A stretch of 64,000 bases of DNA from Gemmatales bacterium (lineage in GTDB: Bacteria > Planctomycetota > Planctomycetia > Gemmatales > HRBIN36): positions 749 through 64,748 of the forward strand of contig JBEPZY010000010.1 in assembly GCA_041640595.1 (NCBI GenBank). Direction: 5' to 3'. The position numbers were made by a program, and so were the translations under genes. The notes under the pieces were generated by a model. The model worked only from the letters and a program-made list of their open reading frames with translations, searched no databases and had not been told where the DNA came from. Below, one piece after another: positions 1-64,000 of this stretch; within the stretch, counting starts at the first letter, position 1; every line of letters begins with the position of its first letter.

Positions 1-244
1 CGAGCGGCACACGATGTCTGCCCCCCAGGTGGTTGCCAAAGGAGCCGGTGCCGTGGCCGAACGCATCCTCGAAATCGCTCGCCGGCACGGCATTCCGATT
101 CTGGAGCGACCGCCCCTGGCGCAGGCCCTTTTTCGACTGGTGCGGGTCGGGCAAGAGATTCCGCCCGCTCTTTACCACGCCGTAGCAGAAGTGCTCGCCT
201 TCGTCTATCGGCAACGCGGCTGGTCTATGACAGCAAGCCAGTAG
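1..244 (+). CDS. flhB: Flagellar export protein FlhB, C-terminal part (5' end outside window)
   Basis: APQVVAKG...[19 protein letters not shown]...[20 protein letters not shown] is the FlhB cytoplasmic-domain signature; lies directly upstream of flhA. Confidence 0.9.
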
Positions 245-493
245 TCGCAGCAAGCGACTGCACGCGAAACAGGCGTATCGAACAGCGGGACGCACACGCT
301 TACGCCGGCTGCTGGCACACCCAAAGGTGAAAAACTGACCGGGTGAAGCCGAAATCGCCCGACGCTCATTCTCCTGGTCTGGCAGTCCGGCAAACGCCTC
401 CGGGTAATTGGCTGATTGAACGGGAGCAAGGCCTCACCGTGGCGGCATTGATTCGGGATTGATTCGCCGAGATTCATCTTTCCCTGCGTAGCA

Positions 494-2605
494 ATGAGCA
501 CGAACGCTACGACCCTGACAGCGGATAGCAATCTGAGCTTTGCTCAGCGCAGCGAATGGGCCCTGGCAGCGGCAATGCTGGGCGTGCTGATCGTGTTGCT
601 GGTACCGTTGCCGGCGTGGGGCATTGATTTGTTGCTGGCCAGTAATTTTGCCCTGACATTGCTGGTGCTGCTGGTCGTGCTTGCCGTCAAGGAGCCGCTC
701 GATTTTTCCGTGTTCCCGTCGGTGTTGCTGTTGCTGACGCTTATCCGGCTGGCGCTGAACGTCGCCACCACGCGGCAAATTCTGTTGCAGGCTCAGGCGG
801 GTTCGATCGTAGATGCGTTCGGCAACTTCGTGGTGGCAGGGAACCTTGTGGTTGGTCTGGTAGTGTTTTTGATTCTGGTGGTGATTCAGTTTGTGGTGAT
901 CACCAAAGGCGCCAATCGCATCTCGGAAGTAGCAGCCCGTTTTACCCTCGACGCCCTGCCAGGCAAGCAGATGGCCATTGATGCGGAACTGAACAGCGGC
1001 AGCATTGACGAAGCGGAAGCACGCCGGCGTCGGCAGCAGTTGATGCGTGAGGCGGAGTTTTACGGTGCTATGGACGGTGCCAGCAAGTTTGTCCGCGGGG
1101 ATGCCATAGCCGGTCTGGTCATCACTGCCATCAACCTGATTGGTGGCGTGATTCTGGGCATGATGCGCGGCATGACCATTGGCCAGGCTATTCATCGGTA
1201 TTCCATCCTGACAGTGGGCGACGGTTTGGTGTCGCAAATACCGGCCCTGATCGTAGCCACTGCTGCTGGTATGCTGGTCACCAAAGCCACCACGCAAATC
1301 GGTCTGGGACAGGAAATCGGCGGTCAACTACTGGGCCGACCCCGGGCACTGAGGATCGGTGCGGCGATCCTGGGCGTGCTGGCACTGGCCCCCGGTTTGC
1401 CGAAATGGCCCTTTCTGGTTCTGGCAGGGATACTGGCGTTCGGGGCCCGGTTAACGCGTCCCCGACCAGCACCGGTAGCAGGAGCAGAAAAGAAGCCCGC
1501 ACCGCGAACCACCGGTCTGCCCATCGAACGCCACGCCGATGAATTCCTGCAACAGGATCGCGCGGGGCTGGAAATCGGTGGTCGGCTCATTCCGCTGGTG
1601 GACCCCAATCGTGGCGCTGGTTTGCTGGAACGAATCGCAGCGTTACGGCGAGAACTCGCCCGCCGTCATGGCTTGTGGGTGCCGCCGATCCGCATCCGCG
1701 ACAATCTGCAACAGCTCGAGCCGGAAGCCTACCGCATCCTGATCGGCGGACGGGAAGTGGCTCGGGGACAGTTACGGCCCGACCGACTGCTCGCCATTGA
1801 TCCGACCGGCACTCGCCCGCCTCTGGAAGGCGAAGCAACTACCGAACCGGCTTTCGGTATGCCAGCCTGGTGGATTTCCGAAAACCAGCGCAGTGCCGCT
1901 CAACTGGCCGGTTATATGGTCGTAGATCCAGCCAGCGTCTTAATCACCCACCTGGGAGAAGTTCTCCGTCGCCACGCTCACGAACTGCTCAGCCGCGAGG
2001 ATGTCAAGTTGCTCGTGGACAAAGTCCGCGCTACTGCTCCGTCGCTGGTGGATGAACTCATCCCGAGCCAGCTTACCCTCGGCACCCTGCATCGTGTGCT
2101 ATGTTTGCTGGTAGAAGAACGGGTGCCCATTTCCAATCTCACCAGGATTCTCGAAGCCCTGTCGCACTTTGCCGGCACTGTCAAGGACGCCGTCGAACTG
2201 GCGGAGCGGATCCGTCCTGAACTCGGCCGCGATATCTGTGATCGCTTCCGCGATGCCAGTAACCGCCTGCACGGCATTGTGCTGGAACCCCGGCTGCACC
2301 TGGAATTGCAGCGCAGCCTGCACCAGGGGCACCTGGTACTGGAACCGAATCGGCTCGAACGACTCATCGGGCGACTCGCCGAAATCTGGCGTCGCCAGGT
2401 CGCTCAGGGACAGGAAGTCGCCCTGCTTTGCGATAGCAGCATTCGCCGGGCCCTGCGGCAGGCCCTTTATCGGTCGCTTCCAGACCTCGGCGTGATCAGC
2501 TACGGAGAAGTACCGGCCAATATGACGCTTTATCCGGTGGCCATGCTCCGGCTCGACGATCTCCTGCCCGCAAACGCCAGCCAGGAGGCGCCCAGGTCTC
2601 CGTGA
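494..2605 (+). CDS. flhA: Flagellar biosynthesis protein FlhA
   Basis: 703 aa; N-terminal TM helices; FHIPEP motif RISEVAARFTLDALPGKQMAIDAEL and FYGAMDGASKFVRGDA. Confidence 0.95.
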   Translation: MSTNATTLTADSNLSFAQRSEWALAAAMLGVLIVLLVPLPAWGIDLLLASNFALTLLVLLVVLAVKEPLDFSVFPSVLLLLTLIRLALNVATTRQILLQAQAGSIVDAFGNFVVAGNLVVGLVVFLILVVIQFVVITKGANRISEVAARFTLDALPGKQMAIDAELNSGSIDEAEARRRRQQLMREAEFYGAMDGASKFVRGDAIAGLVITAINLIGGVILGMMRGMTIGQAIHRYSILTVGDGLVSQIPALIVATAAGMLVTKATTQIGLGQEIGGQLLGRPRALRIGAAILGVLALAPGLPKWPFLVLAGILAFGARLTRPRPAPVAGAEKKPAPRTTGLPIERHADEFLQQDRAGLEIGGRLIPLVDPNRGAGLLERIAALRRELARRHGLWVPPIRIRDNLQQLEPEAYRILIGGREVARGQLRPDRLLAIDPTGTRPPLEGEATTEPAFGMPAWWISENQRSAAQLAGYMVVDPASVLITHLGEVLRRHAHELLSREDVKLLVDKVRATAPSLVDELIPSQLTLGTLHRVLCLLVEERVPISNLTRILEALSHFAGTVKDAVELAERIRPELGRDICDRFRDASNRLHGIVLEPRLHLELQRSLHQGHLVLEPNRLERLIGRLAEIWRRQVAQGQEVALLCDSSIRRALRQALYRSLPDLGVISYGEVPANMTLYPVAMLRLDDLLPANASQEAPRSP

Positions 2606-2849
2606 GAACGACTGTGCTTCCTTCTGATCGCAGAAAGGCGAGCGACCATCTGCTAACGGCACGCCAGGAGGCGGGATTGTCCTGGCCTTCAGGTCACGGG
2701 AGCGCCTCGCTCCCATAGCGCTTGGTCTCACCGGCTCAATCGGGTCAGATTGCCGGCGCCACGGAAGCACCTCGCTCCGATAGCGCTACCGGGAACCTCA
2801 GACTTTCTCACATTCTCCTCGCTAAAGGCGGGAAATTCGGTAAATCCTT

Positions 2850-2876
2850 CAAACCTGCCAGAGCTATTGCCGAAAG
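2850..2876 (+). promoter_or_regulatory. Putative sigma-28 (FliA) promoter
   Basis: CAAA-N15-GCCGAAAG resembles the TAAA-N15-GCCGATAA consensus; sits upstream of the small ORF-fliA unit. Confidence 0.35.
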
Positions 2877-2944
2877 ATCTACCGGAAGATTCGCCCTAGG
2901 CGGCGTGCTTCCACCATCGGGACGGCGTCTCACGGTCGCCAGCC

Positions 2945-3136
2945 ATGTCCAACAGCGTGGGACACAGAACTGTCTGGAAGCTGGCCGCAATCCTGGGCAT
3001 CACGGTCTGGTATCTCGCCCTGGGTGTGGGTATCTGGGCTGGCCTGGAACCTTTCACCATTTTCAAACGCGCCAGCGTGTCCGGCATCGTCGCCGGCTTG
3101 CTGAGTGGATTATGGCTGCGGCTATGCCAGCGCTAG
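2945..3136 (+). CDS. Small two-helix membrane protein in flagellar cluster
   Basis: 63 aa, two hydrophobic segments, between flhA and fliA on the same strand. Confidence 0.55.
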   Translation: MSNSVGHRTVWKLAAILGITVWYLALGVGIWAGLEPFTIFKRASVSGIVAGLLSGLWLRLCQR

Positions 3137-3188
3137 GCTTCCGCAAGAATCGCCAGGGTAATCGTCCGCCAATCATGCGGATCCGCCA

Positions 3189-4019
3189 ATGACCCCGGAC
3201 CACGACACCGAGCGTCAGGACTCCACCCTGCTGGCTTCGCCTCCGGTAACACCGCATCTGGCGGACATGCACGCGGTTTATCGGGAAACGCTCAGCCGGC
3301 AGCAGCGGGACGAACTGATTTTGTCTCACCTGTATCTGGTGCGGCATGTGCTCGGAAAACTGGCGGCTCGTTTACCACCGGGGATAGATCGAGAGAACCT
3401 GGAATCGGCTGGCGTGCTGGGTCTGGTAGAAGCTGCGGCACACTTTGATCCCAGCCGCGGTGTGCAATTCAAGACCTTCGCTTATTTTCGCATTCGCGGT
3501 GCTATTCTCGATGAGCTTCGCCGCAATTCCCCGTTATCTCAGGAAGCCTTGAAAAAATGGTCGCGGATTCGCGATGCCTATCAACGCCTGCCTGCACCGG
3601 CAAGTCTGGAAACGCTGGCCCAGGCTACCGGGATGAGTGTGGAAGAAGTTACCGATACTCTCGCGGCCTGGCGATTGTGCCGGTTGCTGTCGCTGGAGCA
3701 ACCTTCCCACGATCAGGATCAGTCTGCCAGCGACGGTAACGAGAATCCTCTGGCCAGTGCTCAACCGGTCGGAGATCGGCAGCTGCAACCCGGGCCGGAT
3801 CAAACGCTCGAACGCCGCGAACTCGCCGCAATCCTGGCGCAGGCGATTGAGCAATTGCCTCCCCGCGAACGCACCGTGTTTCTGCTGTACCACACCGAGG
3901 ATTTGCGGCTGGGTGAGATTGCTCAGGTGCTGGGTTTATCCGAGTCGCGCATCTGTCGGCTCCTGCAATCGGCGGAATGGCGAATCGCGGAATTCTTACG
4001 CCACAAGGAGGTGTTATGA
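3189..4019 (+). CDS. fliA: RNA polymerase sigma factor FliA/WhiG (sigma-28)
   Basis: LESAGVLGLVEAAAHFDPSRGVQFKTFAYFRIRGAILDELR (region 2) and LGEIAQVLGLSESRICRL (region 4); flagellar context. Confidence 0.9.
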   Translation: MTPDHDTERQDSTLLASPPVTPHLADMHAVYRETLSRQQRDELILSHLYLVRHVLGKLAARLPPGIDRENLESAGVLGLVEAAAHFDPSRGVQFKTFAYFRIRGAILDELRRNSPLSQEALKKWSRIRDAYQRLPAPASLETLAQATGMSVEEVTDTLAAWRLCRLLSLEQPSHDQDQSASDGNENPLASAQPVGDRQLQPGPDQTLERRELAAILAQAIEQLPPRERTVFLLYHTEDLRLGEIAQVLGLSESRICRLLQSAEWRIAEFLRHKEVL

Positions 4020-4216
4020 GCGAGCCGATCCATTTGCCTTCGGTTACTCCTTACGGCGGTTGGTCGGGCAGCAACGAGCAAACTCCGACTCGGCAACGCC
4101 GCAAATCTTCACCCACTCCTTCCTCCACCTCCAGCGAGCAGCCCGCTGCTGAGTCGGATACTTCCAACTCCGCTGACCAGAATCATCCCGGACAAATGGT
4201 GGATTACCAGGCATGA
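4016..4216 (+). CDS. Small disordered hypothetical protein
   Basis: ATGA overlap with the fliA stop, AAGGAGG upstream; ends GQMVDYQA. Confidence 0.6.
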   Translation: MSEPIHLPSVTPYGGWSGSNEQTPTRQRRKSSPTPSSTSSEQPAAESDTSNSADQNHPGQMVDYQA

Positions 4217-4446
4217 ACTCGCTTAGCGACGGTCACGATCATCGGCTGTGTGCCCTGCCCGTAGTTCCCGCCCAGCGCGTACGCATCGAAAAAGCCGTGC
4301 TGGTCGGGAATGCTGAACAACAGCAGACCGATGGCGACGAGTCCGTGCAAATCCGGGTGCAACGCGAACAGGGAGAAATTCGCGGCATCGAAATCGTTTG
4401 CAGCTGCGGACGCACCATCCGGTTACGCTGTATCTACGAACCCTGA
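4213..4446 (+). CDS. Small hypothetical protein with CxCG motif
   Basis: ATGA overlap with the previous gene; IRGIEIVCSCGRTIRLRC. Confidence 0.7.
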   Translation: MNSLSDGHDHRLCALPVVPAQRVRIEKAVLVGNAEQQQTDGDESVQIRVQREQGEIRGIEIVCSCGRTIRLRCIYEP

Positions 4447-4665
4447 ATCCCTTGCCGCCGAAGGTGACCGCTGGTGGGCAGCAAGCCCATCCGTTTTGTC
4501 CGAACAGCTGCCAGCGAGCGAGACCATGAACGCAGCCAGTCCGGTTTCTACCGGCCCTGGCAAAACGGCAAGCGAATGTCCTGGAGGAATGTCATGCCTC
4601 GTGGTCAGCAGTTAGCGCGAGATGGGGCCGAAACAAGAATAACTTCGCCAACCGCTCGGACAAAA

Positions 4666-5226
4666 ATGGCGATGCTCGCCGCCCGTTACCCTTTTCCGCG
4701 CGCTTGCCGCCCGGCCCACAACTATCGCTTCTGGCCAGCGACCCGCGGAACAATGTTCCTGCTGCCCATGGCTGTCCTTTTGGTGACAGTCGGATGTCAG
4801 CCAAGCACCTGGCCCTGGACTGTGCCGGGACAGCACTCCACCAGCGGCACCCCGCCCGTCTCGCTGGCCAGTGCTCAGATGCAGCAACCGCCTGGCAACG
4901 CTTACGTGCAGGAATTATCCCAACGATTGCAGGCAGCCGGCGACGAAATTCGTTCCCTGGAAGCGAGGCTGGCATACCGCGAGGAGAAAATCGAAGAAAA
5001 AAGCCGGGAACTGAGTCAGGCGCTCAAGGAGATTCAGGCAGCCCAAACCGAACTGAGCCAGGCTCGCCAGGAAATTGAACAATTGCGTCAGGAAAACGCC
5101 AATCTGCAAGCCCGCTTGCAAGCCAGCGAAAGGCAGAACCGTGAGCATCTGCAGACCATCGCGGTTTTGTTGCAGCGGCTGATGGAACGCGGTCAGCCCT
5201 CACCCGCTTTGCCGCCGGGCCACTGA
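4666..5226 (+). CDS. Putative coiled-coil lipoprotein (start uncertain, 4666 or 4753)
   Basis: Lipobox-like LLVTVGC followed by a long heptad-rich helix. Confidence 0.65.
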   Translation: MAMLAARYPFPRACRPAHNYRFWPATRGTMFLLPMAVLLVTVGCQPSTWPWTVPGQHSTSGTPPVSLASAQMQQPPGNAYVQELSQRLQAAGDEIRSLEARLAYREEKIEEKSRELSQALKEIQAAQTELSQARQEIEQLRQENANLQARLQASERQNREHLQTIAVLLQRLMERGQPSPALPPGH

Positions 5227-5313
5227 GGCAATCGTTTACACCGACGCTGGTTCCGACCGTTGGGCGTACCGCCAGGCGAAATGTCGTCCCCGCAAGCGTT
5301 GTTCTGGCTGGCC

Positions 5314-5478
5314 GCTGGCGCTGCGTTGACTGTACACCGAAGCCGGGATAATGCGTAACCGCACAGGTGCACTCGTGCATGCTGGCGGCGCGTTGGCCGT
5401 ACACCAAAGCAGGGATAATGCGTGACCGCTGAGATGTACTCGTGCATGCTGGCGGCGCGTTGACTGTACACCGAAGCC
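5314..5478. repeat. 67-bp tandem repeat, about 2.5 copies
   Basis: Units start at 5314, 5381 and 5448 (gctggcg..gcgttg..gtacacc..agc.gggataatgcgt.accgc...ctcgtgcat). Confidence 0.9.
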
Positions 5479-5967
5479 CAACTGTGTCCGTTCTCGCTTA
5501 CCGGCGACTATCTGTTTGCCATGCCTGCCGGTGTGCCATGTGTGCCGCTGTATTACCGAGCAAAAAGATGACCGTTATCCCACGGGTCTTTTTCCAGAGC
5601 GGAACACGTTGGGTGCATTGACTCTCGTTCAACGCAGATCGTTCAGAAAAGCCGTCGTTCTCTGCTTCCGAAGCGGAACGCGTTGGTGCATTGACGAAGC
5701 GAATCGCTGTCGAAAAATGCAAGCGAACGCGCCGTTGCCACCTGCCGGAATCGGAGCATGTGTCTAACGAAGCGAATGGTTGTCCGGGATGCAAGCCTGG
5801 TTGCTCGGCCTGTTCGCGGCAATCAGCATGCAGCCGTGCCAGGCAGCGTCGGAGAGAATCATGTCACGCACGGCATCAGGCTCAGGAAGTTGGGCCGACG
5901 GCGTAGAATTTGACTGGGCGGACATGCGTGCGGTAAACATCGGAGAAAGTTTCGGGAGAACCCGTGA

Positions 5968-7050
5968 ATGAGCGAAGGTCGCCGTCTATGGAGGTTGCCG
6001 TGGTGGATACCGTTACTGTCGGGGTTGTTCGCAGGCGTATGGCCGGTGTTATGGCCAGGCGGTAACGACCTGCCCAGCTGGGCACCGTTGATCGCGGCCG
6101 CCGCTATGATCTGGCTCGGTTGGGCAATCAAGTCGTGGTTTCTGGCATTGCTGACCGGCCTGATAATCGTGAACCATCCGAAGATGGACTGGTCGTCCTA
6201 TAGTTCGATGGCAGGCTGGCAATTGACCAGTCTGTTTCTGCTCGCGTGCTGGTGTTGCCACTTTTACGAACTGGTTTGGGCCGGCCCAGGCAATCGCAAG
6301 GGCTGGCTAATCTGGACACTGGTCGGAACGCTGCTGGCGTTTTCAGGAATGCTTGGCGTGGGTCTTTCCTTTTTCGGGGAGCCGACGCCATGCCTGGCCG
6401 GGCAAGCTGCGAGTACATTGTTTTTGCTCTGGTCAGCGACCGGTCTGGCCGTGCTGGTCTGGTGGACAAGCCATCGTCACCAGGTCGGCAGCTGGAAGTG
6501 CGTTCTGGCACTGCTGGTCCCGCTCGTACTCTCGGTGGCTGTGATAGGAGGATGGGCATTGGTGGATGTGGCGCTTGGAAAACCTGACGGTGCGAATTTT
6601 CCTTCGCAGAGCGTGCTGCCGATGACGGATACTCTGAAATGGCTCTGGTCCTCCTGGGACCGGGCCATGCTCAAGGCCTTACCGCTGCCGGACCGGCTGA
6701 ACGGAGTCTGGATGGGAACGGTTCTGGTGGTGTGGGGGTTATGGCGGAGTGTACGGCGTGCCCGGAGATGTGCTCGGCAAAACACAGCCGCCAGCTCTGT
6801 CCTGTTGCCGCTGGTTTTTCTCGCGGTCCTTTTGCAAATGGCCCTGTCGGCTCGCGAAATACCAGCTTCAGAGGACGTGCTCCGTGAAACGGGTTGTGTC
6901 ATAAGGCCGGATGCTGCAGGCTCGTTACTACTGCCGCTCGTCATGCTGACCATCACCTATCTGGTGCTGGACTTGGCACACGGTGTGGCGGAACGAATGC
7001 AGCTTCGCCCACCGACTCCGGAGACGCCTGGGGCAAACACTTCGCAGTGA
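5968..7050 (+). CDS. Polytopic membrane protein, unknown function
   Basis: 360 aa, many Trp-rich hydrophobic segments. Confidence 0.7.
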   Translation: MSEGRRLWRLPWWIPLLSGLFAGVWPVLWPGGNDLPSWAPLIAAAAMIWLGWAIKSWFLALLTGLIIVNHPKMDWSSYSSMAGWQLTSLFLLACWCCHFYELVWAGPGNRKGWLIWTLVGTLLAFSGMLGVGLSFFGEPTPCLAGQAASTLFLLWSATGLAVLVWWTSHRHQVGSWKCVLALLVPLVLSVAVIGGWALVDVALGKPDGANFPSQSVLPMTDTLKWLWSSWDRAMLKALPLPDRLNGVWMGTVLVVWGLWRSVRRARRCARQNTAASSVLLPLVFLAVLLQMALSAREIPASEDVLRETGCVIRPDAAGSLLLPLVMLTITYLVLDLAHGVAERMQLRPPTPETPGANTSQ

Positions 7051-7219
7051 TCAACGGCTTGATAACTGCGAGCGCTCGTGGACAAGCCGTTGCCTGACCC
7101 GTTGCGGGAAACACCTTGCAATGACCAACGGCTTGATAAGTGCGACAGTCGGGACCTTCCGCCTGGGAGAATCGGCAAAACCTTCGCGGGGATTAATGGT
7201 GTGAATCAGCGCGACAGAC

Positions 7220-7672
7220 TCATTTATTGCCGCTTTCGAGCTGGCGCATCAGTTCGCGGTAACGCGGGTCGTCGCGGATGGAATCGAGGTCGCGGTCCTG
7301 CTTGATGTAACGGTAATCGCGATAGCCAAGTTCGATAGCGCGGCGCAGGGCTCGAATGGCGGCATCGGTCTTGTTGAGCCGGGCATAGGTGCAGGCGAGG
7401 TTGTAATGAGCCACGGCGTCCTGCGGTCGCAAACGCACCAGCCGCAGGTCCACTTCCAGAGCTTCCGGATACCGGCCCACCTGGGTCAGCAGCTGGCTCA
7501 TAATCCGCAACACATCCACGTAATCGGGGTACCGCCGCAGAATGTCCGTGAAGAACCGCAACTCAAAACGTTGCTGATTCTCCGCCGCCATCTCCTGCAA
7601 AGTAGCTGGCGCCCGGGAGATGGCCTGCCAACCTTCGCTCTGAAGCCAGGGTGTATTGCCCATAGCCTCCAC
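7220..7672 (-). CDS. TPR-repeat protein
   Basis: AHYNLACTYARLNKTDAAIRALRRAIELGY and C-terminal DRDLDSIRDDPRY cap. Confidence 0.85.
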   Translation of the reverse strand: MEAMGNTPWLQSEGWQAISRAPATLQEMAAENQQRFELRFFTDILRRYPDYVDVLRIMSQLLTQVGRYPEALEVDLRLVRLRPQDAVAHYNLACTYARLNKTDAAIRALRRAIELGYRDYRYIKQDRDLDSIRDDPRYRELMRQLESGNK

Positions 7673-7829
7673 CCCTTACCGCCGACCGGCCAATCAAGCC
7701 GGGGTTCGCTGTCCGACCCGGTGATGCACGCCACCAGAATCGCACCCGATGTGCGATCGTGGCTGCTTTCTAATGGGATTATATCCTTTGCCAGGCCCCC
7801 ATGCCAGCAGCGGTGCGTCTGGCTGTGCT

Positions 7830-8756
7830 TCAGCGATAGGGCAATTGCGAGGAAGATATTTCGGAGTTCAGAAGTGTAAATACGGCAACTTCCGGTCGGA
7901 CACGGTAACGCAGACGCCAGCCGTAACCCACACCGCGATTGACGTAAAGCAGGCCGTGGCGATGGCGAAAAAGACCGGCTGCCATTCGCCTCATTTTGCC
8001 TCTGAGGAACACCGGGCCGATGCCCGGCCAGTTGACCTGACCGCCGTGCGTGTGCCCGCTCAGCGTCAGGAACACGCGCCGATTGGACAGGTGTTCCAGT
8101 GTGTTCGGATGATGGGCCAGCAACAAGCAGGGCGCTTCTTCAGGCACTTCCCGAAACGCCTGCTGCACATTGCAGGCGCCACTCCACAAATCATCCACGC
8201 CCACCAGATAAAAGCTCGCCCCCTGATGTTCAATTCGCCAGGCCTGGTTGCGTAACACCTGTACTCCGCGCTCCCGTAACGCGAGCTCAATCCGGTTCGA
8301 TAATCCTGATTTTCTCCGGGCCAGCCTGGTACGCACAGCAAAGTCGTGATTACCGAGCACCGCGGCGACACCAATCTGGGCTCGCAATCGGCCCAGCACA
8401 TCGGCCACCTGTTCCACATACCGGCGACCGGCATGCACAAAATCACCGGTCAGCACTACCAGGTGGGGCTGCTGAGCATTGGTTAATTCGACCGCTTCCA
8501 GAAGCAACGACAGAGGCACTCTCCGGCCGCCGTGAAAATCCGTCAGATGCACCAGCTTCAGAGCATGGAGTGCTCTCGGCCAGTCCGGAGCACAAACTCG
8601 CCACTGGGTAACTTCCAGCCACATTGGTTCGACATGCCGGGCATACGTCCAGTGGGCCCAGGTACGGCCTAACCAGCGAGCCAGCCCCAGGCGACCCCGC
8701 AATCGTCGCCAGGGTGGCCCGTTTTCCCGGTTGCTGTGCTCTTTATCATCGGCCAT
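7830..8756 (-). CDS. Metallophosphoesterase (YkuE-like)
   Basis: Motifs DFH, LTGDFV, LGNHD, LLAHHP, LSGHTHGGQ. Confidence 0.9.
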   Translation of the reverse strand: MADDKEHSNRENGPPWRRLRGRLGLARWLGRTWAHWTYARHVEPMWLEVTQWRVCAPDWPRALHALKLVHLTDFHGGRRVPLSLLLEAVELTNAQQPHLVVLTGDFVHAGRRYVEQVADVLGRLRAQIGVAAVLGNHDFAVRTRLARRKSGLSNRIELALRERGVQVLRNQAWRIEHQGASFYLVGVDDLWSGACNVQQAFREVPEEAPCLLLAHHPNTLEHLSNRRVFLTLSGHTHGGQVNWPGIGPVFLRGKMRRMAAGLFRHRHGLLYVNRGVGYGWRLRYRVRPEVAVFTLLNSEISSSQLPYR

Positions 8757-8901
8757 AAGCGGCAGCAGTTAGCCTGATTTCAACTATAGTGCCTGGCCTA
8801 CGTTATCATACGACGCAATAACCTGGCAGCCAATTCCTGGTGCGTGCGCCAATTTTCGCCCCGATATTGCCTGCCAGCCGCTGTTTTCAGAGGTTTTTGG
8901 C

Positions 8902-9312
8902 CTAGTCCTCGTCCTCGTCTTCGTCCCAATCTTCATCTTCGTCTTCGTCGTAGTCCTCAAAATCTTCCTCTTCTTCCTCGAAATCTTCCTCCAGGTCTTC
9001 ATCTTCTTCGTCTTCCCACTCGTCATCCCAGTCCTCGTCTTCTTCTTCCTCTTCGAAGTCTTCGTCTTCTTCGAATTCGTCCTCATCAAACTCTTCTTCC
9101 TCGTCGAACTCTTCCTCCTCGAAGTCTTCTTCGTCCTCGAAATCTTCCTCCTCTTCGTCGAAATCCTCTTCTTCCTCTTCGTCGCGGGAACGACGACGAC
9201 CGGCCTGAGGAGCACTGCGGAGGTCAGTCTTGCCAATGCTGCTCAGTGGCGTGCAATCGCTGCGACTTCGGCCCCCGAAGAGCCACATTTTCAGAAAAAG
9301 TTTGCGTGTCAT
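8902..9312 (-). CDS. Extremely acidic low-complexity protein
   Basis: GAGGA upstream of ATG at 9312; basic N-terminus, then about 90 residues of D/E punctuated by F/W/Y/L. Confidence 0.7.
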   Translation of the reverse strand: MTRKLFLKMWLFGGRSRSDCTPLSSIGKTDLRSAPQAGRRRSRDEEEEEDFDEEEEDFEDEEDFEEEEFDEEEEFDEDEFEEDEDFEEEEEDEDWDDEWEDEEDEDLEEDFEEEEEDFEDYDEDEDEDWDEDEDED

Positions 9313-9855
9313 GGTAAATTCCTCGCTATCGCGGTGGTGTTCGTTTCTGGTGAATGGAGTTACCCTGGCGCGCCTGCCTGGTGAGTGTACAGGCGGGCGC
9401 AATTCCTCGACCCAAGCAAACCAGTCGCCGGGCATCTGGGCACTGGGCCTCGCCAGCAAGGCTTTCGGCGGTAGCAGCAGTCACCGCACCGGAAAAGAAA
9501 GATTTTGCGGAGAGGCGATCTCTCCGGAAGGGCGAATCGGTGTCGCCACGACGCTGCGTTTTGCCTTGCGGTGCCAGGCTGCCGGTACCCGGCCAGACGC
9601 TCGTCGGCCGGTTTTACGTCCCTTTTTACGCGGGAGCAATCAGGTTCGGCAAGCTCTCCCCCGAAGTGGGAAACACTTACCGGTCGGGCTATCTCTCCGC
9701 ACCGAGACAGGGCATCACGCCAGGTGCGGCTAGCGAAGAGAGACCCGCCGCGTTACCACTTTCTCCCGCCGTTCTTGCAGCCAAGCCTCCCACGCTGGGG
9801 GGAAGGCATTGTATTATCGGCAGGAAATCGTCAAGTGGGCAACACAGCCTGCAGG

Positions 9856-11868
9856 TTATTTTTCAAAAACGATGTCGCCGGTTCCGATATTCCCAGCGGC
9901 GTCGCGAACCCGCACCAGTACCACATGCGTGCCGGTCATCAACGGCCCGACACGAAAGCGGAAGGTTTTGCTGCGTTTATCAAAGACGCCGTCGGTCGGA
10001 AACAGCGGTTGCCATTTACCACCGTCGAGCGACCAGGCGGCCTGTGTGAGACGGGTCAGGTTATCGCTCGCCTGCACGCTGATCCAGGCGGCTTCGCCTT
10101 CCCACCGTTCCAGACGCACTTCGACCTGGGGCGGCACATTATCCACAACGAAAGGAGGACTGATTCGCTCGGCCTGACGGGCTTCCGTGGGGGCATTTTC
10201 GCGGCGATCGCTGGCCACCACTTTCAGGCGATACACGCCCGACGGCACGGTCGTGCTATCCCATTCCAGTTCCGGCTTTTCCAGATCGCGGGCCAACTCG
10301 ACCCAGTGGCTCCAACCTTCTTTGCGAAAATAAACATCGTACGCCAGCTGATCCTCGTTGGGATCACTGGCCGACCACTTGAATCGTAACTTGCGTGCTG
10401 CTTCTGCTTTTGCCGATTCCGGCTGGGATTCGGTATCGTCGGGCACTTCGATGGCAGTGATTTCGGGCGGCAGGTTGACGTGCTGATAACCCAGCGACAG
10501 GCTATGCAGAATCGGCGTCTGCTGGGGCTTTTCCGTGCTCAGCGTGACCCGATACTGGACGAATCGCGCTGCTGGCACGGCAAGCGCGGCCGATTCGCTC
10601 TCGCTGATTTCTGCCGACCAGGGGCTCCAGGTGTCATCCGGCGTACTGGTGTTGCCACTGCGCAATGCGACCCGCACCTGCGTGCCGGGCGGCGTGGTGG
10701 CCAGCCAGTGTAATCGCACCAGCCGACTCAGTTGCCGCGCATCGAGCACTTCGGAAATCACGTGTCCCTGTGGGTAATAATCGGGTTGCACCACGTACAG
10801 CCGGGCAGGGTCGCCGCTGGCAAAAACCACCGAACCATCCTTCCGCCGCCACAGAGCGGGAATTTGCGGCGCTTCCAGTTGCACCAGTTTGCAGAAAAGC
10901 CCCTGCCGCAGGTCGTATTCGATAATTTGCCCCTGACCGCCCGTGGCCAGGAGCAGGCGATCGGCGTTGGCTGCCGCCAGGGCCAGGATCATTTCGCGGT
11001 CGTGGAAAATCTCCCGCACCGAGCCATCGGGAGCAATGGCATACACCACATTCTCTTTGACGGCCTGGCCGCCAACGGTCGCGTTACTGCTTGCCCCTGT
11101 GCTGGCAGTTCGTTTGAGCGGAACAGCGGTGCCGGCAAATATCGTTTCGCCCACCCGGCACAGGCTGCGAATTTCGTGCTGCGGTGCTTCGAACAAAACG
11201 CTGGCTTGCCTGCTGGCCAGATCGTAACGCAAAACCAGACCGCGTTTGGCAGTGGCGGCGTACAGGTGATGCTCGGCCAGAACTAGTGCCAGCACATGCT
11301 CCTGTCGGGTGGCATAAAGCACTTCGCTCTGACCGGAGCGAGTGATCCGCAGGATTTTGCCGTGTGGCCCGGTGCCTGCATAGAGAACGTCCTGACGCGG
11401 ATCGTAAGCCAGCGACCAGACGTAATTCTCCCCGGTTCGGGTCAGGACACGGGCGTTGCCGTCCGGTTTGATTTCCAGTACCAGTCCGCCCGGACCGGTG
11501 CCGGCGGCAATGCCACCATCCGGTAATGCGGCCAGCGAAAATATCTGCGGTTCTTCCGACTTGTACAGCAGACTGACGCGACCGGCAGCGTCCACACGGA
11601 AAATCTTTCCTTCGTTGCCGCTACCCAGGTAAAGCTGGCCCTGGGCATCTTCAACCAGACACCAGAGCTGGGCGGCCTCCAGTTCCGCCAGCCGTTTCAC
11701 CTGCCGACCCAGCCGAATTGAACCGTCACCGGCCAGCACGGTGTTGTGAAAAACTGCTTTTTCATAATGAGCCGGCTGATGCTGCCGCCAGAAGCGCATC
11801 CTGGTAGCCCACAGGGGCGGAATAAGGCATCCCAGCACCAGCAAGGTAACCATCAGCCAGCGCATCAT
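9856..11868 (-). CDS. Secreted beta-propeller protein with C-terminal Ig/FN3-like domains
   Basis: Signal peptide, repeated LYAGTG/GKI propeller blades, C-terminal beta-sandwich segments. Confidence 0.75.
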   Translation of the reverse strand: MMRWLMVTLLVLGCLIPPLWATRMRFWRQHQPAHYEKAVFHNTVLAGDGSIRLGRQVKRLAELEAAQLWCLVEDAQGQLYLGSGNEGKIFRVDAAGRVSLLYKSEEPQIFSLAALPDGGIAAGTGPGGLVLEIKPDGNARVLTRTGENYVWSLAYDPRQDVLYAGTGPHGKILRITRSGQSEVLYATRQEHVLALVLAEHHLYAATAKRGLVLRYDLASRQASVLFEAPQHEIRSLCRVGETIFAGTAVPLKRTASTGASSNATVGGQAVKENVVYAIAPDGSVREIFHDREMILALAAANADRLLLATGGQGQIIEYDLRQGLFCKLVQLEAPQIPALWRRKDGSVVFASGDPARLYVVQPDYYPQGHVISEVLDARQLSRLVRLHWLATTPPGTQVRVALRSGNTSTPDDTWSPWSAEISESESAALAVPAARFVQYRVTLSTEKPQQTPILHSLSLGYQHVNLPPEITAIEVPDDTESQPESAKAEAARKLRFKWSASDPNEDQLAYDVYFRKEGWSHWVELARDLEKPELEWDSTTVPSGVYRLKVVASDRRENAPTEARQAERISPPFVVDNVPPQVEVRLERWEGEAAWISVQASDNLTRLTQAAWSLDGGKWQPLFPTDGVFDKRSKTFRFRVGPLMTGTHVVLVRVRDAAGNIGTGDIVFEK

Positions 11869-11993
11869 TTTCGACCTCAGCGATCACGGGACATGTGTTT
11901 GCACAAGTACGCCACAATTTCCAGCTCTGCCGAGTTACTCGGCCCCTTGCGGATCCGTGTTCCGGCCACCGAGCCGCTCCACATCTGGATGCG

Positions 11994-13907
11994 TTACGGG
12001 GTCGGCAGGGGCTTTTCCTGGAAGAAAGGCTTTTGTTTGACGACGCGGAATTGCACGGATTGTTGCCCCTGCACCACCCAGGGAGTGTCGCGATGACCGA
12101 CCAGGGCCCGGCCAAAGGGAGCCACGCCGGTCTGCCGTCCCTGGTTCAACAACGCGAGCATACTCGGCGGCAAATCGGGGAACGCTTTGCCTTCGACCAC
12201 CACGCCCGAGTTCGGCAGGGAAACGCGCACGGCCAGGCGGGTTCGCTTGGCTTGAGTCTGCACCGCTAACGCTTGCAGGAGGTGTTCGACCGTGGTCGGA
12301 TTGTACAACAACGGTGACTCCCGCAGCTCCGCCCGTGCATTGCTGAGATCGTCCAGCACCTGGGCCGTGTAAGTTCCCTCCGGCAGGTCGGCGGGTAACG
12401 GCAACTCGAGTCGCAGCCGTTGTCGCGGTTGACGGTACGGTTTGAGCCAGACGTAAACGACCAGCGTTTCGCCCGGCGAGTAAACCTCGTTTTCCAGTTG
12501 CACCGCGTCAATATCGGCACTGCTGCGTCCTGGTGTCAGCGTGGTGTCACACACAATCCGGTTCAGCCGCAACTGGCCGATCGGGTTGCTGTAGAGCAGC
12601 TGGATCAGGTTCGCCACTGGCTGGTACAGACTGCCCGGAGCGCGATTGCCCCCCACACTGCTGCCCGAAAACTGATCGCGGAAAACGATGGGCGCCTGGC
12701 CCTCCAGTTCCAACCGTAGTTGCAGATGGGCGGTGAGTTCTTCCGGCAATTCTCCTTCCGCATCCACAGCGTTGGTCAAGACGGTATAAACCAGTTGCGG
12801 AGTCAAAGCCCGATGGCGAACCACCTGGCAGTGGTATGTTCGGGAAGGCCCCTCGGCACCGAAGCGCACGGTAACCTCGACCGGCAGCAGATCCGCCTTC
12901 CGCTTCAAATAGCCGGAAATGCCGGTGCTGACATCCGCATACAGCACTCCCACCGGTTCCAGCGGTGAGCCGATCTTGAAACTGATACTCTGCCGCGGAT
13001 AAATAGCGTGCACATAGCCGGTATAAAGCGGAAACTCACAACGTCCCAGCCCCAGCATGGGATGCCCAAATGCGTAGATGCGCTCTCCGACGACCTGCGT
13101 GAGCGTGCCTATCGTGTACAGACTCAGATCGCCGCTCACCAGGCTGACTGCCAGAGCCGAGCCGGGAACCAGTTCGTTCGTCGTGGCCGTGGGTTTGACA
13201 TTGCCGACCGCTCCACCCTGCACCGGTACCAGGCCATACCCGGCCACACGCTCGCCGAGTAATTGCAAAGCATGGGAGGTAAACCCGATGCCCGCTAAGG
13301 GCAATTGCAGCGGCGTGAGATGGAGAGACTCAGACGGCCTGGGATTTCCGGTGCCGTGAGCAGCTGATGCAGCGATGCCGCCCGTCTCCTGGCCGATCCA
13401 GATTTCCGTCCATGTGCGATTGCCCAGCCGCAACGGTTCCGGCAAGGGGAACCGACGCGCTTTCGCCAATCCCTCCCGGCGCTCGAACGAATCCACAAAC
13501 TCCACCATCTGCGCGAACGGAGTGATGCCGGCAATTGGCTCCTTGGCGAATGTCCAGGCATAGCTCACTGCACCGACAAGTTTCCCTTCCACATACACGG
13601 GACTGCCGCTCATTCCCGCCACCACGCCCGTGTATTCCAGATTGCAACCGCTCAGTCGTGCCAGGATCAAATCACGCCCGGGACTCACCTGCCGCAACAC
13701 CCCCAGGATTTCCACGTCAAATTTTTCCGGGCGTGTGCCCTGAAACACGCTCAAACCGTATCCCTTCATGCCGGGCTTGAGGTCTTCGACAGCCCAGAAA
13801 CCAGCGCTGTTGGCATCCGCAGAATAGGCGCAGACCACTACCAATCCTGCGAACAAAGCCGCATTCAGCAGCAAAGCCCACAACCACATTGCAAAGGTTC
13901 GCCTCAT
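11994..13907 (-). CDS. SpoIVB-like peptidase S55 domain protein
   Basis: GVVAGMSGSPVYVEGKLVGAVSY catalytic-Ser motif, AFGHP; N-terminal signal/TM segment. Confidence 0.85.
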   Translation of the reverse strand: MRRTFAMWLWALLLNAALFAGLVVVCAYSADANSAGFWAVEDLKPGMKGYGLSVFQGTRPEKFDVEILGVLRQVSPGRDLILARLSGCNLEYTGVVAGMSGSPVYVEGKLVGAVSYAWTFAKEPIAGITPFAQMVEFVDSFERREGLAKARRFPLPEPLRLGNRTWTEIWIGQETGGIAASAAHGTGNPRPSESLHLTPLQLPLAGIGFTSHALQLLGERVAGYGLVPVQGGAVGNVKPTATTNELVPGSALAVSLVSGDLSLYTIGTLTQVVGERIYAFGHPMLGLGRCEFPLYTGYVHAIYPRQSISFKIGSPLEPVGVLYADVSTGISGYLKRKADLLPVEVTVRFGAEGPSRTYHCQVVRHRALTPQLVYTVLTNAVDAEGELPEELTAHLQLRLELEGQAPIVFRDQFSGSSVGGNRAPGSLYQPVANLIQLLYSNPIGQLRLNRIVCDTTLTPGRSSADIDAVQLENEVYSPGETLVVYVWLKPYRQPRQRLRLELPLPADLPEGTYTAQVLDDLSNARAELRESPLLYNPTTVEHLLQALAVQTQAKRTRLAVRVSLPNSGVVVEGKAFPDLPPSMLALLNQGRQTGVAPFGRALVGHRDTPWVVQGQQSVQFRVVKQKPFFQEKPLPTP

Positions 13908-14357
13908 CGTTGGCCCCCCAGCTAGCACAGCCGACTGCCTGACAGCGCAATGCCAGCATTAGGCTGTATCGTATTCGCGTTGCCAATTCTTGTGCAAGTC
14001 CAAACGTCTTCCTGAACGGGAACCGCACCGGCATCTGTTGGCCGGTTCGGAATTGTTACCGACGTGCGGCGCCAGGTAGCTTGGTCGGGGAGAGCCTCCA
14101 CTTTGCTCCGTCCAATCTATTCTACGTTACGTCTGAGCCAACAGCGATAGTTTTCTGCTGCCTCCTTCAGGCACGCAACTGCGAACCAAACATCGGTAAC
14201 AGATACTGCGCGAACGTTGAACAAACAGACCCAGCGCAATTGCGAACCGAACGTCGGTAACAGCCCCCCTTTGAACCACGCGGAAGACTGACCCCGGTGT
14301 CGTTAGTCGCGTCATTTGCCGAACGTGAATCGAAAGTTTCTGCAAGCGCAATTCCCA

Positions 14358-14981
14358 AACCACGGCAGGCCGACACCCGCCGCTGTTGTGAATGGGAGTG
14401 GGTACATCGCGAGTGTGGTTATTTTCCGGGCACCAGCGTCGTGCATCACGAGCGGCTGGCGTAAGCCAGCCGTGGTGCGCCAAGCCGAATGTCCGCTGCA
14501 AAAACATATTCAATCCGAAAAAGTCGGCTCCCGTTCGGACTGTGTTACCGAACCACGGCGGGCTGACGCCCGCTGCTCTTGGTCGGATGTTCGCCAGTCG
14601 CTGCACAGTCTTCGATCCTCACAGTCCAGCGTTCGTAGCACAAAACCACGGCGGGCTTACGCCCGCCGCTCTTGTGAGCGTGCGTTTGTGCATCGCATAA
14701 GTCGCTATTTTCCGACACGCATCCACGGTGCAACACAACCAGGAGCGGGGGGCGTAAGCCCCCCGTGGTTTCGCAAACGCGATTGCACCGGAGTTCGTGA
14801 GCGCACCGATGGCAGTCTCCCGCGACTTTGCGGCAGCGTTCCTGCAAGTGCATTCCCCTAGCACCCACGGTGGGCTGACGCCCGCCGCTCTTGTGAACGT
14901 GCGTTCGTGCACCGCAAATATCGCTTTTCACTGCGAACGAACGTCGTGCATCACGAGCGGCTGGCGTAACCCAGCCGTGAC
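14358..14981. repeat. REP/REPIN-like palindrome cluster 1 (about 7 units, both orientations)
   Basis: Repeated CCACGGCGGGCT(G/T)ACGCCCGCCGCTCTTG-type hairpins near 14358, 14449, 14551, 14644, 14740, 14864 and 14954, between co-oriented genes. Confidence 0.9.
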
Positions 14982-15079
14982 AAATGAGTCGAGCTTGCAA
15001 ACGTAATACGCATATCTCGCCCATCTGCCGTCCTGGGCACCAGGAGGCGTCGCTGCAAGCCAGCCCGGCGGTGCAAGCA

Positions 15080-15892
15080 TTACGGCAGCGGAAGCAGTTC
15101 GACGCGGCGAATGAACAATTCCGCTCCTTCGGACTGAAGCTGAATCTTGCCGCGACGGTGACTGGCTTTGGTACAGGCGTTAACTACCTGGCCGTTGACC
15201 AGGATGGTGATGCTATCCCCGGCGCAAATGCATTCGACGCGGTTCCATTCCCCATGAGGCTTTTCGACATCGTTTCGGCCGCGAAAACCCTTTACGTCCT
15301 TCCAATCGGGATCGCGACCCGACCAGTTGATGCGACCGCGATCGATGGTAACCGGCTCGCCTTTGGGGTCGTAGTAAAGCTGATTGCCGACCTTGCGGAC
15401 GGTGGCGGTAACACTAGGACGGTTTTTGCCCGCCACCAGGATAATATCGCCCGTACCCCCTTCGATGATCTGGCACTCAATGGATTCCATCCAGAAACCC
15501 TTACCGCCGGGCCCACCGTCTTCGCCGACGCAGTGCAGCAAGATACCGCTATCACGAGCCGCTTTTTCCCGCGGCGGAAAAGTCTTTTCTCCCCACTTGA
15601 ACTCCACAATGAGGTGGTAATTCTCGTATTCCTTCTCCGTGGTCAGGGCCCCGAACACTTCGCCGCTGATGCGGATCATGCCATCCTGGACTGTGAATAC
15701 TCCTTTAGGATCATTGTTCTTGCCCAGGGGAGGCTGACCTTTGCCCGGCGAGCCCAGCCAGGTGTAAAAGTTGCTCAGGTCCTTGCCATTGAACAAGCGA
15801 ATCGGCTGCTTGGGCGTGATCGCTTCCTGGGCCCAACCAGCATTCACTGTGGCCGTCAGGCACAATACAAGCACGGGGAGTACTCGAGGCAT
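15080..15892 (-). CDS. DUF1080 (3-keto-disaccharide hydrolase-like) secreted protein
   Basis: LFNGKDL, RDSGIL, IECQI, GEWN and GKIQLQSEGAE motifs; signal peptide. Confidence 0.85.
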   Translation of the reverse strand: MPRVLPVLVLCLTATVNAGWAQEAITPKQPIRLFNGKDLSNFYTWLGSPGKGQPPLGKNNDPKGVFTVQDGMIRISGEVFGALTTEKEYENYHLIVEFKWGEKTFPPREKAARDSGILLHCVGEDGGPGGKGFWMESIECQIIEGGTGDIILVAGKNRPSVTATVRKVGNQLYYDPKGEPVTIDRGRINWSGRDPDWKDVKGFRGRNDVEKPHGEWNRVECICAGDSITILVNGQVVNACTKASHRRGKIQLQSEGAELFIRRVELLPLP

Positions 15893-16543
15893 GACTGTTC
15901 CTTTCTGTGGTTGCGAATGCCGCAGCACTTGTCGTGATGGTTCAGCCGGTTTTCGGCGATAGAGGCTCCGGGTCGGGTTGGCCAGCCAGCTGCTGCCGAC
16001 GTGGCGGGAATGTACACAGCATGATAGCAACTGACCGCTCGTGCGGATAGCCGCGTAACTTCCAACGGGCGAATCCGGCCAGCAATATAGCTTACGCCAA
16101 CTCGGAAAATTGCTTCATAAGCTCCCGGTCGCCGTTATATATCGGGCTAATGGAATGTAAGCAAACTATTAGCAATTCCTATCTTGCGAATCTGGCAGGT
16201 TGGTGAGCCAGCACTATAATTGCGTCAGGGGAACCTGCAAAGGCTGCGTGAAAAATCGGGGAAAGCTGGCTGGTGATTGACCGTATCGCTCAAGCGGGAG
16301 CATGACTCAATCCGACTTGACAGAGAACGCACCAGTCGGCACCATGCGGGGCAATTGCGCCGGCCACGCCTGGCTTCGATATAATGCGGTGGGACAAAGT
16401 CCATTTCCAGGAGCAACAAAATAGCGCCCGTCGGTAACCGTTGCTGGGCTTGCGGCGCATGGGGCCAGCAAATTCAGGAGTAGTCGCACACAGCCATCGG
16501 AAGCGAGTCATCCTCTAACCGCCTGCCTCGGGAAGGAGAAATC

Positions 16544-18565
16544 ATGAGCGCGATTCTCAACCGCGAAGATATCCGTGTCGCCCAGCCCGTCCGAGAAGAG
16601 CCGGAAGTTACCTTTGAATATCCCGGCATTCCCACCACCTGCGACGGTGCGGAAGCGGTCGTGCATGTGGAGACGCACATCAGTCAGGCGGCGGGAGCGT
16701 ATCCGATCACCAGTTCGACGACCATGGGCGGCGGTTTTAACGCTGCGGTGATGGACGGCAAGAAAAACCTCTGGGGCGACCCCCTCATGTTTTTCGAGCC
16801 GGAGAGCGAACACTCGGCGGCGAGCATCTGCGAAGGTTTTGCCGTAGCCGGCGGCCGCGTAACCAATTTCACCTCCGGCCAGGGACTGGTGTTGATGAAG
16901 GAAGTTCTGTACACGATTGCCGGCAAGCGGTTGCCCGTGGTCATGAACATCGGGGCCCGGGCCTTGACCAGCCAGGGACTCAACGTCCATGCCGGCCACG
17001 ATGACGTCATGTCCGTGGCTGATTGCGGCTGGGGGATGATCTTCGCCCGCAATGCTCAGGAAGCGGGTGATTTTTGCCTCATCGCCCGGCGGGTGGCCGA
17101 GGCTACCTGCGTCCCGTTTTTCAACATTCAGGATGGATTCCTCACCACGCACACGGTCGAAACCGTCCGCCTGCCGGAACCGGAGTTCATGAAGGAATAC
17201 GTCGGCGATCCGAAGGAGAAGTTGATCAACCTCATGGACCCGGCCAATCCGCTGATGTCCGGCGTGGTGCAGAACCAGGATTCGTACATGAAGGGCAAAA
17301 TCGCCCAGCGCTGGTACTACGAAAAGGTCGAGCCGGCCCTGGAAGAAGCGTTTGAGCTGTTCTATCGCAAGACCGGCCGCAAATACGGTTTCGTTGAACC
17401 TTACCGTTGCGAGGACGCCGATTACATCCTGGTCGGCATGGGTTGTTACATGGAGACAGCCAAAGCGACGGTGGACTACTTGCGGGAAAAGAAAGGGATT
17501 GCCGCCGGCGCATTGACGATTTTCGTGTTCCGCCCGTTCCCAGCACGGCACATTGTGCAGGCGCTGAAAGATTGCCTGGCCTTCACCGTGTTTGAGCGGA
17601 TGGACGACCCGTTGAGCACGACCGGCAACCATCTGACGCGGGAAATCAAGGCGGCGTTCTGCGACGCCATGCTGGGCGTCAACGGTCAGGATCGCATTCG
17701 CCGTATCCCACGCATTTACCATGGCGCTGCCGGTCTGGGCAGCCGCGATGTTCGTCCGGGCGACATCATCGCCGCCTTTGAAAACATGATGGACCCCGAT
17801 GGTGGTCGGCATTTCTTCTGCGTCGGCATCGATCATCCGCTGGCACTGAAACGCAAAGAGGATCCCGATCTGCGACCGCCCGGGGCCTTCTCCATGCGCG
17901 GTCATTCGGTCGGCGGATTCGGTTCGGTCACGACCAACAAGATCATTGCCACCATTGCCGGCAACGTCTTCGGCAAAGATGTGCAGGCCTATCCGAAATA
18001 CGGTTCGGAAAAGAAAGGCTTGCCGACCACCTATTACCTCACCATTGCCGACACGCATATCAACATCCACTGCGAACTGGAGCATGTGGATTTGCTGGTA
18101 ATCAACGATCCGACGGCGATTCTGAATCCCAACGTGCTCAAGGGCGTGGTTCCCGGCGGGGCGATTTTCATGCAGTCGCCCTACACCGATCCGCGAGAAG
18201 TGTGGCAGCGGATTCCCGAATACAATCGCCGTATCATCCGCGAACGGAAGTTGCGGGTTTATTACTGCGACATGGTCAAGATTGCCCGCGAGGTCGCTTC
18301 CGAACCGGACCTGCAGATGCGCATGCAGGGCATTGTCCTGCTCGGCGCCTTCCTGAAACTTACGCCTTATGCGAAACAGGCCAATATGTCGGACGAGCAG
18401 GTGTATGCAGGCGTCGAGAAAGCGTTGCGTAAATACTTTGGCCGACGCGGTGAGCGCGTCATTCAGGACAACATGACCTGCATCAAACGCGGCTACAACG
18501 AAATGCAGGAAATTCCCCAGGAAATCATCCACAACGAATCCCTGCTTACAGGAGCGAAAGCATGA
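16544..18565 (+). CDS. Pyruvate/2-oxoacid:ferredoxin oxidoreductase, alpha-gamma fused subunit
   Basis: AYPITSST, ESEHSAA, FTSGQGL, GFLTTH, GGFGSVT and YGSEKKG motifs; AAGGAG RBS. Confidence 0.9.
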   Translation: MSAILNREDIRVAQPVREEPEVTFEYPGIPTTCDGAEAVVHVETHISQAAGAYPITSSTTMGGGFNAAVMDGKKNLWGDPLMFFEPESEHSAASICEGFAVAGGRVTNFTSGQGLVLMKEVLYTIAGKRLPVVMNIGARALTSQGLNVHAGHDDVMSVADCGWGMIFARNAQEAGDFCLIARRVAEATCVPFFNIQDGFLTTHTVETVRLPEPEFMKEYVGDPKEKLINLMDPANPLMSGVVQNQDSYMKGKIAQRWYYEKVEPALEEAFELFYRKTGRKYGFVEPYRCEDADYILVGMGCYMETAKATVDYLREKKGIAAGALTIFVFRPFPARHIVQALKDCLAFTVFERMDDPLSTTGNHLTREIKAAFCDAMLGVNGQDRIRRIPRIYHGAAGLGSRDVRPGDIIAAFENMMDPDGGRHFFCVGIDHPLALKRKEDPDLRPPGAFSMRGHSVGGFGSVTTNKIIATIAGNVFGKDVQAYPKYGSEKKGLPTTYYLTIADTHINIHCELEHVDLLVINDPTAILNPNVLKGVVPGGAIFMQSPYTDPREVWQRIPEYNRRIIRERKLRVYYCDMVKIAREVASEPDLQMRMQGIVLLGAFLKLTPYAKQANMSDEQVYAGVEKALRKYFGRRGERVIQDNMTCIKRGYNEMQEIPQEIIHNESLLTGAKA

Positions 18566-20229
18566 GCGCGACCATAGACGGTGTGGTCAGCGATATTCGT
18601 AATCTTCCCTCGATGAACGGCCCCAAGCCCGGGGATCCGTTCGGCAACAGCACTTACGGTACGCTGGTGGATAAACCGTACCGGCTGGTGAATCTGCCGG
18701 TGCTCGATGTCGTGGACTTCAACGAGCGGATCATTCGCGGTTACGAAGAGGGCTGGGGCGAAGAGGAACTGCCCGCGGATTTGTCGGTGGCACGGTCTCT
18801 GATCCCGGCCGGCACGGCTAATCTCCGCGACTTTTCCAATATCGCTCCCGAAATTCCCGAGTACATTCCCCAGAATTGCACCGGCTGCATGGAATGCGTG
18901 ACCGAATGCCCGGACACGGCTATTCTGGGCAAGGTGATCGGCGAGGATGAGTTTGAGCGGCGTTTGCAGAGCATTCCCGAAGAAGACCGCGAAATGTTCC
19001 GCCAGCAGTGGGCCAAGACCAAAAAGTACTACGAAGGTGGCAAAAAGAAGGGTTTGCCAGGCGGGCTTTTCCAGATCATCATTGACCCGTCCAAGTGCAA
19101 GGGTTGCGCGGAGTGCGTGACCATCTGCGACGATGGCGCCTTGAAGATGGTGCAGAAGACCGACGACGTCATGCTCAAGGCGCGCAAGAGCCACCGTTAC
19201 TTCAAAAACGTCGGCCCCAGCGATCCCCGGTATATCAGCGATAACCTGCTGGTGGACATGATGCTCAAGGAAGAGACGCACATTTACGTGGGCGGGGCCG
19301 GTTCGTGCGCTGGGTGTGGCGAAGGAACGGCGTTGCGGATGCTGTGCGCGGCCACGGCGAGCAAGTATGGCGACCAGTGGGGCATTGTCGCCGCTACCGG
19401 CTGCAACACCGTGTACACCTCCACGTACCCGTACAACCCCTACCTGGTGCCGTGGACGAACTCGCTGTTTGAAAACGCTCCCGCTTATGCCATCGGTATC
19501 CGCATGCGCTGGGATCAGATGGGCTGGAAGGATAAACCGCTCTGGTGCATTGGCGGCGATGGGGCCATGTTCGACATCGGTTTCCAATCCCTGAGCCGCA
19601 TGCTTGCCAGCGGCATGAATATCAAGGTCTTCGTCCTGGACACGCAGGTTTATTCCAACACGGGCGGTCAGGCGTCCACGTCGTCGTACATGGGGCAGAA
19701 CACCAAGATGTCGGTGCATGGCAAGGTGTTGGGCGGAAAGCAGGAGAAACGCAAAGAGATCGCCCAGATTTGCATGATGCACCCGAACACTTACGTGGCG
19801 CAAACCACCTGTGCCCATTACAACCACTTCTACAAATCGGTGCTGGGGGCATTGGAATACGAAGGCCCGGCCATAGTGATTTGCTACACGACCTGCCAGC
19901 CGGAACACGGTGTTGCCGATAATCTCGCCGCCCATCAGGCGCGACTGGCCGTGGACAGCCGGGCATTCCCGCTGCTGATTTACGATCCCCGCAAAGGCGA
20001 ACGCATCCGCGAACGGCTGTCCCTGCAAGGTAACCCCGCTCCGAAAGAAGACTGGTATCGCCATCCGAAGACCGGTCAGCCAATCACGTTTATTGACTTT
20101 GCCCGCACGGAAGGCCGATTCGCCAAGCACTTCGACAAAGACGGCAATCCTTCGCCGACGCTACTGGCCGCCATGCAAGATCGCCTGGAGAACTGGCGGC
20201 TGTTGCAAGAACTTGCCGGCCTGCGCTAA
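18562..20229 (+). CDS. Pyruvate/2-oxoacid:ferredoxin oxidoreductase, ferredoxin + TPP-binding beta subunit
   Basis: Two CxxCxxCxxxC clusters, GSCAGCGE, GGDGAMFDIG...YSNTGGQ; ATGA overlap with the previous gene. Confidence 0.9.
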   Translation: MSATIDGVVSDIRNLPSMNGPKPGDPFGNSTYGTLVDKPYRLVNLPVLDVVDFNERIIRGYEEGWGEEELPADLSVARSLIPAGTANLRDFSNIAPEIPEYIPQNCTGCMECVTECPDTAILGKVIGEDEFERRLQSIPEEDREMFRQQWAKTKKYYEGGKKKGLPGGLFQIIIDPSKCKGCAECVTICDDGALKMVQKTDDVMLKARKSHRYFKNVGPSDPRYISDNLLVDMMLKEETHIYVGGAGSCAGCGEGTALRMLCAATASKYGDQWGIVAATGCNTVYTSTYPYNPYLVPWTNSLFENAPAYAIGIRMRWDQMGWKDKPLWCIGGDGAMFDIGFQSLSRMLASGMNIKVFVLDTQVYSNTGGQASTSSYMGQNTKMSVHGKVLGGKQEKRKEIAQICMMHPNTYVAQTTCAHYNHFYKSVLGALEYEGPAIVICYTTCQPEHGVADNLAAHQARLAVDSRAFPLLIYDPRKGERIRERLSLQGNPAPKEDWYRHPKTGQPITFIDFARTEGRFAKHFDKDGNPSPTLLAAMQDRLENWRLLQELAGLR

Positions 20230-20335
20230 GCTGGTTGGCCTGTGCCCGCAAACCGGTACGCTTTGTACCGACACCGGCCACGGATCACGAGCGACTGGCC
20301 ACCGAGAACTGCCTACCTGAGTCCGGAGGGCACCG

Positions 20336-23011
20336 ATGCGGCCAACCCAGCACGACCTCGATCCGGTAGAAACTTCCGAATGGTTAGCCTCGCTCGATGC
20401 GGTCATCGCGGCACAGGGCCGGGAGCGTGCCGAATACCTGACGGCACGCCTGTTGGAACATGCCCAGCGTCAGGGGATCGCGTTGCGACTGGGCACGACC
20501 ACGCCCTACATCAACACCATTCCCGCCAGCGAGGATCCGCCATATCCCGGCGATCGGCAACTGGAACGCCGCATCCGCAGCATCATCCGCTGGAACGCCA
20601 TGGCGATGGTGGTGCGGGCGAATCGCAAATATCCCGCAGTCGGTGGCCACATCGCTACCTACGCCTCCATCGCCACGCTTTACGAAGTCGGGTTCAACCA
20701 CTTCTTCCGCGGCAGCACCGGCAAGGAAATCGGTGATTACGTTTATTTTCAGGGACATTCCGCGCCCGGTATTTATGCCCGTGCGTATCTGGAAGGGCGG
20801 ATCAGTGAGGCCCAGCTCGAGAATTTCCGCATGGAACTGTTGCCGGGCGGTGGCTTACCGTCCTATCCCCATCCGTGGTTGATGCCGGATTTCTGGGAGT
20901 TTCCCACGGTTTCCATGGGCCTTTCCCCGCTGATGTCGGTGCAACAGGCACGGTTTTTGCGCTATTTGCAGCATCGCGGTATCGCCGACACTTCCAACAC
21001 CCGCGTCTGGTGTTTTCTCGGCGACGGCGAAATGGACGAACCGGAATCCGCTGGGGCGATTTATCTGGCTGGCCGCGAAGGACTCGACAACCTGATCTGG
21101 GTGGTCAATTGCAATCTGCAACGGCTCGATGGCCCGGTGCGGGGCAATGGCAAGATTATCCAGGAATTGGAAGCCCTCTTTCGCGGCGCCGGCTGGAATG
21201 TCATTAAGGTGATCTGGGGTTGCGATTGGGACCCCTTGCTGGCTGCCGACAAAGATGGGCTGCTCGTCCAGCGGATGAATGAGGCGGTGGACGGCGATTA
21301 TCAGAGATACGCCGCTTCCGACGGTGCATATATCCGCCAGCATTTCTTCGGCAAATATCCGCCGTTGCTGAAACTGGTCGAACATCTCCGCGATGATCAA
21401 CTGCCGCGGTTGCGTCGGGGCGGTCACGATCCGGTGAAAGTTTACGCCGCCTACAAACGAGCCGTCGAACATCGCGGTCAGCCGACGGTCATCCTCGCCA
21501 AAACCATCAAAGGTTACGGTCTCGGCGAAGCCGGGGAAGCCCGCAACATTGCCCATCAGCAGAAAAAGTTGGAGGAACAGCAACTCCGTCAGTTTCGCGA
21601 TCGCTTCGATTTGCCCATTCCCGATAGCAAAATTCCGGAAATCCCGTTTTACCATCCCGGTCCCAAAAGCCCGGAAGTCGAATACCTGCTGGAACGCCGG
21701 CGTGCTCTGGGTGGATTTTTGCCTCGCCGGGTCGTGCGGGCCGAACCGTTGCCGGCACCGCGACTCGAATCGTTCCAGGATTTTCTCAAAGGTTCCGGCG
21801 GCCGCGAAGTTTCGACCACCATGGCCTTCGTGCAATTGCTCTCGCTGTTGATGCGCGACAAAACTTTCGGCAAACTCATCGTCCCGATTGTCCCCGATGA
21901 AGCGCGAACGTTTGGCATGGACGCGCTGTTTCGACCGTTCGGCATCTATTCGCCGAAAGGCCAGCTTTACGAGCCGGTGGATAAGGGCATGCTCATCTAC
22001 TACCGCGAAGCCGTAGATGGGCAGCTCATCGAGGAAGGGATCAACGAAGCAGGAGCGATGGCACTGTTCACCGCAGCCGGCACCACACCGGAAAAACGCG
22101 GCATCAACACGATTCCGTTTTACATTTTCTATTCCATGTTCGGTTTTCAGCGGGTAGGCGATTTCATCTGGGCCAACGCCGATTCGCGGGGTAAGGGTTT
22201 CCTGCTCGGTGCTACTGCCGGTCGCACCACCCTGGCCGGAGAAGGTTTGCAACACCAGGACGGCCACAGTCACGTCCTCGCTTCCACCGTCCCCACGGTG
22301 CAACCGTATGACCCGGCCTTTGCCTTCGAACTGGCCATCATCATCCAGGACGGTCTGCGGCGGATGTATGAACTGCAGGAGGACATTTTTTATTACATCA
22401 CGCTGTACAACGAACGCTACGAAATGCCTCCCATGCCAGAAGGCGAGGGTGTGCGTGAGGGCATCTTGCGGGGGATTTATAAATTCCGACCAGCGCCGCG
22501 ACCGACTCGCCGTGCCCTGCGGGTACATCTGCTTGCTTCCGGGCCGATGGTGCCGCAAGCCTTGCGGGCCCAGGCCATGTTGGACGAACAATTCCAGGTC
22601 CAGGCCGACGTCTGGAGCGTGACCAGCTTCGTTCTGCTCCGCCGCGAGGCTCTCGATGTGGAACGCTGGAACTGGCTGCATCCGCAAGAACCGCCCCGCA
22701 AACCGTACATCACCCAGCTATTCGAAGCCGAACCCTGGCCGGTCGTCGCTGTCTCCGATTACATGAAGATTCTGCCGGACGGCGTCGCCAAGTGGATTCC
22801 CCAGGGTGTTTTTTCGCTAGGCACGGACGGTTTCGGTCGCAGTGCCGATCGCGCGTTACTCCGCCGCTTTTTTGAGGTGGACGCCGAATCAATCACCCTG
22901 GCCGCTCTCTATCAACTCGCCCGTGCTGGCAAGATCGAGATGCGGAAAGTCGCCCAGGCGATGAAACATCTCGGCCTGGATCCGGACAAGCCCAACCCGA
23001 TGACCAGCTGA
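20336..23011 (+). CDS. aceE: Pyruvate dehydrogenase E1, homodimeric type
   Basis: 891 aa; DLDPVETSEW, GGHIATYAS, FPTVSMGL, GDGEMDEPES, NCNLQRLDGPV, GEGLQHQDGHS. Confidence 0.95.
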   Translation: MRPTQHDLDPVETSEWLASLDAVIAAQGRERAEYLTARLLEHAQRQGIALRLGTTTPYINTIPASEDPPYPGDRQLERRIRSIIRWNAMAMVVRANRKYPAVGGHIATYASIATLYEVGFNHFFRGSTGKEIGDYVYFQGHSAPGIYARAYLEGRISEAQLENFRMELLPGGGLPSYPHPWLMPDFWEFPTVSMGLSPLMSVQQARFLRYLQHRGIADTSNTRVWCFLGDGEMDEPESAGAIYLAGREGLDNLIWVVNCNLQRLDGPVRGNGKIIQELEALFRGAGWNVIKVIWGCDWDPLLAADKDGLLVQRMNEAVDGDYQRYAASDGAYIRQHFFGKYPPLLKLVEHLRDDQLPRLRRGGHDPVKVYAAYKRAVEHRGQPTVILAKTIKGYGLGEAGEARNIAHQQKKLEEQQLRQFRDRFDLPIPDSKIPEIPFYHPGPKSPEVEYLLERRRALGGFLPRRVVRAEPLPAPRLESFQDFLKGSGGREVSTTMAFVQLLSLLMRDKTFGKLIVPIVPDEARTFGMDALFRPFGIYSPKGQLYEPVDKGMLIYYREAVDGQLIEEGINEAGAMALFTAAGTTPEKRGINTIPFYIFYSMFGFQRVGDFIWANADSRGKGFLLGATAGRTTLAGEGLQHQDGHSHVLASTVPTVQPYDPAFAFELAIIIQDGLRRMYELQEDIFYYITLYNERYEMPPMPEGEGVREGILRGIYKFRPAPRPTRRALRVHLLASGPMVPQALRAQAMLDEQFQVQADVWSVTSFVLLRREALDVERWNWLHPQEPPRKPYITQLFEAEPWPVVAVSDYMKILPDGVAKWIPQGVFSLGTDGFGRSADRALLRRFFEVDAESITLAALYQLARAGKIEMRKVAQAMKHLGLDPDKPNPMTS

Positions 23012-23115
23012 CGCCACTCCCTCGCGGCCGTGCTGCGGCGTGCATGTCTGCCGATGAAATAACACCGCTACCGCCGATGAAATAACATCGCTATCGATGC
23101 ACCAACGTACGTTCA

Positions 23116-23853
23116 CAAGAGCGGCGGGAGTCAGCCCGCCGTGGCCCGGAAATCGCACCTGCGAGGACAATTCCGCACACATCTGCACACGCCCGTCGCA
23201 CGCAGCACCAAGAGCGGCGGGCGTCAGCCCGCCGTGGAAACGAAACGCACTTGCAGGACGGTTCGCTTTGCGTTCGGCGAACAACGCCACCAGCAGCGGC
23301 GGGCGTCAGCGCGCCGTGGGTTTGTAAACCGCGTTTCCAATTGCAATGCGATGAATTTCGCCGCTTCGAGGCTTCGAGTTCGCATCGGCAATGCACCCTA
23401 CGGGGGCCTTACGCCTTCGGCGCCTTCACCTGGAGTGCGCCGAGGGCGATGAGTTCGCACGCCGAATCCATCCCACGGGGGGCTTACGCCCCCCGCTCTT
23501 GTTGCAGTGCGAGTGTTTGCCGGCAAAAAACGATTTTTGCGATACACATACGCACATCCGGTCAAGAGCGGCGAGCGTCAGCCCGCCGCGGTTCGAGAAT
23601 CGCACCTGCCATGCAGTTCGATTTACTTTTGGCAAACCACGCCTCCAGCGAAAACCGCGGTCAGACCGCCGCGGTTCGATCAGTTGAACGCTGCCTGCGG
23701 TGTGTTGGAAACGCACATGCGTGAGCGGTTCGTCCCCCACGGTCGGTTTACGCCAACCGCTCTTGGTCGCGATGACGGCTGATGTGCGGGATGCGCGGCT
23801 TTACTTTCCGAACTCGACTCGTTTAGCATGGCTGGCTTACGTCAGCCACTCCT
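23116..23853. repeat. REP/REPIN-like palindrome cluster 2
   Basis: Same hairpin family as cluster 1 at 23116, 23209, 23291, 23472 and about 23563, with degenerate copies further downstream. Confidence 0.9.
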
Positions 23854-24031
23854 GGTATGGGATTCGTGCACAGCGCTGATGCTAACTTCCTGTCGGGTCG
23901 AGCCAAAGCAGAGTGGTCAGCGCAAGAAAATCCGGATCGGTTGCCGATCCGGATGGTGCCGGGCACAGCCAAAGCCCGTCCCCTTTGCGTCTGGCCCGGC
24001 GTTCAGCCGTCTCCCGGCCCTGTGGAAATTT

Positions 24032-24113
24032 GCGGTTATCTTCCGGGCTTGAGACCTCTCCGCGTCCCGACAGCGGTTATCTTCCGGGCTTGAGGCCTTT
24101 CAGCATCCCAACA
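24032..24113. repeat. 41-bp tandem duplication
   Basis: gcggttatcttccgggcttgag at 24032 and 24073, with similar tails. Confidence 0.8.
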
Positions 24114-24518
24114 CCCGACCCGGGTTACTCGGCCTGCCGAAAGTCGCCGCTATCTCCCGTGCCAGAGGTACCAGAAATCTAGGTTACAAGCCCCGGCAAT
24201 GCAAGGAAAAATCGTCACAATCGGCATAGCCGCTCCAGTCTGCACCTCCGGCATATTCGGCAAATCCGAATGATTGACCGGCGATTCCGGCCTGGAGGTC
24301 GCGGTTCGGCCTGCCGGGAGTGCCACGTTGCTGGGGCCAATTGAATCGCCTGGATGCAGACCTTGTGGCCCGAACTTTTCCGCACTGGTCGTTATGCCTA
24401 CATGCGGACGATGAGCCGGGAGCTTCATAAAGTAAGCGCGAAACCTGCGGCGAAGCTCAATGACAAAGCCCGCGAGAACCATTGCCGCTAGCGAAATGCC
24501 TTCGGGGAGAAACACCGT

Positions 24519-25628
24519 ATGCGTCCCAGATGGTGGAACATCGGTTTCGTGATTGTAACCTGTCTGGTCGGACTGCACGCACAAGTCGTTGCCGAGGATG
24601 CGGTCATTTATCGCGATAGTAAAACCGGCAAGGTGATCCGCCGCGATGGCCAGATCGTTGGAGAATCTCCAGGCGGAATCACCTTCGTCAGTGGACTGGT
24701 GCCGAAAAAAGAGTTTATTCCCGTAACGGACATACAAGACATCCGTCTGGACGAAGAGCCTGTTGAATTGTCGCAAGCGCGTGCGTACGAGACCAAGCAA
24801 TACTGGCAAAAGGCCCTGGATCAGTACACCGAGGCACTTCGGCTGGCGCAAAAAACCAAGGGCAAGCTGGTCCTGCCTTACATCGAGTTCAAAATCCTCA
24901 AGCTGCGGATGTTGCTGATGGAGCAGAAAGAGAGCACAGCGCTGGAGCGAGGCGAACTGTATCGTCGGCTCGAAGAGTTCCATAAAAAGTACCCGAATGC
25001 CTGGCAAACGCTGGAATGCCTGGAAATGATGGGACAGTTGCGGTTGCGGGATGGGCTGGGAGTTGAGGAGGTCCTCAAGGAACTGAGCCAGCTACGCGAG
25101 AAGTACAAAAACCAAGCAGAACTGGTCGGGCGGGTCAATCTTTTTGAAGCCCGTGCTCTGTTACAGCAAGCCCAGGCGTACCTGCGAACTCAGCCCGATA
25201 AGGCCAAGGCACTGTATCAGCAAGCGCGCCAAAGTCTGGAGGGCCTGTTGAAGACTGCCAGCGGCAACCTGCGTCAAGAAATTCTCATCAGCCTGATCGA
25301 ATGCAAGGCAGCCCTCGGTCAACTCAAGGAAGCGGAAGCCGATCTCGCTTCGCTGGAAAAAGAGGCTCAGGATGCCCGCACGAAAGCCCTGGTCCATCTG
25401 GGGCGCGGAGACATTTACCGTCTCAGCAACCGTTACCGCGACGCCATGTGGGAGTATCTGTGGGTAGATGTCGTCTATAACCAGGATCGGGAACTGACTG
25501 CTCGAGCCCTTTACTGGCTCGTCGAGGTCTTCCGCAAACTTGGCGATGAAGAGAAAGCCAAAAGTTGTGAGCAACGCTTGCAGAACGAGTACAAGGACAC
25601 GGTCTGGGCCAAACGAATGAGCCAATGA
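24519..25628 (+). CDS. Secreted TPR-repeat protein
   Basis: Signal peptide, all-helical body, TPR-like C-terminus (YRDAMWEYLWVDVVY..ARALYWL). Confidence 0.8.
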   Translation: MRPRWWNIGFVIVTCLVGLHAQVVAEDAVIYRDSKTGKVIRRDGQIVGESPGGITFVSGLVPKKEFIPVTDIQDIRLDEEPVELSQARAYETKQYWQKALDQYTEALRLAQKTKGKLVLPYIEFKILKLRMLLMEQKESTALERGELYRRLEEFHKKYPNAWQTLECLEMMGQLRLRDGLGVEEVLKELSQLREKYKNQAELVGRVNLFEARALLQQAQAYLRTQPDKAKALYQQARQSLEGLLKTASGNLRQEILISLIECKAALGQLKEAEADLASLEKEAQDARTKALVHLGRGDIYRLSNRYRDAMWEYLWVDVVYNQDRELTARALYWLVEVFRKLGDEEKAKSCEQRLQNEYKDTVWAKRMSQ

Positions 25629-25666
25629 TGCCCGGCCCATTCGCAACCGAGATCAAGGAGTCTAGC

Positions 25667-26794
25667 ATGCGTCGTCTCTGCCTGACAATGCTGCTGGCGC
25701 TGGTGACAATAGCGTTGACGGCTCTGGCAACCGCATGGCAAACTGGAAAACCGGCTCCATGGTGGTCGAACCATGACCGTGGGATGCCGATGTTCAGCTG
25801 GTTCACGCCGGCCGCCTGCGCTTATTCAGCCCACGCCAGTACCGTACAGATTGCCGAGGAGAAAGAGCCGTTTCGATTGCTGCTCAAGCGCCAGGATGGT
25901 TCTCTGATTACCGCCTACTACCTGGATGCGAAGTTGCCGAAACCGTTTTTGTATCCGCTGCACGGTCCGGGCGGCGTAGAGCTGACCCGTGCGTATCCGA
26001 TGATTCCTGACCGGCCGGGCGAAAGTCGGGATCATCCGCATCAGCGTTCGGTCTGGTTCACCTATGGAGACGTGATCCCCGAAGGAGTCGAGGTGAAACC
26101 CAGCAAAGGGGTCAGCGGTATTGATTTCTGGGCGGAAACCCCGGGCCATGGGCGAATCGTTTGTGAACAGGTCTTGTTGAAGCAGGAAGGAGAATCGGGT
26201 CGGCCTGCGGTGATCCGAACGCGACTGGCCTGGCAAACCGCTGACGGTCGTAAAATCCTCGAAGAAATCCGCACCTTGCAAGCTTACGATCTCGGTGCGG
26301 GCGAAAGCTTGCTTGTGTTCGATTTTCTTTTGCAGGCCACGGTGTGTCCCGTGATTTTTGGCGACACCAAAGAAGGTGCTTTCGGAGTGCGGGTCGCCGA
26401 GAGCATGACCGAAAGGGCCAAAAAAGGTGGTGTGCTGACCAATGCCGACGGTAAGCGTACCATGGCCGAGTGCTGGGGACGCCGCTCCGCCTGGTGTGAT
26501 TATTCCGGGCCGGTGAACGGTCGCCTGGTGGGACTGACGCTGATGGACCACCCGAAGAATCCATCCCCGGCTTGCTGGCACGCTCGCGATTATGGTTTGC
26601 TGGCCGCGAATCCCTTTGGCCGAACCCGCTCCGGTTTCCCAGACGTCAAAGGTCACACCGACCTGATACGCCTCAACAAGGGCGACAGTATCCGCTTCCG
26701 CTACGGGCTGCTGGTGCATGACGGCGACAGCAAGCAGGGCAAAGTGCAGGAGCGGTATGCCTTCTTCACGCAGCTACCACTGGACCGGCCGTAA
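25667..26794 (+). CDS. Secreted 'PmoA-family' (PF14100-like) protein, probably carbohydrate-active
   Basis: KPFLYPL, DHPHQRSVWF, FGDTKEG, WCDYSG and WHARDYG motifs; AAGGAG RBS. Confidence 0.8.
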   Translation: MRRLCLTMLLALVTIALTALATAWQTGKPAPWWSNHDRGMPMFSWFTPAACAYSAHASTVQIAEEKEPFRLLLKRQDGSLITAYYLDAKLPKPFLYPLHGPGGVELTRAYPMIPDRPGESRDHPHQRSVWFTYGDVIPEGVEVKPSKGVSGIDFWAETPGHGRIVCEQVLLKQEGESGRPAVIRTRLAWQTADGRKILEEIRTLQAYDLGAGESLLVFDFLLQATVCPVIFGDTKEGAFGVRVAESMTERAKKGGVLTNADGKRTMAECWGRRSAWCDYSGPVNGRLVGLTLMDHPKNPSPACWHARDYGLLAANPFGRTRSGFPDVKGHTDLIRLNKGDSIRFRYGLLVHDGDSKQGKVQERYAFFTQLPLDRP

Positions 26795-26952
26795 TCCGAA
26801 CCGAAGGCAGGCACGGCCGGGCCCAACGAATCGGTGAGTCTGTCCGCTGCAGCGCTTCGCCGCCACGACGGGCTGCATTGCTCAGGCGGAACCTGCCGAG
26901 CAAGCTCATCGGAACGGTTGGAGCAGAATCAGTAAAACGCGGAGTCGAACCG

Positions 26953-27738
26953 ATGCTCGTCGGTTGTCCGAAATGTACGGTGCGGTTACGAGTGAACGAA
27001 ACAGCCCAGGGCAAGGCGATTCGCTGCCCGAAATGTGGTGCGGTCTTCCGGTTACCAGGGAATCCAGCAATTGCCAGTGCGCCATCCGCGGAGAGCCCCT
27101 CGCCGACGGTTCGCAGCACCGAATCGGTCTCGACTACCCAATCGGACACCGCCGAGCCGAAAAAAGCGACCAAACCCAGGAAGCTCAAGCCCAAAAAGAA
27201 AAAGTCCAACACGACGGTGCTGGTGGTAGTCGTTTTGGGTGTGGTGTTTGGCTTGGCCGCTGTAAGCGGAGGTGGGTTTGCGGTCTGGTACTTTTACTTT
27301 CGCAAAACCGCCGAGCAGGCTTATACGGAATTTCTCGACGCCATGGAACCTTTAGTCGAGGCGATTGAAAAAGCAAACGATCCCAGCAAGCGTAACGAGG
27401 TAATCAGCGGAATCAATCAGTGTAACGAGCGGCTGGAACGTTGGATCGCGAAGTACCGTGACTGCGAATGGCCCGAGGAGGAATTCAAACAAGCTGTGCA
27501 AAAGCATGAACCTCGTGCTAAAGCACTCGCAGAGCGAATGCTGAAGGCAGGCTTGGCTCTGGCTTTCAACAAGCAACTCCAGCAGGATCAGGAGTTTCTC
27601 AGCGCCATGAAGCGTTTGGCCAGCACCTTCAATCAAATGACACAAACCCGGCACAAGTTTATCACCCCGGCACCCATAGGGAAGCCTGCACCTATACCCG
27701 GCCCACGAGTACCGTCGGTCCCGTTTTCCGGTCGTTAG
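26953..27738 (+). CDS. Zinc-ribbon (MJ0042-like) single-pass membrane protein
   Basis: CPKC...CPKCG N-terminus, Pro/Ser linker, Lys-rich stretch, one TM helix. Confidence 0.8.
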   Translation: MLVGCPKCTVRLRVNETAQGKAIRCPKCGAVFRLPGNPAIASAPSAESPSPTVRSTESVSTTQSDTAEPKKATKPRKLKPKKKKSNTTVLVVVVLGVVFGLAAVSGGGFAVWYFYFRKTAEQAYTEFLDAMEPLVEAIEKANDPSKRNEVISGINQCNERLERWIAKYRDCEWPEEEFKQAVQKHEPRAKALAERMLKAGLALAFNKQLQQDQEFLSAMKRLASTFNQMTQTRHKFITPAPIGKPAPIPGPRVPSVPFSGR

Positions 27739-27802
27739 TCTGCTCACGGAATTGTTCGACACGCCTTGTGATCGCTCCGATCCGCATCTCTGCCGTCGCG
27801 CC

Positions 27803-28357
27803 CTGGGGGGCCTTACGCCTTCGGTGCCTTCACCTGGAGTGCGCAGAGACCGATGAGTTCGCATGCGGACTGCTCCCCACGGGGGGCTTACGCCCCCCGC
27901 TCTTGTTGCAGTGCGAGTGTTTGCCGGCAAAAAACGATTTTTGCGATACACATACGCACATCCGGTCAAGAGCGGCGGGCGTCAGCCCGCCGTGGGTTTG
28001 TAAACCGAGTCCGCAACGGCAATGCGGTGAATTTCGGCGCCTCGAACCCGCACGCCGAGTGCATCCCACGGGGGGCTTACGCCCCCCGCTCTTGTTGCAG
28101 TGCGAGTGTTTGCCGGCAAAAAACGATTTTTGCGATACACATACGCACATCCGGTCAAGAGCAGCGGGCGTCAGCCCGCCGTGGTTCGAGAATCGCACCT
28201 GCGAGGACAATTCCGCGCACATCCCCACACGACCGTCACACGCAGCACCAAGAGCGGCGGGCGTTAGCCCGCCGTGGCTCACGAAACCCACCTGCAGGAT
28301 GGTTCGCTTTGCGTTCGGCGAACAACGCCACCAGGAGCGGCGGGCGTTAGCCCGCCG
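27803..28357. repeat. REP/REPIN-like palindrome cluster 3
   Basis: Six clear hairpin units plus a half unit; roughly 100-bp blocks near-identical to cluster 2. Confidence 0.9.
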
Positions 28358-28536
28358 AATGCCTCGCCTGTAGGGTTATGGGGAATGGCAAACGGGAACG
28401 TCGGCGAACAAGATAGTCGCCATCCGCCCACCTTACCGTGCTGAAAGGAAACAGGTATGCTAATTGGCGAGTGCGTTGAACCTGGCCCACAAAGGGGACC
28501 GACCATTTTCGTGGGCATGGATGAGGAGAATGAGAC

Positions 28537-29832
28537 ATGCCCGTGCATGCGGCGGTTTTCGAAGCGGATGTAACCGTACCGCTGGGGCATTCGCTGTGCG
28601 GCGGCTGGATTCGGCCGGCAATCAAGGTAGAGACACCGTTGCGCGGACTGGGATTGGTACTTCTAGGGGATGAGCCTGCGGTGGTTTTGTGCGCTCTCGA
28701 CTGGTGCGGGCTGTGTAATGATGCCCATGTGCGGATGCGCGAAGCACTGGCCAGGGCAGCTCACACCACGCCGGAGCGGGTCACCATTCACACGGTGCAT
28801 CAACACAATGCTCCCTTTGTGGACTTTACCGCTCAGCAGGAGGTAGCGAAACATCCAGACCTGCCGCCGATTTTCACGGTTGATTGGTGGGAGAAGATCA
28901 CTACCACCCTGGCCGAGTCGCTGCGGCAGAGCCTGCGGCATTTGCAGAAGGTAACGCATATCAGTTTTGGCCAGGCCCGGGTGGAACAGGTGGCGTCGAA
29001 TCGTCGCGTGCTTGGACCGGACGGCAAGCTCAAATACTGGCGAGGCAGCAGTTGCAAAGATGCCAGCGCCCGGGCCGAACCGGAGGGAATCATCGATCCG
29101 TTTCTGAAAACGCTGGTCTTCTGGTCGGGCGAGCGACGTCTGGTCAGCCTACATTACTACGCCACGCATCCGATGAGCTACTACGGCGACGGAGTGGTGA
29201 ACAGTGATTTTGTCGGTCTGGCCCGCGATCGCCGGAGTAAGGAAACCGGTCGTCCGCATCTGTATTTCACAGGTTGTGCAGGCAATGTGGCTGCGGGCAA
29301 ATACAACGATGGTTCGCCGGAAAATCGGCCGGTTCTGGCTCAGCGAGTTTACACCGCCATGGTGGCTTCGGAGCAGTCCGGGGAGCGGATACCAGTGAGC
29401 GGCTTTCGCTGGCTGACCCAGGAGGTAGTTTTGCCGCCTCGCCAGGATGCCGACAGCGAGCGGTTACGAGCCATCCTGGCCGATCGCAAACAGCCGGTCG
29501 CTGTGCGAAACCGCACCGCGATGAAACTTTCCTACCGCTTGCGTGCCGAGGCGAAAGTTCCGATAGTTTTGAGCCGGCTCATTCTGCATGAGCGAGTTTC
29601 CATACTGCACTTGCCTGCCGAGTCGTTTGTGGAATACCAGCTGTACGCCCAGCAATTGGTTCGGGAACATTTTCTAGCGGTGGCTGCTTACGGTGACGAT
29701 GGGCCGTGGTACATTCCGCTGAAACGATCTTTCGCGGAGGGCGGTTACGAACCGAGTGTTGCCTTTGCCGAACCCGATTCCGAAGATATTCTAAAACAGG
29801 GGATTGCCCGCTTGCTCTCCCGCCAACACTAA
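28537..29832 (+). CDS. Neutral/alkaline ceramidase-like hydrolase fold protein
   Basis: DVTVPLG, HTVHQHNAP, YATHP, GCAGNV, HLPAESFVEYQL and GGYE motifs. Confidence 0.65.
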   Translation: MPVHAAVFEADVTVPLGHSLCGGWIRPAIKVETPLRGLGLVLLGDEPAVVLCALDWCGLCNDAHVRMREALARAAHTTPERVTIHTVHQHNAPFVDFTAQQEVAKHPDLPPIFTVDWWEKITTTLAESLRQSLRHLQKVTHISFGQARVEQVASNRRVLGPDGKLKYWRGSSCKDASARAEPEGIIDPFLKTLVFWSGERRLVSLHYYATHPMSYYGDGVVNSDFVGLARDRRSKETGRPHLYFTGCAGNVAAGKYNDGSPENRPVLAQRVYTAMVASEQSGERIPVSGFRWLTQEVVLPPRQDADSERLRAILADRKQPVAVRNRTAMKLSYRLRAEAKVPIVLSRLILHERVSILHLPAESFVEYQLYAQQLVREHFLAVAAYGDDGPWYIPLKRSFAEGGYEPSVAFAEPDSEDILKQGIARLLSRQH

Positions 29833-29856
29833 CTCACCGAGCCAAGGAGGTTCGTC

Positions 29857-31293
29857 ATGACGGTTCTCACGCGACGAGAATTTGTCGGGGCCGGACTAGC
29901 TGCGGCGAGCTTCTGGATCAGCGGCACAAAAACTTCGGGGCGCGTGCTGGGCGCCAATGACCGAGTGCGTGTCGCTATTGCCGGGCTGAACGGTCGCGGT
30001 GGTGCTCACGTCAGCGCTTTTCTGGCTTTGCCTGGCGTCGAGATTGCTTACCTGATCGATCCCGATACCAGAACCTTCGCCAAACACCTCGGTCGTATCG
30101 AGAAACAGCAGGGGCGTGCGCCGATTTGTGTTCAGGATGTCCGCAAGGCTCTCGAAGACAAAAACCTCGACGTGCTCAGCATCGCCACGCCGAACCACTG
30201 GCATTCGTTGATGGCGATCTGGGCCTGCCAGGCCGGCAAGGATGTTTATGTCGAAAAACCCCTCAGCCACAACGTCAAAGAAGGTCGCATCCTGGTCGAA
30301 ACCGCCCGCAAATACGGACGCATCGTGCAGCACGGCACCCAGAGCCGCAGTGATTCCGGCTGGCATACGCTGCGGGCGATTGTCGAATCGGGTAAGCTGG
30401 GACGTTTGCTGGTGGCTCGCGGCTTGTGCTACAAACCACGGGGAAGTATCGGCTTCAAGCCACCTTCGCCTCCGCCGCAGGAATTGGACTTCAATCTCTG
30501 GCTGGGCCCGGCTCCTGAGCAGCCGCATCACGCCAACCTGGTGCATTACAACTGGCACTGGTTCTGGGATTTTGGCAACGGCGACATCGGCAATCAAGGC
30601 GTGCATCAGATGGACATTGCCCGCTGGATGATTCCGGGAGCAACTTTGCCGCAAGCCGTGTTCAGTCTGGGCGGGCGTTTCGGCTACCAGGATCAGGGGC
30701 AGACGCCCAACACTCAACTGGCCATTTTTGATTACGGGGCGAATCGTCCGCTACTCATTTTCGAAGTGCGTGGTCTGCCAACCCCGCCGTATCACGAGCA
30801 AAAGGTTGGTAACATTCTGCACTTCGAAGCAGGAGTGGTGGCGGGGAAGAAGTTTTATCCGGCCGACAGCAAAACCGAGGCACCATTACCGAAAGTGGAC
30901 GTTCCACGCCGGGCTCCCGGCGACATTTTCGCCAACTTCCTGGCCTGTGTGCGTTCGCGCAAAGCTGCTGATTTGCATGCCGATGTGCTCGAAGGCCATT
31001 ATTCCAGTGCGTTGTGTCATCTGGCCAACGTTTCGTATCGTCTGGGTACGGAAATGACGCCGCAACAATTCCGCTCCCACCTCCGCGACGAGCCTCATCT
31101 GGAAGAAGCCCTGGCGCGGATGGAAGAGCATCTGCGGAACAACAAAGTGCTGCTCAGCGATATTCGCTACCGCGTCGGTCGGCGGCTCAAAGTGGACGCA
31201 ACCACGGAGACTATTGTCGGGGACAACGAAGCCAACCGCCTGCTTTTCCGCGAATACCGAAAACCTTTTGTCGTGCCGGATAAGGTCGTCTGA
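29857..31293 (+). CDS. Gfo/Idh/MocA oxidoreductase with Tat-like leader
   Basis: TRREFV leader, GLNGRG, ATPNHWH, DVYVEKP, GDIGNQGVH. Confidence 0.9.
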   Translation: MTVLTRREFVGAGLAAASFWISGTKTSGRVLGANDRVRVAIAGLNGRGGAHVSAFLALPGVEIAYLIDPDTRTFAKHLGRIEKQQGRAPICVQDVRKALEDKNLDVLSIATPNHWHSLMAIWACQAGKDVYVEKPLSHNVKEGRILVETARKYGRIVQHGTQSRSDSGWHTLRAIVESGKLGRLLVARGLCYKPRGSIGFKPPSPPPQELDFNLWLGPAPEQPHHANLVHYNWHWFWDFGNGDIGNQGVHQMDIARWMIPGATLPQAVFSLGGRFGYQDQGQTPNTQLAIFDYGANRPLLIFEVRGLPTPPYHEQKVGNILHFEAGVVAGKKFYPADSKTEAPLPKVDVPRRAPGDIFANFLACVRSRKAADLHADVLEGHYSSALCHLANVSYRLGTEMTPQQFRSHLRDEPHLEEALARMEEHLRNNKVLLSDIRYRVGRRLKVDATTETIVGDNEANRLLFREYRKPFVVPDKVV

Positions 31294-31539
31294 GTCCTGG
31301 CCGCTACGCGATACGAATCGAACTGGGCGTACCGGCCCTGTAAAAACGGCGGATGACATCGCTCAGAGGGTAGCGCTCTGCGAAGCAAACCAGCTTCCGG
31401 CAGACCGTGGTGTCCAGCTGGCGGTGATGCCGAGATCGCTGCCGGTCGGACAAGCGAAAACCACTCCTTCATTGTCGCCGGCGTCGCTGTGGGTTATGAT
31501 TTGACGGGAGGGTTATCCGAGACAACAGGGAATAGCCTC

Positions 31540-31938
31540 ATGGCAACACGAACTGTGCTGCTGGTGGATGACGATGTGGACATCCTGCAAGGGATGCGGG
31601 TGGTCATCGAAAGTCGCGGCTACCGCGTGTTGACCGCCACCGATGGGAATAGCGGACTGGCTCTGGCGGAAAAAGAGCAACCCGATGTGGTGGTTGTGGA
31701 CATGATGATGCCCAAGAAAAGCGGCTTTTTGGTGCTGGAGCGGCTTAAAAGCCGGAAGCAGAATGCACCACGTGTCATTATGATCACGGCCAATGAAGGC
31801 GGTCGGCACCGGGCTTATGCCGAGATGCTGGGCGTGGATGACTATATCCGCAAACCTTTCGCCATGGAACGCCTCCTCGAAAGCATCGAGCGCCTCTGCC
31901 CGTTGCAGGAAGGAGAAAACGCCTCCTCCAGGCAGTAA
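31540..31938 (+). CDS. Single-domain response regulator
   Basis: LLVDDD, DMMMP, MITA and KPF receiver motifs. Confidence 0.9.
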   Translation: MATRTVLLVDDDVDILQGMRVVIESRGYRVLTATDGNSGLALAEKEQPDVVVVDMMMPKKSGFLVLERLKSRKQNAPRVIMITANEGGRHRAYAEMLGVDDYIRKPFAMERLLESIERLCPLQEGENASSRQ

Positions 31939-32022
31939 GCGCGTGCATGGGCGTTGCCGGCACCGCGTTGCCGAACCGGCCGATCTCGCTTTCACCAGGC
32001 AAAACGTGCCCGCGGACCTCAG

Positions 32023-32119
32023 GGGTATCGCCCTGCCAGAGACGAGCACACTTGCTGGCGCATTCAAATTCGGTACGTTGGCTGATACGGGTGTCGCCCT
32101 GCCAGAGACGAGCACACTT
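32023..32119. repeat. 31-bp direct repeat pair with 35-bp unique spacer
   Basis: gggt(a/g)tcgccctgccagagacgagcacactt at 32023 and 32089; degenerate third start at about 32151. Confidence 0.8.
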
Positions 32120-32268
32120 CCTTGCCATATCCGCGACGACGAGGGTAACCGTGTCGCCGACAGAGAAAGGATCGTACTGATACAAGACCAGCCGTGGTAA
32201 GAATGTTGGGGTAAAATGTGTCGCCCGGATAGGAGGGATCGGGGGTCGGGCCCTGGCGAGGAACACGC

Positions 32269-33558
32269 ATGGCCGAAGTGCTGGTGGCGATGCTGTGGTT
32301 AGCGGTCGGCTGTGCCGTGCCCTGCGCCGCACTGGGAACGTTTCTGGTAGTGCGGCGTATGAGTTTGCTGGGGGATGCGATTAGCCACGCGGTTTTGCCG
32401 GGCATCGCCCTGGGCTTTTTCTGGACGCGCGAATTAGGCAGCTGGTCTCTGGTAGTGGGAGCGGCTGCATTTGGCGTGCTCACTGCTGTGATGTCGCAGT
32501 GGCTGCATCGGCGGGTGCGTTTGCCGGAGGACGTGAGTTTGGGTGTGGTATTCACGGCGTTATTCGCGCTGGGAGTAGCGCTCATCACCTACGCCAGCCG
32601 ACGCTGGCATGTGGACCTCGATCCGGGGTGCGTTTTGTACGGCCAGCTGGAGCTTTCGACGTTGCACTCGGAGACGGTGTTGGGCTGGAAGATTCCGCGG
32701 GCTTTTGTGGAAACTCTCCTGCCGCTCAATGTCCTGGTGCTGGTCGGCATCGTCTTGTTCTGGAAGGAACTGCAACTGGTCAGTTTTGATGTCGAACAGG
32801 CGGAAATTCTGGGATATCGGCCGGGATGGGTGAACCAGGGATTGCTGGTGGCGGTGGCGGTGGTTTGCGTGGCAGTGTTTCGAGAAGTCGGTTCCATTCT
32901 GGTGCTGGCGTTGCTGATTGTACCGGCAGCGACGGCATTGCTGCTGGCCAAGCGTCTGTCGCGCGTGGTGATGATGGCCGTGGGGATCGGCGTGATCGGT
33001 GCGTGCCTGGGCTGTTTGCTCGCGGTGCGCTACAACTGGAATACTGCTGGAAGCATTGCCATGGCCCTGGGCGGATTGTTCGCCGCAGCTTTGCTTCTTG
33101 CGCCCCGTCAGGGAATAGTCGCGCAGGTGGTGCGGCGAGTGGCTTTGCGCTGGCGGATTGTTTGTGAGGACGTGCTGGCCTTTTGTTACCGCATCGAGGA
33201 AGCTGCCCAGAAAGGGCGTTTGCCTCGCGGAACTATTGGCAATACCGACCTGCGACGATTGCTGGGACGCTTCTGGCCGGTGGTGCTGTGGTACCTGCGT
33301 CTGAAGGGCGATCTCATGCCCGCGGCACCCGGATACTGGCAACTCAGCGAATCCGGACGCACACGGGCCAGGCTGATTGTGCGATCGCATCGGTTATGGG
33401 AGACGTGGTTGCAACGCCATTTCCCGCTCCCAGCTGACCATCTCCACGCCATTGCCGAACGCATGGAACATTTCCTGACGCCGGAGTTGCAGGCGGAACT
33501 GGCCGCGGAACTCGGCGAGACTCACGACCCTCACGGTCGGGAAATTCCGCCGGCCTGA
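32269..33558 (+). CDS. Mn/Zn/Fe ABC permease (ABC-3) fused to a DtxR/MntR-like C-terminal domain
   Basis: RRMSLLGDAISHAVLPGIA; C-terminal RSHRLWETWL...AERMEH...DPHGREIP. Confidence 0.85.
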   Translation: MAEVLVAMLWLAVGCAVPCAALGTFLVVRRMSLLGDAISHAVLPGIALGFFWTRELGSWSLVVGAAAFGVLTAVMSQWLHRRVRLPEDVSLGVVFTALFALGVALITYASRRWHVDLDPGCVLYGQLELSTLHSETVLGWKIPRAFVETLLPLNVLVLVGIVLFWKELQLVSFDVEQAEILGYRPGWVNQGLLVAVAVVCVAVFREVGSILVLALLIVPAATALLLAKRLSRVVMMAVGIGVIGACLGCLLAVRYNWNTAGSIAMALGGLFAAALLLAPRQGIVAQVVRRVALRWRIVCEDVLAFCYRIEEAAQKGRLPRGTIGNTDLRRLLGRFWPVVLWYLRLKGDLMPAAPGYWQLSESGRTRARLIVRSHRLWETWLQRHFPLPADHLHAIAERMEHFLTPELQAELAAELGETHDPHGREIPPA

Positions 33559-33612
33559 ACACGGTGTTTTTGGAAAGACGGCATCCATCGGCCCCAACGG
33601 GGTGGCGATCGG

Positions 33613-34536
33613 CTACGGCTGCGCTGAACCGCTCTGGCTGCCAGGAGCGGCACTGCAGCAGAGCAAGGCCGGCGGCGGAACGCGAAAACTCAAAAAGGTG
33701 GGATGCCGATTTCGCCGACCGACCACGGCTGTTTGAATGACCCGACCGTTCGGTGCCAGGAAGGCACTGCGGCGGAAATAGTGCGTATGGCCACTGACGA
33801 CCAGGCAAACCTTCGGTCGCTGCACCACTGCCTGGCCGAGCGTGAGGTTACCGAAATAGGCATTCGAGAAGCTCCAGAATTTGTCTCCCGGTCGTCGGGC
33901 CAACTGGGGTTCCAGAATGGGCACATGGGTCACGACCACGATATGCTCGACGTCGGGGCGAGCCACTGCGGCATCCAGCCGCTGCAAAAATGCCGCACTC
34001 ACCTCTGCCGCAAATTCCAGGTCCGACCAGGGCCAATTGATGCGGTCATCCGTCGAGAAAAAATGCTTCTCCCGCGCATAGACCTCCGGCGAATATCCGA
34101 GGTCGGGCTCGGCAGCGGAGTAATCGTACCAGGCGATGGTGCCGACAATGGCTACGGGCGGGCGAACATAGACCAGGTCTTCGAGCCAGATTCCACCGAC
34201 GCTTTCGATCTGCCGGCGCAATTCGCCCTGCCAGAGTTGCTTACTGCTGGCCCCACCATAAGACGTGTTCGCAGGCAGAAATCTTCCCGCAGGGTCCAGC
34301 CGTTTATCCACGCAACTGGCAGGATATAAATCGTGGTTGCCGGCCAGAACCAGTTTCGGACAGGGAAGTTCGCGGAACAAGGCCAAACAGGGAGCCGAAT
34401 ACGCCGAAGTTTCGCCCAGGTCTCCCGCTAACACCAGCACATCCGGTCGGAGTCGGTGAAGGTCGTACACCAGTCGGAGTAAAACCAGGTCGCTGGTCTT
34501 CGGATAATGCAGGTCGGCGGTGATCGCCAGCAGCAT
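33613..34536 (-). CDS. Metallophosphoesterase
   Basis: ADLH, LAGDL, AGNHD, VTHVP and SGHTH motifs. Confidence 0.85.
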   Translation of the reverse strand: MLLAITADLHYPKTSDLVLLRLVYDLHRLRPDVLVLAGDLGETSAYSAPCLALFRELPCPKLVLAGNHDLYPASCVDKRLDPAGRFLPANTSYGGASSKQLWQGELRRQIESVGGIWLEDLVYVRPPVAIVGTIAWYDYSAAEPDLGYSPEVYAREKHFFSTDDRINWPWSDLEFAAEVSAAFLQRLDAAVARPDVEHIVVVTHVPILEPQLARRPGDKFWSFSNAYFGNLTLGQAVVQRPKVCLVVSGHTHYFRRSAFLAPNGRVIQTAVVGRRNRHPTFLSFRVPPPALLCCSAAPGSQSGSAQP

Positions 34537-34542
34537 ACGGCG

Positions 34543-35394
34543 TTACCAATCGGCCTGCAGGGCAGCATTCTTGTCGCGGAAATGGCGAATGACCTTGAGC
34601 AGGCCCGCCTCATCCAGTCCGGCCAGCAATTCCGGACGCACCCGGCACAGCGCCAGCTTGCCTTTATTTCCGGTAACCAACTGGTACACCTCGCGGATCA
34701 TTTCCGCGGCAGTGCTGGACATGCGGCGAACGTTTTTGAAGTCGAGGAGCACCCGCATGCGTGGTCGTTGCACGGCCTGCAACAATTCCCGACGGATGGA
34801 CTGAATCTCCGCTTCCTCGACGAGATGGATATCGTTGAAGCGAATGGTGGTGATACCGTTTTCCTCGCCGATACGCAGTCGGCCTCGCACCACCCCGCGT
34901 TGCAAAGCGAATTGAGCAAGAATCTGGGCTGCCGCATCCGCTGCGGAAGACGGTCGGGATTCCAGTGCCCGGCTAAGCGGATCCCCACTCTCGGCCTCTT
35001 CTTCAGTATGCTGAAAAGCCTGGTCGAGCGCTTTCAAAGCCCATTCTTCAGCATCGCGCTGGTGCAATTGTTTCTCTTTGAATTGCACCTTGAACTTGGC
35101 CGGGCCTATAGTCAACCGGTCGCCGGCGTGCAGCGGTACTTCCTCTCCTGGCCCCACCGGTTGATCGTTGACCTGGACGATGGCTTCACCGGTGCCGAGA
35201 TTACGAACGAAGACTTTGTTGGTTCGCGTTATAATGGCACAATGCTGTTTCGAGACGCCGGGAGCATTGATCCGCAACTGGCAGGCCGGGTCGTTGCCAA
35301 TCAGAAACAGGTCGCGCTTGATCTCAACGACCGTCCCCTGGTATTTGCCATCGCTGACAACCAGCATGACTCGCATGGCCGGTACCTCCGCCAT
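34543..35394 (-). CDS. FHA domain + C-terminal STAS domain protein
   Basis: IGNDPACQL...VSKQHC...VRNLG (FHA); LLDFKNVRRMSS...GKLALC (STAS). Confidence 0.8.
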   Translation of the reverse strand: MAEVPAMRVMLVVSDGKYQGTVVEIKRDLFLIGNDPACQLRINAPGVSKQHCAIITRTNKVFVRNLGTGEAIVQVNDQPVGPGEEVPLHAGDRLTIGPAKFKVQFKEKQLHQRDAEEWALKALDQAFQHTEEEAESGDPLSRALESRPSSAADAAAQILAQFALQRGVVRGRLRIGEENGITTIRFNDIHLVEEAEIQSIRRELLQAVQRPRMRVLLDFKNVRRMSSTAAEMIREVYQLVTGNKGKLALCRVRPELLAGLDEAGLLKVIRHFRDKNAALQADW

Positions 35395-36266
35395 CTCGCC
35401 GCACGTATCCGCGACTTACTCAGCCCACGCTGTACGGTCAGGTTAGCCCCACCAGACTACTCGCCGCCGGACCTGCGCAGTTGGCCTGTACCTGTATGTC
35501 GCCGCCAGCATCCCGGACATTTTCCCTCGCATTCGGCCAGATAGCGACTGAGTTTGTCCCGGAGTGCTGGCCGTTTCGGCAAGCTGGAGCAGTGTCTCTC
35601 CAGTTGCCGGCAAGCAATACCACGGAGCCGGCGGTACTGCTGGCACACCTGCCACGCTGGAGCAATGCGTCAGCGGAGCATCGTGCGGTTTTTTTCGCAT
35701 GTAAAAAGATAGCTTCAGTCCCGGCCTCGGTTTCGGCTTGATCAGCCGTTATTAGTGTAGCAGAGCCACCCCCACTTTGCCAGTGGCGGCCCCTCGGGAA
35801 ACTGTTCTGTTATTCGCCGAGCGAGAGGTTCAGCCGTTACTGCTTTTCCACTAAGATCCGCTGCAAAAACAACAAGCTCATGGAGAAGCCACAAGCACCA
35901 CCACGATTTCCTGGCCAATGCCTTCCCCCGAAGACAGCGCGGGATTCGCCAGAACGATGTCGGGCCAGGTTAAAAACAGTTCCCAGCGCAGGCAACTTCC
36001 AGGGCCGCGTAATAAGCCCACACGTTGCGGCTCCGAGCAACATCCAGCCATACCAATTGCCCATTCGTGTTCATGCACGGAGGCGGTCATTTGTCCCCCA
36101 AGCGACACGCAGGAATACCCAGTTTTTCGTTGCCTGCATGGCGGAACAGGCTGTAAACCGCGTCAAAAAATGTCCAGGAGGAATACCGATTTCCGGTTGC
36201 CAGCATGTCTTGCAGCGTTTAGCTTAACAAGCGGGAAAAACGCTTCTGCCCTCTGGGAGTTACGCC

Positions 36267-37873
36267 ATGTCGCAAGCGACGACCGAACCGCTGCCCCGCC
36301 TGGTGGATGCTCAGCGTTCGCTCTGGTTTGAGATGACACAGTACATCATGGTGCTGGCCGGGTTTGTACTGCTTACTCTGGGCGTGATCATGTTCATGAG
36401 CGCGGAGGACACCGTTAAGGAAAAACTCAACCTCGCAGGTGAGGACCACGAACCCGCAAAAGTGCAACGTCTGGTCTGGCTCGAACGAGCACTCCATGCC
36501 GGTCAGGCTGGAGTGGGTCTGGCTCTGGTCATTTTAGGATTGACCATTTCCCGAGCGCCTCTCTTTTGCTCGGTAACAGCGAACGTCCTGTTCCTAGCAC
36601 ATCTGGTGGTCAGCCTGGTGTTGGGCGAACCTGATGTATTCAGGCGGGTCAGGTTCGTTATTGCCTTGTTTTTGTTGAATTCCATCTTCTCGGCTCTGGC
36701 ATATCGGCGTGATCTGCGACGAGCAGCGCAGGAACCTGAAATTTTCGAGGGGGAACTCATCAGCGCCCCGCTTATCCCGGAAACTGGCGACACCGTCGGG
36801 GCCAGCACACAGCCAGAAGCATCATTGTTTCCCCCGCCCACCTCTACCGTGGCAACGCAAGCGGTCACGGGGCATCAGGAAACTGACCGTGCGCCAGGGT
36901 CGTCCCGGATTGAAATCGTCGCTCGCCAGCCGATTCCGTGGTTCGGATTGCTTTGCTGCCTGGCAGCATTGGGATTGCTGGGATTTTCTGCACATACGGG
37001 CCAAACCATGTACGCCTGGTGGGCAGTAGCACCGGCGCTTGCGAGTCTGGCACTACTGGCATCCCGCCCAGGCTCCTTCCGTGCCATTTTGCACGACACC
37101 GCTCTGGAAATTCTGCAACCGCGACCAGTCACCATATCCTGGGAGACAATCCAGGCCCTTGTGCCAGCAGGCATAAGGTTGCTCAATCGTTTACTACCGC
37201 CCTCCTCCAATTACCCGATTGCCGTGGTACACAGCCGGGGAAGTTTCGAGATACCGCGACACACCAATCTGCCATCCGACCAGTGACTGGGACTCTTGCT
37301 GGAAAGGATACCATCGACCAGAGGACAAAATCTGCCCCCGCGATTAGTCCCTTACTGGCAGGCACAGGTCAGACTCTGGGGTAAAAGCGGTGTCTATACT
37401 TACTGCAGCCGTGAGGAAATGGGGATGCCGTGGTATAGGCGAAAAACAATCTTGCTCCTAGCTTTGGCGGCGCTGGCAACGGCTGCGATCTGGATAGGCG
37501 GTGCGGATTGGAATGAGATAAAGGTCGCCGGTATGTTGCTAGGTTTTTGGGCGTGGTGGGCTTGCTAGTGATTTCGCCGATTAGCCGCTGGATCAGCCGA
37601 ATGAAAAACTCCGGACTCGTCGTTTCGCCGCGCGGCTTCGCCGTGTTACAAAAACCTTTTATCGGCCACGCCAGCTGGCGAGAAGTGGTCGGGATAAGCT
37701 GGGAGTCGCAACCAGATTTGTCGCTTATCGGTCGCCATGCCGTCGTCGTGACCATCAAAGAGCAGAAAATCCCTATCTACGATATTTACGACCGGCCGTT
37801 GATGACCATTTACCGACAGATGCACTACTACTGGCGGGGTGTGGAACCTGGCGGAGGCTCGCCCGCCGCCTAG
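36267..37873 (+). pseudogene. Disrupted membrane protein gene (in-frame TGA plus frameshift)
   Basis: Frame continues past TGA 37284-37286; one extra T in the T5 run at 37544-37548 would join it to the 37547-37873 ORF. Confidence 0.65.
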
Positions 37874-38191
37874 CTGAAAGCCCAAACCGTTGTCCTCGCC
37901 TAGCGGGCGTGCGAATCCGGCGTAACTACATCAAGGCAGGTGTAGCTTAGCTCCTTTGGTGGATCAGGTACAATGGTCCCATTGCGCGACTCCCGCGTAA
38001 CTACATCAAGGCGGGTGTAACGATGCACTGTGCGGCGTGCAGGTAGCAACTTGCGAATCCGGCGTAACTACATCAAGGCGTCCAAGTAACTGTAACCCGA
38101 ATAGTTGTGCTCGGCCGTATCGGCGGTCTGACTCCAGCATCGCTGCATCAAAGTGTCAAGCAGCTAAAAGCCCAAACGGTTGTCCTCGCCT
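37872..38191. repeat. CRISPR-sized mini-array (3 repeats plus 1 degenerate) bracketed by 30-bp direct repeats
   Basis: cgtaactacatcaaggc at 37921, 37996 and 38063, degenerate at 38138; flanks 37872-37901 and 38162-38191 differ at 2 positions. Confidence 0.75.
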
Positions 38192-38384
38192 TATTCGCTG
38201 CTTCTGATTGCGACGTTACCGGAGCAAGGCCACAGAAAGCCAGCCAGCCGATAACCTATCCGGTGCTTCTGATTGCGACGTTGAATTAGATGACGAAATG
38301 AGGAAAGCGTCCGTACGGGAACTCTTCGGTGCTTTTTATCGCTACCGTTGACGTGAGCCAGGCCGCAGAAGCAGGGTCTTCGCC

Positions 38385-40172
38385 TTAACTGGTGTGCTTT
38401 TTCCGGTACCACATTTCGATAAGCCAGCCGGCGAAAAACGGGGCGTATTCGATCCAGACCCAAACTTCGTGGAAAAATCGGTAGCCAGGCCAACCGGTAC
38501 CCAGAACGTCTGTTCCGCCTTCCGGATAGTGGTAAAAGAACCAGAAATAGAGGTAGTACTGTGCCAGCAATCCCGGGAGCAAATACCAGGCAGTTTGCCG
38601 CGCCCAGGTCAGCCAGGGTAACGCCCACAGAAAATACCAGGGATTGCCCGTCGGCAGGAGCAAAAATAACCAGGCCAGTGCGGTGAAGGTAGTGGCGAAC
38701 CAGTGGCTTTGATTTTCCAGGCTGGCGGATTGCGTTCGCGGGTCGGTAGTGGGTCGCAGTTGCCGTAATGTTCGCCGTACCAGCCAGCCGACCAACCCCA
38801 GGTACACCAGCGCGTGCACACTGTAGGCGAGCACGAAAGCTGGACTCACCGGCACCAGAGCAAAGCGGCGGAGTTCCCCGGCTAGCAATCCCCCTCCGAG
38901 TGCTGTCCAGGCAGTTCGATGAGCAAGTTCTTCCGGTGTATCGGGAGGACAGCGCGGCCAGTAAGACCAGCGCGTGATCCACTCGCGCCAATCCGTCGGT
39001 AACAACCATTCCAGCCCGCGGCGTGTCCAGTGGAAGATAGCGTCATTCATTTCCCACTGGGTCAGGAAAATTGTCAGGCCGGTGAACGGTGTGCGGCTAG
39101 CGGGTGAAGGCAACGCCCACGCGATAGCCCCAACCAGCACCGGCACGGCCACACCGAAAAACCGCCAGTACGCCGATCGCCCACCCGTCGTGCCCATCCA
39201 GGCCAGAAGGATGGGTAACAAGGCCAGCGGGTACGCTTTGGTCAGCACTGCCAGTGCCCAGGCCAATCCGGCCCAACCCCAGCGTTGCCGCAAGCCGCAC
39301 CACCACGCCCAGACACAGAAAAACACCGCCACGCTATCCACGTGCCCGGAATTGGCTACCTCTTTCAAAACCAGCGGACACCAGGCATATACCACCGACC
39401 AGCACAGCGGCAGCCGCATCTCGTTCAGAATGAGCAACAGCGTCAAAAGCGTGGCAACGTCAAAAAGGACGAGCACCGCTTTCAGGACGGTGGTGCGCTC
39501 TTCTACAGTGGAGGTGTCCGGGCAAAACCAGACGGCCACAGCAAACACAACCTGAGCCAGGGGCGGATACGTGGTCGGCATGCCGCCGTGATGGGCCAGC
39601 GCTAACCAGAACAAACGCCGGTTGTGCACGAAATGCTCGCTCAATATTTCCGCCAGGCGCTGGTAGTCGTGTTCCAGTTGCACGGCCAGACCGCGTTGCT
39701 GGCGCTCGTAAGCAACGGTCAGGTGCTCCGCGATTTCTGCCGGCGTGTAGCGATAGGGATTGATTCCGGCAAGCACAAGTCGGCCGTCCCACAGATAGCG
39801 ATACAGATCGGCTTCTTGAATCGGTCGGGTCGGGACGAGGATCAGCCGATAGAGGCCCGCCAGCATCAACACTACCGTCAAAGGCCAGAGCTCCCGCTGA
39901 ATCCAGGTGTTTTTCGAATCGGCGGGTGGGACATGGCGTTGCACGACGTAACATGCCGCTACCCAGGCCATCCAGGCCGCACTCAGCAACACCACCACCT
40001 GCACAATGGGACGCTCGGTATGCCCTTCCCCGAAAACAAAACGTTGCGACAAATAGGCCAGAAATGCGTAAGGCAGCAATGCAACCAGACCGAAAATGAC
40101 CAGCCAGGTCGTAGCACGGGCGGGATTGCCGTCGCCGTTTTGTCGGGTTGTGTGCATTGCCGCCGCGGTCAT
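38385..40172 (-). CDS. GT-C/GT87-like (DUF2029-type) membrane glycosyltransferase
   Basis: DLYRYLWDG, TTYPPLAQ, YAWCPLVLKE..NSGHVD and NPWY motifs; many TM segments. Confidence 0.75.
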   Translation of the reverse strand: MTAAAMHTTRQNGDGNPARATTWLVIFGLVALLPYAFLAYLSQRFVFGEGHTERPIVQVVVLLSAAWMAWVAACYVVQRHVPPADSKNTWIQRELWPLTVVLMLAGLYRLILVPTRPIQEADLYRYLWDGRLVLAGINPYRYTPAEIAEHLTVAYERQQRGLAVQLEHDYQRLAEILSEHFVHNRRLFWLALAHHGGMPTTYPPLAQVVFAVAVWFCPDTSTVEERTTVLKAVLVLFDVATLLTLLLILNEMRLPLCWSVVYAWCPLVLKEVANSGHVDSVAVFFCVWAWWCGLRQRWGWAGLAWALAVLTKAYPLALLPILLAWMGTTGGRSAYWRFFGVAVPVLVGAIAWALPSPASRTPFTGLTIFLTQWEMNDAIFHWTRRGLEWLLPTDWREWITRWSYWPRCPPDTPEELAHRTAWTALGGGLLAGELRRFALVPVSPAFVLAYSVHALVYLGLVGWLVRRTLRQLRPTTDPRTQSASLENQSHWFATTFTALAWLFLLLPTGNPWYFLWALPWLTWARQTAWYLLPGLLAQYYLYFWFFYHYPEGGTDVLGTGWPGYRFFHEVWVWIEYAPFFAGWLIEMWYRKKHTS

Positions 40173-40687
40173 GATTCACGTCTGCCCTGTTGCAGCAGGC
40201 ATTCCAGTCGAGTTTATTGTCCCATGACTGCGGGAAAGTTCGCCACTATCGCGCAGATTGCCGCCATTCCTTTCGAGATTATTGTCTCATTGCTGCCGCG
40301 GTCATGGTTCACGTCCGCCCCAGCGAACATCCCCGAGGGCGATTTTCTGCCTGTTCCTGACTGGCACGCCAGCAAAATTTGGTTCGCACCAGGGCATATT
40401 GTGTCGCGTAGCTGCTATTTGCGAAAGGGCCCATACGGCAGTGCGAAAACAGGAGTGAGCAGCCAGCAGAAACCGGCCATCGGCAAACCATAGAAAGCGC
40501 GGCAGTGCATAAAAGACGGAATGAGCAGTAACCACGAACACGGAGCAGCCAGCGATAAACGAAAACACACGCGGCAGTGTACGAAAGGCGTTATTTCGGC
40601 TGATGCAGTCAGTCGGCATGCTCGAATTTCACCAGTCGCCAACGCATCGGGCGGAGCGGCGACAGCTGGGCCTGTTGTGCCGGTCGG

Positions 40688-43351
40688 TCAGCGTGCCCAG
40701 TGTTTGCCGGTACGATAAGTTTGGGCGACAAGGCCGCGGTGGTCAATAGCGATGATAACAGCCCCTTCCCGCCAGGTTTCCCAGACGGTGGCCCCAAACT
40801 CCCGATACACGGCAGCACGCTGAGTGCGTCGGCGATCGCAAGCGACTACCACCAGACCCGGCCGACATGCCTGCGCCAGGGCAGGAGTATTGGCGCGCGG
40901 CGAGCCATGATGCGGGGCCAGCAGCACCTGCACCGGTTTGGGGAGGTGCGGTAAAACCTGGCTCAATCCTGGTTCCTCGAGGTCGCCCGTCAGGAGAATT
41001 TGCTGCTGGCCGTATCGCAGCAACAGTACCAGACTGCGGGCGTTTTCAGGGCCAGGTGGCCCGTCCGGTGGCGGATGCAGAATTTCGATGGCCAACTGTT
41101 CCTGGCCCGGCTGCGATGTTCTGGAACTGGCGGGAGCACTGAGCGGAACTAACCGTACACTGGTGTCGAGGCGATATACCGCAGCGCCGGCACGTTCGAG
41201 CGCTTGCTGAAGATATCGGCTGGCCGCCCCACCCTTTTCCCAGAAACTGGGCGTAACATAAACGGCACCGATACGGAACCTTTCCACCAGACGCGGTAAG
41301 GCGTTGTAGTGATCGAGATCGCCGTGAGAAAGAAGGACCGCGTCAATCCGGCGTTTTTGCCGATGCCACAAAAACGGAGCGATAACCCGCTCAGCTACGT
41401 CCGGCCCGGAGAGTGAACCCGCATCGTAAAGCCAGGTGCAGCCGTCCGGCGTTTCCACGACAACACAGCCACCGTGACCAACGTCGAGAAAGGTCACCCG
41501 CAATCCATTCCAGCGCTCTGGAATCAGGCTAACCAACCAGCCGATGACCGCCCATACCGCGACCCAGCCGATTACCCATCGCCATACTTTGTCCATGCTG
41601 GGCAGCAGCATCCAGGCCAGAACCACCAGGTAAAATCCGATCAACCACCACAGAGCCGGACCGGGCGTGAAGAAGTAGGCGAGCGGGACATTTTCCGCCC
41701 AGATGAGGAGCCCGTCGGCAATTCGCAAGGGCCAGGCGACCAGCCAGGCCAGACAACTCCCGATTCCCGGCACTCCCGCGGTAAATAGCAGTGCGATTCC
41801 TGCCAGCAAGGCGACGGTGATCAACGGAACAACCAGCGGGGTAAGCCAGACGCTCGCCGAAGGCACAGTGTTTACCTGGGCCGCTACACAAGGGGCCAAC
41901 ACGAGCCAGATCGCCCCGCTAACCAGACAGCTATCGCGCAGCCAGAGCAACACCGCCCGCACCAGCCACCTCGACCAGGAAAACCGTTCCAGGTGTTGCC
42001 AGGGATCGCGGAACAGTTCGTGCGTGTAGCGGATCAGCGTCTCGGCAAGCGTGCACAGCACCAGCGAGGCGAGAAAGGAGAGCTGGCACCCCAGCGTGAA
42101 CCAATCCTGCGGTTGCCACACGCCGATCACTAACCACGCCAGGCAAAGGAAATTCACCCTTTCGGTGGGTCGCGTCAACGCTAATCCGAGGCACCAGCAA
42201 GTCACCATAATCGCGGCGCGAAGCGTTGCCGGTCGTGCACCGGTCAGAAGTGCATACGACCACAGCAGCGGTATCACCAGCCAGGTCAGGTGACGCGGTG
42301 TCTTGCCAAAAAAGCGACCCAGCCACTGGACAAACGCAGCCAGCAGCACCAGGTGCTGCCCGGAGATGGCCAGGACGTGAATTACGCCGGTATGCAAATA
42401 ACGTTGCATAGCCCGCGGATCCACACTGGTCATTTCGCTCAGCAGCAACGCCACCGCCAGACCGAACACCTCTTCGGGCAGCAGTTCCTTGAGCCGATGG
42501 TAAAAGTATCGCTGACATCGGACGATCTGGGCCGGGAGATCGTACCAGCGTGCTGACTCCATACGCCAGCAGTTTTCCGCCGGTCCGCGAACGTAAACCC
42601 GCCCAGACAAACCCCGAGCATAATCGGAAAAACCAGGAGCATCCTCCCCCGGATTCCCGGGAGGCATGACCGCGATCAATTCGCCCAGCACCTGCACACG
42701 GTCGCCCGCTGCCAGCCAGTCAGCAGGACCATCGAAACTGATACGCATACGCCCACTTCGCCGCTCCCATCTCCCCGCAACGCTGAGATGCTCAACATCG
42801 GCCAGGCCTGTCGTATAAGCTCCTTTTTCCCACGAGCGCAACGGTTCGTAACGCGGCAACACCGTGTGCAATTCCACCAAACGCAGTCTCAGCAGCGCCG
42901 TTCGGCCTTCGGGAGAGGCGTCGTGGCGAATATCTTCCGCCGGGACCATTGCCCGCACATGGTACCATACCGCTCCGACCAGCAGGCATCCCACCAGAAG
43001 CCACAGCGTTCGTACCGCTCTCGACCATCCACCGGCACTGCACCACGGACTGAGTACCCAGGCCAGTGTCAGCAAAAGGCTACCGGGCAAGCCCAGCCAT
43101 TCCCAGCGCGCCAGCAACACGCCGGCAGTATAGCAGACGGCCACCGGCAAAATCGGGCGTAACAAGAACGTCTGCTGCCATCCGACAACGAGCATCGAGA
43201 AGCGACGCTTGACCGTCAGCCAGTGTCGGCCGATCGCTGACCGTATTGCCGAAGCGCGGGTTCCAGAAGGACGGTTTAAACTGGCGGTCGAACAACCTTC
43301 CTGCCGCTGCAATTCCACGCTCATGCAGTATCCTCCGTGCCCATGCAGCAA
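40688..43351 (-). CDS. comEC: ComEC/Rec2 DNA-uptake protein (true start may be downstream, e.g. 43195)
   Basis: GVIHVLAISGQH competence domain; MBL domain FLDVGHG, SHGDLDH, TGDLE, PHHGS. Confidence 0.9.
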   Translation of the reverse strand: MLHGHGGYCMSVELQRQEGCSTASLNRPSGTRASAIRSAIGRHWLTVKRRFSMLVVGWQQTFLLRPILPVAVCYTAGVLLARWEWLGLPGSLLLTLAWVLSPWCSAGGWSRAVRTLWLLVGCLLVGAVWYHVRAMVPAEDIRHDASPEGRTALLRLRLVELHTVLPRYEPLRSWEKGAYTTGLADVEHLSVAGRWERRSGRMRISFDGPADWLAAGDRVQVLGELIAVMPPGNPGEDAPGFSDYARGLSGRVYVRGPAENCWRMESARWYDLPAQIVRCQRYFYHRLKELLPEEVFGLAVALLLSEMTSVDPRAMQRYLHTGVIHVLAISGQHLVLLAAFVQWLGRFFGKTPRHLTWLVIPLLWSYALLTGARPATLRAAIMVTCWCLGLALTRPTERVNFLCLAWLVIGVWQPQDWFTLGCQLSFLASLVLCTLAETLIRYTHELFRDPWQHLERFSWSRWLVRAVLLWLRDSCLVSGAIWLVLAPCVAAQVNTVPSASVWLTPLVVPLITVALLAGIALLFTAGVPGIGSCLAWLVAWPLRIADGLLIWAENVPLAYFFTPGPALWWLIGFYLVVLAWMLLPSMDKVWRWVIGWVAVWAVIGWLVSLIPERWNGLRVTFLDVGHGGCVVVETPDGCTWLYDAGSLSGPDVAERVIAPFLWHRQKRRIDAVLLSHGDLDHYNALPRLVERFRIGAVYVTPSFWEKGGAASRYLQQALERAGAAVYRLDTSVRLVPLSAPASSRTSQPGQEQLAIEILHPPPDGPPGPENARSLVLLLRYGQQQILLTGDLEEPGLSQVLPHLPKPVQVLLAPHHGSPRANTPALAQACRPGLVVVACDRRRTQRAAVYREFGATVWETWREGAVIIAIDHRGLVAQTYRTGKHWAR

Positions 43352-43411
43352 CTATCCTGCCGACACGCATTCAGCATATACGCCTGCCAGACGCTCTGCT
43401 ACAAAAAAATC

Positions 43412-44593
43412 ATGCGAGAAATCACCCCGGAGAATGCCGCTGATTACCTGCTTCAAACCGGACTTGTCGGCGAAGAAATCCTCAGCGTCGAAGCCCTGGG
43501 TTGGGGTGTATCCAACCTGGTTCTGCGTGTGCGCACGCCGCGGCAATGGTATGTCCTGAAACAATCCCGACCGCAGCTTCGCACCAGAGAACTCTGGTTA
43601 AGCGATCCGGAGCGAATCTTCCGCGAAGCCGAGGCTATGCGAGCCCTGGCCACGATTCTGCCTGCCGGTGTGGTGCCGCGTCTCCTGCACGTGGATCGGC
43701 AGGACTACTGGTTGCTCATGGAACACGCCCCGCCATCGGCCCGAGTCTGGAAAGGAGAATTGCTCGCCGCACGGATTGACCCCGCAGTCGCGGAATTTGC
43801 CGGGCACATCCTCGGTCTGTTACACCAGCGCACCCGCGATGAGCCGGCATGGCGTGAGCAGTTCGCTGACCGCACCATTTTCTGGCAACTGCGTACCGAG
43901 CCGTTTTATCTTCGCATCCTGCAACGGCATCCCGATCTGACCGACGCCGTGCGGCCCTTGATTCAGCGGCTGGAAAGTCATAGCGAAGCGATCTGTCATG
44001 GCGATTTCAGCCCGAAAAACTTTCTTGTCTGGCCAGCGGACTCGCAGCATCAGCAGATGGCTGACATCGCCAGGCCGCGTGGCTTTTTTACACTGGTGGA
44101 CTACGAAACCGTGCACTACGGCGACCCGGCAATGGATGTTGGCTTCTTCTTGAGCCACTTGTTGCTGAAAGCCTTGCGATTATCGCGGCCGTGGACAGAA
44201 TCGTGGCAGCTTCCGCAACCGCCCGAGATCAACCCAGCCCACCACCCAGCCGATCGGGCCGGCTCATCACCCAGCGACAGTTCGAGGGCAGAAATTCCCT
44301 GGCCGGAACAAATCTGTGCTCTGACCGACCGCTTCTGGGCGCACTATCGTGACACCGCCGGAGACCTTTGCACACCGGAACATGAGTACTGGTCGCGCCT
44401 GCATTGCGGCGTGGTCATGCTGGTGCGCGTGGATGGCACCAGTCCCGTGGATTACCTGCCGGAAGACTGCCTCCGCACCGCCGCCCGCCAGTTGGCACGA
44501 TCGCTGTTGTTGCAGCCGACCGGGGACTGGCAGGAAGTGCTGGCACGATTACGCGAACTCCAGCGGCATCTGCCAGTACCGACCACGAACTGA
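43412..44593 (+). CDS. Aminoglycoside phosphotransferase/methylthioribose kinase-like protein
   Basis: GWGVSN, VLKQS, HGDFSPKN and VDYE..HYGDPAMD motifs. Confidence 0.8.
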   Translation: MREITPENAADYLLQTGLVGEEILSVEALGWGVSNLVLRVRTPRQWYVLKQSRPQLRTRELWLSDPERIFREAEAMRALATILPAGVVPRLLHVDRQDYWLLMEHAPPSARVWKGELLAARIDPAVAEFAGHILGLLHQRTRDEPAWREQFADRTIFWQLRTEPFYLRILQRHPDLTDAVRPLIQRLESHSEAICHGDFSPKNFLVWPADSQHQQMADIARPRGFFTLVDYETVHYGDPAMDVGFFLSHLLLKALRLSRPWTESWQLPQPPEINPAHHPADRAGSSPSDSSRAEIPWPEQICALTDRFWAHYRDTAGDLCTPEHEYWSRLHCGVVMLVRVDGTSPVDYLPEDCLRTAARQLARSLLLQPTGDWQEVLARLRELQRHLPVPTTN

Positions 44594-44714
44594 GCACGAC
44601 GGCCACAACGGGAGTTAACACCCTATGGCAACCCGCGCAGGAAGGCTCATTGGTTTGCCGGCGCATACGGACAGAGGTGATAGGCCACGCAGCAATGGGC
44701 TTGCCGGGTAAGTT

Positions 44715-47700
44715 TTACTCGGGAAGGTGGCGGAGTTCGTCCTGGAGTTGTTCCCAGCGGAGGAGTTGCTGGGGAGCCTGTGGTAAGCGTTCCAGGGGCA
44801 TGATCAGCCAGGGGGCGCGTTCGGCCAGAACGCGACGGACTTCCATTTCCATGCGGCGTAACCATTGCGGCGTGTCGAGCCCGGCACCACTGGGGGATTG
44901 CAAAAACGGTTGCAAAGCCTCTCGCAAATGATTGACCGCCTCGCCACCGCCCTGTTTGGCTTCCATCATAACCGGTTCTACCAGGGCACACAGATAATCT
45001 TCCTGCAAATCGAGTCCCAGGCCGCCCTGGATGCGATCGTGGATGGTAATCAGCTGCAAGCCATAACGCTGTTCGAGTTCTGCCAGGCGGCTTCGCAATT
45101 CGGCCGTGCGAGTCTGGGCGAGTTGCTCGACCCATTGCCGCCATAATCGCGCTGTTCGCATACTCCCTTCGCGCACCAGCACTTCATGGGCCAGACTGAG
45201 CGGGCGGTAATGCCAGCGGAATCGTTCAAACTCCACTTTGACGCGGAGAAACTCCATCAGCAGATGCAGATTCTCGCCGTAATCCGAATGGGCGGTGGTA
45301 GCGTTGTAGTCCTTGAATTCCTCGTAGTGGTCGGCCAGGGCGTGCAAGATGATTTCCAGGAAATAAGCAGCGCGATCACGAGGGATGTGATCGTCGAGTT
45401 CTTCCAGCAGGGCGATGGGTTCGCTGCGTGACCACGGCAGGCTTGCGCCAGCCGCTCCCGCCTGCGCTTCCTGTTCTAAATCGCGCAACCACTGATGCAC
45501 GCCGCGATGCAGGATACCGCGAATGTTGGCCAGTGTCAGAAACTTCGGATGGAACAAATCGCGACCGTAGCGGCGGATGAAACGGAGCAGTTGCTGCCAT
45601 TCGTTCTCGTTGCGGATCAACTCCAGCGCCGAGAGGCGAACCGACTGGCTATGTTGCCGCCAGAGTTTGCCGAAGCGGTTGGCTACCCCTTGCAACAACC
45701 GCACGACATGTTCAGGCAAATTCAGGGGCGGAAACCACACGCGAGCCGAGCGTACCAGAGTCCGAACCACTCCCTGAAAGGCCGCCTGGAACAGCCGGTC
45801 GAATTCGGTCACCCGTCGCGCCCCGGCGACCGGTCGGCCTTCGAGTTCCAGAGCGTGCTCCAGTAAGCGGTAAGTGGCACGCACCAGACCGAGGCGGGGG
45901 AGGTTTTCGGCCAACATGCGAAAGGTCAACAACAACGCCCGGGTGGTCAACACTGCGCGTGCTTCCCCTCCGGCTTCCGGTGGCACATAAAGCAGCGGGA
46001 CATCCTGCACGCTTTGCCACCAGTTTTCCATGTACCATTGCAGCAAGAGCGGATCGTTCCGCAGAGCGGCACGTTCCAGCAAAGCGGCCTGCCATTCGTG
46101 CAACTCTTCGTCTGCGATGTTGGGCGGTGGTTCGGCATGGGTGGCGGCTCGCAGCGAACGCAAAGCCAGGCGTGTCTCCTGCACCGCTACCAGCACCTGA
46201 TGGAGCAGGTCTTCCTTGATCTGGCATCGCCGTTCGTATTCGGCTACCGAATCCGGGTCGGCGGAAGGAGCAGGCAGGTTTTGCGCCTGCACCTCGTCGA
46301 GCAGGCGGAGTAACGCCGTAATCCGGGTTTGCGCTCGCCGCTCCCAGTCGGCCAGGGTTTCCTCAATTCCGGGGAGTGTGTGTTGTGTGGCCAGGCGACC
46401 GGCTAATTGCCATAGCGATGCTTCCATTGTCAGAAAACGCAGCCGGGGTTCGAGTCGGTCGCTTTCCGTCTCCAGAGAAAACTCGCCCGGCGCTGGCCCC
46501 ACATCGGCGACGCTTCCTTCCACATCGTCTTCGCTGCTGCCACGGAACACCACGCCTTCGTATGCGGCCGCGTAAGGATTCTCCTTCTCGGTGCGGGGGC
46601 TCTCTTGAGCCAGACCCAGCTGCGGCACTTCGCCGAACTCACCAGCATTCGCGTCCAGATAGTCGAGAAATTTCTTCAGCTGTTGCCAGGCTCGCAGCCA
46701 CTCCTGCTCCTGTGGTGGTGGCGCAGACGGTAACTCCTTCCAGGTGGGGAGAGTCTCGGCGGGTGCAGTCTGAGAGGAAGCAGCGGATGCGGGGGATATA
46801 ACCGCTACCGCCCAGCGCACCGCCAGACTCGAAAACGAGTAAATCCCATCTTCCAGGGGCACCGTCTGGCCGGGACGCGAAGGTTCCGCATCCTCGGCGG
46901 ACAAATCTTCTTCTCCGGCAGCCTGACTGAGCCAGGCCATGAGCAGACCCAGACTGGCCGAGTAATCGCGTTTTTCCAGCAGCGCTTGCACCGCTAAAGC
47001 AAAGGCTTTGGCGGTGCGAAACTGATGCAGATGCCGGCGCCAGAAGGCCAGGTCGGCCGGCTGATTACCGCGCTCATGCCACCGCGCCAGGACAGCGGCG
47101 ACGTGTTCGGCAGAATGGAACTCCTCCAGGGCATGTACCCGAGGCACATCGCTTACTTCATGCGCAGCAAACCGATGCCACCACTCGGCGAAGCGACGCA
47201 TGTGGCGACGAACCTGCGCTGCCAGTTCGCGCTGGCCACGAGCCGATGCTTCTCCGAGTAAGCGACTGTAATGGTGCAATACACCCTGAATCAACCGGAG
47301 CAATTCTTCCACACGCGGGTCGCGAACGCTGTCCTCTGCCGCTCCTGAGACGGGGAACATTCCCTGAAAGCCGAGAATGTTCCAGGGGTCCACCAATGCC
47401 CCGCAACGCACGCCGCGGAGCAACAGTTGCCGGATCTGCTTAAGCCAGGAAGCGGCCTGTTCGAGCTGGCCGTATTCGAGCTGGCGATGCACTTCGGCCA
47501 ACCGGCAGACCAGATCCACACTCCAGCGGACGGTGGCCGGCAAACCGCTCACCAGACGCCGACTTTCTTCGGGATAACCCATCTGGGCCCAGAGCGTGGC
47601 CAGCATGCGACGCTGCAATTGCGCAGCACGTCGGCGAGCCAGTGTTTGATTCAGATGCACGCGCACACCGCCGAACGGCTGCTTCAGGCGTTTTGCTTCG

Positions 47701-48749
47701 GCACGCAGTCGCTTGCCGTGTTCCCCAGGCACACGTTCCAGCCACCAGCGATAAAAAGTGTCGCGAGCCTCGGCGACTTTCGGCACCAGCACGGCCAGGG
47801 AAGCGTGGGCTTCTGGAGAACGCGGTGACCGACCAGCCACGCCCGTTCCCATCAAAATCGTCGCCGCCAGAACCAACGCCGCCTCCAGCAACCGCTCCTC
47901 ACGATCACGACCGTCATCCCGTTCCACCCACTCCTGCAGCAAATCGAGCGTCAGCTTTTGCAGGACGTAGCGGCAATAACGTCCCCGCTTGTTCAGCTGG
48001 TACGGGTCCCACATGCCGAACAGATAATTCGGCCGGCGCTGGGCTGGATGGGCGAAATCTTCCCCACGCGGATCCCAGGCCAGTTCTTCTAACTGCTTCA
48101 GTTCCAGATGCACACTTTCCAGAAGCTCCGGGTCGGTTTGCTGCAACACTTCCAGCGTTTTTTCCAGCAACCGCTGGTAGGGCCCCCAGGCCACACCGAC
48201 ACCGCGAAAATAAACCGGGATCGGACAAACCCACTCTCGTGAATACGGCTTACCTCGCTGGCGATTTTCGAGGATGGCCACCGGCCGATAACCCACATAA
48301 TCGTTCACCCGTTTCAATGCCCCCTGCACGATGCGGTCGCGTTCTTCCCAGGGCCCTCCCTCGGCTAACACCGCTTCACAGAAACGCACCAGCACAAACG
48401 GTTGCCATAACTCAGCATCGCTGAGGTGCCCGAGCAAATCGCCATGCCATTCGCGGTAGGCCTGGGGCAATTCCACCAGCCCCAGCTCAATGACTGCTGC
48501 CGCCTGGTCGGTTTCCGAGAAACCGCGGTGTTGCTTGGTGTGCAACTGAGTCAGAGCGGCCCGCAACAACTCCGGCAACATGAGCCACGGTTCCGATGCG
48601 CCAGCCTCAGCGAGCTGACGATAAAGGTCGTTCAGGTGTCGGCGAAAACGTGGGTCAGGCCGGCCAGCAGAGTAGTTCAAATAACCCAGCACCTGCGGCC
48701 AGACCGCTTCATTTTCCGCTACCAACCTTTCTACCCAGTCTCCAGACAT
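44715..48749 (-). CDS. Large (1344 aa) helical hypothetical protein
   Basis: Long uninterrupted ORF with protein-like composition; no catalytic motif recognised. Confidence 0.85.
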
Positions 48750-49061
48750 AGCAGGCAGGGCCTCCCGGATTTACGCCTGATCATTGTACGTGTACGGCTG
48801 CGCAATTCCGGATGGAGGTGCACGAATCAAGCCTCGCTAAATCCATTGCGTAAGGACAACCTGGATGCATCCTGGGAACCGGCAGAAGATTTTCGTTCCT
48901 GGCAACATTTGCCACGCAGGAAACATGAGTTATATTTTTCACGCCCCATAGTCCTTGCGGGCACCGGCAAACACATCTTCAGCCGCAACGGCTTTCGCAA
49001 CCAGCGCACCAGCATCATATCAGAGCAGCGGAGTTTCGTTTCGATGGGAGGAGATGCCAGC

Positions 49062-49430
49062 ATGACCAGCGGGGAAAAAGCGCCACTGTCGGCTCAGTCT
49101 GGCAAAGGCGAGCGGCGTGCTACGGAGCGACGCCAGAAAAACATTCCCGTAGCCGTCGAACGACGCGGGGCCAAACGCCACGACCGTCGCCGTCAGGTGG
49201 ACCCGACCACCTGTGAACGGGATTACACTCCCGAAGAGATCGAGTTTATGCAGGCGATGGATTATTACAAACGGGTCAATCGCAGACCCTTTCCTACCTG
49301 GAGTGAGGTCCTGGAAGTTCTCTTATCCCTTGGTTACCGCAAGGTGGCTCCGCCCAGCCCGATTCCGGGGCCTCATGATGTGCCCCATTCGGTTCCGCTG
49401 TCGGACCAATCCTCGGCCACAAAAAGCTGA
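49062..49430 (+). CDS. Small conserved planctomycete-type protein
   Basis: GGAGGAG RBS; ERR repeats, then [35 protein letters not shown]. Confidence 0.8.
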
Positions 49431-49555
49431 GCCGCTGTCCGGTTTTGCTAAAACACCGCCGGACGGGTCGGTCAGAATCCTCGGCGGCTGAAAGGTGAGC
49501 CGCAATCCCATGGGCGGACATGCAGGGTAGTCCGGTGCTGCGACCGTGCCCCTCT

Positions 49556-49790
49556 GGGATCGGCCCGCTTTTCGCTATATCAGCGTCATGGGACTGCTTG
49601 GCGGATTGCTACGAAGATATCAGGGTCGGCCCGCTTTTCGCTATATCACCGTCCCCTGACCGCTGCGCATGAGGGGAGGCATCCGATTCGCCAAGTGGCT
49701 CCCTTTCTCCGTATCGCTGTCCCCTGACCGCTGCGCACGCCGGAAGGCATCCAAGGCACCGCGTCGCTGCTTTTCGCCATATTACTTCGC
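49556..49790. repeat. Degenerate 66-69 bp tandem array, about 4 units
   Basis: tcggcccgcttttcgctatatca at 49560 and 49626; gtcccctgaccgctgcgca at 49651 and 49719; gcttttcgccatatta at 49769. Confidence 0.75.
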
Positions 49791-50136
49791 CGGACTTGCT
49801 CTTGGTCCTGACGCGCTTTCGGGCAGCGAAACCGCATCGGCGCACCAGGCGGATCGACAAGAAAGCTCGGCCAGTTCAACACCAAAGCACGGACGAGGTC
49901 CTTCGCCCAGGACGGTGGGGGTGCTATTCAGGTGTGGATGGCCAACGGGGAGCTACAGGCGGCTGGGCAAGAAGGTGCGAACGTTTTACCTCCGGGAAGC
50001 CAACATTTGCTGTCGAACGCGATCCTGTCGGCAACACCCGGGATCGGCGAAAATCGGTCCGCTATTCGGCCGGTTCAAATTTCGCTCGCCGTTGCAGGGG
50101 CGTTTCCCGGTACCAGAGTCGCCGAAAGTTGACCCA

Positions 50137-51645
50137 TCATTCGGCCGGTGTAAACTCCACTACCAGCGACTGCTGTTCCCGTTCGTAGTAACGTCGGAGC
50201 ACTTCCGCCTCGCTAAGTTCCATGTCTTCGTCGGCACATAACGTAAGTCGGCTGGGAACAAAAACCTGCCCGCTGCGACAGCGTATCGGTTCGCCCGTTG
50301 TCGAATCGAGCAACGCCTCGCCGCCTTCGGTTTGCCAGAGTAGCCCCTCGTGCGACCAGACCAGCTTCAAGCAGCATGGCAAGTCAGGCCAGTAAACATG
50401 CCCCTGCCCTGCCTGCGGCGTGAAGGTGACACTTTCGTCCAGCAAAACCACCTGGGATATCCTGGCAGGAGCAAGAATTCGCCCTTCTGCAGCTGGTGCG
50501 ATTAACACAGCCGTCCCGGAACCCGGCACGGTTTGGCGGAACCGGAAAATTACGGAAGTTGCCCCTGCGTCGCCGAGAGCGATTTCGTCGCCATCGCGGA
50601 GCGGGTGGGCATTGCTAACTGCTCGACCATTGACACTGGCGTAACAGTAACGGCCGTGTTTATCCAGGCACGGTACCAGCTGGTATCGTCCATGGTCGCG
50701 GAGAAGTCGGGCGTGGCACCCATGTAACTTCGCCAGTAAACGGATGGTCGCTTGTTCGCCGACGCCGAGTACGATTTCGGAAGCCGATACGATCAGCCAC
50801 CTGTTTCCTACCACAAACCGCTGGTTGCGTTCGGTAATGCGAACACAGACTCGCTGCTCGCGGCACCGTTGCTCCAGTTTGTGGACCTCGTAAGCCAGTT
50901 GCCGCACCTCTTCGTTATCCGGGTCGTGTTCACAGGCCTTATGGCACAGCGCGATGGCACGGGGCAAATCCTGCGCCTGTATGGCCCGCCTGGTCTGACC
51001 GATCAGCCAGTCGAGCATCTGCTTACGGTTTTTCTCTTCCAGGCAATTACGCAAGTTCTTGTAACGGTAATCATCCGCGGCGACAAGTTCGGCTACCCCG
51101 TTGAGAGCCTGCTCCGCCGCGGCCAGGTCGTTGCGTTCCAGTGACTGTTCCGCTTCTTGCAGCAGGGTTTCCACGCTGTTTAGCCGAGCCCGGGCATCCG
51201 CCAGTAAGGGAAGTAAACGATTCGCAGCATCCTCACGCTGTACGCCAGTCATGCCTTCCAGAAAGTGTTTGATCAGATCGATCACCGAACGATAGCGACG
51301 TTGCTGTAACCATTGCTGGGCCTGCTTTTCGACATAGTGAATGGCCTGCTGCCTGCCCTTTTCGCGCTCCCATTCCCGCTCCACCTTTTCGGCGAATACA
51401 GCGTCCTGCTTATTCAACGGCGCCAACTTTTTCGCCAACTGGATCGCTTCAAAACTGGCCAGCAGCGCTCCATCTTCATATTCCCGCCGGGCGGTCTCCA
51501 AAAGGACCTCAGCAACTCGCTGCCGGCAGGCGACTACGTCTTTATGATTGGCGTCCCGTGCAGCTAAAAGCGCATAGGCGGCCTGGCGTGGATTACCCTG
51601 GTTCAGCCACGCCTGGGCTTCCTTCACTTCCCGCGGTTGGAACAC
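50137..51645 (-). CDS. TPR-like + FHA domain protein
   Basis: Helical repeats N-terminally; LHGCHARL...VNGRAV...LRDGDEIALG FHA-like region; GGAG before GTG. Confidence 0.75.
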   Translation of the reverse strand: MFQPREVKEAQAWLNQGNPRQAAYALLAARDANHKDVVACRQRVAEVLLETARREYEDGALLASFEAIQLAKKLAPLNKQDAVFAEKVEREWEREKGRQQAIHYVEKQAQQWLQQRRYRSVIDLIKHFLEGMTGVQREDAANRLLPLLADARARLNSVETLLQEAEQSLERNDLAAAEQALNGVAELVAADDYRYKNLRNCLEEKNRKQMLDWLIGQTRRAIQAQDLPRAIALCHKACEHDPDNEEVRQLAYEVHKLEQRCREQRVCVRITERNQRFVVGNRWLIVSASEIVLGVGEQATIRLLAKLHGCHARLLRDHGRYQLVPCLDKHGRYCYASVNGRAVSNAHPLRDGDEIALGDAGATSVIFRFRQTVPGSGTAVLIAPAAEGRILAPARISQVVLLDESVTFTPQAGQGHVYWPDLPCCLKLVWSHEGLLWQTEGGEALLDSTTGEPIRCRSGQVFVPSRLTLCADEDMELSEAEVLRRYYEREQQSLVVEFTPAE

Positions 51646-52303
51646 GGTAGTATCTCCGCAAGTCGGCCCCGATTTATATTAGCGATTGCCAGGCGAGAAT
51701 CTGACAACCACGTGGCCACAAGTTCAGCAACACCTTGGCGAGCGTAAAAGAAAACGGGGGTAACAAAATTACCAGCCCCAGTTTAACAAGTTCAGTCATG
51801 CCCCGCAGCTCCCCGTCTGGGTCTTGCGAGAAGCGGACGGTTCCAAGCCAGCAAAGGCATGCGTTTCGCCATGACGCCACACCCCCCCGCCAGCGTTCTC
51901 CATACCAGTCGGGAAAGTTACGCCTGGAATTATCTGTGCCGAGGGACATCGGCTGCGGCAGGTTGGCCCTGGAGAGTTCGGTACCAGCGAAAATGCCGGC
52001 TTCGCAGCGCGAAGTTGGTGCGGTTGCTCCGTGCTGACCCCCTCGACGCAACGTCCGCTGTGGCTGACAGCACGCTATACGTGCGGATGCGCCAGTGGTC
52101 GGCGTCTTCGCAAGTCAGGCGGAGTGTATTTCCGAAACGCCGGTGTATCGTTCGGGCCAAGGCATCTGGCGCTATTCCTTGCCGCGCGGCAACTGACCGT
52201 GCATGATAATCCGCAGGAATCGGGCACCTGTCATTTCATCTGAATACGCCACCGTCTTCGCTACATCGCAGCGGATTGGGTGGCTGAGGCAGGAGGGAGA
52301 GCC

Positions 52304-53539
52304 ATGAAGCAACGGGGCATGTCGCGGCGGCGATTTCTGAAGCACGGGGTGAGTACCACGCTCGGCCTGGCAGCTTTTTCTTACCAGCGCGTGCTGGGAG
52401 CCAACGAACGAGTGGTGATGGGCATCATCGGCAGTGGCGGGCGGGGACGAGGCTTGATGCAGCTTTTTCTGAAGGCCAAAACCTGTCCGGTGGAGTTTGC
52501 CGGTGTGTGCGACGTCTATGAAGCCAACCTGGCGCAGGGAATGCAAATCGCCGGTTCACGTGCCAAAGACTACGAGGACTATCGCCAGCTTCTGGCACAG
52601 CGCGACATCCAGGCGGTCATTATCGCTACTCCTGACCACTGGCATCATCGCCAGCTTCTGGACGCATTGGCAGCAGGCAAGGATGTTTATCTCGAAAAGC
52701 CCATGTCGTGGAGTATTGAGCAAGGGTTGGAGATGGTGTCGGCAACGCGGCGATCGAAGCAAATTGTGCAGGTGGGTATGCAACGCCGCAGTGCTCCTTT
52801 AGTGCACGAGGCCTGGCAAATCGTGCGAGAAGGCACGCTCGGTGAGGTCAACATAGCGCGTGCCCAGTGGTTCTGGAATATGCAGCCGTTGGCCAAAGAG
52901 CGTCACCTCAAAGGCCGACTCAACTGGCAGCAATTCTGCGGCCCGGCCGGGCCTCAACCCCTGGATCGCGGCGAGTATAAAAACGTCTCCTTCCTGAACT
53001 GGCGGTATTTCTGGGCTTTCTCCGGCGGCAACATGACCGACCAGGGCACCCATTTGATGGACGTAATTCAATGGTTCCTCAACGACGGACAACCGCCCCG
53101 GGCTGCCGTCTGCTACGGTCAGGTTTACCGTCTGCAACCGAGCGAAACGCCCGACACCTTCTGTGCCGTGTTTGAGTATCCCAAGTTTCTCGCCACCTGG
53201 ACACTCGCCTACACCAACAGCTACCAGGACGGCTGGAAAATTATCCTGCAGGGCAACAAGGCGACTCTGGAACTCGACAACGACGGCTACCGTGTCTATC
53301 CCGACCCCGGTCGCGGTGGGAAACCGCTGGCGGCCTCCCGGCAAAAACAAGGTGCGCTTCCCAGCGAACCGCACGTTGAAAACTTCCTGGAATGCGTCCA
53401 TAGCCGCCGTCCGCCGAACGCTCCCGTCGAAGTCGGGCATAACGCTGTTCTGGCTCCGCACCTGGCCAATCTCGCCTACAAATACGCCAGCCGTGCCGTT
53501 CTCCGTCCGGATGGCAAAGTCGTCTTTGCCCAGGGCTAA
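52304..53539 (+). CDS. Gfo/Idh/MocA oxidoreductase with Tat leader
   Basis: SRRRFLK, GSGGRG, ATPDHWH, DVYLEKP, GGNMTDQGTH. Confidence 0.9.
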   Translation: MKQRGMSRRRFLKHGVSTTLGLAAFSYQRVLGANERVVMGIIGSGGRGRGLMQLFLKAKTCPVEFAGVCDVYEANLAQGMQIAGSRAKDYEDYRQLLAQRDIQAVIIATPDHWHHRQLLDALAAGKDVYLEKPMSWSIEQGLEMVSATRRSKQIVQVGMQRRSAPLVHEAWQIVREGTLGEVNIARAQWFWNMQPLAKERHLKGRLNWQQFCGPAGPQPLDRGEYKNVSFLNWRYFWAFSGGNMTDQGTHLMDVIQWFLNDGQPPRAAVCYGQVYRLQPSETPDTFCAVFEYPKFLATWTLAYTNSYQDGWKIILQGNKATLELDNDGYRVYPDPGRGGKPLAASRQKQGALPSEPHVENFLECVHSRRPPNAPVEVGHNAVLAPHLANLAYKYASRAVLRPDGKVVFAQG

Positions 53540-53595
53540 CCTTTCCCGCAACCGAGCCAACTTCCGTAGCAAGCGCGACTATCTCTTCCGCGGCA

Positions 53596-53805
53596 GGAAT
53601 AACTTGCCTCGCCACGGAACTAACATGTGGTATTTTCGGGTTTTATCCGGCAGTGTGTCGGAGTCGCCGGGGAACCTTGCCTTGGCACGGATCTAACCTG
53701 CGATATTGCGAGCTTTTGTCCGACACAGCACCGGAGCGGTAGGAATACCTCGCCGCGTTACGGAACTGATGCTGCGGTGATTTTGCGCTTTTATTCGTCC
53801 ATGTC
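53596..53805. repeat. Degenerate 73-bp tandem array, 3 units
   Basis: acgga(a/t)ct cores at 53614, 53687 and 53760 with alignable flanks. Confidence 0.7.
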
Positions 53806-54636
53806 CTGGGCAAACATTCCATAACTGGTACCGTCAGGGGAGTAACTTGTCGCACAACGAGCCTCACCTGCCCCGGCATAGGGGAACCCTTCCACCAACA
53901 GCGACTAACCCGCTCCGCCATACGGCAACCCGCCCCGCGATAGGGCAATCCGTCCAGCACCGGGCCGACTTGGTCCCCGAACTACAGCACCGGGCTGTTG
54001 GCTCGCGTGCAGCGATCGGTAGGGCAACCGGGCCAGTTTCTCTCGGAAAACATTCGCCTATCATCTGCAACGGTGGTTCCGGCGCGGGTAAAAGACATGA
54101 GGCTTGCAATTTGTCCAGCAAAATACCGCCCACCATCTGCAAGGCTGGCCCCAGATTATCTTGTCGGCGCCCCTCTGACAACCGCAGACCGCACCACGAC
54201 GCGAAGACGGCCGACCTCTTCACGCCGACCTGATGCCGGCCCTTGAAAGCGCTCGCGTGGGTTACTAACATACTAAACAGTCGGTGCACGAGCACAGTGC
54301 AGCCCTGATTCTTGCTATTACTCACCCCTTTACCTGCCGAAGATTCCCGCCTGCTCCAGAACCGCCTGGCCGTTGACAGCCCTGACCATGATGTCGGCCT
54401 TGCTTCTGCCCCCAGTCGGAAACCGCTTCAGTATCGCTGCCCAAAACCGGCCGACTGGCTCCGTGGAACAATATGCTCTGTAACGGTGCCCAACCGCGGC
54501 TTCCGTATCGCTGCCCCCGAAAACATTCGGGTTACGCTACGGATATTCAGCGCCTCGGAATGTGAGAATGCCCTAAGCACACTGCTGCCAGAAAAGACTC
54601 TGAGCGGCAGGGCAACGTAGCTAAAGGAGTCGAACC

Positions 54637-57201
54637 ATGCACGCCAGCCGGGTTCGCAGGTTGCCACGCGGATGGATAACCATCGGGATGCTGTTGCTGA
54701 TCAGCCCATTTGCTTACGGACAGGCGAGTTATCCGCAACCGCGGTTACAAGCAGTTTTCCCACCGGGCGGGAAGCTCGGCACGACGGTGGAAGTTACCCT
54801 GACCGGAACCGATCTGGACGATGCCAGGTCGCTGGTATTCAGTCATCCTGGTCTGCAAGCGGAACTGATACCGCCTCCACCGCCCGACCCGAAAAAGCCA
54901 GGGCAACCGGCGCCGGTGAAATTCCGCGTTCGCATTGCCGCAGATGTACCACCGGGCATTTACGATGTCCGAATGGTGGGCCGGTTTGGTATCAGCAACC
55001 CGCGGGCTTTTTGTGTCGGCGAATTAGATGAATTGCTGGAACAGGAGCCGAACAATGACGTGGACCAGGCCCAGAAGGTGCCGCTGAACGTTACCGTCAA
55101 CGGCGTGATCAACCCCAACGTGGACGTGGACTATTTCGCTTTTGAAGGCAAAAAAGGGCAGCGCGTCGTCGTCTGGTGCCAGGCAGTGAGCGTGGACAGT
55201 CGGCTCGACCCGCAGGTGCAAATTTTCTCGGCGGAAGGTCGGCAACTGGCCATCAATCGCCGCTACCGCGACCGTGAAGCCGTCGCCGACGCCGTGCTCC
55301 CAGGCGATGGGCTTTATTATGTCCGCCTGGTCGAGTTCACACATCAAGCGGGTGGTGTCGAACACTTCTATCGCCTGCATATCACCACCCTGCCGTGGAT
55401 TGACGCGGTGTTTCCACCGGTGGTGCCCATCGGTAAACCGACCACGGTTACCCTGTACGGTCGCAATTTGCCCGGTGGACAACCGGAAAAGGTCCCGGGC
55501 TGGAGCGGAACCCTCCTCGAAAAACTTTCGGTCACCGTCCAACCACCGACTACCCCTGAAGCGCTCCATCGCCTTGACTATGCAGGCACCTTGCTGGCTG
55601 CGGAAGCTGTGTTGGATGGATTCACCTACCGTCTCAAGGCTCCCGGCGGCCATTCTAATCCGGTACTTCTCCCGGTTACCGATTTACCCGTGGTGATTGA
55701 ACAGGAAGGCAACGATTTATCGGAAAAAGCTCAGGAAATCGCCCTGCCCTGCGAACTGGTCGGACGCATGGATCGGCCCGGCGATCACGATTGGTTCGCC
55801 TTCAACGCCAAGCGGGGCGAAGTGTTCTGGCTGGAAGGTTATGCAGACCGATTAGGTTCGCCCATGGATCTGTACCTGGAGATTTATCTCCTGGATAAGG
55901 ACAACAAGCCGCAACTGGTGCTGGAAGCCGACGACGTGCAGGAAAGTTTACACCCCTTCCGCTTCTTCACGCGCACCAGCGATCCGCGATTGCGTTTTGG
56001 GGTCCCGCAGGACGGTCGGTATTTGCTGCACGTCCGCAGCCGCGAAGCAGACTTGTTTGGTGGGCCGCGTTACATTTATCGCCTCAGCATTCGCCGCGAA
56101 CAGCCGGACTTTCGTTTATTCGCCCTGACCGTGGACGACGCCTTACCCAACGCCACCAATCCCGGAGTGCCGATACTTCGGCAGGGCAGCGCTCGAGGAA
56201 TTCTGGTACTATGTGAACGGCAAAACGGTTTTGCCGGGGAAGTTACGCTCACCGCGGAAAACCTGCCCGCAGGTGTCCAGTGCCCGGCACAGATCATCGG
56301 TCCGAACCAGCGCTTTACTTATCTGGTGTTGCAGGCGGCCCCGGATGCCCCAATAGGCGAATCGGCGATCCGTATCCTCGGCACGGCCAGCATCGACGGG
56401 CAAACTGTGACCCGTGAAGCCCGACCGGCCGCAACTGTCTATACAGTCCAGGCTGGCGTCCCACCTTATGCCCGACTGGCCCGGCAATTTTTTATCGCGG
56501 TACGGGAAAAACCACCTTTCGCCCTGCAACCGGCCACGCAGCTCATCGAAGTTCCTCCTGGTGGCTCCATAGCCCTGAAAATTAAAGCCGCCCAGTTGCA
56601 GCCCGACTTCAAGTCGGCCATCCAGCTGTCACCGCTTTCGTTCCTCCTGCTGCCCAATCAGCAGCCTAACCCGCAACCGCAAAACCTCGCTAACGTCAAT
56701 CCCAATGCGGAAGTCGAGGTGAAACTGCAGGTCCCGCCGCAAGCCACTCCCGGCACGTACAACCTGGTGCTCCGCGGTTCCGCTCAGGTCCCGTTTACGC
56801 GCGACCCGAAAGGAGCAAATCGGCAAAACGTCCTCCTCGCTCAGGAGACACCGCCGGTCAAAGTCGTTGTATATAACACCGTAGCCGAACTGGCGGCCGA
56901 GCCGGCTTCCCTCTCCGCCAAACCCAATGACAAAGTCGCCCTGACCGTCCGCGTCAAACGGTTGCACAACTACACCGGCCCGTTCAACGTTCAGCTGGCT
57001 CTCCCGCCGGGTGCTCAGGGAATCGCGGCCCAGCCGGTTCAAATTCCCGCCAACGCCAGCGAAGCGAAACTTACCCTGCAAATCGCAGGCAATCTGAAGC
57101 CGGGCATGACCGTACCGGTTATCATCCGGGCCACTGCCAACCTGCCCAACAATGTCAACCTGAACCACGAAATCAAACTGGAAGTCAAAATCGCCCAGTA
57201 A
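54637..57201 (+). CDS. Secreted PPC (pre-peptidase C-terminal) domain protein
   Basis: VFPPGGKLGTTVEV, EQEPNND, DVDYFAF and DHDWFAF repeats; signal peptide. Confidence 0.85.
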   Translation: MHASRVRRLPRGWITIGMLLLISPFAYGQASYPQPRLQAVFPPGGKLGTTVEVTLTGTDLDDARSLVFSHPGLQAELIPPPPPDPKKPGQPAPVKFRVRIAADVPPGIYDVRMVGRFGISNPRAFCVGELDELLEQEPNNDVDQAQKVPLNVTVNGVINPNVDVDYFAFEGKKGQRVVVWCQAVSVDSRLDPQVQIFSAEGRQLAINRRYRDREAVADAVLPGDGLYYVRLVEFTHQAGGVEHFYRLHITTLPWIDAVFPPVVPIGKPTTVTLYGRNLPGGQPEKVPGWSGTLLEKLSVTVQPPTTPEALHRLDYAGTLLAAEAVLDGFTYRLKAPGGHSNPVLLPVTDLPVVIEQEGNDLSEKAQEIALPCELVGRMDRPGDHDWFAFNAKRGEVFWLEGYADRLGSPMDLYLEIYLLDKDNKPQLVLEADDVQESLHPFRFFTRTSDPRLRFGVPQDGRYLLHVRSREADLFGGPRYIYRLSIRREQPDFRLFALTVDDALPNATNPGVPILRQGSARGILVLCERQNGFAGEVTLTAENLPAGVQCPAQIIGPNQRFTYLVLQAAPDAPIGESAIRILGTASIDGQTVTREARPAATVYTVQAGVPPYARLARQFFIAVREKPPFALQPATQLIEVPPGGSIALKIKAAQLQPDFKSAIQLSPLSFLLLPNQQPNPQPQNLANVNPNAEVEVKLQVPPQATPGTYNLVLRGSAQVPFTRDPKGANRQNVLLAQETPPVKVVVYNTVAELAAEPASLSAKPNDKVALTVRVKRLHNYTGPFNVQLALPPGAQGIAAQPVQIPANASEAKLTLQIAGNLKPGMTVPVIIRATANLPNNVNLNHEIKLEVKIAQ

Positions 57202-57315
57202 CTCCAGCAAAATCCTCCAGTAACTCCAGGAGCCACGCCTGGACTCCATGACCCGCCGATGGCAAATAATCCCCACTGCCCACCATCGCTCAGGACTACC
57301 AAGGAGACCCCTGCC

Positions 57316-58767
57316 ATGACACCGCGACGTATTGCCACAATTTACCCCGGTTTCGCCATGACCTGGGTGGTACTTCTGGGATTCTCGGCTGGGACGTTGC
57401 TTGCCCAGGAAGTTCCCGTCGAGCCGATCAAGGTCATCACCCTGAACCGCAAGGAGTCGGTCAGCTTCGAGAAAGAAATTTACCCCATTCTGGAGGACAA
57501 GTGTATCAGTTGCCATGCCGGGCCGGTGAAATCCGGTGGTCTGGACTTGAGCACCTACGAAGGGTTGATGAAAGGCGGCAAACGCGGCGCGGCCGTGCAC
57601 CCTGGCCGACCCAATGACAGCTTGCTCGTGCAATTGGCCGGACGCACAAAACAACCTGTCATGCCGCCGGTCAAAAAAGGAAGCAAGGATGACCCTCTCA
57701 CCCCCGAACAACTCGCTCTGATCAAGCTCTGGATCGAACAAGGAGCCCGCGGCCCCAGCGTGGCCATCGAGCGGAAACGCGAGTTCAAACTCGGACGCAT
57801 TCCCCAGGCCATTCGTCCCATCGGCGCCCTGGCTATCAGTCCCGATAAGTCCACGCTGGTAGCCAGCCGCGGCAGTGAAATTCATGTTTACGAGGCTGCT
57901 TCGGGAAAATTCCTCCGTGCACTGATCAACCCTGAACTCAAGGACGACAAAGGCCAGCCGATGAACATCGCCCATCTCGACCTCGTCCAGGCCCTGGCTT
58001 ACAGTCCCGATGGCCAAATAGTCGCCAGTGCCGGGTTTCAGGAAGTCATCCTCTGGGACGTGCAAACCGGACAGATACGTCAGCGCTTCACGGGTTTCCG
58101 TGACCGCGTTACCGCCCTGGACTTTTCCCGCGACGGTAAGTATCTGGCTACTGGCGGCGGGGCTCCTACTGAAGACGGGGAACTGCGCCTCATCGAGCTT
58201 CCTTCCGGCAAAATCGTGTTCGATAAACGCGACGCGCACAGCGACACCATTTTCGGCGTTCGCTTCAGCCCCGACGGCAAACTCCTGGCCAGTTGTGGTG
58301 CCGACAAGTTCGTCAAGGTCTGGGAAGTGCCTTCCGGAAAATTCGTCAAGTCCTTCGAGGGACACACCCATCACGTCATGGATGTCGGCTGGAAAGGCGA
58401 CGGCAAACTCCTGGCCAGTTGTAGTGCCGACAACACCGTCAAGGTCTGGGACTACGAAAAGGGCGAACAGGTGCGTACCATTCAAGCTCACGGCAAACAG
58501 GCCACTCGCATGGCGTTCCTCGCCAACGGAACGCAATTCATTACCATCAGCGGTGAAGGTTCGGCGAAAATGTGGAACATCGACAACGGCGGACAAATTC
58601 GCACTTTCCCCGCCGGAAACGATTTCCTCTACGCAGTGGCCGTCAGTCCTGATGGCGCCATCGTTGCCGTCGGTGGACAGGACAGTGTCATCCGCATCTT
58701 CAACGGCCAGAACGGTCAGCTTATCCGAGAACTCCGTCCCCCCGATTCTCTCGCCGCCAAACCGTGA
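57316..58767 (+). CDS. Planctomycete cytochrome c + WD40 repeat protein
   Basis: KCISCH heme motif, MPP, IKLWIEQGA; several FSPDGK..LAS..D..VKVW WD40 blades. Confidence 0.9.
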   Translation: MTPRRIATIYPGFAMTWVVLLGFSAGTLLAQEVPVEPIKVITLNRKESVSFEKEIYPILEDKCISCHAGPVKSGGLDLSTYEGLMKGGKRGAAVHPGRPNDSLLVQLAGRTKQPVMPPVKKGSKDDPLTPEQLALIKLWIEQGARGPSVAIERKREFKLGRIPQAIRPIGALAISPDKSTLVASRGSEIHVYEAASGKFLRALINPELKDDKGQPMNIAHLDLVQALAYSPDGQIVASAGFQEVILWDVQTGQIRQRFTGFRDRVTALDFSRDGKYLATGGGAPTEDGELRLIELPSGKIVFDKRDAHSDTIFGVRFSPDGKLLASCGADKFVKVWEVPSGKFVKSFEGHTHHVMDVGWKGDGKLLASCSADNTVKVWDYEKGEQVRTIQAHGKQATRMAFLANGTQFITISGEGSAKMWNIDNGGQIRTFPAGNDFLYAVAVSPDGAIVAVGGQDSVIRIFNGQNGQLIRELRPPDSLAAKP

Positions 58768-58816
58768 AGCACTTAGCTCGGGCCGAGAACAGGAAATCAG
58801 CTTCCGCGGTGCGGCC

Positions 58817-58994
58817 CCGATTCCCTCAACACAAACCGCAAGGCGCTTACTAAATACATCAAACAGGTTATATCTGCTTTGATCTCCCCTTTATGACTAT
58901 TGCGCCCATAGGCTGTGTAACTTACTAAATACATCAACCAGGCTATATCTGCTTTGATATCGCCGATTCCCTCAAGACAAACCGCAAGGCACTT
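58817..58994. repeat. Repeat-spacer-repeat unit (38+37+38 bp) bracketed by 32-bp direct repeats
   Basis: cttactaaatacatcaa(a/c)cagg(t/c)tatatctgctttgat at 58846 and 58921; flanks 58817-58848 and 58963-58994. Confidence 0.8.
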
Positions 58995-59204
58995 CTCACT
59001 GGCTGAAAATCATCACGAAATTCCGGCGAGCTAATAAGAACGCCTTTTAGATACGCAGACCTGTTTTCCGCGACCTCTAACACGCATTAGCCTCGCTGCA
59101 CAACCTCAATATTCAGCTTTTGGCCCGGCGAGGATGTTTCCAGCGCTCTTATCTAATATCGTTTCGCCACTGCTGACCCAAGGCGAATACCGGCCAGGTT
59201 CAGC

Positions 59205-59303
59205 CAATTCCAGCGTCTAACAATCCGGCACCGTGGCAGGAAGTGAATTAATGTCTTTTGCTGGGAATAAGCAATTCCAGCGTCTAACAATCCGGCACCG
59301 TGG
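59205..59303. repeat. Exact 32-bp direct repeat pair, 67-bp period
   Basis: caattccagcgtctaacaatccggcaccgtgg at 59205 and 59272. Confidence 0.85.
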
Positions 59304-59727
59304 GAGGAGAGCGAGTTCTGGGAAGACGGAGCATTTCTTGGCATCACCCGCAGCAGCTATCAGCAATGGTTAGAGAAAGGCGCCCGTCCTTTGCTTAGTT
59401 GTCTCCGCCGCAAATACCCCAACCTCCGCCGCGTCAAGTACCCGACTTAGCATTGAGCAATGGATGGCCGGTAAACCTGGATTCGAGCTGGAGAAAATGC
59501 ATAATACTCGAAACATCATTGTGGTACCATTAATATTAGTCGCCAGGAAACTTACATTTTCTAAGTCCCTCTAACAGTGTGAACCACTCCACCAGCGCCT
59601 CCAATTCTCAGCCTTGAGGCGGTGTATAATTTACCGACAAACTCAACGAACGTTCTAATAAAAATTATTGGGCTAAGCATTACCAAGAGTCGGTGTTAGT
59701 GTAAGCCTGGATTAGCGTCAGCGGGCG

Positions 59728-60456
59728 TGTTTTGCGGCGGGGACGAAGTTGCTGACGCCGCACGGGCCGAAAGCGATTGAAACGTTCCAGGTCGGCGACG
59801 AAATCCTCACGCGACTGGAATGGGAGCCGGATGCACCGGTGCTGGTTAGCCAGGTTGAGGCACGGTTCGAGAACGTGGCTCGTATCTGGCACCTGCACCT
59901 GGCCAGCGGGCAGGTCATCCGCACGACGGCAGAGCATCCGTTTTAAGTAGATGGGCGTGGGTGGGTGGCGGCAGGCGAGTTGCGACCCGGCGACTTGCTG
60001 GTCAGCCACGATGGTCGGCGGGTGGCGGTCGTCGAGCTGTACGACACCGGCCAATACGAATGCGTGTACAACCTTGCCATCCGCTCCTTCCACACCTACT
60101 TTGTCTGCGACGAATCCTGGCCCTTCTCCGTCTGGGCACATAATGCGTGCGATATAACTAAGGATATCAGCAAAATAGGCCGGCGTGGGAAACAAGGATA
60201 TGTCCGCGTTGTCAAGTCTGAAGAGGAGCTGCTGGACATCTTCAATAAATATGCCCAAGGAGGTGTAGAGGTGTCGTTGACTGCGGCGCATAGAGCCCAG
60301 GAAATAGAACGAATGGTAGACCTCACCGACACAGCCCTCGGTACAGTGCGCCTAATCTACCGCAAGGTCTCAAAGTCAGGTGGCCCGGCAATAGACATCA
60401 TGATTAAGAATCTGAAGGGCGGTTTCGACTTTTGGAGAAGAATTCACATAGGATAA
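59728..60456 (+). pseudogene. Orphan polymorphic toxin module 1: Hint domain + about 103-aa toxin tip, nonsense-interrupted
   Basis: CFAAGTKLLT (Cys1 at 59728)...TTAEHPF*(TAA 59944)VDGRGW...VYNL...HTYFV...VWAHN|A; in-frame stop 5 codons upstream of Cys1, so no delivery domain. Confidence 0.85.
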
Positions 60457-60466
60457 GAGGTGTGAC

Positions 60467-60967
60467 ATGACATTAGATGAAATGTGGACACGTGCGTTAG
60501 CCGACCTGTTAGCTTGGGCATCTGACGATGATGTATCTCTTGTGCATGTATGGAGCGCAATTTCAACCAAGATGCCCGAAGAATATTGGTTAGACGATGA
60601 GACCCACATGACTAACACTCTCAAACTGCTTGAGCACTGTCTGAAAGAGGGTTATTTAGTGGCCGGAGAGACGTTTCGGATTGGTCCAGAACCGCCTCCG
60701 GGTCTATCGCCCGAAGAACGGCTACGCTGGTACCACGCGTATGTTCGCGAACACGGCCCTACGCTCGACTGGCGGCCGTGGGACATGGGATATAGCGAGG
60801 CACTCAAGAAGATTGCCCGAGAGTGGAAAGCTATCGAGAAACCCTTCTCCGATCCCACGGCTATGTATTGCATAGTCACGTTGGTGCCGACGCTGAAGGC
60901 GATGCGCGAATATGAGCGATTGCGTAAGCAATTGAAACTCGACGAAGAGAAGGAAGACGAGGACTAA
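60467..60967 (+). CDS. Putative immunity protein for toxin 1
   Basis: Intact 166-aa ORF with GAGG RBS immediately after the toxin tip. Confidence 0.75.
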   Translation: MTLDEMWTRALADLLAWASDDDVSLVHVWSAISTKMPEEYWLDDETHMTNTLKLLEHCLKEGYLVAGETFRIGPEPPPGLSPEERLRWYHAYVREHGPTLDWRPWDMGYSEALKKIAREWKAIEKPFSDPTAMYCIVTLVPTLKAMREYERLRKQLKLDEEKEDED

Positions 60968-61230
60968 GAATTACACCTACTCAGAGTGATGGCAGGAAGC
61001 AACGCTTAGATATATTTTGGCACCATGCGTTCGATGAAGCGTTCTCTGATTTCGCCAGACGACATGGATGGAAGAACATTTACAAGTTACTGGATGGTGG
61101 CGAAACCACCCCGACTAAATTATTCGACGCGATGGAGGAAATCACCAGGCAAGTTTTACATGGGCACAGGGCATTACAACCAACGCTCAACGAACTGCAA
61201 CGCATCCGCACTGTGTTAGGAATACCCTAG
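60968..61230 (+). pseudogene. Startless toxin-tip-like fragment
   Basis: Open frame RITPTQSDGRKQRLDIFWHHAFDEAF...RIRTVLGIP* with no plausible 5' start, ending just before the next gene's RBS; absent from the ORF track. Confidence 0.5.
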
Positions 61231-61272
61231 TATCGCATGGGAATAATACACAGGAACGGAAAGGAGAAGAAT

Positions 61273-62217
61273 ATGGCCCTCATCGCCTTTGGCCGACTTC
61301 GCCAAGAGGCTTCGCCAGAGCTGGTGGCAGCCTTGCAAGGGCTGGCGACGATCAAGCTGGGTGACAAGATTTACTGGCACCTGGATGATGGTGGAGAGGC
61401 GTTGTTTCGTTCCTACGAACTGATCCGGTCCGCCGGCAACGACCTGGTGAGACCCTTGATCGGGATTTGTCTTGATGACCCCAAGGTATTCCCGAAAGAC
61501 GGCAAACAGGTGGTCGGGCTGGTAGTGGAATCCCTGGATATGCTTTCTCTGCGGAATCCGCCGGAGGATTACCGACGACCACCCGTGGGGCCTTGCGACA
61601 GTGGTTTGAAGGAGGAGGCGGAGATTGACTTAGACGAGCGGCCCAAGGGACTGTTTGTGACTGCAGGTAGTAACGAGTACATTGCTCACGACGATTGGCT
61701 AGCCGAATTTGCCAGTGCCTCGCTCACTGGGGTCAAGCCGGTGCGGTATCGGGGCAAGGTGTTACCCAATTGGAATCGCTTACGCGTTTTGAAGCGGCAG
61801 GAGATTATAGACGAGATCTGCCTGGCATGGATTTGCTGTGCTTTGTGTGGGCAGCCGCTGGTGACCGACTTCCACGAGGTGTGGTTTGCGAAGCGGCAGG
61901 AGCCGGTGCAGGAGACGGTGGTCAACACGCGGGGACGGGGCCACTATGGAGAGAGTCCGATCATCGTGGTGAGCCAGGAAGCGGTGGCGCGGTTTCGCAA
62001 GAAATATAAGCTGCAACGGGCGGGGCTGCGAGTGGACCGTGTTTACTCTCAGGCGACGAAGCGATATGAGATATTGAGTCGGGTGCCGAAGTTGTTGGAG
62101 CATATTGCAGCGGAGAAGCTGGCCGAGGTGCAGGCTGGGGGCAAGCAGCCGACGCTGACGAAGGAACAGTTGGCGGGTTTGCGGGCGCTGTGGAAGGGAT
62201 TTACTGGCTCGAAGTGA
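61273..62217 (+). CDS. Putative immunity protein with CxxCG motif
   Basis: AAGGAG RBS, intact 314 aa, CALCGQP and IIVVSQE; follows the toxin-like fragment. Confidence 0.7.
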   Translation: MALIAFGRLRQEASPELVAALQGLATIKLGDKIYWHLDDGGEALFRSYELIRSAGNDLVRPLIGICLDDPKVFPKDGKQVVGLVVESLDMLSLRNPPEDYRRPPVGPCDSGLKEEAEIDLDERPKGLFVTAGSNEYIAHDDWLAEFASASLTGVKPVRYRGKVLPNWNRLRVLKRQEIIDEICLAWICCALCGQPLVTDFHEVWFAKRQEPVQETVVNTRGRGHYGESPIIVVSQEAVARFRKKYKLQRAGLRVDRVYSQATKRYEILSRVPKLLEHIAAEKLAEVQAGGKQPTLTKEQLAGLRALWKGFTGSK

Positions 62218-62465
62218 GGCTTGGGAGACCGCATCGACCTAGTGTTGACACGATGCTATAAGATGAGCCGAGCGAACTAACTCTTGGCATCAGTCTTGCC
62301 GAGGGACATCGCGTTGACACTATACTGTTACTTAGCTGAGCGAAAAACTTAGTTTTTCCATAAGTCCCTTGAGTTGACATCCCGATGACAGTATGTTGCG
62401 GCAGGAGAAAGAAGTGAGACGGTGTGGCGAGTGGATAATGCGAGCAGAGCTGCCTGTGCGCTAAA

Positions 62466-63200
62466 GGTCATCCGCACGACGGCGGAGCATCTCGTCGGTT
62501 AGCACCATGTCCTGCAGTCCAGGTTTAGGCCAACCTACTTGCACGACGCCGGAGCATTCGTTGTATGTGGATGGGCGTGGTTGGGTGCCGGCGGGCGAGT
62601 TGCATGCCTGCGACATGTTCACTCCTAAGGCTGCTGAGTTGATAGAGAAAGCGGGGTTGGCTGCCGGCAGGGGAGTTGCGACCCGGCGACTGGTTCACCG
62701 CTAAGGCTGCTGAGTTGAAAAAGAAAGCATGGTTGGGTGCCGGCAGGCGAGTTGCGACCCGGCGACTTGCTGGTCAGCCACGATGGTCAGCGGGTGGCGG
62801 TTACTGAGCTGTACGACACCGGCACCTACGAACGCGTCTATAACCTTGCCATCCGCTCCTTCCACACTTACTTTGTTTGCGACGAATCCTGGCCCTTCTC
62901 CGTCTGGGCACATAACAGCTGTGGTGTTCCCCTAAACACAAATTACGACCGCCAGGTCCAGGAAGTATGGGATAAGATAGCAAATTAGCTTGGCCAAGGC
63001 TTTCGGATTGTGCGCAGTGACGAACGGGCGTTTGTCGCTATAAGCCGTGACGGATTGCGAAAGTTTCGGATTGATTTCCAGGGCCACAGGCACCAACATA
63101 GGCCCCACGTCTATTAGGAAATATTCAGGCAAGACATCAATGACTGGGTTGACGCATTCCAGGAAGGCATTTCTTGGACTTGCAGCCATAAAGGAGAGCG
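62466..63200 (+). pseudogene. Orphan polymorphic toxin module: fragmented Hint + toxin tip with two in-frame TAG
   Basis: Hint pieces at 62466, 62541, 62655 and 62731, then near-identical to module 1 up to VWAHN (62916); tip IAN*LGQGFRIV...SRDGLRKFRIDF..HRHQHRPHVY*E with TAG at 62986 and 63115. Confidence 0.8.
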
Positions 63201-63203
63201 CGT

Positions 63204-63428
63204 ATGGCATATATAGCCGAGCTCCGTCGGCCTAACCTTTATGCCGTGGTCCTCGAGGAGTACCCTGAGGGCGTATATGTCAACGTCTTATACGGGGAAG
63301 AACCCGATGCCGGTGGTGAGGATTGGCTGTATGATAGTTTAGATCAGGCAATGGAAGTCTGCGAACGGAAATACGGTATTACTCGAGACCAGTGGAAGGT
63401 TATTCCTGATCCGCAGTGGCACGGGTAG
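63204..63428 (+). CDS. Putative immunity protein (74 aa)
   Basis: AAGGAG RBS; acidic, DWLYDSLDQAMEVCERKYGITRDQW; directly follows the toxin tip. Confidence 0.75.
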   Translation: MAYIAELRRPNLYAVVLEEYPEGVYVNVLYGEEPDAGGEDWLYDSLDQAMEVCERKYGITRDQWKVIPDPQWHG

Positions 63429-63472
63429 TGCGTGAAACAGTGGTACGCGTTTAGTCAAGGACAAAGCTAACT

Positions 63473-63966
63473 AGGCTCTGTTGACGTATTCGGTAGCTTT
63501 ATGTTATAGCTTAGAGCCGCAGGGCTGTCGTGAGGAAATGGCATTGTGGAGAATCCAGGAGCCTGGGATGCCATGCGCTACATGATCACGGATGAAATGT
63601 GGGCAGTTATCGAGGAGTGTTTGGCCCAAGCGAAGATAGAAAAACGGGGCCGACCTGCGGTGATTTCCGACCGTGATTTCCCAGAGGCCTTGCTCTGCCT
63701 GGCGCGAACAGGGATTCCCTGGCGAGACTTGCCCAGGGAATTTGGGAGATGGGATGCGATTTACAACCGGTATCGTCGCTGGCTCAAAAACGGTACGCTG
63801 CAGAGGCTGTTTGAGCTGCTAACTGCCCACCCAGAGTTAGCGGCCATCCGACGCATCCTGATAGATGCCACGAATGTGCAAGCTCATCGGTGCGCGGCAG
63901 GGGCACCGAAAAAAGTGGGCTGCCTCCGAGCAGGGTCTTGGTCGTAGCTGTTCTTACGCACTTTAG
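63473..63966 (+). mobile_element. Truncated IS5-family (IS427-like, DUF4096 OrfA) insertion sequence
   Basis: Probable left end ctAGGCTCTGTTGACG; OrfA 63573-63947 with ITDEMW, ARTGIPWRDLPREFG.W, IDAT.V.AH; A6 run at 63909-63914; shifted frame gives QGLGRS then stops at 63964. Confidence 0.8.
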
Positions 63967-64000
63967 CAGCTCCTGCATGCAGGTCTGCCTCCGAACAGGG

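Follow-up and report, generated by a model that had tools for sequence, protein, structure and literature searches.

The short direct repeats scattered through this Gemmatales genome are best read as fossil off-target spacer integrations by Cas1-Cas2 ('neo-CRISPR' units), some of which were later amplified by slippage, a reading to which we assign a probability of about 0.9. Four kinds of observation carry it, namely the geometry of the loci, the presence of the machinery, the origins of the inserts, and the existence of empty sites. We began from a window of 64,000 nucleotides, the whole stretch of DNA that was analysed, and extended the survey to the rest of the genome.

The genome contains two giant CRISPR arrays with repeats of 30 bp and 37 bp and spacers of 35-38 bp (mostly 36-37 nt); their periods are mostly 66-67 and 73-74, with full ranges of 65-70 and 70-77. 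The 30-bp-repeat array adjoins a type I-B cas1/cas2/cas4 module, and the 37-bp-repeat array adjoins cas2, a group-II-intron-like reverse transcriptase (RT) and cas1, the RT and Cas1 being separate genes. Exactly two Cas1 and exactly two Cas2 matches are present in the genome, one of each per array, and the two native repeats have a conserved 3' end in common.

Dispersed loci agree with these native repeat lengths and periods. Across the whole genome with the CRISPR arrays left out, direct-repeat distances of 65-68 bp yield 170 matches and those of 72-76 bp yield 248, some of which are protein repeats, whereas most other distances yield 0-9 each; a REP family accounts for a further rise at 88-94, and multiples of three, where protein repeats recur, are the other distances above this background. 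With the genome shuffled in blocks, no matches remain at distances of 60-80. In the window, a diagonal scan over distances of 30-160, with a threshold of 24/28 matches, places 15 of 30 hits at distances of 61-76. At most loci the repetition within each 'unit' is confined to its first 28-38 bp and the remainder is unrelated, so that the structure is X-Y-X: a local segment X doubled around an unrelated insert Y. We call loci with a period of ~66 bp and an X of 30 bp B-type, and those with a period of ~74 bp and an X of 37 bp A-type. Median X is 30.0 in the 66-bp class (n=140) and 37.0 in the 74-bp class (n=130; Mann-Whitney p = 3e-13), with X within 28-32 in 91/140 and within 35-39 in 56/130, respectively. 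There is scatter, and 17 events of period 73-76 have an X of 28-30; of the ten A-type events in the youngest group of 31 (no more than one mismatch between X copies), nine have an X of 36-38.

We propose the following route to such loci. Each integrase would normally strike the first repeat at either border, with the two attack points on opposite strands and separated by the length of one repeat; a prespacer of ~36 nt would be ligated between the attack points, and gap repair would double the repeat. The same reaction in ordinary DNA would double the 30 or 37 bp between the attack points around a spacer, leaving X-Y-X with a period of ~66 or ~74 bp. Insertions that fall in non-coding sequence, or that keep the reading frame where a gene is tolerant, would survive and decay neutrally; the paired X copies could support slippage or unequal exchange into X-Y-X-Y-X and longer minisatellite-like runs, and repeat strikes at some sites may build small 'neo-CRISPR' arrays with different inserts. 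The enzymology and the assignment of a protein to each scar are the parts that we infer.

The window illustrates most of these forms. A first-pass annotation had listed 24 adjacent start pairs, which we compared without gaps and then by extension and gapped alignment, setting marginal pairs against 500 shuffles; real direct repeats lie at almost every listed place, with clear alignments for most pairs. Tandem Repeats Finder (TRF) by itself picks up no more than two whole-unit arrays, one at 5314 and one at 62575. Among B-type units, 2695..2787 consists of X 2695-2722, a 37-nt Y 2723-2759 and X' 2760-2787 (period 65; X copies match at 25/28 and are then unrelated) and is intergenic by crude gene calls. 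The unit at 32023..32119 has X 32023-32053, a 35-nt Y 32054-32088 and X' 32089-32119, with a period of 66, 30/31 matches and a sharp boundary. At 38192..38282 an X of 26 nt (24/26) flanks a Y of 39 nt at period 65, and at 59205..59308 an exact X of 32 nt, which chance extends to 37, recurs at period 67. The locus at 49557..49782 combines a unit (X 49557-49587 and 49623-49653, period 66, 29/31) with an overlapping whole-unit duplication (49636-49714 / 49704-49782, period 68, 59/79 matches). A unit listed as 63917..64000 runs 12 nt past the window end, with X 63917-63947, Y 63948-63981 and X' 63982-64012 (period 65, 28/31), and 36111..36207 is a decayed unit of period 68 with an X of ~30 nt and one indel (gapped alignment z = 7.4).

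A-type units are found at 7035..7145 (X 7035-7071 and Y 7072-7108, each 37 nt, X' 7109-7145; period 74, 32/37) and at 58846..58958 (X 58846-58883 of 38 nt, Y 58884-58920 of 37 nt, X' 58921-58958; period 75, 36/38). The gene at 5968-7050 ends within X 7035-7071, which contains its final 16 nt with the stop codon. At 5587..5796 a decayed A-type unit of period 74/73, with X copies at 5587-5622 and 5661-5695 (gapped alignment of 36 nt with one indel, z = 14), precedes a marginal second step. The second, A-type array of TRF lies at 62575..62767 (period 76, 99/117 matches; 2.5 copies, 84%), an amplified X-Y-X-Y-X whose 193 bp equal 2 x 76 + 41. It occupies the beginning of a fragmentary pretoxin-HINT gene (ORF 62737-62988, PT-HINT match, E = 2.9e-7). 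Its B-type counterpart at 5314..5477 (starts 5314/5381/5448, period 67; TRF 2.4 copies, 85%; diagonal 83/97) measures 164 bp, or 2 x 67 + 30, the remainder of 30 being the native B repeat length.

The locus at 37911..38194 was struck by both systems. An A-type step (37911-37944 and 37986-38019, period 75), in which X extends into an earlier insert, is joined to a B-type step (37986-38013 and 38053-38080, period 67) and to a decayed whole-unit copy (38055-38120 / 38130-38194, period 75). Because the three inserts differ, the locus is the product of successive integrations rather than slippage.

Other entries are old, weak or atypical. An old whole-unit duplication of period 73 and ~68% identity lies at 53603..53797 (79-nt alignment, z = 13), a decayed 41-nt pair with one indel at 62236..62344 (period 69/68, z = 7.9), and an atypical unit at 14174..14263 with an X of 29 nt (26/29), a Y of 32 nt and a period of 61, below any native period. 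Three listed steps are marginal: 5694-5724 / 5767-5796 (score 13.8 vs a maximum of 13.3 in 500 shuffles), the third step 53687/53760 (12.2 vs 11.2), and the period-74 pair at 54425..54516 (starts 54425/54499), where the recognisable X is 18 nt only (17/18). The claimed period-72 pair at 40498..40590 (starts 40499/40571; 12.2 vs a maximum of 12.8 in 500 shuffles) is not distinguishable from chance.

The repeats are no assembly artefact, since a contig from an independent run agrees letter for letter with window 44001-59234, and in run X5 a contig from a strain with ~1% divergence (57697-59198) spans the 58846 event without a gap. The contig of run X2 ends at the exact repeat of 59205..59308, as unitigs do. 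Contigs of four public runs revealed no presence/absence polymorphism at events in window 44001-64000 and no skip of 65-76 bases among the joints listed there, where contigs often break at repeats.

The first-pass annotation had seen these loci as direct duplications with a period of 61-76 bp, exact to heavily decayed, made by an ongoing, length-measured local copying process. Independent of CRISPR, such a process would duplicate DNA in tandem at a fixed step, through template switching or a nucleoid-protein ruler, and leave minisatellites of 61-76 bp that decay. Genuine tandem arrays of whole units are present in non-coding sequence, in the window at 5314 and 62575 and elsewhere in runs of 3-6 units (C3:151085-151710 and C1:307573-308041, for example), some with 66-76 bp units at 83-100% identity. 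Many of these arrays, however, measure n x d plus 30 or 37 bases, the length that slippage on an X-Y-X seed would give, and the majority of loci show a sharply bounded X-Y-X whose downstream flank is unrelated to Y. For nine of 210 events the genome also holds a paralog that has both flanks and one X and entirely lacks Y; six of the nine are non-REP-type and represent five independent events. MAFFT alignment of two empty sites gives single gaps of 65 and 76 columns, the 65-column gap being that of the unit at 63917, whose empty paralog at C1:12146-12487 has the same flanks and one X. Copying is already contradicted for those events, and with one Y equal to a native spacer and two periods and two X lengths equal to the two native CRISPR geometries, we consider it very improbable overall.

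The excess at 60-80 bp over shuffled sequence is real, but what was inserted is an unrelated piece of ~36 bp, with the doubling of a target of 30 or 37 bp. The idea of a genome-wide, length-measured process holds insofar as unrelated local sequences were struck over a long time span, whereas the distribution is bimodal, at ~66 and ~74, with no continuum. An agent of the integrase or recombinase type fits, one of the two modules being RT-linked, although local copying does not; the supposed ruler of 6-7 helical turns, or a wrap, gives way to the repeat length of two Cas1-Cas2 integrases plus the length of a spacer.

The inserts themselves point to spacers. The Y of C2:174386 matches native spacer B#185 at 30/31. 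Among the native spacers, 32 target contig C15, and GG stands at +2 and +3 in 29 and 28 of the 33 rows. The Y of C2:407699, an event that is also listed as C3:561426, matches C15 at 28/30, with no GG motif beside that match. A B-like mini-array at C3:328836 has a spacer that matches C15 too, with CCG as the motif in the expected position. In the sources of three B-type Ys that are self-derived, C-GGG lies beside the matched part, and two ectopic inserts, one per class, derive from 23S rRNA. A search of a viral contig collection with three young Ys gave no exact match (0/3).

Insertion with target duplication is also typical of transposons, and tiny MITE-like elements moved by a non-CRISPR transposase, with unusually long target-site duplications of 30/37 bp, would look similar. 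A few Ys are indeed multi-copy, such as the REP-flanked 38-nt insert at C4:6795 and C4:7911, also at C1:228899, C2:374716 and elsewhere; for three REP-type units of this kind (e.g., C4:6795) the geometry fits and the picture of a unique foreign spacer does not. Yet 187 of 210 Ys have no other match in the genome and are unrelated to each other, the duplication and insert lengths equal those of native repeats and spacers, and among the inserts are matches to a native spacer and to an invader contig targeted by the array, which makes such elements very improbable, the least likely of the explanations considered.

Age bears on which enzyme was responsible. In the clean set of 188 events the mode is 2-5 mismatches between X copies, so most scars are old and their maker is not directly readable; they could have been left by a lost Cas1-family or other integrase, such as a casposase or a vanished CRISPR module. 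Set against this, both X-length classes exactly fit the resident arrays, only two Cas1 matches exist in the genome, and young scars with identical X copies occur in both classes. We therefore hold a lost integrase to be very improbable, hardly more likely than a MITE-like element, and return to today's two modules as the source. That the process is still ongoing, as first proposed, is only weakly supported because few events are recent (identical X copies in 12/188). In sampled stretches of Cas1-bearing relatives, G003 has six such pairs in 420 kb, G002 one in 191 kb and G004 one in 376 kb, at distances of 67 and 72-75 only; G027, a relative without a Cas1 match, has none in 400 kb.

An orientation-free EM search did not find a strong target motif (3.9 and 4.5 bits total vs 3.0-3.9 in controls), and X ends resemble native repeat ends only weakly (z = 4.2 and 2.7). 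A selection filter is visible as a survivor bias towards non-coding or in-frame positions: 152 of 188 clean events are intergenic, though ~79% of the genome is called coding, and the period is a multiple of three in 10 of 12 events in called genes vs 53 of 152 intergenic ones (Fisher p = 0.0014), a test that relies on a crude gene caller, with several of the 12 'coding' events in low-scoring ORFs.

Several known systems resemble these loci in part. In RT-associated CRISPR adaptation, RT-Cas1 systems acquire spacers from RNA; the cas2/RT/cas1 module beside the 37-bp-repeat array and the two rRNA-derived inserts recall this, but RT and Cas1 are not fused into one gene here and two such inserts are no proof of RNA uptake. 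Bona fide CRISPR and orphan mini-arrays share the 66 and 74 bp periodicity, and C3:328836 and C20:1348 carry variants of the native B repeat, whereas the 'repeat' of a dispersed locus is an arbitrary local sequence that differs per locus, sometimes includes a gene end, is usually present in two copies, and lacks the conserved 3' end common to both native repeats. Like bacterial intergenic minisatellites or VNTRs, some 66-76 bp tandem loci could vary in copy number by slippage; unlike them, their unit length is set by CRISPR geometry, and the majority of loci each hold one insertion, the inserts being unrelated.

The closest parallel is off-target integration by Cas1-Cas2 into 'neo-CRISPR' loci, published by Nivala, Shipman and Church (Nat Microbiol 2018) and known to us through the papers that cite it (10.1101/148544, PMC6698737, PMC7054753, PMC11788318), so that a described mechanism does exist where the first-pass annotation knew of none. 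As there, a spacer-length insert is flanked by repeat-length doubled non-CRISPR DNA, the cognate integrase is in the genome, and repeated strikes can build small arrays (compare window 37911-38080). According to these citing accounts, that work used over-expressed E. coli type I-E Cas1-Cas2, with only circumstantial evidence in two other species (10.1101/148544), whereas the present genome holds a natural record of ~200 events made by two modules at once (type I-B and RT-linked), with in-frame gene insertions and later minisatellite-like amplification. The mechanism is thus a published one and the scale is unusual: ~200 scars are far more than described for any natural genome in the literature that we searched.

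The duplications that the first-pass annotation had described across the window, with periods of 61-76 bp, are real repeats. Most of the 24 adjacent pairs compared have a near-exact match of 20-40 bases at the claimed spacing, beyond which identity drops to chance level, and nearly all the listed pairs were upheld by extension and gapped alignment. Three pairs are marginal (5694/5767, 53687/53760, and 54425/54499), and the one at 40499/40571 scores no better than shuffles and falls away. Tandem Repeats Finder calls just two of the loci in the window, 5314 and 62575, where the whole unit is repeated. An assembly artefact is ruled out by the divergence of the repeat copies and by an identical contig from an independent run, and operator-type regulatory repeats are ruled out by units that are unrelated in sequence and decaying.

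The pattern is highly non-random and extends through the 4.45-Mb assembly, where distances between recurring 12-mers peak hugely at 65-79. Much of that peak is due to two giant CRISPR arrays, but it persists with the arrays masked, splitting into two. Scanning distances (d) of 30-160 and taking at least 24 matches in 28 as a diagonal match, we counted 25, 76, 47, and 22 diagonals at d = 65-68 and 53, 58, 63, 57, and 17 at d = 72-76 in the whole masked genome, while the remaining distances mostly have 0-9. The exceptions to this background are multiples of 3, which reflect protein repeats and include part of the count at d = 72, and a REP-element family at 88-94. The genome shuffled in 500-bp blocks gave 0 matches at d = 60-80. 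Within the window, 15 of the 30 diagonal matches lie at d = 61-76; a minus-strand coding region of low-complexity acidic repeats at 8900-9180 (Tandem Repeats Finder periods 6-33) gives a chance match at d = 66 that is unrelated to the rest.

Two native CRISPR arrays share this geometry. Array A (C1:359749-377898; C1, C2, and so on are contigs of this assembly) consists of 247 repeats of 37 bp, and its spacers measure 33-40 nt, with 36-37 the usual length. Array B, divided over two contig ends, comprises at least 344 repeats of 30 bp: the main part (C8:3-21080) holds 317 repeats with spacers of 35-40 nt, mostly 36-37, and a further 27 repeats lie at C10:65236-66999, starting 488 bp beyond the end of the window, which itself occupies C10:749-64748. 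Repeats of 37 and 30 bp plus their spacers account for the native periods of 73-74 (A) and 66-67 (B). The last 8 nt of the two repeats are identical. Cas1 and Cas2 have exactly two matches each genome-wide, with one pair adjoining each array. Array B is accompanied by cas1/cas2, cas4, cas3, cas5, and cas7 (type I-B) and by a type III-B cmr2-6 cluster (span C8:3-37142), and array A by cas2, a 101-residue ORF, a group-II-intron-like reverse transcriptase (RVT_1, E = 1.6e-33), and cas1 (span C1:356211-377898), a stand-alone module with no effector genes alongside.

The dispersed loci reproduce the lengths of these arrays. A typical locus has the layout X-Y-X, in which a local segment X is duplicated around an insert Y that is unlike both the upstream and the downstream flank. 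With X delimited by a maximum-scoring-segment rule, its length peaks at 28-31 in the class with periods of 65-68 and at 37-39 in the class with periods of 73-76, with medians of 30.0 (n = 140) and 37.0 (n = 130), respectively (p = 3e-13); X falls within 28-32 in 91/140 of the former and within 35-39 in 56/130 of the latter, and control distances show no comparable peaks. By class medians, the target duplication thus has the length of the native CRISPR repeats, 30 and 37 bp. Y, taken as period minus X, is about 36-37 long, as are native spacers, and the dispersed periods peak at 66/67 and 73-75, so that periods and X lengths of the two classes equal the periods and repeat lengths of the two arrays. 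Not all loci fit well: 17 events of the longer class have an X that measures 28-30, and the pair at 14174 in the window has a period of 61.

Degenerate true CRISPR arrays are ruled out as the source of these units because X is local sequence. It differs at each locus, and the units therefore lack the conserved repeat of a functional array; X resembles the native repeats hardly more than background sequence does (means of 11.6 vs. 10.9 of 30 and 13.8 vs. 13.4 of 37). We consider it very probable (roughly 90%), judging from sequence, that the dispersed units are products of off-target Cas1-Cas2 integration, with the resident modules as the putative source.

Paralogous copies of the same loci bear on how the units arose. 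Under a collinearity rule, 9 of 210 events have another genomic copy in which both flanks abut one X; three are REP-type and were set aside, and the other six represent five independent events. In the event at window position 63917, alignment with C1:12146-12487 opens one 65-column gap, and an event in a Cas10-like gene on C3 opens one 76-column gap against a 97% identical paralog on C8; both empty copies carry X once and no Y as aligned. This arrangement is expected from insertion with target duplication but not from a local unit duplicated in tandem. A minisatellite origin by tandem duplication is rejected on these grounds and because most loci repeat X alone; minisatellites appear solely as a secondary step, in arrays where the whole unit is repeated. 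The first-pass annotation had proposed a copying process with a length ruler of no described mechanism, and this gives way to a known mechanism operating at an unusual scale, given that X and Y have native lengths and the empty sites lack Y.

The nearest species-level genomes are about 80% identical in a neighbouring gene and the alignment ends at the gene end, so that the intergenic DNA of these relatives is too diverged to be compared for presence or absence of a unit. Contigs of four public runs over window positions 44001-64000 yielded no allele without a unit, and no joint skipping 65-76 bases among those listed, a result that says nothing on absence since contigs of diverged strains mostly end at intergenic regions. 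The empty paralog on C1 accounts for loose contig ends at 63944.

In the set of 210 events with class-typical X, Y has no other genomic match in 187. A MITE or transposon with target-site duplication would bring an insert family with conserved ends, and is rejected because only 23 of the 210 Ys recur elsewhere in the genome; most of these 23 belong to segmental duplications that span the entire locus or are linked to REPs. Some inserts can be traced. The Y of C2:174386 matches native spacer 185 of array B at 30/31 positions, and three B-type Ys come from the genome's own genes, one of them sharing 33 identical nt with C1:732923-732955. In the source of each of these self-derived Ys, C-GGG directly follows the matched part, which, given the freedom in ends and offsets, is no more than modest evidence. 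Two further Ys, one per class, derive from conserved 23S rRNA sequence (C3:484583 and C3:554031), matching the genome's own rRNA operon on C5 at 33/34 and 25/27 positions.

Contig C15 (positions 1-9585) is matched by 31 B spacers and one A spacer; most of the matches are on one strand and involve spacers at the array end nearest the cas genes. GG follows the protospacer at +2 and +3 (29 and 28 of the 33 rows, respectively), which corresponds to a 5'-CC motif in the crRNA sense. The contig, of 9.6 kb, has a GC content of 0.50 vs. 0.58 for the genome; a search of its 9 ORFs against PHROGs gave 0 matches, and Pfam gave just a matrixin-like peptidase and a sub-threshold match to protein-primed polymerase B. 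C15 probably represents a viral or plasmid sequence that ended up in the genome bin. One ectopic event, which occurs at two places in the genome, has a Y that matches C15 at 28/30 positions, with no GG next to the match. Two-repeat mini-arrays at C20:1348-1444 and C3:328836-328932 have repeats that are variants of the native 30-bp repeat and may have been left behind by array B or have branched off from it; the spacer of the C3 mini-array matches C15 at 31/34 positions, with CCG in the correct place. Exact searches gave 0 matches for three young Ys in a viral contig collection and 0 for the X of the 59205 event in metagenome contigs, a collection that may omit this genome or a very near one.

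REP elements form a separate population. A simple pattern finds 371 REP cores genome-wide, and these are the source of the 88-94 peak, distinct from the CRISPR-type scars; in the window, a REP-like palindromic family at 82-93 bp spacing occupies 14551-14674, 23116-23330, 23577-23680, and 28156-28360. Two REP-flanked units with a period of 66 (C4:6795-6890 and C4:7911-8005) have a REP element as X and a multi-copy 38-nt insert, with related copies at C1:228899, C2:37069, and C2:374716, and in a paralog at C4:8060-8379 a single REP stands without the insert. Cas1-Cas2 may have generated these units by integrating at REP hairpins, or they may belong to a REP-linked module of their own. The right end of the window, at about 59-64 kb, looks like a repeated cassette region: positions 59722-60156 are 97% identical to C3:421122-421556, relatives of 59913-60156 recur at 62465-62915, and public-run depth is raised over 59.3-64 kb. 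A fragment of a pretoxin-HINT domain gene lies at 62737-62988, in a region that also takes in 59680-60291 and 63200-63660. At gathering thresholds, Rfam gave 0 matches in the window.

No strong target motif emerged from the landing sites: an orientation-free EM search over X and both flanks found nothing clearly above random intergenic controls. The ends of X resemble those of the native repeats weakly, the sites are not enriched close to REP elements, and X has no raised hairpin potential. The distribution of the scars is uneven. Binned at 50 kb, their counts show overdispersion (variance/mean 2.4), and A- and B-class counts per bin correlate (rho = 0.41, p = 2e-4) more than intergenic length explains. 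Both classes are dense on C2, C3, C4, C9, C10, and C12 and sparse on C1:450-1200 kb, C6, and C7.

Removal of REP-type X and near-duplicate loci reduced the 210 events to a clean set of 188, in which the fate of the scars can be followed. They lie in intergenic DNA (152), at a gene edge (24), or inside called genes (12) in a genome whose coding share is about 79% by a crude gene caller. The period is divisible by 3 in 10 of the 12 events inside genes vs. 53 of the 152 intergenic ones (p = 0.0014), an in-frame excess that is weak support, as the genes concerned include several low-scoring ORFs, and in-frame repeat spacing may itself favour ORF calls. Two genic scars are solid. One, of 72 bp and in frame, follows the kinase domain in a Ser/Thr protein kinase gene (C3:377522-378718), and its two 38-bp X copies are identical. 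The Cas10/Cmr2-like gene (C3:415627-418077), with HD and palm2 domains and far from both arrays, has an in-frame 75-bp scar near its start, which is lacking in the 97% identical paralog at C8:38083-38520.

The two X copies commonly have 2-5 differences and are identical in just 12 of the 188 events, which indicates that most scars are old and the recent rate low. Many non-coding whole-unit arrays measure a multiple of the period plus about 30 or 37 bases, i.e., X-Y-X-Y-X, and a few amplified runs reach 3-6 units. Fifteen loci mix both classes, and some sites have been struck again by either system; at window positions 37911-38080, a 37-type duplication lies across the junction of an earlier 30-type unit.

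Related genomes contain such pairs in smaller numbers. Cas1 is matched in 20 of the 31 genomes searched (30 relatives and this one), the present genome being among the 20. In a member of the same genus with both Cas1 types, 420 kb contain 6 pairs, four of them at d = 74 and the others at 67 and 72, with 126 the sole other distance; another, with an A-like array, has 1 pair in 191 kb (d = 75), and a member of the same family 1 pair in 376 kb (d = 75). A relative without a Cas1 match has no pairs in 400 kb save multiples of 3. These counts come from sampled stretches of small, related samples and do not amount to an across-lineage test; with about 9 such matches per 100 kb by the same count, the present genome is an extreme case.

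It is possible, at slightly less than even odds, that CRISPR adaptation in this hot-spring lineage has unusually low target fidelity, and that its two Cas1-Cas2 integrases, one of them RT-linked, act as a standing endogenous mutagen. If so, the two integrases would have written about 200 surviving insertions, or roughly one for every three array spacers, lengthening intergenic DNA, seeding 66- and 74-bp minisatellites, and occasionally beginning new arrays. In-frame segments of 22-25 residues would have been added to real genes, among them the Ser/Thr kinase gene and the Cas10-like gene. The scars would then serve as a natural two-system atlas of where Cas1-Cas2 lands when it misses, and the regional clustering shared by both classes would suggest that integration is steered, or left unsteered, by a host or chromosome-structure factor.

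The literature we searched, with incomplete coverage that falls short of proving absence, described no natural genome rich in such scars, and a preprint that cites Nivala, Shipman and Church (2018) calls the frequency of off-target integration in nature unclear. The process has so far been known chiefly from over-expression experiments; according to papers that cite it, the 2018 study reported that over-expressed E. coli Cas1-Cas2 gave rise to 'neo-CRISPR' loci by off-target integration. On the present reading, one cell supplies about 200 natural target sites for two distinct integrases, its scars trace a path from one mis-integration to minisatellites and to new arrays, and in-frame scars are able to persist in genes, a cas10 paralog among them. 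The genome analysed here suggests that such integration can be frequent enough to shape non-coding DNA, and it supplies a test for any genome, namely a search for dispersed direct repeats spaced at the length of its own CRISPR repeat plus spacer.
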